In this document: one piece after another, positions 1-64,000 of the stretch
Layout of the letters: the number at the start of each line of letters is the position of its first letter
Numbering within the stretch: the first letter of the stretch is position 1
From: Squalus acanthias
Taxonomy: Eukaryota
Reading direction: 5' to 3'
NCBI GenBank assembly: GCA_030390025.1
Contig: CM059432.1
Span: 23,252,001 to 23,316,000 of the forward strand
DNA: 64,000 bases
Position numbers and translations under genes: made by a program
Notes under the pieces: model-generated
Databases searched by the model: none
The model's input: the letters and a program-made list of their open reading frames with translations, nothing else
Told to the model about the DNA's origin: nothing

Positions 1-1970
1 GCTGGGCACACCTTAAAATTCGATGAGAGTTCTCTCTGTCTCTCGCCATAATTCTCATGGAACGCCAAGAACAAAAAGGCGGAGCTCCACCGTAACTGGA
101 TTATGCCAGGTCTCTGCCATTTTTTGCAGGGGGTGTGGCTGGTCTTCTGCTGGAGATGCAGTGGGAAACCGGAAGAACCTCCTTGGAATTTCAAGGTCTA
201 TCCATCTCCCTATCACTCTTCTTTCCATTGTGCCGGGCTTGAGTCCTTCCTCAGTGAACTGACTGTTTCTTTCTATGCCTCCATCCGTATTTTTCACTGA
301 GCCTGTCATGGCACTTGTTGCCGGATCTCACAGAGCAGCAACCCATAATAGTTCCATCCTCTGTTCTCAGTGGATATTTTGCCTAAAGCATTCCTCAGGG
401 ATAAATTTCTCCAACCTCCTCCTCATCCCATATACTCCCTCCTCTACTGCCCACCTCGATCGTACGTACTGATCTACAATTGTCTTCAATCTATACTTCC
501 TTTTTTAATTCATTCTTAGGATGTGGGTATCATTGTCATTTATTGCCCATCCCTAGTCACCCCAAGAAGGTGGTTGTGGGCATTATTTTTAAACAGCTCA
601 GCAGCAGTTTGATATAACTAAGTGGCTTGCTAGACCACTTCAGAAGGCAGTTAAGAGTCAATCACATTGGTATGGGACTAGAGTCATATATAGGCCATGA
701 CCAGGTAAGGACAGCAGGTCTCCTTTCCCTAAAGGGCATTAGTGAAGTAATTGGGTTTTTACGACAATCTGATAGCTTCGTAGTCACTTTTTATTGATAT
801 CAACATTTTATTTCCAGATTTTTTTTTCACTGAATTATAATTCTCAATCTGCCATGGTGGGATTTAAACTCATGTTCTCTGGATTATTAGTCTAGTCCTG
901 TTAGTTACCCAATAACATAACCACTGCACTACCTTACCTGGACTACCCAGGGGGAGTTTTCACTGTCTCTGCTGAGCAAAAATGGGGTGGCAGCACCCCG
1001 AAAATCACAGGGGGTAGAACTTACCGCCCCATTTCCACTCCCAATTGAGCTGATGCCATCCTTTTTAAGAAAATAAATATAAATATCGAGAACTATTTTT
1101 TGATTTGAGACTTCATTAAGCTTTTGGTATGAGCTTCTAAAATGGGACAAGGGAGATCTGGGCCGCAAATTTAATTGAGGAGACGAGATGGGGGCGGATC
1201 AGCTGGTTTCCGGGTTCCGGACCCGCTCCCAGCTGCATCTGCTCTGCAGATGTGATTTTCCCTTGATTGGCCTTGTTACCAGCCAATTAATAGGAAGCGG
1301 GTCTGATGACATCATTTGATGACACGTCATCAGCCGGTTTCCTTAAAGGGACCACGTCCACATGGAGTTTGTCAGCTGCAAACACTGACAATCACTGCAC
1401 AAAGGTGAACGCTTGCACCCAGGCTCTCCAATGACTCCCTCCATATGCAACACCTCATCCTTGCTCTCAGCACCGAGTGAGACCCATCCCACACACTGCA
1501 TGTCACTAAGGCTCTGGATTGCACCAGCAGGCTGGGTTGTGAGTAGGATGGGTTGTGGGAGAACATTTCAACTGAGGGACAGCATCTCCAACAGTGCAGT
1601 ACGAGCTCAGCAATTGTCTAGCTGTGACAGTGAATATTATGAGCCTCAAGTCAATGCTTGGGGCTCAAATTCACTTTTGATTAGGAAGGGAGTGATATCA
1701 ACTGAGCCAAGCTAACACAGTATAGCAGTGTAATGGGTGTAGAGAACTAGTGTTCCAGTTGATAGAAGAAGGTGCCAGGCAGCAGCAATGAAATCTAATG
1801 CAGGAAACACAAAATCTGCACGTTGACCTTAAGAATCTACAGTTACTGGGCCACTTGAGCCCCAAAATGCTAATTTAATGACAAGCTCTTATTTATTCTA
1901 TCAATGTACTTATAATATTCTGCTTGTTTTAACTGTATCTGTTTTACTATGGATCACTGTTTGTTTTTAG

Positions 1971-2024
1971 GGTGAACGAGGACCTCCAGGACCTCAAGGT
2001 CCTCCTGGTTTAAGAGGTGATCAG
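1971..2024 (+). CDS. COL22A1: COL22A1 exon, 54 bp ([18 protein letters not shown])
   Basis: ttttag|GGT...CAG|gtaaga; Gly-X-Y; phase 0/0. Confidence 0.9.
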
Positions 2025-5000
2025 GTAAGATATATGCATTTCTGGGAGAGTTCAGATCATGGGGGAACCGTTACCTATTGCCGAAAGCCTCAGAACCTCC
2101 TTACGGTTGATCCTGATTGAAGTTAACCAACACTCTAGACATGAAAGCATCGACTCAAAACTCTTTCATATGCGACAGAATAGTCAGTTATCTATTGAAC
2201 AGTTCAGTATGTAAAAAGATTGAAAGGCTGCACATTCAGAAAAGCAAATAATTTCTTTAAGGAGATTTATACATTTTCATTGACCATGTCAATTGTTGGG
2301 CTCAACAATTTCAGAACTTTTGCATCAACAGTTAACATTTTTGATTGGTTGGGTTTGCAATTTATAAAGTGGTAGAAACCACAGAGTGTAATAGAATCAT
2401 TTAGTGTATTGTAAGCAACAAACAACCTTTCTCAAAGGCTCAGCAAGTTAGGCCAGTGGACAGCTGAGCTATACAAACTAGTCCAGTCAGTCATTTTAGC
2501 ATCCAACTCTAGAAGTATATTAGCCCACCGCCACACTTAAGAAGTCAATCTTTATGAATGTGCTACTGTTTAGAAGGGTGGGTGCATCAGTCCCTTACAT
2601 TTCTGTGCCTCCTCTCCTTGAGTCTTTGCAGCAAAGATTCCACCTCCTTGCCTACAAAAGTAGTTTTCTTCACTCTGTAACATCGAAATCTACTGGGATT
2701 TTTTTAAATATTCATTCATGGGATGTGGGCGTCGCTGGCAAGGCCAGCATTTATTGCCCATCCTCAGTTGCCCTTGAGAAGGTGGTGGTGAGCCGCCTTC
2801 TTGAACCGCTGCAGTCCGTGTGGGGAAGGTACTCCCACAGTGCTATTAGGGAGGGAGTTCCAGGATTTTGACCCAGCGACGATGAAGGAACGGCGATATA
2901 CTTCCAAGTCAGGATGGTGTGTGACTTGGAGGGAACTTGGAGGTGGTGGTGTTCCCATGCGTGGGCTGCCCTTGTCCTTCTAGGTGGAAGAGGTCGCGGG
3001 TTTGGGAGGTGCTGCCGAGGAAGCCTTGGCGAGTTGCTGCAGTGCATCTTGTAGATGGTACACACTGCAGCCACGGTGCGCCGGTGGAAGAGGCAATGAA
3101 TGTTTAAGGTGGTGGATGGGGTTCCACTCAAGCGGGCTGCTTTGCCTTGGATGGTGTCGAGCTTCTTGAGTGTTGTTGGAGCTGCACTCATCTAGGCAAG
3201 TGGAGAGTATTCCATCACACTCCTGACTTGTGCCTTGTAGATGGTGGAAAGGCTTTGGGGAGTCAGGAGGTGAGACACTCGCCGCTGAACAAAATCGGCC
3301 TTTGGCTTTCCAGTACTATTTCAGATGCTTAACTGCTTCGTAATTGCAGTTCCAACAGTTTAAGTGGATTAGTGCTCCTCCCATTGCAGTCAATGGAACT
3401 GAATATCAGGAGCTGCGTATAGCGGGCAGCCGATCCGATACTGCCCGTTTTGCGCCACTGCCCGAGATGAATTTCTACCCCAGATTGTCTCCACTAACTG
3501 ATGAGATGATGAGAAAACACAGATTTAAGATAATCACAGAATAATTAATGAGGTGGTTAGAAGACATTTATTAATGCAGAGGGTGAGTAGAATGTGTAAT
3601 TCACTGCCAAAACTATTGCTGAAACAGAGTCCAAGGGAGTTGGATAGTTGCTTGGAAAAAAAGGAATACTTCAGGGCACGGGGAGCAAGCAGAAGAGTGG
3701 GATAAGACTAGCTGGCTCATGTGGAGAAAAACACTGGCGCAGACTATCATTCTGTAATAAGACTCTGCCCTCATTATGTATGTATTGTGTTTACAGGGTA
3801 AAAGTGGTCCTCTCGGCCCTGAAGGAAAGTCTGGTATTCCAGGTGTCCCGGTAAGTCCCACAGTTAATTTTTAAGAAAAGAAGACTATGCAGGGGTGAAT
3901 CCGGGGGAAATATCCTGTTATACTGGCACAGGATTTGGATAAGTACCTGACACGGGAATTGGATAAGTACCTGAAGGAAAAAAACTTGCAGGGCTACAGG
4001 GAAAGGGTGGGGGAGTGTGACTAGCTGAAGTGATCTTGCAGAGAGCCGGCACGGGCTCGACGGGCCAAATGGCCTCCTTCTGTGCTGTAACCAATCTATG
4101 ATTCTATGACATGATTTGCCTAACAAACTTTGGACTCTAGGGAATCAAGGGATATGGAGATCGGGCGGGAAAGTAGAGTTGAGGTCGATGATCAGCCATG
4201 ATCTTATTGAATGGCAGAGCAGGCTCGAGAGGCCGTATGACCTACTCCTGCTCTTATTTCTTATGTTCTTATTTTCTAAAAGCTGATGATATACAGGAAA
4301 GTAGACTGACCACAATATAGCTATACAGGAGTTACATACTTTGGGGGGCATATAATAATGGGGCTGATTTTCTACGGTTCCCCTTCTCCCAGGAGTGGAG
4401 TGGTGCTTGAGCATGCAATAGTTGAGGCCCAGCATCCAGACTTAAATGAGTCAGCCCAGTCTCCTGTTGCAGCATCTATCGGGGTTCCCATATGCAAGGG
4501 CATCCCAGGAAGCTGGTAGTGGGTTTGTAGCGGGACACCCCTCAGATCTGAGGGTCCCAAGAAGGGCCCAACAGCAAGGTGAAGAGGTCTGATAAAGTTA
4601 AGTTGAACCTTTTCATTTGAGAGACTCATAGATCTTTGGGCCTTGGGGCTCTCCAGCGTCAGTCAGGAAGACTCTAAAGCCAGCAGCCTGGACTGCAGAT
4701 GTAGGTTTCTCAGGCCGGTGACTGTGCTCCTCTTTTCTCCCAAATTTGCCGCGACAAAAGTCTGCTGTGCCGTTAGTGCAAACAACGTTTATGGTCTGGT
4801 TACCGAATTTGGGTGCTGCTCAGCCTGGAGACAGGCACAGTGTTTGTCAGTTGGTATGCTTGTCCAGTGTCGGGGCAAGAAGGACAAATAAACTAGGTCA
4901 CCGTAAATTTTGATTAAACTGGAATTATTTTACTATTGAATATTTTATGGCTGGAATTATGCTGTGTGATATTGACATACAAACATATGAGCACATTAGT

Positions 5001-8000
5001 ATGAAATCCCTTTGTCCACTATTTTAATCTGTTTAGTCCCTTAAAATTGGGTCAACCAATCTCACGTGAATGCACCAATACAATATAACGCAGCCCCATT
5101 TATTATTTCCGCCTTTTGGATGAGGCATTAAACTGGACCCCCGTCTGCCTGTTCAGGTGGATGTAAAAGATCATATGGCACTACTTGAAGAGCAGGTGAT
5201 TGTTCCTAGTCTCCTGGCCAACATTTGTCCCGCAGCCAACACCATCATAACCGATTGGCTGGCCATTTATCTCTTTTGCAGTTTGTCTCTGACGTATCAC
5301 ACAATCAGGGTCTCTGGGGGAGAAATTGAGTATCGCCCCGAAAAAGTAGCGCCGGGCGCTACACCAGTGAATCCGACACGAACTTCGGGTTTAGCGCTCC
5401 AGGAAGGAAGTGGAGCGCTAAATCAAAAACTACCACTTCCCTTGGAGCGCTAAAGTTCAGCAAGAGGGGCGGTAGCGGTGTAGCGCTGCCCAGTGTCGAG
5501 TGCAGCGCTACCGGGAATGGGGGCTCCTTCCCTCCCTTAAAGGGAAGGGCCATTGCTGCAGGTTCTGCACTAAATTGATGTCCCTCGTCGCCAACAGCAG
5601 CCGTGATCCACGACGATCAGCCCCCAAGCACTTTAACAGAGCACAGGGCTGATAAATCGCGGCACAGGAAAAAGTTGAAAAAACAACCTAAGGGGTGGAA
5701 ATAATTTTTTCATTGACACAAGCGGCCTTACCTTTAAATACCGTTCCCCAAGTGGCCGGCCTCCCTAACAACGCCTCCTGCAGCTGCCGGTGTTACCGCC
5801 CGGCGATGCTGCGGGGGGCGGAACCGAAGTTCGGATCCAGGGCGCTGCCGGGACGCCACGCAGCCGGATGACGTCACAATCTCGTGGCGCTAGTGGTTAC
5901 CGCCGCCGCAAACCTCCACGTCAATTTCGAGGGCGTCGGTACTATCGCCGCGCCCGCTCGCAAAGCCGGTAGCGCCCCGTTAACGACCCCCAGAGGCACT
6001 AACGGGAGACACAAAAGAGGCCGATTTCTCCCCCTCTGTATCTCAGCTGTCTTACAATTTGTGGGATATCAGTTATTCAGTTTCAACTTCTCTCTCTCAG
6101 CTATTTCACTACAGTGTTAGTGTCACATATTAATGGTCTCGATCTTTCCCAGCTATTACACATTCTCTGGGGTATGACACATTCTGTGCTGTTTCTCTCA
6201 ACTGTCGCACTTTCTTTGGTGCATCATATCACATTCTATGGGATATCATATATTCAGAGTGTTTCCCTCACAGTGAAGAGTTTCTCTCTCACAACTATTA
6301 CATTCTCCGGGTATCCCACATTCAGGGTCACTGCTCATAGTTGCCAGTTCAGTTCCTGTTAAATATTCTTCTCATTCAGAATTGTGAATGTTGTTACATA
6401 TGAAACTTGATTTACACTGTACTGCACAGATGGAGTACATGGTACAGTAAAACTCAAGTCTCACACCAGTTGCTCAAGACTCATTAGAGCGTGGAGACTT
6501 GTAAAGTTTCTTTCAACAATGAGGTTCAAAAAGACTCTTGTGGTACTGTACACTGTCAAAAATATGTGGGACACATTACTCAAAATAGTGGACTTGTTTA
6601 TGTCTTAGGAGGTTGAGCGTTATGCCAAGTAATCCTTATTTATATGGATATATTATTTTGAGCAATGTTATTGTTAATCTATTGCCAGTTAAATTCTTGA
6701 GATTGCTCTCCCGATGACTTAGTGAGTACCCAGAAATACAGCAGGTTTGATGTCTAGTCTATGTTGAGTTAGCCAATCTCAGCTGGGTTGTCAGTGGGGC
6801 TCTTACAATTGATCTAAGTGTCCTTGGGCAAAAAAGAGGAAAACTTCAGTTGGAGTACCCACGTCTTCTGTGTGAATATTAGGTGAGGACAAGGTTAGCT
6901 TCAACAGTGATGTGTTTCATAATTTAATAACCTGCCAACACTTGCTGTCTAGACCCACAGACACTTGGTAAGGTAGAAAGAAGGCCTCACCTTCAGGAGA
7001 AAAAGAGGAGAAAAACGGGAAAAGACCAAAAGGAAACATTTCTGTAACCTTGCAGTGATGAGGCCAAGATTTTTCAATGTTAGTGTCCTGTCATCATTCA
7101 TGCTGTAAAGCACAGGCTAATATTTGGATAGGAAAGTTTCCTCACAAAAAACTGTTCTACTAAAAATGCAAAATACCATCATTCTTGGACAGACCTTTAG
7201 TTGATTGATGTATTTGGTTTTTTTTTCAGATTTCAGACAATAAGCTATTTATGTTTCACCTGAAATGATTTTGAATTTTAGGGAGTAAAGGGTTCCAAAG
7301 GAACAACCGGAGACCCAGGTTTTCCAGGGGTCCAGGGACTACCAGGATCGCGGGTGAGTATCGTTTGTCTTATTCCTTTCCTCACAACTGAGGTGGAATT
7401 GTTTTTAAAATGTGTTTGCTAAACACCTGATGAAAGCTAACTTCTCTCTATGAAACAACAAAGATGAAGCTGTCCCATTGTCTAAAGCAGACATCTTGAC
7501 GGGGCCTCCTAAACCTGCATTAGGCCAGTGTGTCTTCTCCGTTCTGGCTTCTTGAAATGGCTGTTTTCGAAGCTCCAAAATAAAGCTAATTACAAAACCA
7601 AAACAAGAAATAATTATCAAAAAATAACTCTATGGTGTTTAGTACTCCACAATAGATGGAAGAACTCTGGGATATAGTATCATAATTCTAATGGTATAAG
7701 AAAGAACTTTGTGGGTGGCACCATATTGTTGATGGTACATGGAGAAATTCTATTAGTTAGTACCCTCTGTGTCAATACCTCATATAGCCGGAGTTTTCCC
7801 GCTGCCATGCATGCGGGTTAGAGGCAGGTCGGCAGTAAAATTTGTTAAATATGGGCCCGGGTCAGGAACTTGCCGTCGTCCCACCTCCTCGCGCCTTTTA
7901 CTCGGGTGCGTTTGCCAGCGCGCCACTGACCCGAATGGCACAGGCGGGCGACCTAATTAATCTCATTAACTCCTTGTTATGAGACCCTTAACAGGGATTT

Positions 8001-11000
8001 TAACCAGACCATTTGGGGGAGAAATTTGGTACCTTAGCACCTCCCATCCGCACCTCCAGGGGGCGCTAACGGGGCGCAAATGACTGACCGACCAGGCATG
8101 GCGAAATGAATGACTTCCACTAAATTGGCTGAGAGGTTTGCGGCGGCGGTAACACTTTGCGCCACGATCTCCTGCACCCGGAGATCGTGACATCATTGTC
8201 CTGCGCATCGCCCTGCTAGCGCTCCGGACCCGAACTTCACGACAACACCGACAGCTGCAGAAGATGTTGTTCGGGAGGCCGGGCACTTCGGGGGCGCAAG
8301 TTAAAGGGGATGTTGGCGCGGTAAGTATAACAATTGTTGCTGGAGGTAAAGTTATGTCACACCATTCACTCCAACTCACTAAGCCCCTTCCAAAGTAGCA
8401 GACAATAATGGGCATGACCGGAAAGTGGTGAAAATAAGTACTTTTATATCTGTCATAACAGTAATGGAACCTTAACATAAGAACATAAGAAATAGGAGCA
8501 GGAGTAGGCCAATTGGCCCCTCGAGCCTGCTCCGCCATTCAATAAGATCATGGCTGATCTGATCCTAACCGCCAATCTACTATCGCAGAACCATCTCCTG
8601 AACCTAACAGAATTGGACACACGAAATAGGAGCAGGATCAGGCTACACGGTCCCTGGGCCCGCTACGCTACCCACAGGGCCATGACCGATCCGAACCTAG
8701 ACTCATGTCCAAATTCCTGCCCGCTCCCCGTAACCCTTAATTCCCTTTACTTCTAGGAAACTGTCTATTTCTGTTTTAAATTTATGTAATGATGTAGCTT
8801 CTACAGCTTTTTGGGGCAGCATATTCCATGGACCTATCACTTAACAATAACACTTCTTTAAACATCCATGTGCATCTACTTCTGTGTCATCTTTCTTTTC
8901 TGCGTGTTTCTAGAAGTTGCAACTCCTGTGGCTTCAGCAGAGGTAGAGGCAAGCTGCTCACTTCTCTGCTGCGACTGCGTAGACACTTTTGGTGGATGTC
9001 CTCTGGGATTTGGAGCCTCTGATGGCCCCGCCAAAACCTGCTCCTCCTGTGACTGTGCAGGGGCAGACTCGGCCACCACAATCTGAGGAGGCATTTGGGG
9101 CTCTGACTGAGGTTGGGACATGGGACAACAGTGGAGAAGTGTGAGCGCTTCCATGTCCCCTCTCACCATCATCCCTCTCATGGGCCACCTGCACTTCCCT
9201 GCTAGCAAGGGGCTGGAGTGCACCTTGCTGCACAGCAGTGGGGCCATGAACGCCCAAGTCTACGTTGACATCCCTCCTAGAGAGGAGGTCTGTGAGCCTC
9301 TGCCATCTGTTCTTCATAGCTAGCATGTGCTCATGTGAGTGGCGCATTAGCTGCTTCATGCAGGTGGCCATCTTTTCCGTAGAAGAGCATACCGTCACCA
9401 TCGCCTGCGACATGGTGGTACTCATGTTGGAGATGGACTCCTCCATTCTCTGCAAGTTTGCAGACATCGCAGCTGCAAAACCTGCCAGAGCCTCCTGCAT
9501 TTCTTGCTGCCCCTCCAGGATCACCCTCTCTCGATGGCCCCTGAGGCTCAGTGTCTGCATACAGCTGAGCAGAGCTTGGAGCATCCTGCACCCTCTGGCG
9601 AGGAGTCTCCACTGCTGTTCCTGTCTCCACCATCTGCTCTTGCTCACTTGCGACTTGAGAGACACCAGGTGACAGCACTATCTCGCGTAGGACATACCAA
9701 GTTGTGCGTATCTGCGCTGGTGCTGGGTGCACTTGGGTCTGTTGACGGTGCACCTTCAGAGGCTAAAGACTCCTCTGAGGAGTTGTCTTCATCCTCCGGC
9801 TGGACAGTGGGGGGATGGGCTCTTGTGCGCTCTCACAACAAGAAGGAAAGGAAGAGAAATTTGAGTGAGAGTAATGGCATGTAAGGATTGTGTGGGTTAC
9901 ATCTGTAGAGGATGACTATGAGGGAGTGTGGTGCCAATGCCAAATGGCCTCCTTCTGTGGAGTTAGTTGGTATGATTGCATTAGGATGAGGGTGAGTGTG
10001 AGGGGTAGTTAGTCAGAGGGGGATGTTAGTATGTACATAGAAAGAGAGGGATGGGTGGACGTGCAAGGTATGTTGGTGTGAGGAATGATGTGCTTGGGAA
10101 GGCAGGGTGATGGGGATGTGGTGACAGGCACATCAGGATGAAGTTGAGTGTGGCTTTGCACTCACCTTTCCTGATCTCATCAGATCATTGTAGTGCTTCC
10201 AGCACTGCACCCAGGTCCGCCTCACCACATCCCTGCTGTTGACCACCTGAGCAATTTGGAGCCAGGCTCTTTTTGTCTCCTGGGGAGGTCTCTTCCTCCC
10301 ATCTGCAGGGAAGAGGAACTCCCTGCGTGCTCTGACTCCCTCCACGAGAATATGCAGGGAGTCATCTGAAAACCTGGGTGCAGGCCTCTGTCTTTGGGAA
10401 GTAATGTTTACAAGTCTCAGCAATAACCAGATCCTCAAGAGACTCCCTTCAACTCCTAGATGAATCATCAAATGCGATGTGGCCAAGGCTGCTTTAAATA
10501 TCCCCACTGGAAATGAGTCATCGATGACATCATCAGATCCGCACCATTAATAGGGCCGGGAAACGCGCATGTCTGCCTGAATAGGGACCATTAACTGAAA
10601 GTCGCTCTGAGGAGCGGGTTGATCAATACAACGCAGTACCGACCCACCACACGCACCTGGCTCGACTCGGTAAGGAACATTCCGGCCTATGGGTTAGTAC
10701 TTTATCAGTGATGCTGCAGGAAAGAACTTTACGGGTATTTAGCTATCACCACTGGGCACGACAGATAAAATCATCCCTTAAACAATAGGGTGGAGCACTA
10801 AAATACTTTTATCCCCTCCCAGCTTAATTATAATTTTACTACATATATAGTAACAATTTACATTTCTTGGTGGCAAAAATTAGCTAGTTTAGTTTTGAAT
10901 GGCCACTCATCAAATCAGAATCATGATCTACCAATCTGATTGAATAATTCAAATTAAATCTCTAGGTTCCTCACTGTATAATTAGCATACTCTAAGTTAT

Positions 11001-14000
11001 TATATTCTCCAGTATGATACATTTTGTCCACATCGAAGAATATTGGTTTCAAGATCCTGATCCTTGTCTATAAATCTTCCATGGACTGGCCCCACTTTAC
11101 CTCAGCAACATTTTCCAGCTCTACACCACAGTTTGCACTCTTTGTTCTTCCAACTCTGTCCTCCTGTGTCTTCATTCACCAACTTCCCCATTGGTAGCAG
11201 AGCCTTCATCAGGAACTCCCTTTCTAAACCCTCCCTCCTTCTACCAACCACCCAGTCTTCCCCCAATTTCTCCTCTTGTATTTACCAATGCCTTGTAAAG
11301 TGGCATAGGACATTTTGCTATGTTAAAGGGACAATATAAATGCAAGTTGGTATTGTTTGTCATCTTCATTTTCTTCATGAACAGGGCCTGCCAGGAGAGA
11401 CAGGATCCCCAGGCAAAACAGTAAGTAATGCACGTTGTGTTTATTTTCACATTAGTTTAATAAAATTGGTCGCGTTTATTTCCAACACCAGATTTCTGAT
11501 TGGTCACCTTGGAGGACAAGACCTGATTTCTGATTGGTCCCTTGGAGGACAAGACAAACCCAGCAGTTTATCTGGAATGTGTAATTAGATCCTGCCTACC
11601 TAAGTAATCAAGGAGATCCGGAGGGTTCAGACCAAACATGTGCCCTTAAAGAAAAAAGGTGGGACTAACAAATCTAGAGCCCCCTGGATGTCTAGAGACA
11701 TACAGGGTAGGATAAAGAAAAAATGACAGATACCGAGGGCTAAATACTCCAGAATCTTTAGGGGAGTACAGAAAGTGCAGGGGTGCAATTAAAAAGGATA
11801 TTAGGAAAGCAAAGAGAGAGCATGAAAAATTCTTGGCAAGGAAAATCAAGGAAAACACAAAGATGTTTCATAAATATATTAAGAGTAAGAGGAAAACTAA
11901 AGAAAGGGTAGGGCCTATTAGAGATCATGAGGGTAATCTGTGTGTGGAGGCGGGAGACGTCGGTAGTGTTCTTAATGAATACTTTGAATCTGTTTTCACA
12001 AAGGAGAGGGGCGAAGCAGACATTGCTATCGGGGGAGGAGTGTGAAATATTAGATGAAATAAACATAGTGAGAGAGGAAGTATGAAGGGGTTTAGCAGCT
12101 TTAAAAGTGGATAAATCCCCAGGCCTGGATGAAATGTATCCCAGGCTGTTAAGCGAAGCAAAAGAGGAAATAGCAGAGGCCCTGACCATCATTTTTCAAT
12201 CCTCTCTGGCTTCAGGTGTGGTGCCAGAGGACTGGAGGACTGCTAATGTGGTACCCTTGTTTAAAAAGGGAGAAAAGGATAGACTGAGTAATTACAGGCC
12301 AGTCAGCCTAACCTCGGTGGTGGGAAAATTATTGGAAAGAATTCTGAAGGACAGGATAAATCTTCATTTAGAAAGACACGGATTAATCAAGGATAGTCAG
12401 CACGGATTTGTTAAGGGAAGGTCGTGTCTGACAAACTTGATTGAATTTTTTGAGGAGGTAAGAAGGAGGGTAGATGAGGGTAGTGCATTTGATGTAGTGT
12501 ATATGGACTTTAGCAAGGCTTTTGATAAGGTTCCACATGGCAGACTGGTCACGAAGTTAAAAGCCCATGGGATCCAGGGCAAAGTGTCAAGTTGGATTCA
12601 AAACTGGCTCGAAGACAGGAAGCAGAGGGTAATGGTTGATGGGTGTTTTTGTGACTGGAAGGCTGTTTCCAGTGGGGTTCCGCAGGGCTCAGTACTAGGT
12701 CCCTTGCTTTTTGTGGTATATATCAACGATCTTGACTTGAATATGATTAAGAAGTTTGCAGATGATACTAAAATCGGCTGTGTGGTTGATACTGAAGAAG
12801 GAAGCTGTAGACTGCAGGAAGATATCAATAAATTGGTCAGGTGGGCAGAACAGTGGCAAATGGAATACAATCCGGAGAAGTGTGAGGTAATGCTTTTGGG
12901 GAGGGCTAACAAGGAAAGGGAATACACATTAAATGGTAGGACACTGAGTAGTGTAGAGGAACAAAGGGACCTTGGAGTGCATGTCCACAGATCCCTGAAG
13001 GTAGCAGGCCAAGTAGATAAGGTGGTTAAGAAGGCATACGGAATGCTTGCCTTTATTAGCCGTGGCATAGAATACAAGAGCAGGGGGGTTATGCTTCAAC
13101 TGTATAAAACATTAGTTAGGCCTCAGCTAGAGTACTGCGTGCAGTTCTGGTCACCACATTACAGGAAAGATGTGATTGCACTAGAGAGGGTACAGAGGAG
13201 ATTTACAAGGATGTTGCCGGGAGTAGAGAATCTTAGCTATGAGGAAAGACTGGATAGGCTGGGTCTGTTTTCCTTGGAACAGAGGAGGCTGAGGGGAGAC
13301 TTTATTGAGGTGTATCAAATTATGAGGGGCATAGATAAAGTGGATAGAAAGGCTCTATTTCCCTTAGCAGAGGGATCAAAAACCAGGGGGCACAGATTTA
13401 AAGTAATTGGGGGAAGGTTTAGAGGGGATTTGAGGGGAAATTTCTTCACCCAGAGGGTTGTGGGGGTCTGGAACTCACTGCCTGAAAGGGTGGTAGAGGC
13501 AGGAACCCTAACCACATTTAAAAAGTACTTGGATGTACACTTGGGATGCTCTAACCTGCAGGGCTACGGACCAAGAGCTGGGAAGTGGGATTAGGCTGGA
13601 TAGCTCTTTGTTGGCCGGCGTGGACACGATGGGCCGAAATGGCCTCCTTCCGTGCTGTAACTTTCTATGATTCTATGATTCTATAAGTACTTTGCAAAGT
13701 GTAATTCGAGCCATTCTGACTGCCAGGCTCCAGACAGAACAGAGTTCACCCTCGGGGGTCAAGACCTTCTCCCATCCCCCAAACAAGTCCCTGCCCCTCC
13801 AACAAGTTATTAACCTTCCTTCCACGACCCCCCCAGTTCCTGACCTCCCCCCAAGCTTCTGACCTTCCCCATCCCCCCAAGTTTCTGACCTTCCCCTCCT
13901 GCCCAGTTTCTGACCTTCTCCCCCTGCCCAAGTTTCTGACCTTCCCCTCCTGCCCAAGTTTCTGACCTTCTCCCCCTGCCCAAATTTCTGACCTTCTCCC

Positions 14001-17000
14001 TCTTCCCAAGTTTCTGACCTCCCCCCTGCCCCACAAAGTTTCTGACCTTCCCCTTCCCCCAAGTTCCTGACGTTCTCCCCCCTCCCCACCCAAGTTCCTG
14101 ACCTTCCCCCGCTCCGGGTTCCTGACCTTCTCGCCCCAACCAGTTCTTGACCTTCCCCCCATAGATGGGGCATTGTGTGTGGGTCACAGATTGTTAACAA
14201 GTTTATTGGGTATGAAGTGAATAGTAACAGTGTCATGACTTCCGGATTCCGTCCAGTCCAATGATATCACTGTCCACACACACACCGAGCTTTCCTTGAA
14301 ATCAACCAGATCTAGAGGGAGGAGAGGGAGAATGTGGTGCGCATGTAAAGGGGATGGGGTTGGAAGAACGTGATCCATCTTACCATCTGGATCACGTTCT
14401 CGCTCTCATTTCCCCCCTCCTTTAGACCATGATTACGTTCTTCCCCATCCCCACTGTGCTCTCCGTGCTTTTTACCCCTCTCCCCGAGTTCCTGACCTTC
14501 TCTCTCCCTGAGTGCCTGACCTCCTCTCCCCTCCCCTCTTCTCTTTCTCTCCCCCTTACTCTCTCCCCTCTCTCTCCCTCCTCTCTCCATCCCCTCTCTC
14601 TCTCTCTCCCCCTCTCTCTCTCCATCCCCTTTCTCTCTCTCTCTCTCTCTCCTCTTTCTCCCACCTCTCCCTCTCTCTCCTCCCCCTCCTCTCACTCTCT
14701 CCCCACCCCGATCCCCTCCTCTCTCTCCTCCCTCCTCTCTCTCTCCCCCTCCAATCACCCCTCTCTCCCCTCCGAGCCTCTCTCTCTTCCCCCGATCCTC
14801 TCACTCTTCCCCCTCCGATCCCCTCTCTCACACCCCTCAGATTCCCTCTCACTCTCTCCACCTCCGATTCCCTCTCTCTCCCTCCACTGATCCTCTCTCT
14901 CCCCCTTGATCCCCTCTCTCTCACCCCTCTGATCCTCTCTCTCCCCCGATCCCCTCTCCCTCACACCTCCAATCCCCTCTCTCTCCCTCCTCCAATCCTC
15001 TCTCTCCCCCGATCTCTCTTCCCCCCCGATCCCCTCTCACCCCTCAGATTCCCTCGCTCTCCACCCATCCCCTCTCCCCCCCGATCCCCTCTCTCCCCCC
15101 GATCCTCTCTCTCCCCCCTTGATCCCCTCTTTCTCTCCCCTCTGATCCTGTCTCTCCCCCGAATCCCCTCTCCCTCACTCCTCCAATTCCCTCTCTCCCC
15201 TCCGATCCTCTCTCTCTCCCCCGATCATCTCTCTCTTCCCCCCCATCCCCTCTCTCCCCCTCAGATTCCCTCTCTCTCTCCCCCACCGATTCTCTCTCTC
15301 TCCCCCCCATCCTCTCTCTCTTACCCCCCCGATCCCCTCTCTCTCACCCCTCAGATTCCCTCTCTCTCCCCCCCCCCCCCAATCCCCTCTCTCTCACCCC
15401 TCAGATTCCCTCTCTCTCTCTCCCCCTCCGATCCCCTCTATCTCTCCACTTTTGATCCTCTCTGTTCCCCTCCCGGCCACCAACGGATCCAGTGACTTTC
15501 TCCGCACGGAGCCGAGAAAATCGTGACCCATTACGGGCCTCAATGGTTGGGTACTGCGAATGAGCAGGGTTGGTAAACAGCACGCATGGCGCGGGAGGGG
15601 ATCGAGTGCGCATGCGCTAGGCTGGGATACCATGCACATGCGCAGAAGGCTGTAAAAATGTTCGTGCAAATAATCACACTGAATAAAATTCATCTGTTCA
15701 TGGTCGTTATTTAACTTACTCTGAACTGAGCCACAGACTCTTTTATGTTGAAGATGCAATAGTTTAAGACTGGCTTTGCTCTTTTGTGCAGGGATCTCCA
15801 GGCAAATCAGGCGATCGGGGGTCCAAAGGAGAAAGGGTAAGTGAAGCAATGATGAAGCCAAATAGAATATTACTACGGCTTTCTAAACACTTAGTTAACC
15901 AAATAAGCTGATGATGCACATCAGGGACCCATCAGATGAGATACTGATCCAATGTAAAAAGGTATAACTGAATGTGCAATGTTGTGAATTTCATTGTAAA
16001 TCCAAAGCCAATGCCGCTTAGGGAAAATATCAGGCCCCAGGTGAGGTTAGTTGAAATCATCACAGACCTGGTATCAAGCCTAGAACTTGCTCGGTCTGTG
16101 TGGCTCAGTACTGCACTGGTTAATGCATTTATTCACTGAGCCATCAAGACAACATACAATTCAGTTTTAAAGGGAACAGCTCGTTGGTGTTGTGACATGG
16201 GGTAGATTTTTATAATTACCAACTGGGGGTTAAGCATTGCCTGGACTGACTATGGAAGGGGAAATCTGGCCAGAAGGATTGCATGCTACTAACAGAATCC
16301 ATCAATTTTTCTTCCATTGAAATGAATAAAAGGAAGATCCAGCATGTGATCCTCCACAGCCAGACTTTTCTGTGCTCCACCGAGGCAATGCTTAACACCC
16401 AGGCAGTAACAGCTAAAATCTATCTCCGTGGAGTTCCTGGTTCATGCCGAGGTTTCCTCCCATGGTTAACTTCTCATCCTAGCCAACATGAGGGGCCGTT
16501 TGGCCTACTCCTGCTCTTATTTCTTATTCCTCCCCCAACCAACACCAGAAGAAACAGATTAATTAGTCGTTTGTCTTATTTGCTGTTTGAGGGATCCTGC
16601 TGTGCACAAATTGCCTGTCCCGTTTGCATACTTAACAACAGTAACGATACTTCAAAAATAATTTCTTTGTTGTGAAGTGCTCTGGGACATCCTTAGAACA
16701 TGGTAAGATGCTTTATAAATGCAAATGTGTTCCTCCTTTCCTTAACTCACCTGGAGAATAACTGTGATACAGAATTATGCAGAGTCTGGAGAAGGGAAAT
16801 AAATAACACGGTTGAGAACTATTTTTAACAAAGACAGTGAGCCCAATTTTTTAATGAGATTTAGGGGAAAAAATTCGGTTGGTTTGGGCCTCCCATTAGT
16901 GCCTCCGGGGGCGCTAACGGGGCGCCAACGACTTACCACCTGTGTGTGGCGATTTTAACCGCATGGCCTCAGTATCCGATGAGGCTCCGGCTTGGTATTC

Positions 17001-20000
17001 CTGATCCTTTCCTGCGTCGCTGCTTCTTTGAGGCTGAGGGACAGGCTGTTCAGATGGTGGCTCACTATCTGAAAGCAGGAAGGCACAAGAGTGGGTTTAA
17101 CATGAGGGAGGGGGGCAGGAAGGGAGCAAGGAATGGAGACTTATATGGAAAGTGGGAAGGGCTCATGTTGTGAGGGGGAAGTGGTATGAGAGAGGAGGGA
17201 GAGATGATGAACATAGCATTGCTGTCGACCTCTCCGACTACCACAGCGCCCATGACATGGCTCGCGATTAGTCTGTGAACTCGCTCCTCTAGCTGTGTGA
17301 GGGGGGTGCAGCTCCGCCTGACCTCCTCCCGTACGTTGTTGCTCCCTCCTGTTATGAGCAAGCTTGGCCTGCAAGAAAAAGGACAGCTTGTGAGTGAATG
17401 TGCAGCCATGTGTTTGGCAGATGTGCCTACCATAGTTGAATAGCCGTTAAGGTCTGCAAGGTGTGAGATGTGGATGTGACTTTTAGTAGATGGGCATAGT
17501 TGTTGAGTGAGTGTTGGGGATTTGGTAGTTTATACCATCTGTGCACAGAGTGAGGTTGAGATGGTGGTAGAGGTTTTTCAAGCATCTACTCACCCTGACC
17601 ACCCGAGTGAGGTCATTGAACTTCTTGCGGCACTGTGTGTGAGTCCTTTGGACCAGGCTCCTGGACGAAACATAATGGGTCACCTCCCTCCACATCCTTG
17701 TGAACTCCCGGGGCAATGGCCTCCTGCCAGTGTCTGGGAACAGCACTACCCATCGGCGTTCCACAGCCACAACCAGAGCCTCCAGTGCCTGGTCGCTAAA
17801 CCGGCGAGCTCTCTCCCTGGGCCTCTGAGCAGCCATGATATTCGTGGTTCAAGATTTGCACCTCCTTGCAGGCCCAGGTCAAAAGCAGCAATGATCAAGG
17901 TGTGGCTGTGCAGCATGATTGACCCTCCCCTTTAAGAACTGGAAGGCGCCAGTCTGTCTGAGGACTGGGTAATTGACAGCGCATGAGCTTGAGTAGCGCT
18001 CTGAGGTAACGCCCCGTTCCCCGACGTTAGCGCCCTCAGGGAGGTGTGTAGCGCTTGATTTAGCGCTCCAATCACCTCCAGGGGTGCTGGAGACGAATTT
18101 CACGGTCGCCGGCGCTAATTTGCGCCGGGCGCTAAAGTTTGCGGCCAGCTGATGTTAGGCGCCCCAAAATGGTTGATACCGAATTTTTCCCCCTTAAGTC
18201 TTGTTAAATATCCTGCTTTTTTTTTCATTTATTTCCAAGTTTCATTTTGTTTTTCTTTCCTTTGGGCAGGGTGACCCAGGAATCAAAGGTGAAAAAGGAA
18301 CCCTGGGAGACAAAGGACGGCCTGGTGATCCGGGGCTTCCAGGTATAAAAGGACACACTGGGATAATGGGTCCAGTGGGGCCTCCAGGAGAAAGAGGCTC
18401 AGTTGGGACACCAGGCCAATCTGGTCCTCCTGGCACACCTGGAGAAAGAGTAAGTAACTGAATACTGATAGCAACCCAGGTTACCAATGTTCAAAGTTAT
18501 GAGTGTCAACCGAATACAGCTTGGGGAAAAAAATCCTTCAGACTTGGAATTCCTTCAGAGAACGGAGCTTCAAAATTTGAATCCAAACTCGAAGTTAGAA
18601 TCACTCGTACTTGATTTTGATTCTTTCTTATGTCCTATTTTAGACTTGTTAATTTTATAAAATCAGGAATAATTTTGTGAAATCGGACTCCCAGCAGGGA
18701 GCCTCGCCCACCAAGCGGACAAAGCGGGAATTTGGACACGCACTTCCCATCTATTTTCTGTCCATTTAAAATTCCTTGCCTAAGCTCCTGAAATATACTG
18801 TCAGGAGGCAAGGTTCCCTATCAGGAGTGCAGTTTTGTAAAATAGCCCCTCATACAGGGTTAGCATTGACTCACACACACAACTTGTGTTACTTTCCCTA
18901 GGGTGAGCCACCATCATTTGAGCAACTGAGAAGACTTATAAGGGAAGAGCTGTCGAAGCAGCTCGATGGTAGGTTGCACTTCATATTTCTATATTTGCTG
19001 CACTACACTTACGTAAGAACACGTTCCTGGGGCCAAAGTTTCAATCTAGCCTAGAGCAGTGAGGTGACATTCTCTTCCCTCTGATTACTGTAAATGTTTG
19101 GGCAATTTCGACCTAATTCCTAATGGGAAGAAAACAACCCCGTAATTCAACACAAATTGGAAATCTGGCTTCGAGTAGAAAGGTAGCTGCTGTAAGAAAA
19201 ACATTTGTGCAATCGGTGTGCTTTCCTGAGGTTCGGATTGAAACATATGATTGGCAGAGCAGAGGTAGCTTCACTCTGTGGGGCAAAAAAAAACCCCCAC
19301 AAATACTGCAGATACTGTAAATGCGAAACAAAATCTGAAAATGTTGGAAGCACTCAGCACTCAAACAGCATCCGTGCAGAGAACAAATGTCTCATGCTTG
19401 CACCCTCCGTCAGAATGAACGGCACAAGCCTGATTCACTACCTTGCTTGTTTTCTCCACGGATGCTGTCTAACCTGCTGAGTGTTTCCAATATTTCCTAG
19501 CTTTGCTGTGTATTGTGCCATTCCTGACTTGGAAGTGCTTGATGCTGCTAGTTGGGTGGTAACGTTTGAGCACACGATGGCTTAAAAATATCAATAAAAG
19601 AAAAAATAGGTGTTAAATTTGATGAAGTTATTAAGGCACAAAACACAAGAAACTATTTGAAGATTATATGTATTCTGTTGCGAAGCCCACCTTCCCTCAA
19701 TATTACATATAGTTCAGAAAAATCACTCCAGTTAATCCCCCAAGAGAAGAGGGAGAAGCAAAATGATGGAAAATAAGTAAAAACAGATAGTGACAGTGAC
19801 AGTGATAGGGTCTGATATAAAACCCTTGTTTTTTGCTGTAACCTTGGTTCTTTGACATTACTAGCAATATAAGCTTTGTGGAAGAGCTGGTCCAGTCTAC
19901 CGTCATGCCAAGACCCTGGATGTGTCAATACACCTCCTGCAGGCACTGATGGATCAAACAACACAAGCTTCACAAAATATATATGTGAATGTACTTTATT

Positions 20001-23000
20001 GGCAATTCAGTAAATTAAAGGATTTGTTAAATTCACTTCCAGCACGGCTGTCCTATCTCATGACTCAGTTTCAACCAACATCCATTAAAGCGGCACCTGG
20101 GAAGCCAGGGCCTCCTGGTCCACCAGGGAATGATGGCTTTCCTGGGAGGTCTGGCGTCCCAGGAGAACCTGGGCAGCCTGGAGAACCTGGCTCTGAAGGA
20201 GCCAGAGGACCATTGGGTCCAAAAGGTATGAATTGTTTATTTTTTTTAAACTGTGTTCTTAAGTGTATAAAAATCACTCGGTGGTTCCTATTTTGAGGTA
20301 AAAGTTCTGTTTTATTTATTGACTTTGTACATTTTTTAATCTGTCAGATGATAAGGTCAATGACCCTTCAAATGGACAACCTAGTAATCCTAACACATTA
20401 ATAACACATATCTGATAACCACTCCTCATTGTCACTTTTTCTTTGGTCAACAGAGGGGAGATGAGGAAAGTTGTTTTTATGCAACGACTTGTTATGATCT
20501 CGAATGCACTGCCTGAAAGGGTGGAGAAGCAGATTCAATCGTAACTTTCAAAAGGGAATTGGATATATACTTGAAAAGGAAACATTTGCAGGGATATGGA
20601 GAAAGAGCAGGGCTGTGGGATTAATTGGATAGCTCTTTCAAAGAGCAGACACAGGCACAGTGGGCTGAATGCTCTGGTTCTGTGCTGTATGATTCCATGA
20701 ACTTCAGCACCATAAGTCCATCAGTTACTCATGCTCCTCAACATAGATGGAAATCACTTATTGAAGCTTTATTCGGATTGCATACTGTTCAAGTCCAAAA
20801 AGCAACTATTCTTAGCTGTACACCCAAACCACCTAATAATATTTATCATCTACACAAAGGAACATGGGTAAGAACTACAGCCATTTTAAATTTGCTTCTG
20901 TGAAACAAGTCCATTTGCCCAATCCCTCCTTCATAAAGTAATTAAAAATTTGCGTGATTTTTTAAAACTTTTGTGCATATATTATTTTTTCAAATAACAA
21001 GATGGCGCAGTGGTTGCACCATAAAGTTGTGCCTTAGAGTTATAAGATGTAAGTTGCCATTTTCAATATATCAACCATACCTTCAAATGACTCTGGCAGA
21101 TTGATGTTTAATCGGAACTAACAGTAAAACCTGAATGTGCGTGTAGTGATTAATAGTAACTTCCATGTTTATTATTGAAACTTTTTTTTTCATTACTTAA
21201 TATTTGGTGGATGAAAGATTGCAAAGTTATTAAAGATTAGAAAGACATGAGCTAAGGCTTCATGTCAGGGTCACCACCTGTCACTCACAGAGACATCCTC
21301 GTTGTCATCAGTTTAAAGTGTCAATTATGCCTCCTCAACAGAGATAACATCAGAAACAAATGGGTAAAAAAGTTACAAAGCAAGATACTGCAGATGCTGG
21401 AAATCTGAAATAAAACAGAAAATGCAGGAAGTACTCAGCATCTGTGGAGAGAGAAACAGAGTTAACGTTTCAGGTCGATGACCTTTTTAGGTTAAGAAGT
21501 TAACCGAACAGCGTTGATGATGTCCTTTTAATTCCTGGGATCATCCTTATTGTACCAATAAGCACAGATCTAGTCTTACCTCATAATATCATAGTGCCAA
21601 GTCTTTCTCGGCTTCATGGCTGATGGTGAATTGAAGGAACTTCTAGCACCTGCTGGATTCCTGACAGCAGAAAGTAATCTCTATCTCCTATCTTCCAGCC
21701 ACATTGCTCCACAAAATTGCCCTAACAATCCTTATTACTACCCCACAGTGTACAAAAGATCAATGGGTTTGTGCGTGCTCCCCCCCACACACACATGCAC
21801 ACACAGGAAGGGTCACTGTACAATGTTTGAGTGTGGGATATTTTTCTCCCTGACTCTGGAGCATTGAGACCAATTGTAGTATTTTTCGATAATGAGCCTT
21901 TGTATTAACCATGACACCAAAGAGCTGATTTAAATATAAGTGCACACCATTCTTGTATTGCTCCGACATTAAGAGATTCATGTCAGTCTAGGTACAGGTC
22001 ATTCATTATGCTTATCCTAATCTGGATTTAGCTTCACAAAAGCACACTTGCCATTTTCTCTGTCAGTTCCTGGCATGTTATAAGTAGTTCCCGTTTGTGT
22101 GCAGGTGAAAGAGGTGCAAAGGGTGAACGAGGAGAGACGGGCATTGGACAGAGGGGTGATTCTGGCTTACCAGGTCCTCTAGGTAAGATCTTCTGTTTTA
22201 TTCCATATCTTTAACATTGCTGAAAATTAAAGCATACGTTTTGAAACCTTGATTGAAGATGTAAAGAATGATATCAGGAGTAGAATTAAAGTAATAATTT
22301 CTTTGTTCTGCTTGTTTAGTCATTGTGTGTTGCAGAACATTCATTGGCCAAGAACAGGAGTCCTGCTCCTAAGCATTTACCAATGGTGTTCTGTAGTCAG
22401 TCTACTGGTGGATGTAAAGGAGCATCCCAAGATTAACTTTCTCACTCATTATTTTTCGTCTGCTGGCTCCAAGTCTTCATTGGTGCTTACACCAGTGCCA
22501 GAACTGAGATCAGTAGGGAATTGTGCAATACTACTTACATAGGATTACATAGGATATACGGCACAGAAATAGGCCATTCGGCCCAACCAGTCCATGCTCC
22601 ACACGAGCCTCCTCCCGTCTTTCCTCATCTAAATCTATCAGCATAACCCCCTATTCCCTTTTCCCTTCGACAGGCATGATCCCCTAACTGATCATGCCCA
22701 CACTGTCAGCCATCTTGCCATACAAGGAGGAAGCTTATGTGGTGGATTGGCAGTATACTTCCCTCCATCGCAGCATTCAAGGGAAGGGGAGATCAGAAAT
22801 CAAAGCCAGCAATAACAACTCTTACTGCTACCACCAGATGGATTTACATGGCACCCTACTGGCCATAAAACTGCTCCTGGCCACTGGTAAAGAGGAAATC
22901 TGGCCAAGTCTTGGGGAATTTTAGAGGGAGATCGAAATAGTATTAAACCTGGAGAGTTTGGCTACTGCACTGGAGATTTGTCGATACTGTTAATAATGAA

Positions 23001-24596
23001 GCAATGAGTAAAAAAGATCTGATTTCCCCAAATAATTGAAAGTCAATGGGATTGATGTTTGATGTCAAGGTTAGGCTGTGTAAAAGTAGCCTAGGAGTCC
23101 CATGCCTGTTTATCTGAGGTTTCCACAACTCTTCCGCTGATGTTACAGTGGACAAACAGGTGAACCCCAATGGAAATTCACCCCTGGGGAATCAACCTTG
23201 TGACTTCTCTACAATGCTTCCAGTGCTTAAATATCTCCTTTACTCCTCAGTGATCAGAACTGGACACAGTATTTACTATGTGGTCTGACAAGAGCTCTCT
23301 ATAGATTGAACACTAATTCCTCTGACTTATATTCTATTGTTTTGGCTACGTAGTTATTCATTCTATTGGATTTGTTGATTGCTGCGCTGCATTGGTTGGG
23401 CATGTTGAGTCTGCTAAGATTCCTAGGTCTCTTTCAACTTCTTACTTATTTCACCACCATTTAAGAACTACATGTCGCATCCATTTTCGTTCCTGTATTC
23501 AAAACTTTACACTTGTCAGCATTAAATTTCATGTGCCATTGTTTTGCTCAGATGCATATTTTGTTACGTCATTCTGTACTTTCCTGATGTGCCTCCCTCT
23601 AATTTGGTAACATCTGTAAATGTAACTAATTTGCATTGAGTTTCTAAACTGAAGTCATTGGCGTAAATTAGGAAATAGGAGTGGTCTCAAGATTGAGCCC
23701 TGTGGCACTCCACTCAGAACCTCCCCAACCCTGATAAAACTCATCTAACAAGTACCCAACATTTTCTGCATTTCAATCACAGAGGTACTTTAAAAGAGAT
23801 CTGGGGGATAACAGTCGTTTCACCATTTTCAATGTCAAGAAAATGTGGGAAAGCCAAGTTAAAAAGCAAATAGAATATTGAGATCAATATAACTTGCTGC
23901 GTAAGTCTATTCAGGTTATTCTATGTTTTTATAATGCTTGGATCACACTTGGAGTACTATGTCCAATTTTGGTCACCATACTTCAAAAGAGACATACATG
24001 TACTGGACAAGGTGCAAAACTAGCAGCAAGAATTATATCAAATTGATGGAGATGAGCTACCGAGAAAGATTAGAGAGGCTTAAAGGTTAACAGGGACCTC
24101 ATGTAAGGTAAATGGTATAGATAAGATAATGCAGAATATTACTTGAAGATAATGAAAGCCAGTAAGAAAAGAGGACATCAATTAAACTTAGTGAAAAAAA
24201 AGGTTAAAAAGTAATCAAAAAGTGAGAAACCTTTATCATAATGTATCTGATAATGTGGTAGAGTCAAAGACAGCGGATGTCCAAATGAACTTTTGTGAAG
24301 TCCAAATGAAAAGACTGAGTGGCTTGGAGTACAAGCTTAATGGGCCAAATGGCCTTTTCTCATCGTAGACTTGTGCTTATATTCTTATAAATCGTATTTT
24401 ATATCTAGGTGCCCCTGGAACACCTGGCTATGGAAAAGATGGAATTCCTGGTACTCCGGGACCACAAGGAGAGTCCGGCAATCCTGGTGCCGCTGGTCCT
24501 CAGGGACCCCCCGGTCCGAATGGAATCTGTGACCTGGCGCAGTGCGCTTACTATGCAAGTCTGGCCAGCCGGCCGTCCAACCAAAAAGGACCTTGA
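1971..24596 (+). CDS. COL22A1: Collagen alpha-1(XXII)-type FACIT collagen, 3' part (10 coding exons; the gene starts upstream of the window)
   Basis: GT-AG exons 1971-2024, 3797-3850, 7282-7353, 11385-11420, 15792-15836, 18270-18449, 18902-18968, 20043-20225, 22105-22182 and 24409-24596 splice in frame. NC2 [31 protein letters not shown] and C-terminus [24 protein letters not shown] match recalled human COL22A1 (GESPSMETLRRLIQEELGKQLETRLAYLLAQ; GQCDPSQCAYFASLAARPGNVKGP). Confidence 0.85.
2700..3281 (-). mobile_element. 3' fragment of a CR1-group non-LTR retrotransposon
   Basis: Decayed ORF2 C-terminus ([15 protein letters not shown]...[16 protein letters not shown]...SKSWNSLP); related tails near 500-930 and 56330-56430. 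Confidence 0.75.
3797..3850 (+). CDS. COL22A1: COL22A1 exon, 54 bp ([18 protein letters not shown])
   Basis: ttacag|GGT...CCG|gtaagt. Confidence 0.9.
5110..5290 (+). mobile_element. Deu-domain SINE fragment
   Basis: gtggatgtaaaagatcatatggcactacttgaagagcagg...cctggccaacatt resembles the recalled DeuSINE/AmnSINE1 core; reverse-strand relative near 32150-32470. Confidence 0.55.
5316..6034. mobile_element. Non-autonomous Harbinger/PIF-type DNA transposon (MITE, 719 bp)
   Basis: TIR GGGGGAGAAAT / ATTTCTCCCCC; 3-bp TSD TCT/TCT; CpG-rich; same family as 43112-43801 in the opposite orientation. Confidence 0.8.
7282..7353 (+). CDS. COL22A1: COL22A1 exon, 72 bp ([24 protein letters not shown])
   Basis: ttttag|GGA...CGG|gtgagt. 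Confidence 0.9.
7786..10687 (-). mobile_element. Harbinger-type element with a spliced Myb/SANT-like gene remnant and nested insertions
   Basis: Imperfect TIR AGCCGGAGTTTTCC / GGAACATTCCGGCC; TSD TAT/TAT. Myb/SANT exon at about 10166-10400 ([16 protein letters not shown]...W..IA..VN.....[13 protein letters not shown]) ends at a GT donor; coiled-coil-like exon at about 8870-9835. Nested MITE piece (~8015-8330) and CR1 tail (~8475-8830). Confidence 0.75.
11385..11420 (+). CDS. COL22A1: COL22A1 exon, 36 bp ([12 protein letters not shown])
   Basis: gaacag|GGC...ACA|gtaagt. Confidence 0.88.
11607..13683 (+). mobile_element. CR1 LINE, 5'-truncated, with an open RT-domain frame (12107-13594)
   Basis: [27 protein letters not shown] and KFADD motifs; (TTCTATGA)n tail; candidate TSD TAAGTA at 11601-11606 and 13684-13689. 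Confidence 0.93.
13760..14160. repeat. Minisatellite with a ~21-22 bp unit (consensus roughly ccaagtttctgaccttcyccccyg)
   Basis: Many visible tandem copies of caagtttctgacctt. Confidence 0.85.
14520..15470. repeat. C/T-rich low-complexity tandem repeat (gatcccctctctctcccc-like)
   Basis: Nearly pure pyrimidine + strand punctuated by GAT; source of the spurious ORFs at 14312-15495. Confidence 0.9.
15792..15836 (+). CDS. COL22A1: COL22A1 exon, 45 bp ([15 protein letters not shown])
   Basis: gtgcag|GGA...AGG|gtaagt. Confidence 0.9.
16864..18193 (-). mobile_element. Harbinger element (1330 bp) carrying a Myb/SANT-like gene, no transposase
   Basis: TIR GGGGAAAAAATTCGG / CCGAATTTTTCCCCC (14/15 match); TSD TTA/TTA. 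ATG at 17836: [22 protein letters not shown]...[13 protein letters not shown], then a GT donor; next exon [16 protein letters not shown] from about 17368. Confidence 0.88.
18270..18449 (+). CDS. COL22A1: COL22A1 exon, 180 bp ([10 protein letters not shown]...GTPGER)
   Basis: gggcag|GGT...AGA|gtaagt; 20 Gly-X-Y triplets including the GxKGHTGxMGP stretch recalled from COL22A1. Confidence 0.92.
18902..18968 (+). CDS. COL22A1: COL22A1 NC2 exon, 67 bp ([22 protein letters not shown])
   Basis: ccctag|GGT...GATG|gtaggt; amphipathic NC2 helix; ends in phase 1; too short for the ORF track. Confidence 0.88.
20043..20225 (+). CDS. COL22A1: COL22A1 exon, 183 bp ([23 protein letters not shown]...GPLGPK)
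   Basis: ttccag|CA...AAAG|gtatga; phase 1/1. Confidence 0.92.
22105..22182 (+). CDS. COL22A1: COL22A1 exon, 78 bp ([26 protein letters not shown])
   Basis: gtgcag|GT...CTAG|gtaaga; contains the FACIT COL1 Gly-X-Gly imperfection. Confidence 0.9.
   Translation: MKEVQRVNEERRALDRGVILAYQVL
24409..24596 (+). CDS. COL22A1: COL22A1 terminal coding exon (...[27 protein letters not shown])
   Basis: atctag|GT GCC...; FACIT Cys-X4-Cys motif; TGA at 24594-24596. Confidence 0.92.
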
Positions 24597-27500
24597 ACCA
24601 AGACAAGAAGAGTTTGAAGAGATGAAGCACTCAGAGGCTGTTTAATTAAAATGCAACAAAAATGTAATGAGCAGCAGCCCGTACAGCGATCACTTCAAGC
24701 ACGCCTGCTGTCGGCCAGGTGTGTTTTGATATGAGTTCCTGTCCTCTGATAGGTTAACAGGAGAAGTGTACTGTATCCCAGTCGTTAAGCACACACACAG
24801 GCCCCTCCTGCAAACCCATACCAGCTCTTAATTGTGACTTAACTGTGTGGTTTTAAAGCTTTCTAACTGTACATATTTTCAAAATCTGCAGTTATTTTCC
24901 TGTATAATTGTATCTCATCTACAGTACAATCCAGTGTGACATATGTGAAATGCAATTTACATACACTAGATTATCCAGTTGTTCTGTCAGAGTTCAGTAT
25001 TGTGAATATATATATGAAGTAAAATTAATAGCAAACATGCTGATTTCCACTGCATAATTTAAAAGGAAATATATCTTCTACTGGCCCTTGAAGGGCAGTT
25101 TATTTTCACTTTGCAAAAATGATGTATGTGAGTTTTCAGTCATATTTTAATTAATAAGAGAATATTAGATTTCCTATCATTTTCTTCATGAAAATGGTAA
25201 TACCTGACCTTGCTGGTGTATTTAATATTTGTGCCTTCATTTACTCTCCAATGCTCGCTGTGTTTTTTTTAAATTCAATTTGCTCATCAAGGTGGGAGAT
25301 GTTAATGCTGAGAATGGAACTCTTCCCATTTCAAGCACCCAGTTTCCGCATCAACCACTCGCTGGTCAGGTATAGTACTGCCTGATGCAGAGTAAAGCTC
25401 ACTCTACTCTGCCCCAACAATCTGCCTAACTCCCATTTCGGAAGTGCACCCCCTATTGCACCATTTTGACTATTTATCCATCTCCCACACCAGCCATCCT
25501 GTGGCCTCTCGGAGTGAGATTGCCAAATGGTCCTCTCTGTCGTTTTGTTCCCCATTTTCTCCAAGGCACAGGTGGGCGGGGCGGGCGGGAATTGGTCCGC
25601 ATTGCTCCCGTTTAAACAGGGGCAAAAAGGTCCAATTTTGGAGTGCAACATTCCGTGCCTGATCTGTAACTGCATTACAGGCACCGCCATATTGGTAAAG
25701 GCGGCTTTTCAGGCGTCCCTGGTGGCCGCCTGAAACAAGAGTTAGGCCCCTTGAATCTGTGAGTAAGAGGCCTAACGCCTGTTTAAGGACCTCTGACGGT
25801 AATTCGTCAGTGCTGAGCGGAGCAGGCATCAGGCCTGCTCCACACAATTATTTAGTTCCTAATGGGACTGCTGGAGGCTGTCATCAAAAAAGGTGCGTAT
25901 GTTTTTTGAAACTTCCCTTTATGTGGAGCCACAGGGAGCAGGAATGCTCCTCCTGGTTCAATAGCACTACTGTGTGCCATTGTCGGTGAGCAGCTGGCCC
26001 AAATTGGTCCTCTTCTAACCGGCAAGCTGCCTTTGGATGCCCGTTTTGGTGTCTGCAGCTCACCGGCAATATGTTGATGACGCCCGAAGATGGCCCAATT
26101 TGGCACGAGCCTCGGGACTTCGGCTTCTGGCGTGCGCCACCTATTTCAGGCGGAAAATGGGCCGAGACCAATTTCTAGGCCAGTGACTCATGCTGGGTTA
26201 TGGGTCCACTTGGGGCTGGCAGCTATCTGGCACCTCGCTAAAGTAGCCATTCTTCATGTGTGAACCAGTAGGATAGTAAGTGTCAACCGCTTACTTGACC
26301 ATGGAGAGCATCACAGCCATGCAAACTCCTGCCTTCAGCTACTCGCCATCACAATGGAGTAAGAGCCCTCACTGGTTTTATTTTTCTTCCCCTCCCTAAC
26401 CAAGTGAACTTGAGGCCATTTGCAGCACTCCCAACTACTGCCCCCATGAGATCCACTTTCTCAGGACAGACCTGATCTATATAGCTTTGTACCATAATTA
26501 ACTATGCATTTACACATTGAGCCATTTGAGGCCCTTGATCACGATGATGTCTATACTTCTATTTTTAAATTAGGGTATACTTATCAGTGAAGTAATATCG
26601 TGACTGTTATTTCACTCTAATGATAAGCACAACTGCAAAGATGGAAAGGCAAGATGATCAGTCTCCTAAACCTGGAGACAAAGGAGTTGGAGCTTCTCCA
26701 TGAGAAGAAGTCTCAGTTAATAAATTATTTTGGGTTCATATCATCCAGAAATTATTATTTCATTATTCATTTTTGAGTTACTTCACACCATCCCTCAACC
26801 AGAGAGCCTGAAATATAAATGAGTTGGCCTAGTCTTTCCAGTCCCATCCCTCCAGTTTTTGTAAGAATCCTGGTGAACGGAGCCAGGAAAGTGCTCGGGG
26901 ATGCATCCTGTTGTGTCTTTACCTCCCCCCACCCGCCTCCACCTTTTCTGGAGGACAGTTCTGACGGCATGCAAAAATGCAGCTATGTTTCCCACCATGT
27001 GTTCAGGTTTAAATGCTGGACACAGGGACTGCTAGTTAGGCTGCAGCGTCCAGCATTCAGGGCTGAGCACAGGGGGCCTCAGAGGTTTAGTAATAGAGGG
27101 CCTATGCAAGTGCTTTCAGAGTATGGCCATGCACAAGTCCCATCAGCAGGAAGAGAAATTTTGATGAAAAAATTAACTTGTTCCGGCATTGCCTTCTTCC
27201 TCCCACTGCTGCTGGCCACAGCAAGTCTCCACCCCTAATCTGGCTTTATTCCTTAGTGGAAAAGGAGCGTCCTCCTCCAGCATGCCAATAACCCCCAGGC
27301 TGGAAAGTCATCTGTGGTCAGGAGGTATCTTCATTTTGGACAGAAGTCTTTCCTGGCTCTAGATGCCCCACAATTGGAAAGCCTAGGCCATTGACAAATG
27401 CTAATTGCTGTCTGAGGACTGTGATTATGCTTGGTGTATGTGAGTGTGTCATTAAAAAATATTTATTCTATAATAGTATAATACTGTATCATTGCAAAAT

Positions 27501-28638
27501 GCAATGTAATGTTGCTCACTTGATAACAGAAGATTTCTAACATGAAGTTCCAAGTCCTACATTACTAATTTGATATTCCAGCACATTATACATCATAGAT
27601 TCAGAAAACCTTCAGCTTCTGTATCGTATAGCATCTTGTAACAGAAATCCGGCACGAAGGAATTGCAAAATAAAGTTCACAAGATTTTTATTATACATAT
27701 ATATATACTGTATATATAACATAAAAATAATGTGTGCGTGTGCAAATCTATCACAACATTGCTCGTGGTGAATTGGAGGATACACTAAAGTGTGACAAGA
27801 AGGGTGATGCTTACATGAAGGGGTTACATCAATGGGGAGTAAAATTGGGCTGGGTGTAAAACGGGCAGTCGTCTCGATCCCCTCAGATTCATGCCAGCGG
27901 GTCAGGTTAACATTACCGCCAAAGTGTGCGATTATGCACAAGACTTTTCATATAGCTACATTATAGACATAGAAATATATTCTAAATCATAACCTAAGTT
28001 AAGGAGTCCAAATGTCCAGAATTGCTCTCATAATTTGATGCAATCAAAACCTCTCAATTGAATTCACGGAGCTTGTAATTTGCAGTCTGACAACTGATAC
28101 CCTCCATAAATTCAATCTTTGCTTTAAGGGAACTTTGACCACATGGGTTGATGATTTAACAAAACACAAGGCTGTGTGGATGCTTACCTAGTGGAATACA
28201 ATGAAAAGGGAATGTAGATCTTTATTATTTATCAATTAAGAGAAGAAGGGTGCTTCAATGAACATATAAGAACTACATAACCTTCCCGTCAAATGTATAA
28301 ATTGTTGAGGTAGCAGTAAATAGCATTGTATATGTTTATCAACAAAAACACACTCAAAGCTGATATATTTTGCCTAAGAAATAATATCTGAATATTTTAT
28401 TAACCCTGAGTGAAAACTCTTATGTGCTGGGTATATTCACATTTTTTGGAAAGAAGTATTACATTAAAACGTGTTTACATGTACTGTTGGGCTGAGCAGT
28501 GAATCAAACTCCCCAGAACTGGGTGAAGACCATTTTCTGCACACCCTCCTATCGTCATGCGTCTACAGGTTTTGTTTGCCATGTCTTGCCATTAAGGCTG
28601 TCTCTGCGACGGCACAAGGAAGATACTCTGGAGATTCA

Positions 28639-28813
28639 GGGGCTAATTTTCACTTGCGGCGATGGCAGTGACGAAAAAATAGCGGGAGAAGATTGGCCGC
28701 CCGCTATACACCACGCCTGATTTTCCTTTCGATTGAAGTCAATGAAAAGGAAAATTGGAAGCCAATCCACCACCAGTATTTTTCCACCACTGCTGCAAGT
28801 GAAAATCGGCTCC
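28639..28813. mobile_element. Short palindromic MITE (~175 bp)
   Basis: GGGGCTAATTTTCACTTGCGGC vs GCTGCAAGTGAAAATCGGCTCC inverted termini; similar small elements near 30200-30390, 47294-47411 and 58720-58840. Confidence 0.6.
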
Positions 28814-30644
28814 TCTGAGGATTCAATCCTTGGCACTTGAGTGGGTCCGCAGTTCCTCAGCATTGTGTTCTATCCTTCGCTTCTCCCTTTAGCACTGTTT
28901 CCCTTTTTTGTTGTGATCGATGACGGACCCGACATGCCAAAATTGCCATACAAACAATACCAACATAAGAGTTTTCACCATGGGACCAGAGACTGATTAC
29001 AGCGTGGTTGTTAAATTATTTTTAAAAATGAGATTTATCTTTTATTACTGTGTTTTTTTGGGGTTTGCAACATTTTTAAAAGATGCCGACCTTCAAAGGA
29101 AGAGCAGTTCACTGTGATGCTTCCTTTTGCTTATCCCAGAATGAGATTTTTCTTTTTTTGCAGATGTATCTCATGGTGCTATTTCTTGAACACTTTTGTC
29201 GCCTGTGTAGAATTATTGTTTGAGTATGTACATGGATGTGTATAAAGTATAGTGTATGAGTGATGAGAAGCGCACTACTGTAGCATTATTGATGCATGAA
29301 CCACTTTTTAAAAACTGTTTGACCCTTGTGGGGGGAAGGGCTTGATTTTAAACCCCTCGGCCGAGCGGGGACAGGGCTGAAAAATGCAGCACAGCACTTA
29401 CCACCTTGTTCCCGCCGACATCTGGGCTGCCATCATTCTGGTGGGGTCCTTGAAATGGAAGGCCCAGGCTGAAGCTTTATTAGCTTATGACGTTAGTAGA
29501 ACACCTCTGCAATTTTGAGATACCAATGGGCAGAGCGAGCACCACACACTTGGCCCCGAGCAGCCTAACCAGTGGTCCTTAACAGAAACCGCTGTAGGCC
29601 ACTCAGGAAAAGGGCTGTAAATGACATTTGAGAGGTCAGGATGCGTATTAATGGTCTTCCTGGCCCCACTAAAATCCTCCCTTGTCCTGCCCAACCCTTC
29701 ATGCTCTTCTCCCAGGATTCCCACCCCTCGCTTTAACATACCTGGACTGCCTGGGTTCCACAGTGAAGCCGCTGGATTTACAAGCCCCGCCAATTAATGA
29801 GCTGCTCAAAATGCCCCAGCAGCTCATCAACAGAATGTTAATGAGGCCCAAACATAAAAATTGCTTGGGCTTCTCACCGGTGACATCAGGCGGGCAGCGG
29901 GCACCCACCCAATGTCTGCTGAAGCCAAAAGTCGGCCCTTTGAGACTCTTGTATGTATATTTAATATATTTGGATGCTCTGCATGAAATTTAACTCAAAG
30001 CCCAGCTTTCTGTAAGCTCCTCCAAAATTTACGGAATTTTCCTCCTGATGTTTCACATCGATGTTGCTCCAAACAGATTTTTGGAGGCTTTAGAAAAACA
30101 ATAAAATAAATATATAATATTCTTTCATAATTCACCTTTTAGTCTCTTTAGTTTAACAACTAAATGTGTAGATGAGGACAAAGATGGGAATGGGAAGCTA
30201 GTGGTTTCTACAAAAACGTTAACTGATGGTGTAAAATGGGCGACATTGAATTAGCCGCCCACTATACACGATACCTGGATTTCTTTTCCATTGAATTCAA
30301 TAGAATGACAAATCGGGCTGGGTGAATAATGGGTAGGCCAATTCGAAATCGCTCATTTTACATCAGTATTCAACGTTAAAAGTACCCCAGTTGAGTCTGG
30401 AGTTGACAAATATATGAACCTAGAATTACATAGAATTTACAGAACAGGAACAGGAACAGGCCATTCGGACCAGTGGGTCTATGCCAATGTTTATGCTCCA
30501 CTTGAGCACCCTCCCACTCTATTTACTTCATCTCACCCTATCAACATATCAACGTCTCCCGTAGTGTTGCTCATCAAGGTAAATGTGTTGTTTATTGTTT
30601 GAAGACGCCATATTTTTACTTCAGTTTTCATAAAAAGGATTGAA

Positions 30645-31236
30645 AGCCTAGAAATTGGAAAGCAAACTGGGCACAGGGAACAATCCCTACTCCGGAATGG
30701 GTAGGCCCCCATATTGGGCCTTGAGCCATATTTACATGAGACCGACAAGCTGTAGACACCCGCTGGGTGTCCTCGGGCATACTCGCCGATGAAGAGGATT
30801 TCAATTTCAGGCCATTTCATCGCTGGTAGCGGCCTTCAGGTAGGTCCTGGGAGAGGGTGTCAATCAGGAGAGGGGGCAAGCGATTGGGGGGCAGGGGTGC
30901 AACTGGGAGATGGGTGGGAAAGCGATTGGGAGGCAGGGGTGCGACTGGGAGAAGGGTGGGAAAGCGATTGGGAGTAAGGGGTGCGACTGGGAGATGGGGG
31001 GAAAGCGACTGGGAGGCAGGGGAGCAGCAATCATCGGAGAAAGGTGGGAAGCGATTGGTAAGGGAGTGGGCGATGATTGGTGAGGGAGGGGTCAGTGATC
31101 ATGAGTGGAAGGGGCAGAGATCGGGAGAGTGTGGTAGCAATCGGATGAGGTAGGGACAAGGATTGGGAGAGGGAGGGACAAGGATTGGCAGCGGAAGGAG
31201 CAATTGGGAAAGGGAGGGGGCAGCAATTTCTAGGCC
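30645..31236. mobile_element. MITE with an internal G-rich ~42-bp tandem repeat
   Basis: TIR GCCTAGAAATTG / CAATTTCTAGGC; internal repeats of gcgattgggaggcaggggtgcgactgggaga. Confidence 0.6.
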
Positions 31237-33881
31237 AAAATGTTTAAAAAGGCCTTTCAATAAAATTGAAATGAAATCTTTCTGTTGAAATCCAACTAAA
31301 AGAGATTCCCAAAGGATTGAGCATGACAAATCGGAGGGAACGTGGCTATATTTGTTCAAAAGGAACAAACTGTTTTAGAAAAAGAGATGATTTTGTATCA
31401 CAAGGTACAACTGAAGCTATTTGGGTACAGGTGCATCAAGCTATTAGCCCAAAATTGATCACTGGAACCTATTATAGGCCTCTAGGTCAAAGGGCCCTCT
31501 ATGATGAGACACTCTGGGCACAAATTACAAGGGCAATTGAATTAGGTGATGACTGTGTAATGGGGAATTTTAAGGGGGTGAATTTCCATGGGGGTTCTCT
31601 CACTCGTCCATCAGAACTTTGGCAGAAGAGCCGCATAAACACCATTGACATCAGTTTCCTGGGACTCTTCCACTGACGGTACTGCGGATGATCAGGAGAA
31701 GCCACACAGAAATTCATCCCCTAATTTCCCAGGCATTCACTGGTCCAGTGGTGCTCCATCTAGTATTAAGGGCAGGATAGCTGAAAGATTTGTAAAAAAA
31801 AAACTTGACTGTTTCCTTACCCATGTTAGGGGTAATTGGGTACTAGATTAATTTATAGTTGTAACTTAATCAGCCAAACCAAACCTACTGTAAATTTAAT
31901 GCTAATATCAGATTTAAGAGGGCTAGATTTGCAAAGATGGCAAATAATTTGATCCACTTTAATTGAGAAGTCCTACGCATGAGGACATTAGCAACATGGA
32001 AGAAAAATGGAATGCTTTCAAATGATCCTTATGCAAAATTTATGTTCTTAGAGTATGGTAAAGCAAAGCTAAATTGGTTAACGGGACATGTTCAAAAAAA
32101 AATTAGACTTAAAGAGAAATATTTGTACAGGCTTAAAGAAGAGAAGAAAAAAAGGAACTTGCATTTATACAGCACTATTCATAGCCTCAGGATGCTCCAA
32201 CATGGTTTTTAATGCCAATTAAATACCTTTGAAGTGCTAATGTAGGGAAACGTAGCAGCCTGTTGGCACACAGCTAGGTCCTACAAGCAGTAATCAGCTA
32301 ACTGCCCAGTTAATCTGTTTTGGTGATGCTGGTTGAGGGATAAATATTGGCCAGGACACCGGGGAGAACTCACCTCATCCTCTTCGAACAATGTAATGGA
32401 ATCTCTTACATCCACCTGAGAGGTGGATGGTTGAACATTTCATCTAAAAGACTCCCTCAGTACTGACTGAAGAAAATCGTTATCAAGAGAACAGGGATAT
32501 GCATTGATCTCATCAGCAGGCAATGAAAGCTGCTATCAGGGCAACCAACAGGACACTGAAGAAGATGACAGTGGATAGTTGTTGGGAGTAAGACCCATAA
32601 GCGTCATGAATGACAATAATAAGGGAAATATGACAAAATCTTTCCATGCTCAAAAGACAGATGGGTACGAAATCTTTAAAAATAATACAATGGAATCTTT
32701 CTCTATTTCTCTACTGAGCAAGCTTTCAAGAAGCTTGCTGCAAACAGCTCAGAACGATGTAAAGCTTCCAATCTTCTGTGAAACTGTGGAAGGCTGATGA
32801 GCACGTTTAAAAAAACAGCCATTTTGAAGCCGCTTTGTGATGTCATCCCTAGCACCACATTTGTTACTTCCACTGGTTGGTTGTTCACACAGACACAGAA
32901 GGTTTAAAGCAAATGTCATTGTTCAAAAAGTGATACTCAAGGGGCCACTGAGCAGGTGCTACGACAGACCAATGATGCGTGAGATTTTTCAATTGCATTG
33001 TAGTTACTGACCAATCACAAATGTCATTGTTCAAACTTGTTTTGTGTATTGTTTGTAGTTTGTAGGTCCTGGGAGGTTTGTCTATCTTAAGTCCCATTAT
33101 TTTCTCCATTGCCATTTTTACTGATATTGCATCTCTCAGTTCCTCCCCACTGACTTATTTTTAGGTTCCTCTGTATTGCTGATATTTTGTCCCCTTCCTC
33201 CACTGTGAAAACAGATACAAAGTATTAATTTTAACAAGTCTGCCAATTCCTTACTATCCATTGTAGTCTCGCATATATCTGTCTTTAATTGGCCCTCATT
33301 CCCCTTTACCACTCTCTTTCCCTTAATATATATTATATAAACTTTTGCTGTTAGCTTTAATATGACTTGAAAGTTGTCATTTTTTGCACCTCTTTTTACT
33401 TTCTTTGTATCCCTATGTTGCTTTTTATAGCTCGCCTAGTTTGCTGGATTTCCACTTTTCCTTGCATTTGTGTAAGCCTTTTCTTTTAGCTTGAAATGGA
33501 TACCTCATTTGTTAATCATGGTTGCTTAACTCCACAAGTGGAGTCTTTGCCTTTTAGGGGTATGTACTTATTTTGTATCATACCAAATACTTCTTGTTAG
33601 CAAAATTGAAGCCCATGGGATTAAAGGGATAATGGCAGTGTGGATACAAAATTGGCTAAGGGACAGAAAGCAGAGATTAGTGGTGAGCGGTTGTTTTTCA
33701 GACTGGAGGGAAGTATATAGTTGTGCTCCCCAGGGGTCAGTATTAGGACCACTGCTCTTTTTGATATATATTAATGACGTGACTTGGATGTACTGGGCAC
33801 AAATTCAAAGTTTGCAGATGTCACAAAACTTGGAAATGTAGTAAACGATGAGGAGGATAGTAACAGACTTCAAACGGACAT

Positions 33882-36659
33882 TAATCCCCTCCCCCTTTTC
33901 CCAGCTTTACTCTGGCCTTAAATCTATTTGATTTCCGGCTCTTCACAGTTCTGACGAAAGGTCATCGACCTGAAACGTTAACTCTCTTTCTCTCTCCACG
34001 GATGCTGCCTGGCCTGCTGAGTTTTTCCAGCGTTTTCTGTTGTTATTTCAGATTTCCAGCATCCGCAGTATTTTGCTATCATAATAAAAAAAAATGCTGG
34101 AAATGCTCAGCAGGTCTGGCAACATCTGTGGAGAGAGAGACAGAGTTAACGTTTCAGGTCGATGACCTTTTGTCAAAACTGGAAAAAGTTAGAGATATAA
34201 CAGGTTTTAAGCAAGTGCAGAGGCAGGGAAAGGGGGGAGGGGAGGAAAGAACAAAAGGGAAGGTCTGTGATAGGGTGGAAGACAGGAGAGATTAAATGAC
34301 AAAAGGTATGATTGTACAAAGCAAAAGGAGATGGTAATAGGACAAGTGAAGAAACAAAAGATGGGTCTAGAGGAGGTGTAAATGGGAATAGCAGATTCAT
34401 CAACAACAGCTGCCGTCCAAAAAAATGGGGGCAGAGGTTATGGTCTGAAATTGTGAAACTCAATGTTGAGTCCAGAAAACTGTAAAGTGCCTAATCGAAA
34501 AAGGTGCTGTTCCTCGAGCTTACACTAAGCTTTATTGGAACAGTGTAGGAGGCCAAGGACAGAGAGGTCAGTGTTATAGTGGAGCGGAGAATTAAAGTGA
34601 CAGGCAACCGGAAGCTCAGGGTCACATTTGGGGACTGAACGAAGGTGTTCTGCAAAGTGGTCACCCAATCTGTATTTGGTCTCCCCAATGTAGAGGAGAC
34701 CGCATCGTGAGCAGCGAATACAGTATACTAAATTGCAAGAAGTACAAGTAAATCGCCGTTTCACCGGGAAGGAGTGTTTGGGGCCCTGGACGGTGGAAAG
34801 GGAGGAGGTAAAAGGGCAGGTGTTGCATCTCCTGCGCTTGCACGCGAAGGTGCCATGGTAATGGGAGGGGGTGTTGGGGGTGATTGAGGAGTGAGCCAGG
34901 GTGTCACGGAGGGAACAGTCCCTTCGGAATGCTGAAAGGGGTGGGGAAGATGTGTTTGGTGGTGGGATCACGCTGGAGGTGGCGGAAATGACGGAGAATA
35001 ATCCAGTTTCTCTGTTCCGTCTCATCTGTTCTGATGATGGCACTTTCCATTACTAGTGCTTCCGATATGTCTTCCTTTTTCCTCAACCGAGGATTCCGCT
35101 TCCACCGTGGTTGACAGGGCCCTCGACCATGTCTGTTCCACTTCTGCCCTCACCCCTTCCCCTCCCTCCCAGAACCATGATAGGGTTCCCCTTGTCCGCA
35201 CCTTCCACCCCACCAGCCTGCACATTTAACGAATCGTCCTCTGATATTTCCACCACCTCCAGTGTGATCCCACCACCAAACATATCTTTTCCTCCCCTCA
35301 CAATGCAGTCTCCTCTACATTGGGGAGACCAAACGCAGACTGGGTGACCACTTTGCAGAACACCTTCATTCAGTCCTCAGGCATGATCCTGAGCTTCCGG
35401 TCGCCTGTCACTTTAATTCTCCACTCCACTCCCACACTGACCTCAGCCTCCTACACTGTTTCAATGGGCTGGATTTTCAATGACCCATGGAGTCGGGTTT
35501 GGAGGCGTGTGGGGGGTTAAAGTTGCGGGGTCGGGGGTCCCGACCCCATCCCGCCTCCACGCAATTTTGACAAAATCGGTCGCGGGGTTTCCGACTCCGT
35601 CCCGCCTCCAAGAGGCAGGAAAGGTCATTAAAGCCCTTAACAAGCCCTAAATTGGCTCTGTAATGCCATTTTGAAACGTTTTAGCTAGTTTAACCCTTTT
35701 CCCACGTGAAGTACGCCTGATGTGAAACACGCCAGTGAAACCTGGCGTGAGCACAAGTGGATAGCTGACTATCAGCTGCAGGTCCACTATTACAACGGAG
35801 ATGTGATGAAGGTAGTAGTAGTATTGTTTATTAGGTCTGAAAGTCGCCTCTGATGCTGCTGCATTGAATGTCTTCAGAGACTGCCTGGGAGGACTTGGTC
35901 TCTCTCTCTCTCTCTCCTGCTCATTTTGCATCCAGGTCCACTCACAGCAAAGGCCAGGCACTCTCTGAGACCAGGCAGGCAGTCTCTGACCTGCAATGAT
36001 GACATCATCAGAGGCGACTTTCAGACTGAAACCACTAATTGATTCATGGGTTCCCACATGCTAGAACTCAATTGCCCAATTAAGTGAAAATTGCATCATT
36101 CATCCACATTAATCTGCAGTCGGGGGGGCAACACAAAATGCGGGTAACACGACCCCAACACGACCCCAAGACAAAATCCAGCCCAATGAATCTCAACGTA
36201 AGCTCAAGGAACAACACCTCATCTTTCAATTAGGCGCTTTACAGCCTTCTGGATTCAACATTGAGTTCAACAATTTCAGATTTTCGGACGGCAGCTATTG
36301 CTGATGATTCTGATATTCCCATTTACACCTCCTCTAGACCCATCTTTTGATTCTTCACTTGTCCCATTACCATCTTCTTTTGCTTTGTACAATCATACCT
36401 TTTGCCATTTAATCTCTCCTACCTTCCACCCTATCATCGGCCTTCCCTTTTGTTCTTTCCTCCCCTCACCCTTTTCCCTGCCTCTGCACTCGCTTGAAAC
36501 CTGTTATATTTCTAACCTTTTCCAGTTCTGACGAAAGGTCATCGACCTGAAACGTTAACTCTGTTTCTCTCTCCACAGATGCTGCCTGACCTGCTGAGTG
36601 TTTCCAGCATTTTCTGTTGTTATTTCAGATTTCCAGCATCCACGGTATTTGGTTTGTTT
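33882..36659. mobile_element. Penelope-like retroelement (GIY-YIG endonuclease) made of inverted partial copies
   Basis: CNTC...[36 protein letters not shown]...VACHFN on minus (34525-35043); plus-strand copy at about 35000-36659; flanking duplication ttcaaacggacat / ttcaaaaggacat of the host CR1. Confidence 0.85.
35466..36184. mobile_element. Harbinger-type MITE (719 bp) inserted into the Penelope element
   Basis: Perfect 12-bp TIR GGGCTGGATTTT / AAAATCCAGCCC; TSD AAT/AAT; the empty site is visible in the Penelope copy near 55540 (tgttccaatgaagctcaacg). Confidence 0.88.
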
Positions 36660-37939
36660 TTCAAAAGGACATAGACAGACTGGTAAAATGGGCAGACATA
36701 TGGCAGATTAAATTTAACATATAGTGTGAAGTGATACATTTTGGTAGGAAGAATGAGAGAAGGCAATATGAACTGAATGGTACAATTTTAAAGGAGGTGC
36801 AAGAACAGGGAGACTGATGGTGTATGTACACAAATCTTCCTTGGCTTTATTAATAGAGGCCTAGAATACAAAAAGCAAGGAATTTATGCTAAAACTTTAT
36901 AAAACACTGTTTAGGCCTCAGCTGGCATATTGTGTCCAATTCTGGGCACCACACTTTAGAAAGGGTGTCAAGGCCTTAGAGAAGGTGCAGAGGGATGAGG
37001 AACTTCAGTTGTGTGGTGAGACTGGAAAAGCTGGGGTTGTTCTCCTTAGAGCAGGGGAGGTTAAGAGGAGATTTGATAGAGTTGTTCAAAATCATGAACA
37101 GTTTTGATAGAGTAAATAAGAAGAAACTGTTTCCAGTGGTAGAAGGGTCAGTAACCAAAGGACACAGAGTTAAGGTGATTGGCAAAAGAACCAGAGGCGA
37201 CATGAGGAAACATTTTATTTTTACACAGCAAGTTGTTGTGATCTGGGATGCACTGCCTGAAAGGGTGGTGGAAGCAGATTCAATAGTAATTTTCAAAAGA
37301 GAATTGGATAAATATTTGAATGGAAAACATTTGCAGGGCTATGGGGAAAGAGCACAGGAGTGGGACTAGTTGGATAGCTCTTTCAAAGAGCCAGCACAGG
37401 CATGATGGGCCAAATGGCTTCCTTCTGTTCTGTATCATTCTATGATTCTATGAGTACCTCCCAGCGTTTGTCTGTAGGTTTATCCATCAACAGTTCAACC
37501 CAATTTACTGCAGGTTAATTCATTTCTCAACTCTTCGAATTTGCCTTACTTAAATTTCAAACTTTGGTTTGTTACTCTCCTTTCTCCCTCTTCAATCATA
37601 TCATGGTCACTATTTGCAAGATGCTCCCTTATCATCAGATTGTTAACTGGTTTACTGTCCGGGCAAGGGTCAATATAGTACAAACAAGATTTTAAAGACG
37701 GGATAAGAGCTGCCAGTCTTGTAGCAGATAATACGGAAGCTGTGCAAACAGACAACCTCAGCTTAAACCATAAAACAAGGCCAGACATTAAATGAGTCAC
37801 ACACACAGGTAGAACAAATCAGAGACATAGAACGATAGGGTTGTGGGAGACCATAGCTGCAGGAAAGCAGAAGAAGGAATTAAACAATGCAAAGATTAGA
37901 AGTTGCAGCCTCAGCTTTACTAAAGTTTCCGTAATAGCC

Positions 37940-38834
37940 TTGCCTATGGCTCACCAACCATGACCCAAAGGCCAGTGGGAGAACTTACAAATAGACTTTA
38001 CAGGACCTTTACCCAATAGTCAAGGGAAAACATACTGCCTGGTAGTAATAGACCAATTCACCCGATGGATGGAGGTATTCCCCACCCGAGACTGTAGCGC
38101 CAGAACGGTAGCCCGAATATTCGCATGCGATATTATTCCTAGATGGGGAATCCCCCTACAAATAGACTCGGATCAAGGTACGCACTTCACAGGGAAGGTC
38201 ATGAAGGAAGCCTGTCAGTTATTAGGCATCCAACAGCGATTCCACATCCCCTACCATCCTCAGAGTTCAGGGATGGTTGAACGAATGAACCGTACACTAA
38301 AAATCGCCATAGGCAAGGCTATTACGGAAACCGGACGGGGATGGGTGGACGTACTCCCCTGTATATTAATGCGACTTCGGGCGACACCCAACCGAACCAC
38401 TGGACTGACACCATACGAACTCATGACCGGACGTGCTATGTGCTTACCAGAAGGGATATCAACCGGGAGCGAGGACTTAGGACCAATAAGGGATCACATA
38501 CAAAATTATGTGCGCCTTTTGGATGATCAATTACGGGGTTTGCGTCAAGAAGTAAAAGAGCAGCAGGCCATCAAAGGATCAGGAGACCCAGAACAAAGGA
38601 CTGGGGGAACCTGTACCACAGGTGGGGGAACGCGTGTTTGTCCAGGTAATACCAGGTAAAACCGGGTTCGCGCCTAGATGGGTCGGACCCTATGAGATAA
38701 TAATGACCAGTGACACCTGTGCCTGTGTGGATATGAGAGGGAAGGGTAGGTGGAAACATTGGACACAACTAAAACGGTATAAGAACAAAGAGGAGGATGA
38801 GATTAACGACATGTCGCAAGCATGCCAACAATAG
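37940..38834 (+). mobile_element. Endogenous retrovirus pol fragment (integrase core plus GPY/F C-terminal domain), disrupted
   Basis: WENLQIDFTGPLP...IDSDQGTHFT...YHPQSSGMVERMN gives the D,D(35)E triad, followed by APRWVGPYEI...W.HWTQLK. In-frame TGA at 37961 and a +1 frameshift near 38576. No gag, RT or LTR seen. Confidence 0.9.
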
Positions 38835-39096
38835 GTGCCTCAAATATTCTATTCCAGGGACCCCTATGAAACACTGGCGGACAGGATATCAGGAAAAGGA
38901 CAGGCCATGGAATGACCAAAAATAATGGCCAGTCTGCAGTTAGCTATGCTCATGGGAATAGGAAATACCTTGCCTGTGTTTTGGCATTTACTTCTGTTAT
39001 GGTGGGTATGGGGTGGTGAATTTCGAGAACAATGAGAAACACTGACCCTTGGTGACGACCAAGACCATATTATATCCCTACAGGAACAGCCCAGTC

Positions 39097-39800
39097 ATGA
39101 GGCTGTTGTATTGGATGTTGATGGGGATTAATTGGACCGTCAACGGAAAGGCTAAAGGAATACGGGCAATGGCAAGGAAAAACGGGGAGAGCTGCAACAA
39201 CGGCACCCATCGGAACCAGCTGTCTTGTGTGGAGTGTTCGAACGGCCAAAAACTATGCTTTGACGGTCTTGTGGAAAGGGGTAATTGCACATGGTTAACA
39301 TGTGCAACGGATCCGAATGGAAGAAACCCACAGGGCATTCTCCTAGCCGTGACAGGAATACACCAACCATGGTCGAAGTGTACGGGCGGAGAGATCTTCG
39401 CATACGTCGGGTATTGTAACCACGTCAGTACAACATCACACCTCACATCTACCGCATTGGTTTCGACCTCACCAACGACCACACAACCAGCTACCACAAC
39501 AACCCCGAAACCCCTGGAATGCCCAGAAGCATTTCCAGGGCCAAAAGGAGGACTGGTATTAGTGGACAGTGACAAAGCATTATATAACGTGCACCATGAG
39601 ATCCTACCTGTAGTATTGAATCTGTCAGCAATATATCTCCCAGTGTGGTGTAGCCCGCAAAATCAATTATTGGACAAGACCCTTGTAAAAGGTGTTATAG
39701 ACCAAGCTGCCCAAGCATCAGGGAGGCAGAGAAGGAGGGTTAGAAGGAAAAGGGGTGTATTAGGGGATGTAGGAATGGTATTTAATACAGGGACGTCTGG
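39097..39800 (+). mobile_element. Endogenous retrovirus env fragment, truncated just after the furin site and fusion-peptide start
   Basis: Lies directly after pol. Signal-like MRLLYWMLMGINWTVNG, Cys-rich domain with N-X-S/T sites, Thr-rich linker, RRRVRRKR ending at 39753, then GVLGDVGMVFNTGTS. Candidate splice acceptor tatatccctacag ending at 39083. Confidence 0.75.
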
Positions 39801-40342
39801 CACCGAAAGGTTTATTGTGCCCCCCAGCCCTCTTGCAATCAGTTGGAGGCAACCATTAAAAGTGCCTCTAGTCGCTGCTGGCGCCTGTCACCCAAGAAGA
39901 CGTTCCCAACAACTCATGCATTAAGAGCCAGGAGTGCCACCGAAATATTTACGCAAGCTGGCTGTGCATTACCGAGCTGGGCGAGGTCAGCTCAGTAGGT
40001 CGTAAGTGGCCGGGACCCAATTCTCCGCTCCCATAATATTTGCGTTGATGGAGCAGTCCCCCATCAGTGAAGAGCATCAGAGGGATGAGCTTCAAATGGG
40101 CCAGACGACCTTTTCCTGACCTGATTCCTGGAATCTTGTCACATTTCAGATCAAGTGTTACACGGGGGTTGCTAAGCAACCTCAGAACGGCGTGTCAGTT
40201 TCAGAACGTTGAAACACACTGCTTGCTCCGGACCAGAATGGATGGTTCGGGATCCTCTTGTTGGTCTGCAAGGGGCTCTTTTCTTTAAAAAGTTTCAATT
40301 AAATTCGACATCCGCAAGGGCAAAGGGAGCCTTTGTGCCGAG

Positions 40343-41155
40343 ATGTCTGCAGGTCGGTTGAAATCGGTTCCGACCAGCCTGTCGCTTTATTCTTCCAACA
40401 GCGTTGCGGAAAAACGCTGGAAGTACAGGATCGAGGTGGACCCCAGCAACGACGGCAAAAAGAAATTGAAGCTGAAGGGCAGAGAGCTGCTCTCGCTTCC
40501 CCTGGAGATATTCGACCTGGCGGAGCTGCAAGTGCTGGAGATGAGCCCGGAACGCGAGAGCTGCCTGAATTACAGGGTGGGCATCGTCCCTCGGGAAATC
40601 GGGCAGCTGACCAACCTCACCGTGCTGAACCTGGACACCAACGAGCTGAGGGAGATCCCGCCCGAGATCGGAGCTCTGCAAAAGCTGGAACGGCTGACCC
40701 TCAGCAACAACCAACTGAGCCGCCTCCCCGCCGAGACGGAGAGGTTGCAGGAGCTGCAGAGTTTGCATTTGGCCAACAATCACTTCCAGGAGCTCCCCGT
40801 CCAGGTGTGTCGGCTCCGGCGCTTGTCCTTCTTGGACGCCAGTGACAACAAGATCGAGTCCATCCCCCACAGCATCCGCAACCTGGAGCGCTTGGAGACC
40901 TTGCTCCTGTACTTCAACGCCTTGCAGAGCCTGCCCGACTCCATCTGCACCCTCGCAAGCCTGCGCACCCTCTGGCTGGGGAAGAATCACCTCCGGAGCC
41001 TGCCCGCTCACTTCGGGCATCTGGTGAACCTCGAGTGGGGCCGCAGTCACTCTTCCTCAAACTTCGAGGACAATCCGCTGGAATCTCCCCCTCCTGAGGT
41101 ATGCAGGGGTGGCCCTGAGGAGATCAGCCGCTACTTTGCTCTGTGGGATGAATGA
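40343..41155 (+). CDS. Single-exon leucine-rich-repeat protein, 270 aa (cytoplasmic 23-aa LRR type, SHOC2/RSU1/LAP-like repeats)
   Basis: Uninterrupted ORF with about 7 LxxLxLxxNxLxxLPxxIxxLxx repeats and a C-cap NPLESPPPEVCRGG. ATG in gccgagATG context with an in-frame TAA at 40286-40288. Strong G/C-ending codon bias relative to the flanks. Confidence 0.85.
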   Translation: MSAGRLKSVPTSLSLYSSNSVAEKRWKYRIEVDPSNDGKKKLKLKGRELLSLPLEIFDLAELQVLEMSPERESCLNYRVGIVPREIGQLTNLTVLNLDTNELREIPPEIGALQKLERLTLSNNQLSRLPAETERLQELQSLHLANNHFQELPVQVCRLRRLSFLDASDNKIESIPHSIRNLERLETLLLYFNALQSLPDSICTLASLRTLWLGKNHLRSLPAHFGHLVNLEWGRSHSSSNFEDNPLESPPPEVCRGGPEEISRYFALWDE

Positions 41156-42054
41156 GGACCGAATGCCCGACTCAACAACTCTGGAAACTTTGCATCGATT
41201 ATTAATAGCATGCATGGGCTACCTACCTACACTGAACTGATAAAATCCCATCATTGTTAAATAGAGCCTACTTGGCACAGAAGAAATCGATGTCTACGAA
41301 TGGAACTGACAAAAGAGGACTGGACAAATAATCAACAGTAGTACAGCAATTGAAACCTGGAAGTTGTGCTGTCATGTCGCCCAGGGGTGTTTAATATGGT
41401 CATGTAGTTATTTGGCTAAGTCGGTCACACTCTTCGCCGTGATGCTGGGGGAGAAGTTAAACTTGCGCCTGTTTCCAGGGCAACGTGAGCCAACCGCGCG
41501 CCCATGAAGAGGCCCGAGCCAAATTCGGCATCAGGCCCTCACTTGAATTAAACCGGCAGGCGATGGACATCAGTCGACTGTCCGGCAGCTTGCCAATTGA
41601 TGCCTTCGGAATTTTGGCCCGCTCCTCACAGGTAGGGGCCGGAGGGAACGAGCCTCGGTTGGCAACCAGCGTCCTATTGTATTTCTGCACCTCCGAGCTC
41701 GGCGGAAATTAAACTATAAAAAACAATTTTCTTACCATTTTCCGGACGGCCTTTAAAAGACCGCTGGTTCGGCTGTTGAAGACAAATGGGTGGAGCATAC
41801 GCAGCACAAGCTCCGCTCATTTGACGACTAATTTTGCATCGGGTTCCTCCAACCAGCATTGGGGGCCAGATTTGTAAGCGCAAAGTGCCCAGTGCCTGTT
41901 TCAGGCAGGCCTCTAGAAGTCGCCGACTGCCAAATTACACTTACAGGGGAGATCGGATGCAGGAGGCCACAACCCAAAATTCATTACCCCCAAAGTTAAT
42001 TTTTTTGCCGCCTCCTACCATGTGTACAAGCTGTACTCGAGACTTGAGTGCACA

Positions 42055-42975
42055 GGAACATAAGTCGGCCATTCAGCATCTCAAGCCTATTCCACCATTC
42101 TATTAGATCATGGCTGATCTGTACTTTAACTCCATTTACCCGCTTTTGATCCGTATCCATTGATACCCGTACCTAATAAAAATCTAGCATTCTCCATCTT
42201 GAAAATTTCAATTGACCCAACATCCACAGCCTTTTGTGGGAGAGAATTCCTATTTCCACTAACCATTGTGTGAAAAAGAGCTTCCTGATTTCACTCCAGA
42301 ATGGCTTAGGTCTAATTTTAAGATTATACCCACCTGTTCTGAAATCACCCACTAGAAGGAATACCTTCTCTGTATCAATCCTTTTATCATTTTAAACATC
42401 TCAATTAGATCACCCCTCAACCTTCTAAACTCAAGGAACACAAGCCAGGTTTATAAAACCTGTCCTCATAATTTAACCATTTATGGTGTGGTATTATCTT
42501 GGTCATTCTTCACGGTCCCCCCTCCAAGGCCAATATATCTTCCTGTAGTGTGGTGTCCAGAACTGAACCAAGTGTTCCAGATGGGGTCTTGCCAAGACTC
42601 TGTATAACTGAAGCATAATTTCTCCCATTTTATATCCCAGCCCCCTTGAGATAAAAGCCAACATTACATTAGCTTTTTAAATTACTTTTTGTCCCTGTGC
42701 ATTGGCTTTAAGTGATTTGTGTACCTGGACACCCAAATCCCTTTGCTCCTCCTTTATAATTTTTTTTTTGATTTGTCTTTCTTTGATCCAAAGTGGATGA
42801 CCTCACAGTACATTAAACTCCATCTGCCACTGTTTTTGCCCAGTCACATAATCTGACTATGTCCCTTTGTAACTTCCTGCTGCCATCTACATGACTTACT
42901 GTGCCTCCTAATTTACTGTTATCTGCAAACTTGGTCATTGATCTATATGGTGAAAAGCTGAGGCCCCAGTATAGA
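42055..42975 (-). mobile_element. Degraded CR1 LINE 3' portion
   Basis: TKFADNSKLGG RT remnant and a CR1 3' UTR on the minus strand. Confidence 0.75.
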
Positions 42976-43009
42976 ACCCTGAAGGACACCAGGGATGTGA
43001 ATATGGACT

Positions 43010-44745
43010 TACAATAGGCACTTGATAAAGTGCCACATAATGGACTTGTTAGCAAAATTTAAGGCCATGGGATTAAAGAGGCAGTGGCAGCAAAATTGGC
43101 TAAGAGACAGAGGGGGAAAAATTCGTTTGATTTGCGCCTCCAGTTAGCGCCCTAAGAGAGGGCGCTGAGCGCAAATCAACGAGCACCCAGGCGTGGCACC
43201 ACCAACGCCTCCCGCGAAATTCAGTGGGAGGTGAGCGGCAGCGATAACCGTTAGCGCCCCGCGGCGCTGCGCCTCCAGCAATGACATCATCGCCGTGCGC
43301 AGCGCCCCGCTCGCGATCTTCGGTAGCGCCCCCTGATTTACCGCCGGACGCCATGTCCGACAGGGTCAGGGGGGCCTACCTGCTGCCGGGGTGGCGCAAA
43401 TTAAAAGGGAGGTGCTGGACGGCCATTTTTGTTGCTGGCTGCCTGCCAGCACCTGCCCCGGTTGCTGTCCCCAGCCTCCGGTGAAGCCCCCCCGCGGGCT
43501 CTTTTGCCGGCACTCCGATCCCTGGTGGCTCAGCAGGGCCCCGGGTCGCGCTGCGCTAGGCCCCACCCCTTTAACAAGGGGAGGAAGGCCTGCAGTTCCG
43601 CAGCACTGCGGCACGTAGCGCCGCGATATTCACTCGCAGCGTCCCAAGAGGGAGGCGGGGCGCTTCCAGCAGTGCCCCGCCTCCATCTTGGGGCGCTACC
43701 AGTGAATTTTGGGCGCTGGGGTGCTAACGTTTTCAGGGCGCTACTTTTAGCGCCCCGGTGAAGTTAGCGCCCCACAGGGGGCGCGACCCAATTTTACCCC
43801 CAGAGAGTAGAGAGTAACGTTGAATGGTTGTTTTTCAGACTGGAGGGAAGTATATAGTTTTGTTCCCCGGGGTCAGTATTAGGACTACTGCTCCTTTTGA
43901 TATATATTTATGATCTGTACTTGGGTATAAAGAGCATAATTTCATTGATTGCAGAAGGCACATAACTCGGGAATGTAGTAAACAGTGAGGTAGACTTCAG
44001 AAGGACATAGACTGGTGAAATTGACAGACACATGGCAGATGAAATTTAATGCAGAGAAGTGTGAACTAATGAATTTTGGAAGGAAGAATTAACATAAACT
44101 AAATGGTACAATTTTAAAGTGGCTGCAGGAACAGAGAAACCTGGGGGTTCATATACATCTTTAAAAGGTGACAGGAGAAGTTGATAAGGCTGTTAAAAAA
44201 GTACACAGGATCCTGGGCTTTATAAATGGAGGTGAAGAGTACAATAGCAGAGAAGTTATGCTAAAGCTGCTCGAGCCTGTCCACCATTCAATGCGATCAT
44301 GGCAGATATGTGACCTAACTCCATTATATGCCTTTGCCCGATATCCCTTAACACCTTTGGTTAACAAAAATCTATCAATCTCAGATTTAAAATGAACAAT
44401 TGACCTAGCATATTGTGTCCAATTCTGGGCACCACACTTTAGGAAAGATGTCAAGGCCATAGAGAGGGTACAGAGGAGATTTACTAGAATGGTTAGAGAT
44501 GAGGGACTTCAGTTATGTCGAGAGACTAGAGAAGCTGGGATTGTTCTCCTTAGGGCAGAGATGGTTAAGGGTAGATTCAACAGAGGTGTTCAAAATTATG
44601 AGGGGTTTTGATAGAGTAAATAAGGAGAAACTGTTTCCACTGGCAGGAGGGTCGGTAAAGAGCGGGGGAGTGGGACTAATTGAATAGCTCTTTCAAAGAG
44701 CCGGTACAGGCACGATGGGCCAAATCGCCTCCTTCTGTGGTGTAT
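43010..44745 (+). mobile_element. Degraded CR1 LINE interrupted by a MITE (43112-43801) and a reversed CR1 tail (~44265-44410)
   Basis: DKVPH, YCVQFWAPHFRK and RLEKLGLFSL remnants. Confidence 0.78.
43112..43801. mobile_element. Harbinger-type MITE (690 bp)
   Basis: TIR GGGGGAAAAATT / AATTTTACCCCC; TSD AGA/AGA; interrupts the CR1 sequence aaattggctaagagac[aga]gagtagagag. Confidence 0.85.
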
Positions 44746-46882
44746 GAACACCACTTGTCACTTCCCATAAATCACTACTCACATTTGGATGTTTGGTCTG
44801 GATAGGATCGAGCTTGACTATGATGCTTTCCCTGACCGAATAACCTACTGGCTCTCACTGTTTGACTTTGATGACCACCTGGACAATGTTTCAGTGGCCT
44901 ACGAATTGTAGCACAGAAATAGTCAGCACCTTAAAGTGAGGAGGGAAAGATTGGCAAAGAAAAAAAGTTTTTTAAAAAACTGCAAAGCGTGGGGGGAAAA
45001 GGAAAACCGCCCATGGGAGAGACAAGGAAAGAGTTTGAAGGGAAATTAAATTAAAATGAAGTGTTGGGGAAAAGGGTACTAAGGATTATGAACACGGACA
45101 CTTTAGGATGTTGCCTGTCTCACCTTTTACTAACAACCTCATGGTCACGTGAATTTGTATAGCTAATAAATCATTAGATCATTCTCATTTGTTGAGAACA
45201 GATCTTTTTCAGACTGCTAATCCTTAGAGCACTATGCAAAGGAAAATCTGATCAGCTCGTATCAATACCAGCCACCACTACCAGATTTAAAAAAAAACAT
45301 GGTGAACTGCTCTGAGTATTGACATTGTCAACATCTTGGAGTCGATTTTAAAGCTCCCTCACCCAGCCGGTATGGTGTGTGGGAGTGGTTAAAATCAGCT
45401 GAGCCCACACCATTCCCACCCGGCGAGATTTTATCGTCACAGCCACTGAATTCGGCTGAGCCTCCCGTCAAATCTAAAAGTCGCGGCCCAATTGGGTAAA
45501 CTGTGCCATGACCCTATTTTAACTCACAAATTCAGGAGGACTGCATGGTGCCAACCCAAACAGCTTTACCATGGCGGGAGTTTGTGAATGGCCAGAACAG
45601 GCCAAGAGAAGTTAAATAATTTTACTATTATGTGGAACCCATGTCGGCCAGAAGAAGCAGGAGATCTCCCTTGGGCCTCACAAGCAGTCCTAGCCCCGGC
45701 CTTATCTCTTCCTTCCCTGAGCGACATTGACTCTGCAACCCCCATCCCCGAGCACTTCCCTTATGCCAGGGACTGTTCCCTTGGTCCTCGCTCCCGCCAC
45801 AACTGCCATTCCCACCCATTAGCCCAGACATCGCCCCCACCAGCTTAGAGTGCGAGACAGATTTACCATTTACATGTGTTAAGATGTTAATAGAGTGAAG
45901 TAACACGTGTAAAAGATAAAGCATCTCTCCACTGCTTCCATTGTTACCCCATAAGTGGTAACAACAAAGACTGCCCCAAGCTGAGACAAGTACTTTAATA
46001 GGCTAGTCACTTGTTCCAGTTATTTTTAAAGAGGTAGATAATAAAATACAACAACAAAAATGAAATCTGTGAAATAAGAGTTTATATTTCTTGCAAAGAA
46101 TGGAGCATTATTAGGAAACCAAAGAAAACGCAACGCAGTTATTACCAATGACTCACTAGGTTTTTGTGGAAAAATGCAAGGGCAATCTACAGAATGCAGA
46201 GATAATCAGCATATTTAATGATATAGAGAGAGGTGAAATTGCTGTTTAATGAAGTTCAGGAGAATGCCTGCTTTTCCTTAATTATTGTTCTGCCAATGAG
46301 ATCGCTTAGGAACATAGGAATGTAGAAGAAAAGACCATTACGTTCCAGCTGACCGGTCCCACTGTCTAGGAAATACTGTTTCTCACAATACCCGCGAAAC
46401 AGGAGGTTTCTGAAAATATCAGGTTGTTAATTAGGGAGAAAAACGTGCATTCATTTTGTATTCATCAAAAAGAAAAATGTTACCACTGAGAATTCTGCAC
46501 TGTCAGAAAGAACAGTGTAGGAGCATAGAAGCACCACTTGGTTAAGAACAACCACTTTGAACACCTGAAATGCGGTTCTATTTGTCAACAAAGTACATTT
46601 TGTTTGGTGAATACGCTATCATAAAGTTCTTATGTCCTGAACGGTGATTTAAAACTTCAAACTTCCTCTGGCGATCAGGAATTCAAATAGACGTGGTTCA
46701 GATAGGCAGTATCAACTCCAGCAAAACTCTTGAGAAAGTGAAGCTACTGGTACCAAACAGTTTAGGATCCTGGGAATCAAGATGAAGAAATTCTTTAAAA
46801 CGCTTGGGAGTTAACTGAACCCTTGATGCAATCGGAGCTGTAGACCAAGAGGTAACTAGTCGTGACCTCGATTTGTTTTCAG

Positions 46883-47094
46883 TTATTTTGACGGTCCTTT
46901 CATATTCATAGATTTCTTGCCACTACCCATTCCCATGAAGAGGTGAGGTGGACCCATGCAGGAAGATGCATCACAGATACCAGGAAAGCCTCTGAGCCCA
47001 GGTGTGCCAGGATGTCCTTGTTCACCAGGCACGCCAATTTCACCACGGGTACCATCACGCCCATTCTTGCCAATACCGGGCAAGCCAGCATCAC
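46883..47094 (-). CDS. COL9-like terminal coding exon (...[35 protein letters not shown])
   Basis: ttgcag|GT GAT...; Cys-X4-Cys motif; TAA at 46885-46883. Confidence 0.92.
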
Positions 47095-50000
47095 CTGCAA
47101 TAGAGAGAATATGTAGTGAGATCCTTTTAGTACAGAGAGTTGCTCGTACTTGGTTTTAGTTGCCGAGTTGCCTGAAAGTGAATAGAGATGAAACTGGATC
47201 CCAAAGAAGCATTTTTTCCCCTAAATTGTGAAACCCATGTGCTGAGCCAAGCGCTATAGTGTCCGGCACCACCAAAATTGAACTAAACATGCTGGGGTAA
47301 AATTGGTCTTCAGAGTTAGTGTAGATTAAAAGAAATTTGGGTGGGGTGTAAAGCAGTCTGCCGATTCACTGTCACCCATTTTGCACGATTGCCAAAGACG
47401 AATTTCACCCCCGGCCTCTCAACGATAATGACTGGTTGCAGGCCTTGCAATTCTTGCATTTTAACATTTAATAGATTTGTAAGAAATTCCTCTCAGTCTA
47501 CCAGGTGGTATTATCCACAAAATAATTTCAAGGCCAGTGTTTTTAACATTCCGACATGGAAATGTCAGTGAAAGTAAGATAACGTTTCCACAGGTATAAA
47601 ACCACAATGACAGAAAATTCAAAATTTAATTTTTTGAGTTGCAAAAATGTTCCTTTTTTTTTAGATAAAAATGGACCAGAAGTGTTACAGATAGAAAATG
47701 CCACAAATATTTATGATTTATAATAAACATCTCCTTTTAACTTCCCTTAACATATTGTATATATGCATGAATTATGTGTTGATATACATTTAGATTAGTG
47801 TAAACTCATATTTCCACTTTTGAAAGCCCCTTATCACCATGTATCCTTTGGAAGGCTGGCTGATCACACTTCCAGACATCTAAATGATTGCTTTCTAAAC
47901 TCCGAGACTCACTCAGGACAGAAGGGACATCGGACCACAACTTCTTGCAACATCAGCAGTCGCCACAGAGGAAAACGTGTTACTTCAAAGAGAAACAAAT
48001 GGAGAAAGTTGAGGCCAATTCCTCTTTTTTGATGGTATAAGAACCCCCCCCAGTTTCCATTTAAAATCCAAGCTTGGTGTCATCAAACCACAACTTTTTG
48101 ATTCCTCCAGTATTTCCTCCTACTCTTTTCAACCTTGGTGACACTCTTTGCAGCCATGCCCAATCCTGTCCTCCCTCAACATCCACACACTTTCTAAGAG
48201 AAGAGCACATTTCCAGTTATGGAGGTAAATTTGCTAGTTAGCTGAGATTATGAGGAGTTCAGGCTCCCACGGTCTCCTGGAGTCTCGCTCAGTTGCCTCA
48301 ATCATAGAGAAAAGAATTGCACAGTTTTTATTGAATTGGTTGCAGGTTTTTTTTTATCTGTTTTTGGCCTTTCCCAGGAGATTGTGTAGTTAGTAGATGA
48401 GGGTCAACATTGTCATTGTACCACATGTCTAGATGATATAGGCTTGACATCCTGATGTTCTTTTCTTCTGTATTAAAGGTCGCTCGATAGTGATCAGCAG
48501 TAGGAACCCTGGCTGATTTCCTGCCCGCGCCGCCCCCGGCCCAACCTGGTCAAATGTGCTGAGACCAATAGTAGATTTCCTGTTGCCACTCTGGATTAGA
48601 TCATCTGATAGCACAGACTGTGTTTCAAGATTAAGAGGTCCAGATATTCTTTACTACCCCCCACCCCTCCTTGTCCAGATGTTGGACAAGTGCAGCATAC
48701 GAAAAATGCACTGTGCCTGTCCAGGCCTCAGAATGCCTGCCCCCTGGCAGGGATTTGTGACTAGAAACAGGAGCAGGAACACAGGCTTAGCTGCAGATCC
48801 GAGAGGCCTGGTGCTGCAGGACTGGCTGCCAGCCTTGGGGGCCTCAGGCAGATGTTCTCCAACAGCAGCCAGAAGGTGCTCCAGACCGAATGATTGTAGG
48901 GGAGGCTCCAAAAGCAGGTGCACTTACAGTCTCCACTCCTATCCCTCTCTAAAGCACCTGGGTAGTGAGCATTCCTATACGGGGTCAGATCTGCTATCAC
49001 TTCCGGTGTACAGAAATAACAATAAAAGCTCATGGGGAAAGGCTGCAGATAAGAGCCCTTATATGCAGCAGAAGAGACCAACTGATCAATATGGTTCACC
49101 TGTAGGACCAAACTCTTAAAGGAACAGTCTCCATTGTGGTTTCCCCCACATGATGGTCAGCTATTTTTGTAAACTACGGTTGATCAAATGAGGATGTGTG
49201 ACAAAATGGATTTTTGTCTGTGCTGAGTCACTTATCTTGTATTTTTGAATTGCAAGAATGAACATGTAGCTATCACACCGGATATTTCTCAAAGGAAAAC
49301 ACGTCAGATATATCTAAGGACAATAATTAATTCCAGGAGTCAATTGGCTAATCTTGTTGCAATCGGTCCCTAAGTCACGTTAACATTTAACCTAGATATG
49401 GAGCAGGAAAAGGCGCATTCTGGATCCTAGAGGATGTGAGGTCTGCTTAGGGGAATAACTGGTTACGGTGAATCAGAGAAAATATCTCATGTGACCAGAA
49501 GAATAATGAACATTAAAAATATTAACACAAGACTTTTTCTAGGCTCACAGCAAACTTCCAGCCACCTGCTTTACTGCACCTGCAAGTCAAATCTAAGGGG
49601 ATTTCTTGAGTTGTGTTTCTCATTGTTTTATCAGCTTAGAATCATGTCTTGTGGTGTGTAAATCCTGTTTATCTATTCTGCTTTGTGATCTGAACACTTG
49701 AATCACATGCACCCAATGATCCAAGGTTTATCTGATGAGATTAGAGCTCTCCTGTTGACTATAATGAAAAGGAGACCTGATTGAGATCTGAGCTCTCCTT
49801 AATAGAATGGAGTTTCCTCATGGACCATTTTTCACTCGAATGAAAGGATTGTAATAACAGAATTTGTAACACTGAGGTTTCCTGTATTAAGTGTTTACCG
49901 GGCGGTCCTTGTGGTCCTGGTGATCCACGTAGTCCTATTCCTTCTTCTCCCTTCTCACCCTTTTCGCCTGGTGTACCTGTCATGCAGAAAGTCAGAGTTC

Positions 50001-53000
50001 AAGCTCAGTTCTAATAGCAGAGATCGGTATGAAAACAACTTGAAATCTTTCCATAGCTATTCACTGAAACTTATAAAAAGTTAAGAAATGAAACAAGAAA
50101 AGATCTCTTGGTCCATCAACCCGTTTTTTCCCCCAGAGACTGACCCTAAAAGTCTGCGACCTGTTATGCAGACTGCTGCTGTAAGTCTAGTGGGGCTCTG
50201 CCGGAATAGCCAAGACCTGGATGCGCAGAGTCTGGGCTTTAAGCCAGGGGATTCCACGATGGCCTAGTTGGGGCAGAGCCACCTCTCACCACTTCAAGGC
50301 CATTAATGTCATGAGGGTTGTGAACTCTGGAATACCAGTGTTTCCCCCATCCAGACACTCAACTGGGACCCAATGTAACGTCAATGGAGGTGCACTTGGT
50401 CACGCCAGGTGTTCCTTCCAGGAAGTGGGGCCCACCTAGGGGTTCAAGCCAGAGTGGAGGCCTGGACCCCTGAAGAGGCAGGCTCAAAGAGGCCAGCAAC
50501 TAATGTCACTTTATGCGGTCTCTTTTGCTGAGACGCACCACAGATGTATGCCCCCAGTACCAAATGCCTGTCTCTCTTGGCTCTACCCTCAATCCAAGAA
50601 CTTCAGCGGAGTCAGAAGAGGAGACCAGGGGTGGTTGCATCCTGGTGCTTACATCTGGCACCCCGTGGATTTTTGGGCCCACTATTGCCTTATTGTGGAG
50701 TTCACCAACTCATTCAACCACCTAGAGCGAAAGATCTGCAACATTTCCCTATGGCCCTCATAGGTAGTGAACAGAAGCTGAAGAATATCTCTCACAACGT
50801 TGATCATTCTACACCATTTACTGTGCTGCAATCTTTGGTCATAGGGGATCTACGGTTATATGTGTGGAGCATGGAAGGTAATATATTAATTATAAGTCCG
50901 CAGGCTAGTAAGCTACCTGGCATTATTCAATGCCACATGTATTTTATATTTGACTTTTCTACTACCACAGTTGGGGAGAGGCTAGGAGGTTACATGTTTA
51001 CAGAGTTGCTCCAGGGTGGAAGTCAAAATAAGCTTTGCTACCCGTCCCTCACGTAATCACCATTAAATTTGTTGTTCTCATCTTTTTGGTCCTTCTGTAA
51101 TACACACCATACAGGCATGTGATACCGGCAAGTGACTTCCTCCCAGTCGTTAGCCTGTACTATTTTAGAAGCTGATTGCTTGGACAAAAGTGGCCCAGGG
51201 CACAGCCGACATCAGCACATTGCCATGGCTCCCTTCCAACCAATCAATGTGCATATTTACCACTCTTGTCCACAACAGATTTTGTCTACTACAAGTCTAT
51301 TGACAGAAACGAGGTACACTTCTCTATGCTAAATAGCTTACTGAAAGCTTTCATACAATGGGTTGAAATGGTTTTCCTACCTTTTGATCCTGGTTCACCA
51401 GGGTAACCTTGGTGACCTTTGATACCTTGTGAGCCAATAGCACCTGGGTGGCCTGCAGGTCCTGGAGGTCCAGTTGGTCCTGGAGGTCCAGTTGATCCAG
51501 GACGGCCTGGTTCCCCAGATACTACTGGCCGTCTTAGGCTGGCAGACAGCTGAGATATTTGCTCTAAAAATAAAATAGCATAAGTGAGAGCTGGCCTCAC
51601 AAATTGAATATTAGTCAACCTTATTAGTTATTAATATGCACTATTTAATGCAATTTATGTTCTTTCAACCATTCTTATCCCACACTAAGTTCCATTCACA
51701 GGTCACCCCTATGCCACTAATGGTTCCCCATCTCCCAGCTCTCTGATTGCAACACTTTTATCCTGGTTTACAAATCCCCACATGGATTTGCCCATCCTGT
51801 ATCTGCAACCGACTCCAGCCCTACATTGATCTCCACTCCTTTAATCTTCCGTCTATGGTCTGTTGTGAATCGGCTACTGCCTTTACACCATTGGTGGTAT
51901 AGCTTTCAGTCATTATCCACACTCTTTCCCACCACCCCCCTCCCCTACCCCCAGCCCATTGGAATTCCCTTGATGAAAGCTTCCTTGCCATATCTCTTCC
52001 CACTTTCAAAAGTCTCCTCAAAATCTGCTTTTTTTCAATTGTGCCTTCTGCCACATGTTCTAAGCCTCCTCCCAAACACCTACTCGGTGTTTGGTTCACC
52101 CTCCCCCACGGTAAAATGCACTGGGACATTTTGCTACTTCAAAGGTGTTTTATATCATTTGTGGGACTTGAGCCCACAACTTTCTGAACCAGCATTAAAC
52201 CAAGGCTGACCCTTGAAGAAGAATCGCTTTGTGTGGTGAAATTGTAACCTGGTTCAGTTTAAATGTATTTCAAACTTAACGGCAGGACCTCATTAGCATT
52301 TTATTACTCCCGTTTCCTGCCCGGCAGCCAGCCGGATTGAGAGGCTGGCCATCTGCCAGGCGGAAAAGCCAGCATTAGAAGGCCACAGTCGAAGACCACT
52401 GAGGACGGTTCCCGGCAATCGGAGAAGATCGGGGTATGGTGGCGGGGGTGGGGCTCAGAGCATGGCAGCGAGGAGGGAGGGAGAAATCACGGGGAGGGTA
52501 GAGATCGCGGGGAGGGAGAGATTGCGGCAGAAGATTTGCTTGAAAGGCCGGAGGAAGCACTCCTGCTCCTCTTGGCCCACAAGCAGTGCTGGAAAAGCAC
52601 TTACCTGCTGGATCTGGCAGCTCACGCCTACTTTTAGCTGCCGGGTTTCCCGAGCCCTGTGAAACCCGGCCGGCAGCCATTAAATGCAAATGGATCCCAA
52701 AATCCGAGGAAAGGGGCCTCATTTAAATATTATAATTACGGACCCGTTTCTCCAGAGCGGGTTACTCGGACGCCTCCAAACCCATTGCGGTTAACTGACT
52801 GGCGTGTTCGCAGCGGGTTGGGGTTGGGTTTCACATTTTTACCGATTTAACATCCCCCTCCGACCCTTTCCCGTCCATCATGGTGGGGTTAAAATTCCCT
52901 ACACTGTCTATATTGCTAAATAACATATTGAAGTGATTTAAGTTAATTTTATTTTACTGAGAAACCTCGGTGAAGAGCCACGAGTTGTAGTCCAGGACAC

Positions 53001-56000
53001 CACTATGGTTCAGGAGGGTAGGGGAGAAGCCAAAGTAACCCTGGAAGTAACGATTAGGCAACGCTGAACTTGTTTTTCGAAAAGCATATTGATTATAGTA
53101 AGGAGGGAAGCCTGAGGGAGGTAAGGAGTTCCATTGTCAGCTAGAGAGAGGAGATGGTGCAATGAATCTTGATTTCAACAAAGTGAGAATGTTCCAGTAA
53201 CCTTAAACGTTCAATTAACTTTGTAAATCACTTCTGCTACACCCTTGCGTTGAACCTGTGTCACTGCTTTGTGACTTCCTCGAACTCATTATTACTTTTT
53301 CTGCAACAACTATATGGTCCATTACTGACCAGATTCATTCACGCGGTAGTTTAACAAGACGGGAAGGAAGCAAAGCCTTTGAAAACCAGTTGAATTCATT
53401 ACTTTGTAACAATATTGTTGGAGAATGTTTGCTCCCCAGCATTTTGGCCAGTGTTCAAGGCTTACCCTGTTTTTTTTAAAGAGCAGATTTTTCTCCTTTG
53501 TCCATAGCAGCAGTTATTTGTTAGCGGCTGTAACTGGAAAGCTGCCGGACCCCTGACAGAGGAGGATGCTGGGAATGATTCGGGCTGGGATCGGCCTCAG
53601 CTCAGAGAATAGTTTGTGTGATTTTTCTGCCCCTCCTCCCAATCACCTCTTCAAGGCAGGCTACAGCTCCAAAGTGCCAGCAGTCTTCTGATGCTTTACC
53701 CAAGTTACCATTCTTCAGACGTGAGCCTAGAAATTAAGCGCCCGCAGGCTATTCAACATGGGGAGGAGAGGGGAGGGAGCACTGTAGCCCATCCTGATGC
53801 TGCCCCCATCTGACCACCACACCCAAGTACTTCTCAGTACAGGTCACTCGCTAATGATCGGGAACAGGAATCTTGATTGATTTTTCCCTGCCCCAGCTCA
53901 AGGATACTCAGCCATGAACTCATTGAACAGGCTCGAGGAGCTGAGTAGTCTATTCCTGTTCCTATGATACCAATTGAAGCTGCCCTACCACTCCCCTGGC
54001 TGCAGATCAACTAGCTCAGACTGGGACACAAACTTAGATAAAATCACAGAAAGGATTAAAAGGAGATGCTAGAAAATGATTTCTTTATACTGAGGAGGGT
54101 TAGAACGTGGAATTCTCTGCCACAAAACAGGCATCCCTGGTGTTCGGTGTTGCTAAAGTGAGATTACGGCAAATATTGAAGGCCACCAGCAGAAAATCTA
54201 ATGGGCGGGAATATGCCTGCCAATTTTATGCTCCCATCCATCCCACTCTCATCAGGAAATTGGAAAAGGGAGAGTGAAAAATACAGAGAGCGCGAGGCCT
54301 TGAAATTACACTGTGCTAATAGAGCATACACATGCTTAATGAATTCACATGAAATTCATCTGTCAGTTACTTTAACAGAATGAAATGCCTCTATTAAAAT
54401 AGCAGACAATGGAAAGGGACAGACAGAGGGAGCACCAGACAGATGGAGGGACAGATCTTAAACCCCTTGAAAATGAAAACTCTCAAAAGTACAAGCTGAA
54501 GACGGCACCCACTCACTCACCTTGAATCATGCTCATACACACCTCCCTGATTCGGCGCTCACTTGGCTCTTTGCCCTGTGGAAGAAGATTTAGTTTAGCA
54601 GCAAAGGCACATTGGAAAGATCGAACAAAAGAATTTAGTCATTGCTTGCCCTTAAAGCTGCAGCACTGAACTATTGGGGTGAATTTTAAAAGGTTTTTGT
54701 TGTCAATATAGTCAGGATACATTCAGAAGTTTTTAGCAATCCTGAGTTCTAATGCATGACAGCTATGAGAAATAAAGTATATAATGATAGTTTTAGCAAA
54801 CGCGCACAGTGCGTTAACGCAATCTCCTTTTGCCTCTGAGGCCTGGCTTGGAATCCAGTCCAGACTAATGGGATATATGCAAGGGTGTTATAATGGTCAG
54901 TCACAATCTAATTCCTGGTAGAAGTAAATCCACAACACAAAACTGCCTATAATTCAGCACAATTGGCAATAAATTTACAGAGTAGATTTTCCTCTTCAGC
55001 ATCCAGGCATAAAGGATTGGCAGGGCATAAGTATTTATCGCCCAGGCTGCAAGAGGAAAACTTGCCCACAGTCTCAATCTGCCTCCAGTTCTTTGAAGTG
55101 CCTGATGTTGGAATGATTATAGTGGAGACCAGAAAGGAAACTTAAAATATTCACCAAAAACACGAAGGTTAGATGCAAACAACTGGTTGTCTTGCCACAG
55201 AAACTTAACAAGTGGTAAACTTGGGTCAAAGCCAAAGAAATATGTTTGAGTACCATTGACCTCAACGGTATCTCAAAAACTGCTCAGAGATTATCCAGGG
55301 CCCTAAACACTCCTTCCAGCTGAAACAGCGATTTACTTGTACTTCTTTCAAATTTAGTATACTGTATTCGCTGCTCACGATGCAGTCTCCTCTACACTGG
55401 GGAGACCAAACGCAGATTGGGTGACTGCTTTGTGAACACCTCCATTCAGTCCGTAAGCGTGACCCCGGGCTTCCGGTCACCTGTCATTTTAATTCACTGA
55501 CCACTCCCACTCTGACCTCTCTATCCTCGGCCTCCTACACTGTTCCAATGAAGCTCAACGTAAGCTCGAGGAACAGCACCTCATCTTTCTATTAGGCACT
55601 TTACAGCCTTCCGGACTCAACACGGAGTTCAACAATTTCAGATCATAACCTCTGCCCCCATTTTTTTGACGGCAGCTGTTACGGATGATTCTGCTATTCC
55701 CATTTACACCTCCTCTAGACCCATCTTCTGATTCTTTATTTGTCCCATTACCATCTCCTTTTGCCTTGTACCATCATCCCTTTTGTCATTTAATCTCTCT
55801 TGCCTTCCACCCTCTCACAGACCTTCCCTTTTGTTCTTTCCTCTGTTCGCCCCCTTTCCCTGCCTCTGTACTTGCTTAAAACCTGTTACATCTTTAACTT
55901 TTTCCAGTTCTGACGAAAGGTCATCGACCTGAAACGTTAACTCTGTTCCTCTCTCCATAGCTGCTGCCTGACCTGCTGAATATTTCCAAAATGTTCTGTT

Positions 56001-59000
56001 TTTATTTCAGATTTCCAGCATCCACATTATTTGGCCTTTGCTCAGAAATCATTCTCCACAGGTAACCTTAACCTTCCTAGAAACAAGGATCTCCACAATT
56101 AATTAATGGGCTGTGTCTGCTTAAATCTGTAGCTGCAAAATATTTGTACAATCTTGCCTGAACAAAGAAACTATATTATATTATATATTATAAGAGATGT
56201 CCAACATGGCAGCATGACAACTCTGGGTTGAGATCCTATTGATAAAGCACTCAATCTTTGTAGATGCAGTGTATACTCTTGCAGTTTATGATATCAGCTC
56301 CTTTTCTCAATGTGCCACTAACATTTTTTACATTCATTTCATTCTTGGGTTGTGGGCGTCGCTGGCAAGGCTGGCACTTATTGCACATCCCTGGTTGCCC
56401 TGAGAATGTGGTGGTGGGCCTTATTCTTGAACTTTCTGAAATGAGCTGGCCTTGCAATATGGGACAAGGTTAGCTCACTGCAGAGCAGGTACGTGCAGCA
56501 TTTGAGGAGCAGTGGGCTCAGCAGCTTTGCACCAGGATTGCAATATCGATCCCATAATGTTCCGAGCACATCTTCCCTCGGATACTTACATGTTTACCTG
56601 GTGAGCCAGGAAGCCCGGGAACCCCTCGTACTCCTTCCAATCCTCGAGCACCGACTGCACCTGGAGGTCCCTGAAAACCAGGCCGCCCACGAGGCCCTTG
56701 CGGCCCAATCGGGCCGGATTCACCAAGAGTTCCAGACTATGGAGGTAAAACCAAAAGGCTTGACTCTGGCAGATGTGTACATTCTACTTTAATGCAACAA
56801 AACAAAAAGATAGAAATGCATTTGTAATTAGGCTGGCAAATCTCAAATTAAATTCCAGATTGATTTGTATCTGATTGACAATGTAGGTCAACTATTCTGG
56901 TTTCATTTTAATCGACCCACAGTTGCACTTAATTCGTAGCTCTGTATAAAGCTCAAGACTTGAATACTGTTCCACGATCTGAATAAATCTCACACTCCAG
57001 GGCAGGATTAAAGAAAACGTTCACTAAAATAATCTCCATACAATCATCCAAAGCTTTTCAGTTCTTTGCAAAGCAAAAAATCCCTGTTTGGATTTCCAAC
57101 CCATTAGCTCTCACTTCCTCTCCTCCTCCCTTTTTGTTTTGTTCAGTTCCATTAATACTTCACTTATCTTCCAGTTTCTAGTTCTGATGAAGGGTCTACA
57201 CCCAAAACGTTAACCCGACTTTCTCCTTACAGATGCCACCTGTCCTGCTGTGCATTTCAAGCATTTTGTGCTTTTACCTCAGATTTTTGGCATTTGTAGT
57301 ATGTTTCTTTATATTTCCAAAAAAAGCATTATTTGAAAAGTGATCCTTTGCCTCCAAACCTCTATCGCTCTCCATTGCAACCTTTCTTGTCTTTCTGTTT
57401 TATTGATGCTGAAAAGCTCATACCAGTTTAATTTTTCTTCTAAGCTGAACATCCTCCATCCCCGTTATGTTGAAATCAAGACTTACCACACCATCTCCTT
57501 CTCTAGCCCATGTGTTGAGGAACTCAAGTCAGTGTCGGCTTCCTTCTACAATCTACAAGCTTTTAAAACCCAACCTTGGCACTATCTAATCATTAGGAAC
57601 ATTGGAATATAGGATCAGGAGGAGGCCATTCAGCCCCTTGAGCCTGTTTCGCCATTCAATGAGATCATGGCTGATCTGCGACCTAACTTCATATTGGTCT
57701 TTGGCCCATATCCCTTAATACCTTTGATTAACAAAAAGCTATCAATCTTAGATTTAAAATTAATAATTGATCTAGCACCAATTGCCATTTGCAGAAGAGA
57801 GTTCCAAACTACTACCACCCTTTGTGTGTAGAAGTGTTTCCTAATTTCACTCCTGAAAGGTCTGGCTCTAATTTTGTAGACTATGCCCCCTAGTCCTAGA
57901 ATACCCAACCAGCGGAAATAGTTTATCTCTATCTATCCTATCTGTTCCCCTTAATATCTTCAAAACTTCGATCAGATCACCCCTTAACCTTCTAAATTCT
58001 AGGGAATACAACCCTAATTTGTGTAATCGCTCCTCATAACTTAACCCTTGAAGTCCAAGGATCATTCTGGTAAATCTACTCTGCACTCTGTCCAAGGCCA
58101 ATATATGCTTCCTAAGGTGTGGTGCCCAGAACTGCTCACAGTACTCCAGGTGTGGTCTAACCAGGGTTTTGTATAGCTGCAGCACAACTTCTACCCCCTT
58201 GTATTCTAGTCCTCTAGATATAAAGGCTAGCATTCCATTAGCCTTTTTGATTATTTTCAGTACCTGTTCATGACATTTTAATGATCTATGTACCTGGACC
58301 CCCAATTCTCTTTGGACCTCCACTGTTTTTAGCTTTTCACCATTTAGAAGGTACCCTGCTCTATCCTTTTTAGGTCCAATTAGCCTCACATTTGCCTACA
58401 CTGAAATCCATTTGCCACTTACTTCTTGGCTTCTCTTCTTTAGAAGGAAAAAGAAAATTGGTGGGGAGGGGGTCAGGTTTTATCGTATCTGACCTTGTAC
58501 CTCATGCTTAACAAAATACCATCACCACCAATCTCAAAACAATTAGAACCAATATTAAAATGAAATCTCTAGAACTATTTGCCCCCATTAAGTTGATACA
58601 TACCTCTCCTTTCTTGCCTTGAACACCAGGAATGCCCTTTAAAAGACAAATACATAATTTTCCTCAAAAATATTGAACATCTACAAAAGAGAGCAATGCT
58701 TACACTGTAACAGAACCATGGGGGTAATATTCACCTCCTACTGCATGGGGGAGCAGATCGCCCTCCCATTGTAGAACCCGCCCGATTTTCAGCTCATCGC
58801 CGCTCGCCCAGGTACTGCCCAGGAGGCAAATGAAAATTGTCTAAAGACCCCACTTGGTCTTGATTCCCTGTGTGCAGTGCCATGGGAGATTGACAAATAC
58901 ACCTACAGAGAAATATACATGGAAGCTGCTCCTTAATTGGAAAAATGGGAATGTGTAGCAATTGCTGCCGCATTATCTCCAAATAATACCGTAATCCCGG

Positions 59001-62000
59001 AAATAATTAATGGACACTCAGGAAAAAACGATATGCCAGGTGAAGATCATTCTTTAAGAATATAAAATCAGTGAGAATCGATTCCTTCCCAAACACTCAA
59101 CGGTAGCTAATAATTCTCCCGTAATTGCTTGACTCAAAAATTTCAGTTTGAGCAGAAGTTTTGCTGGGGAATTTCATAGTGCAGTAAATGCCAAGAGCCA
59201 CCAGGTGGAGCAAGAGTCATGGACCTATGTTTACAAAGGCTCAATACGAAGGACTTCGGGGAAAAATTCCATTGGTTATCGCCTTCAGTTAGCGCCTGGC
59301 AGGGGCGCTAACGGAGCGCCGATGAAGTAGCGCTGGGGTGAGGCGAATCCAGAGACGCACGCCAAATCCGCCCCCCCCCCACCACCCCCCGTAGTGCCGC
59401 CACTACGAGTTACCGCCGGGGACCTCAGCGCCAGGCAGATCGTGATGTCAGTGAGCGTGCAACAGGGAGAGGAGGCGTCAAGCAGGCAGATGCCGGCTCC
59501 AGGGGCGCTACTTAAAGGGATCATGAGTAATGAGTCGCAGTTATCAGGTTAGTGCTGTTTCACTGCTTCCTTTCAGTTTGACATTGTGCAACAGTTTAAT
59601 TCAGTCATTTAAAGGTTGTTTAGTATCAGGAGTGTTGTGGCTATTAACAATTAGTTACATTTATTCTCACAACATATTAAAGTGCTACACTTGGTTACAT
59701 TAATGGGGGCTGTACTGGCAGTCGATCTCGCCCTCCAGGATCTACGGTGGAGGGAGCGGAGGCAGCAAGAAAGATTGGAACATGTGGCCAGAGGGAGGAG
59801 AAGGGCCATGAGGGCTGCTTGAGTCTTCCGGCTCCTTCTCCTTGACCTGCTGCTGCTGGCTGAGACGGCTGCACAGCCAGCAATGATGAGAATGAGGTTC
59901 TGCAGCATCAATGAACCTCCCCTTTAAGAACTGGAAAGAGTCTGTGGCAATGATGACTTGTGATTAGACTGCACCCGATATTGGTCAGCACTTCGAGTTT
60001 AACGCCACTGAGGTAGGCCATTAGCACTTGATTTAGTGCTCCAATCCTTTCTTTGTGCAATGAGACTTAATTTTGGGTGCAGTCTGAAGCATTAGCGCCT
60101 GGCGCTAATTCTCAAACTTTTCAAATGTTACCACCCATCCCTGGGCTATAATGAATTTCTCCCCCTTTAACTTATTTCATAGCTTACCTGCTCGCCCTTT
60201 TCTCCAGACTCGCCATTTATACCTGGTTTTCCCTTTTAAAAGTAAAATTAAAGAGATTCAATCAGGTAGTGCCCGAGTCTATCGGGGACATGATACAGTG
60301 TCATTGCAGATAATCACCAGTCACAGGTGTATAAGCATTGGTACATTTGAAAGATGTCACCCTCAGGATTATCAACCATCATTTCTTTTATACATCTGAA
60401 TTTTATCCAGATCATTATCACGGTGCTCGGTCAACACAATAATTTAGTCCAAGGTGTTTACTATGATGGATGATGAATAAATCAATTCTAACATTGCAAC
60501 AGTGACTACACTTCAAAAATACTTCATTGGCTGTGAAGTGTTTTGGGAGGGCTTGAGATTGCGGAAGGCGCTATATAAATGCAAGTCCTTTCATTCCTTA
60601 ATAACAACAATAACTTGGACTTATATAGTGCCCTTATTATAGAAAATTGTTCCAAAGCACTTCACAGAGGTATAATTAAAAAAAATGGATGTTGAGCCAA
60701 AGTAGGAGATATTGAGAGAGGTGACCAAAAGATTGGTCAAAGAGGTGTCTTTAAGGAGGTATTAAAGGAAGAGATGGAGGTGCAGGACCTGAGGAGTTTA
60801 GGGAGGGAATTCCAGAGTGTGGGGTCTAGGCGGCTAATGGCATGATCACCAATGGTGGGGGAGGAGGAGATACACAAGAAGCCTGAGTTAGAGGAATGGA
60901 GAGTTGTGGGGTTGTAGGGCTGGAGGAGGTTACAGAGACAGGGAGAGGCAAGGCCATGGAGGGACATAAGGGTGCAAATTTTAAGTTTGAGGCATTGGGG
61001 ACGAGGAGCCAGTGTAGGTCATCAAGGACTTGAGTAATTTGTGAGCAGGATTTGGTCGAGGATAGGATAGGGGCAGCAGATATACTTAACTCTAGCACAA
61101 CTCTCTCGTGGTTCAGTTGGTGAATTCACCACTCAGTATACAACCGGGTCTTAAGTGGTGATTTTGCAATATCGAGGCTGTGAATGGCTAGCTGTCTAGC
61201 CCAAGTTAGCCCACAACAAACTGAGATGGCATTGCCCTAATTTAAAGTCATTTGAACAACTCAAAGGCCTAGATTTTCCAATTGGCATTAACCTTTTAAT
61301 AATGGATGAGCAGCACTGCCGATGAGGAAGCATTGAGAAAGCTGCACAATGCTGCAAGATGCCCATTTACGTCAAATTTGGAGCTTTAACAAGGCTTGTG
61401 TTAACCAAGAGTGCAGCCTCAAAACAGGCAGCTGTGTTTCCCCACATGGGACTTGCTGCGAATTGGGCACACTACCCATTTCACAACCCTTGTACCCAGC
61501 CAGCGATGCTTCGCACCACTAGTGGGACTTTGCGAAATGCCCCCTACACAGTCCAGAGATGTTCCAGGTTTGATCCTCATTCTTTGTTGAGTTCACGGAT
61601 CTCAGCAGTTACATCTGTAGAGGTGCTTCAATTGGTCGTAGCACCCCTGGGGTAGGGAGAGGGAAATAAAAAAACAAATCAGACCTCCTGATTACTAACC
61701 AGTGACTCTCGCTGCAAAGTGCGCGTGTGTTGACATCAACTGAGGATAGCAGGAGGCTTGGCTGTAATGCTGACTATCCTCCCAACACTTTAATGTCAAG
61801 TTTCAAGCACGGAGAAGAGCCACTTGGATGAGATGGGGCAACAGCTGTATTCTTGTATGAGTCAGCAGCTTCAGGAGAAGGGGAAGAAATTGGGTTGGGA
61901 AGGGGGGGGGACTTTACATTCTCCTCCTTTAAAATCAAAACTTAACCACGGATAGGATTCTGCGATGAACAATAATAACTTTTATCAGCTTTTGCTGGTT

Positions 62001-62083
62001 GCCTTTCTGAATGTCAACACCACTGAATGGATGCACAATTATTTTACCTCATTTCCTTTGAGACCATGAATACCAGCAGAGCC
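46883..62083 (-). CDS. Collagen IX alpha chain, COL9A3-like, 3' part (8 coding exons; the gene continues beyond the window end)
   Basis: Exons 62083-62048, 60232-60188, 58636-58604, 56736-56590, 54575-54521, 51563-51381, 49976-49899 and 47094-46883 splice in frame. NC2 [31 protein letters not shown] resembles recalled human COL9A3 GKEASEQRIRELCGGMISEQIAQLAAHLRKP, and GICDASSC resembles GICDTSAC. Orthology (COL9A3 or a sister paralogue) is unresolved. Confidence 0.85.
49899..49976 (-). CDS. COL9-like exon, 78 bp ([26 protein letters not shown])
   Basis: tgacag|GT...CCCG|gtaaac. Confidence 0.9.
51381..51563 (-). CDS. COL9-like exon, 183 bp ([23 protein letters not shown]...GEPGSK)
   Basis: ttttag|AG...AAAG|gtagga; 61 codons, equal to the recalled COL9A3 segment (the COL9A1 equivalent is 2 residues longer). 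Confidence 0.92.
54521..54575 (-). CDS. COL9-like NC2 exon, 55 bp ([18 protein letters not shown])
   Basis: ccacag|GGC...CAAG|gtgagt; NC2 cysteine present. Confidence 0.9.
54795..54975 (+). mobile_element. Old SINE fragment resembling LF-SINE
   Basis: ccttttgcctctgaggcctggcttggaatccagtccag...tccacaacacaaaactgcc...cacaattggca resembles the recalled LF-SINE consensus. Confidence 0.4.
55290..56040 (+). mobile_element. Penelope-like element 3' fragment
   Basis: GIY-YIG remnant ([24 protein letters not shown]) and the same 3' tail as 36190-36659. Confidence 0.85.
56590..56736 (-). CDS. COL9-like exon, 147 bp ([11 protein letters not shown]...GSPGKH)
   Basis: ccatag|TCT...CAT|gtaagt. Confidence 0.9.
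57594..58420 (-). mobile_element. CR1 LINE 3' fragment
   Basis: [20 protein letters not shown]...[21 protein letters not shown]. Confidence 0.88.
58604..58636 (-). CDS. COL9-like exon, 33 bp ([11 protein letters not shown])
   Basis: ttaaag|GGC...GAG|gtatgt; the last triplet is completed by Ser of the next exon, as recalled for collagen IX genes. Confidence 0.87.
59257..60165. mobile_element. Harbinger-type non-autonomous element related to 16864-18193
   Basis: Termini GGGGAAAAATTC / GAATTTCTCCCCC; shares cctcccctttaagaactggaa and subterminal tagcgcc motifs with 17920-18150. Confidence 0.7.
60188..60232 (-). CDS. COL9-like exon, 45 bp ([15 protein letters not shown])
   Basis: taaaag|GGA...CAG|gtaagc. 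Confidence 0.87.
60600..61080 (-). mobile_element. L2-type LINE 3' fragment
   Basis: [18 protein letters not shown]...LWNSLP remnant with a (TTG)n-like tail. Confidence 0.7.
62048..62083 (-). CDS. COL9-like exon, 36 bp ([12 protein letters not shown])
   Basis: tttcag|GGC...GAG|gtaaaa on the minus strand. Confidence 0.85.
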
Positions 62084-62374
62084 CTGAAAAGACAAAACAA
62101 ACGTGAGTTTACAGTATCTGAATAAACCATTAGCAATGACCTAATGTGATCATCAGTTTCTGGGGTTGATCAATCAGTGCAGGAAAGAACATGGCCTTGA
62201 AATGATATTCTGGGGATAAACCCTTCAAAAGAACACAGTTCTGATGATGGTGGTCTGCATCCGTGGTGTTTGCTTTTTTCCCCCTTTTCAGTGCTGATGG
62301 ATTGACTTTCACATAACTTGCACCTGTGGGGTTTTTTTTAGTCCAATTTTCCCCATTTCCTTGCCTTTTACATT

Positions 62375-62794
62375 GTGATCCTCATCCTTGTTTTCAAATC
62401 CCTCCATGGCCTCGCCCTTCCTATCTCTGTAATCTCCTTCAGCCCCACAACCTCCTCCCCCCCCCCCCACCCCCCGAGATATCTGCGCTCCTCTAATTCT
62501 GCCCTCTTGAGCATCCCTGATTATAATCGCTCACCCTTTGGTGGCCATGCCTTTTGTCGCCTAGGCCCTAAGCTCTGGAATTCCCTGCCTAAACCTGTCC
62601 GCCTCGCTACCTCTCTTTCCTTCTTTAAGACGCTCCTTAAAACCTACCTCTTTGACCAAGCTCTTGGTCACCTGCCCTAAATTTATCCTTATGTGGCTTG
62701 GTGTCAAATTTTTTGTCTTAAAATACTCCTGTGTATCGCCTTGGGACGTTTTACTACGTTAAAGGCGCTATATAAATACAAGTTGTTGTTGTTG
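62375..62794 (+). mobile_element. L2-type LINE 3' fragment
   Basis: LILVFKSLHGLA...RYLRSSNSALL...GPKLWNSLP...FKTLLKTYLF; ends in aaggcgctatataaatacaag(ttg)n. Confidence 0.78.
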
Positions 62795-63419
62795 AGAGCC
62801 TCTCACCATTTTAGCTATTTGCACATTCTTCTGACCTCCATTGATGTCTTTCCTTTGCCTCACTACGATGATCTGTTATACCACTGAAGAATTTCCTGCT
62901 TTTCTATTAAGCAAGTTGCAGGTGTTGCCATATTGGCAATTTTAGAAATGGGCATCATGTCCTTCAGTCAGGAAGGGGTGTGCAAAATGTTTCCCCTAGA
63001 AAATGTTCATTTTTTTTATACCATATTTGCTGCATTTTGCAGTTGAATGCATTAGTGTCAGTTGTAAAATGTACCGAATGCTGCACTGCTTTCCGGGCGG
63101 ACAGAAAACTTTCTTGCACAGAAATGAGTTGAATCCAACTCCCGTATGACCAACTCAAGTGCAGCACCATCCATCATCGGAATGGCCCCACATGCATTCC
63201 AAAGCGAGGCTGCTGCCTACGGGCACTAGGTCAAGCCCTCCTCCCATTTGCGACTCTTACTTCAAAGTTAGCATCTCCAAGAAGTATGTGCCACCATTTT
63301 TAGTGCCTGATAGGTGAGCAGATGCTTCTCTTGAAATTAAAAGTGGGTATATAGCGTATACCCTGACTACACCCTGGTCCCAGGTCTTTCAACCCATTAA
63401 CTTCCTTTCTGCGAATGGA

Positions 63420-64000
63420 GAATGCATAGAATAGCATAGAAACAGGAGGTTCAGTCCACCCAGTCCGTGTTGGTGTATTCCCCACAGGAGCGTGGTCCTA
63501 ATCCCATGAGAGCAGTGGTCCCAATCTCATGAGAGCAGTGGTCCCAATCTCATGAGAGCAGTTGTGTGCTCGCTCTGTTCCCATAGTCCTTCGTTCACCT
63601 TTTCTTCAACCACCGAACTAACCTATTCTTAAGTGTTGACATGGTCTCTGCTTCATTAACTAACTCTGATAGTTCATTCCTTAGCCTCAGAATCCACTGT
63701 ATATAAAAGGTTTCTCCTAGTCTCTGTCCTAAATCTCTTAAATTTAATATTATATCTATATCCCCTTGTTCGAAACCCCTCAATCACTGGAGACAGTCTG
63801 CTTCTACCTGCTCTGTCCCATCCCATCATAATTTTAAACATCACTATCAAATCACCCCTTAGCCCCAATTTTTTGAGTCCTTCTTTGTATTTGTATTTCC
63901 TCTTACCAGGAAGCATCCTAGTGAACCTGCGCTATACTCTACTGCTTTAATGTACCAGTGGGACTCCAACTTAGTCTTAATAAGATTTTACATAGATTCA
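63420..64000 (-). mobile_element. Degraded CR1 3' fragment with an internal 23-bp triplication (63492-63560)
   Basis: LKKLGLRGDLIVMFKIM remnant; gtggtcccaatctcatgagagca x3 (first copy imperfect). Confidence 0.7.

Follow-up and report, generated by a model that had tools for sequence, protein, structure and literature searches.

An intact fourth collagen IX gene convergent with COL22A1 in the spiny dogfish, probably the orthologue of zebrafish col9a1c

The window, that is, the whole 64,000-nt stretch of DNA analyzed here, sits in a 3.7 Gb genome and holds parts of two collagen genes that converge, COL22A1 on the plus strand and a collagen IX-type gene on the minus strand. The original prediction placed about 22 kb between their stop codons, and the measured distance is 22,286 bases. 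Its statement that all visible exons are intact also held, since the 10 plus-strand and eight minus-strand exons splice into open collagen frames through canonical splice sites. Nine perfect AG-(Gly-X-Y)n-GT exons were found in the window; of 20 shuffled controls, 19 contained none and one contained a single exon. The window and the adjoining 200 kb include no N bases. The two genes had been described as a tail-to-tail pair. They do converge, but they are not direct neighbors, because a leucine-rich repeat (LRR) gene and a retroelement remnant intervene. The features are as follows.

1971..24596, plus strand: COL22A1, last 10 exons (1971-2024, 3797-3850, 7282-7353, 11385-11420, 15792-15836, 18270-18449, 18902-18968, 20043-20225, 22105-22182, 24409-24596)
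37964..39921, plus strand: LTR-retroelement or endogenous-retrovirus remnant, with an integrase core (Pfam rve, E 8.5e-19) followed by fragmented frames
40343..41155, plus strand: LRR gene between the two collagens, single exon, intact, 270 aa
46883..47094, minus strand: last coding exon of the collagen IX gene, with the end of COL1, two FACIT cysteines, NC1, and the stop TAA at 46885-46883
49899..49976, minus strand: 78-base COL1 exon
51381..51563, minus strand: 183-base exon, second half of NC2 and start of COL1
54521..54575, minus strand: 55-base exon, first half of the NC2 trimerization domain including its cysteine
56590..56736, minus strand: 147-base exon, end of COL2
58604..58636, minus strand: 33-base COL2 exon
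60188..60232, minus strand: 45-base COL2 exon
62048..62083, minus strand: 36-base COL2 exon, the most 5' collagen IX exon in the window

No paralogue of the LRR gene was found in the genome, nor between COL19A1 and COL9A1.

The plus-strand gene is COL22A1. Its part in the window forms a single open frame that ends in a COL22-type NC1 (stop TGA at 24594-24596), with AG at 10 of 10 acceptors and GT at nine of nine internal donors. The 5' end lies about 240 kb upstream and carries vWA (Pfam VWA, E 6.9e-54) and TSPN exons, and a long series of Gly-X-Y exons, forming an interrupted collagen region, connects these domains with the window. The TSPN domain clusters in a tree with a Polypterus protein named COMA1; at least one TSPN locus of COL22A1 type is present in the genome (one was matched, a lower bound). 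A FAM135 neighbor completes the set of expected features. We take this FAM135 gene to be the B paralogue (FAM135B), which would agree with the COL22A1-FAM135B order that we assume for human.

The minus-strand gene was modeled by adding 200 kb of neighboring sequence to the window. It extends past the window by 106 kb or more, through COL2, NC3, COL3, and NC4. The model comprises 36 exons and 950 residues without an internal stop, with AG at 36 of 36 acceptors and GT or GC at 35 of 35 donors. Its domain order is a signal-like exon, NC4, COL3, NC3 with two cysteines, COL2, NC2, COL1, and NC1. The triple-helical domains (COL3, residues 272-429; COL2, 440-778; COL1, 810-921) are separated by short NC domains, and COL2 consists of 113 unbroken Gly-X-Y triplets. 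The NC2 trimerization domain, the NC3 cysteine pair, and the FACIT cysteines at the COL1/NC1 boundary are all present, and the gene has no vWA domain. The start-codon exon was not found, and the model opens with the signal-like exon directly before NC4. By domain and exon plan, this is an intact collagen IX alpha-chain gene.

Its two ends resemble different chains. The 397-base core exon of NC4 matches PDB 2UUR (E 6.9e-51), the solved NC4 of alpha1(IX). The NC2-COL1 region scores highest against alpha3(IX), both for the catshark orthologue (140 bits, versus 107 for alpha2 and 93 for alpha1) and for the bichir orthologue (141 bits, versus 103 and 110, respectively). The original description of the gene as COL9A3-like thus fits its C-terminal part and fails for the gene as a whole, which carries an alpha1-type NC4 outside the window. 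Sequencing runs gave one matching contig, of low depth, from run X2 (a related organism, 97% alike; that the run is RNA is only a guess). It matches 51417-51565, and the 30 loose letters shown for it correspond, when compared by eye, to the end of the 55-base exon, that is, to the predicted NC2 exon junction. When four runs were compared with 16.8 kb of the locus, repeats swamped the result; against 1.9 kb of the locus, the same number of runs listed no joint and gave mostly short matches to other collagens.

A search of the genome with the last exon recovered three further COL9-type gene ends, on contigs C11, C845, and C9, and the NC3-to-NC1 exons of each were assembled without stops. The C9 gene was assigned to alpha1 by the NC4 tree, the C11 gene to alpha3 by its neighbor OGFR, which lies 13 kb upstream, and the C845 gene to alpha2 by sequence features. 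The last two assignments assume, respectively, the human OGFR-COL9A3 order and features typical of alpha2. All four COL9 genes have identical exon sizes from NC3 through COL2, and the series 57, 8 × 54, 45, 3 × 54, 72, 36, 45, 33, 147, 55 of the minus-strand gene is common to the alpha1, alpha2, and alpha3 genes. At 216 variable COL2 sites, the minus-strand gene is identical to alpha1-3 at 37 to 62 sites, and alpha1-3 are identical to one another at 50 to 56. The minus-strand gene is therefore the fourth collagen IX gene of this genome. The outcome that was to have overturned the original prediction, a genome with only three COL9 genes, is excluded by the COL9A1-, COL9A2-, and COL9A3-type genes at separate loci. 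Its alternative form, in which a true COL9A3 stands beside an extra COL22A1-like paralogue, is excluded as well, because the COL9A3-type gene is elsewhere, beside OGFR.

These data also bear on single-gene identities. The gene is not the COL9A3 orthologue, as it has an NC4 and OGFR adjoins the C11 gene instead; nor is it the COL9A1 orthologue, as it is the C9 gene that clusters with COL9A1 of tetrapods, and the minus-strand gene falls in a separate clade. A relocated true COL9A3 or an assembly artifact might be suspected from the C-terminal likeness to alpha3(IX), but this reading is refuted and can be given practically no weight: the C11 gene differs from the minus-strand gene at 167 of the 216 variable COL2 sites, the sequence is free of gaps, and other sharks and bony fishes have orthologues.

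FAM135 domains matched at two places only in the genome, C9:36.28 Mb and C8:23.74 Mb. The order on C9 is COL19A1-type (+), COL9A1 (-), FAM135 (+), and that on C8 is COL22A1 (+), the fourth COL9 gene (-), FAM135 (+), with FAM135 lying beyond the 5' end of the minus-strand COL9 gene at both loci. This mirrored order matches what a duplicated block predicts and bears out the proposal that a fourth collagen IX gene was kept in a COL19/22, COL9, and FAM135 block. The gene is likely a whole-genome-duplication copy derived from that block. Three families recur in mirrored order, and the trees cover jawed vertebrates. OGFR family members lie near both the C9 and the C11 COL9 genes. Flanking genes had been proposed as a check, and two of them agree, FAM135 beside the minus-strand gene and OGFR beside the C11 COL9A3 gene. 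The potassium channel KCNK9 was not found beside COL22A1 (none near the locus among 54 listed hits), and TRAPPC9 was not there either, its match in a strict first look lying 33 Mb away. Both are presumably neighbors of human COL22A1, and conservation of the block would then be one-sided.

A COL9A1-type gene could instead have been duplicated early, locally or segmentally and with no whole-genome duplication, and the copy placed beside COL22A1 later. Such an origin would account for an NC4 shared with COL9A1 only. It would also suit the COL2 domain, which is nearest COL9A1 (62 of 216 variable sites, versus 49 and 37 for the other two chains), and the topology (fourth gene + alpha1),(alpha2 + alpha3), which survives the AU test (p-AU 0.062). 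We nevertheless consider it improbable, given that C8 and C9 carry the three families in one and the same arrangement, strands included, and given the rejection of both ladder trees in which the fourth gene and alpha1 form the youngest pair (p-AU 0.028 and 0.009).

The age of the gene was read from NC4. Its NC4 exon is 91% identical to that of white shark, 90% to catshark, 68-70% to sturgeons and paddlefish, 67% to coelacanth, and 60-64% to bichir and teleosts; identity to the COL9A1 of the same genome is 55%. A tree of 55 NC4 rows placed the 24-row group that includes the minus-strand gene in one clade (support 94/97). The COL9A1 clade comprised the C9 gene, other sharks, coelacanth, gar, teleosts, and five named tetrapods. 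Sharks, coelacanth, and teleosts have rows in both clades, and the duplication is therefore older than the split between sharks and bony fishes. The extra matrix collagen that had been predicted for cartilaginous fishes is thus present and intact in the shark, but its range is wider and takes in bony fishes and coelacanth. None of the 22 named members of the clade is a tetrapod, in databases that are thin, and loss of the gene in tetrapods is likely on this sampling. Among 142 further cluster representatives, 10 were at least 89% alike to a named clade member, all of them nearest teleost proteins. For another 22 the best match was a clade member at 55% or less, and these were excluded from the count. 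The Polypterus clade member and Polypterus COL22A1 lie on scaffolds of identical length.

The sister chain of the fourth gene was less sharply defined. A tree had been suggested to establish the gene's distinctness: the NC4 tree sets it firmly outside the COL9A1 clade, but the C-terminal tree unites its shark and bony-fish members at only 47/43. The best trees placed the fourth gene with alpha1-3, weakly (bootstrap 69-75). AU tests on COL2-NC1 rejected four of 11 topologies, and the seven survivors include one that unites the fourth gene with COL22 (p-AU 0.089). One-clade tests gave p 0.41 with alpha3, 0.18 with alpha1, and 0.10 with alpha2, and COL2 site patterns for the sister chain ran 4/6/2. 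The shark NC2 of the fourth gene has 17 of 31 identities with alpha1 and the same number with alpha3. Two exon lengths are shared with COL9A3: the exon corresponding to the 183-base one measures 183 in the minus-strand gene, COL9A3, and COL22A1 and 189 in COL9A1 and COL9A2, and a 72-base exon common to the minus-strand gene and COL9A3 measures 63 in COL9A1 and COL9A2. The length of 183 may be the old state, since COL22A1 has it too. The pairing of these paralogons, as we assume it, would suit a sister relation to COL9A3.

The gene is real, ancient, and already known under other names, and the novelty first attributed to it did not survive. The zebrafish col9a1c gene, altered in the prp mutant, encodes a collagen IX chain located on actinotrichia, which become disordered upon its loss (PMC10119692); a knockout described in excerpts of a second paper likewise disorders actinotrichia (PMC11409509). 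Of 12 named teleost clade members, 11 contain a peptide encoded by the zebrafish col9a1c primers (PMC10119692), either unchanged or with a single difference; none of eight COL9A1-clade proteins does. The peptide also occurs in two cypriniforms, loach and carp, and is not carried by the shark sequence; the C-terminal peptide of zebrafish col9a1c matches the end of the catshark member. Searches returned no zebrafish Col9a1c protein, and the link is made by primer-encoded peptides and the NC4 tree, which together make the minus-strand gene a likely orthologue of col9a1c. The available part of a 2026 Polypterus paper already refers to a paralogue of col9a1 that tetrapods lack (PMC12923738). The portion of its supplement 9 at hand ranks 'Col9a-like' second in the top 50 of the dermal domain, which is actinodin-positive, and lists col9a1b, a2, and a3 in the endochondral top 50 (PMC12923738). 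In bowfin, 'col9a3-like a' and 'b' increase 417- and 19-fold, respectively, alongside actinodins, according to excerpts of another study (PMC8423624). We infer from names and expression that Polypterus 'col9a1-like' (LOC120515855) and bowfin 'col9a3-like' are orthologues of the minus-strand gene. The parts available of PMC13120675, PMC13573005, PMC10161429, and PMC13121165 hold nothing on the gene's origin. The shark copy, its paralogon position, and the unity of the names were not found in the literature searched; Huang 2009 and Nakagawa 2022 may discuss phylogeny.

Collagen IX acts at the surface of collagen fibrils. By analogy, the fourth chain would coat, align, and probably stiffen the collagen fibers of fins, in sharks the ceratotrichia; the latter are a likely substrate because the data on orthologues point to fin fibers. 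The chain would trimerize through NC2, COL1 and COL2 would lie along type I/II fibrils, and COL3 and NC4 would project from the fibril surface, linking fibrils to one another or to fin mesenchyme. Its probable disappearance from tetrapods would run parallel to that of the actinodins. We put at roughly three in four the probability that the locus carries a fourth collagen IX gene, intact and predating the divergence of sharks and bony fishes, a likely col9a1c orthologue and genome-duplication copy with a predicted role as a fin-fiber coat.

NC2 selects and staggers the chains, with a disulfide between alpha1 and alpha3, according to the part of PMC5126661 consulted. We lean slightly toward a trimer distinct from the cartilage alpha1/alpha2/alpha3 molecule, either a homotrimer or one with other partners, because Polypterus 'Col9a-like' marks the dermal actinodin-positive domain and col9a1, a2, and a3 mark cartilage. 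The original prediction allowed for a revision of the cartilage heterotrimer model; the Polypterus evidence directs attention to the dermal part of the fin instead. A complex prediction for three catshark NC2 copies scored 0.02, which is not evidence either way. The same ancient gene could instead supply an alternative heterotrimer subunit that replaces alpha3 (or alpha1) beside alpha2 and alters NC4 content in cartilage or fin. The equal COL2 length of all four chains, whose registers fit, speaks for such a subunit, as do an NC2 that keeps the cysteine linking alpha1 and alpha3 (excerpts of PMC5126661) and the alpha3(IX) top scores of catshark and bichir (140 and 141 bits). We regard it as rather unlikely: the NC2 of teleost members has diverged until 6-9 of its 31 positions match any of the shark chains alpha1-3, and Polypterus col9a1b, a2, and a3 are outside the dermal top 50 in the supplement portion seen, although absence from a top 50 does not equal lack of expression (PMC12923738).

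A separate fin-fiber trimer leads to a broader proposal, which we offer tentatively. Jawed vertebrates would ancestrally have had four COL9 ohnologues, one of which, 'COL9A4', in the COL22A1-FAM135B block and sister to COL9A3 but retaining NC4, would form a separate fin-fiber collagen IX for ceratotrichia and actinotrichia. It would have been deleted from its place between COL22A1 and FAM135B when fins gave way to limbs, as the actinodins were, and would be the gene now called col9a1c, col9a1-like, and col9a3-like.

Several consequences follow. The scattered names (col9a1c, Polypterus col9a1-like, bowfin col9a3-like, and database 'alpha-1(IX)' entries) would come together as a single ancient gene with a fixed address, whose presence in sharks is now established. 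It would be a second structural fin-fiber gene besides the actinodins, and a comparison of coelacanth, lungfish, and amphibians could date its loss. Among sequences annotated as 'COL9A1' in sharks and fishes, some, including the one from white shark, belong to the fourth gene and call for caution in cartilage studies. The gene also offers a natural test of chain selection by NC2.

Among the closest known systems is the long form of alpha1(IX), encoded by COL9A1, which has the same succession of signal peptide, NC4, COL3, NC3 with two cysteines, COL2, NC2, COL1, and NC1 and likewise lies next to FAM135, convergent with a COL19/22-type gene. It differs in NC4 (55% identity, separate clade) and in exon lengths (189 and 63, versus 183 and 72). 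COL9A3 provides the best PDB match for NC2-COL1 and shares the 183- and 72-base exons, but its locus, beside OGFR on C11, has no NC4 match. Polypterus LOC120515855 and bowfin 'col9a3-like a/b' are described, in the passages available, without synteny, a shark copy, or a link to col9a1c. Zebrafish col9a1c is an NC4-bearing collagen IX chain whose N-terminal primer peptide is a marker for teleost proteins in the minus-strand gene's clade; it has been studied in zebrafish under a name that implies a duplicate of COL9A1, whereas the clade is older than the split between sharks and bony fishes.

In the white shark, the orthologue of the fourth collagen IX-type gene (P0007, the protein matched by its NC4 exon) carries the NCBI name "collagen alpha-1(IX) chain", and the shark members of the true COL9A1 clade, which holds the gene beside the COL19A1-type gene, are named "alpha-1(IX) chain-like". 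Among the 35 introns of the window gene, a single one has a GC donor, located at the NC4 exon (L026 region, G000:C8:23,418,799) whose end is the first conserved cysteine segment.

Two other features lie inside the window:

37964-39921, + strand: retroelement or endogenous-retrovirus remnant, with an integrase core (Pfam rve)
40343-41155, + strand: intact single-exon LRR gene, 270 aa

In the former, the integrase core is followed by broken-up frames that gave no Pfam match. The LRR gene is present in one copy in the Squalus acanthias genome, its closest Atlas cluster is an "LRRC40-like" chordate group (score 0.99), and no counterpart was found in the interval from COL19A1 to COL9A1.

At the COL9A3 locus (G000:C11:4,629,464-4,639,638), three exons are doubled, and a 443-base N gap separates the two sets; the doubling was probably introduced during assembly. 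In COL9A2, the intron separating both NC2 exons is filled by a simple tandem repeat of ~50 kb (G000:C845, about 121-174 kb).

Further FACIT sequences were identified beside COL21-type loci:

G000:C8:131.685-131.72 Mb (L112-L117), + strand: unnamed FACIT gene
G000:C9:27.04-27.56 Mb (L041, L047, L003), - strand: second TSPN encoded in one exon, with a COL21A1-type gene downstream of it

The C8 gene encodes its TSPN in one exon and has a COL2 exon series as in collagen IX/XXI; no COL3 was seen in it. A COL21-like gene lies immediately downstream, and relatives in skate and ray are labeled "collagen alpha-1(IX)/alpha-2(IX) chain-like". The C9 pair mirrors this arrangement, so that each of the two COL21-type loci is accompanied by an unnamed FACIT, and the two pairs perhaps represent another retained paralogous block.
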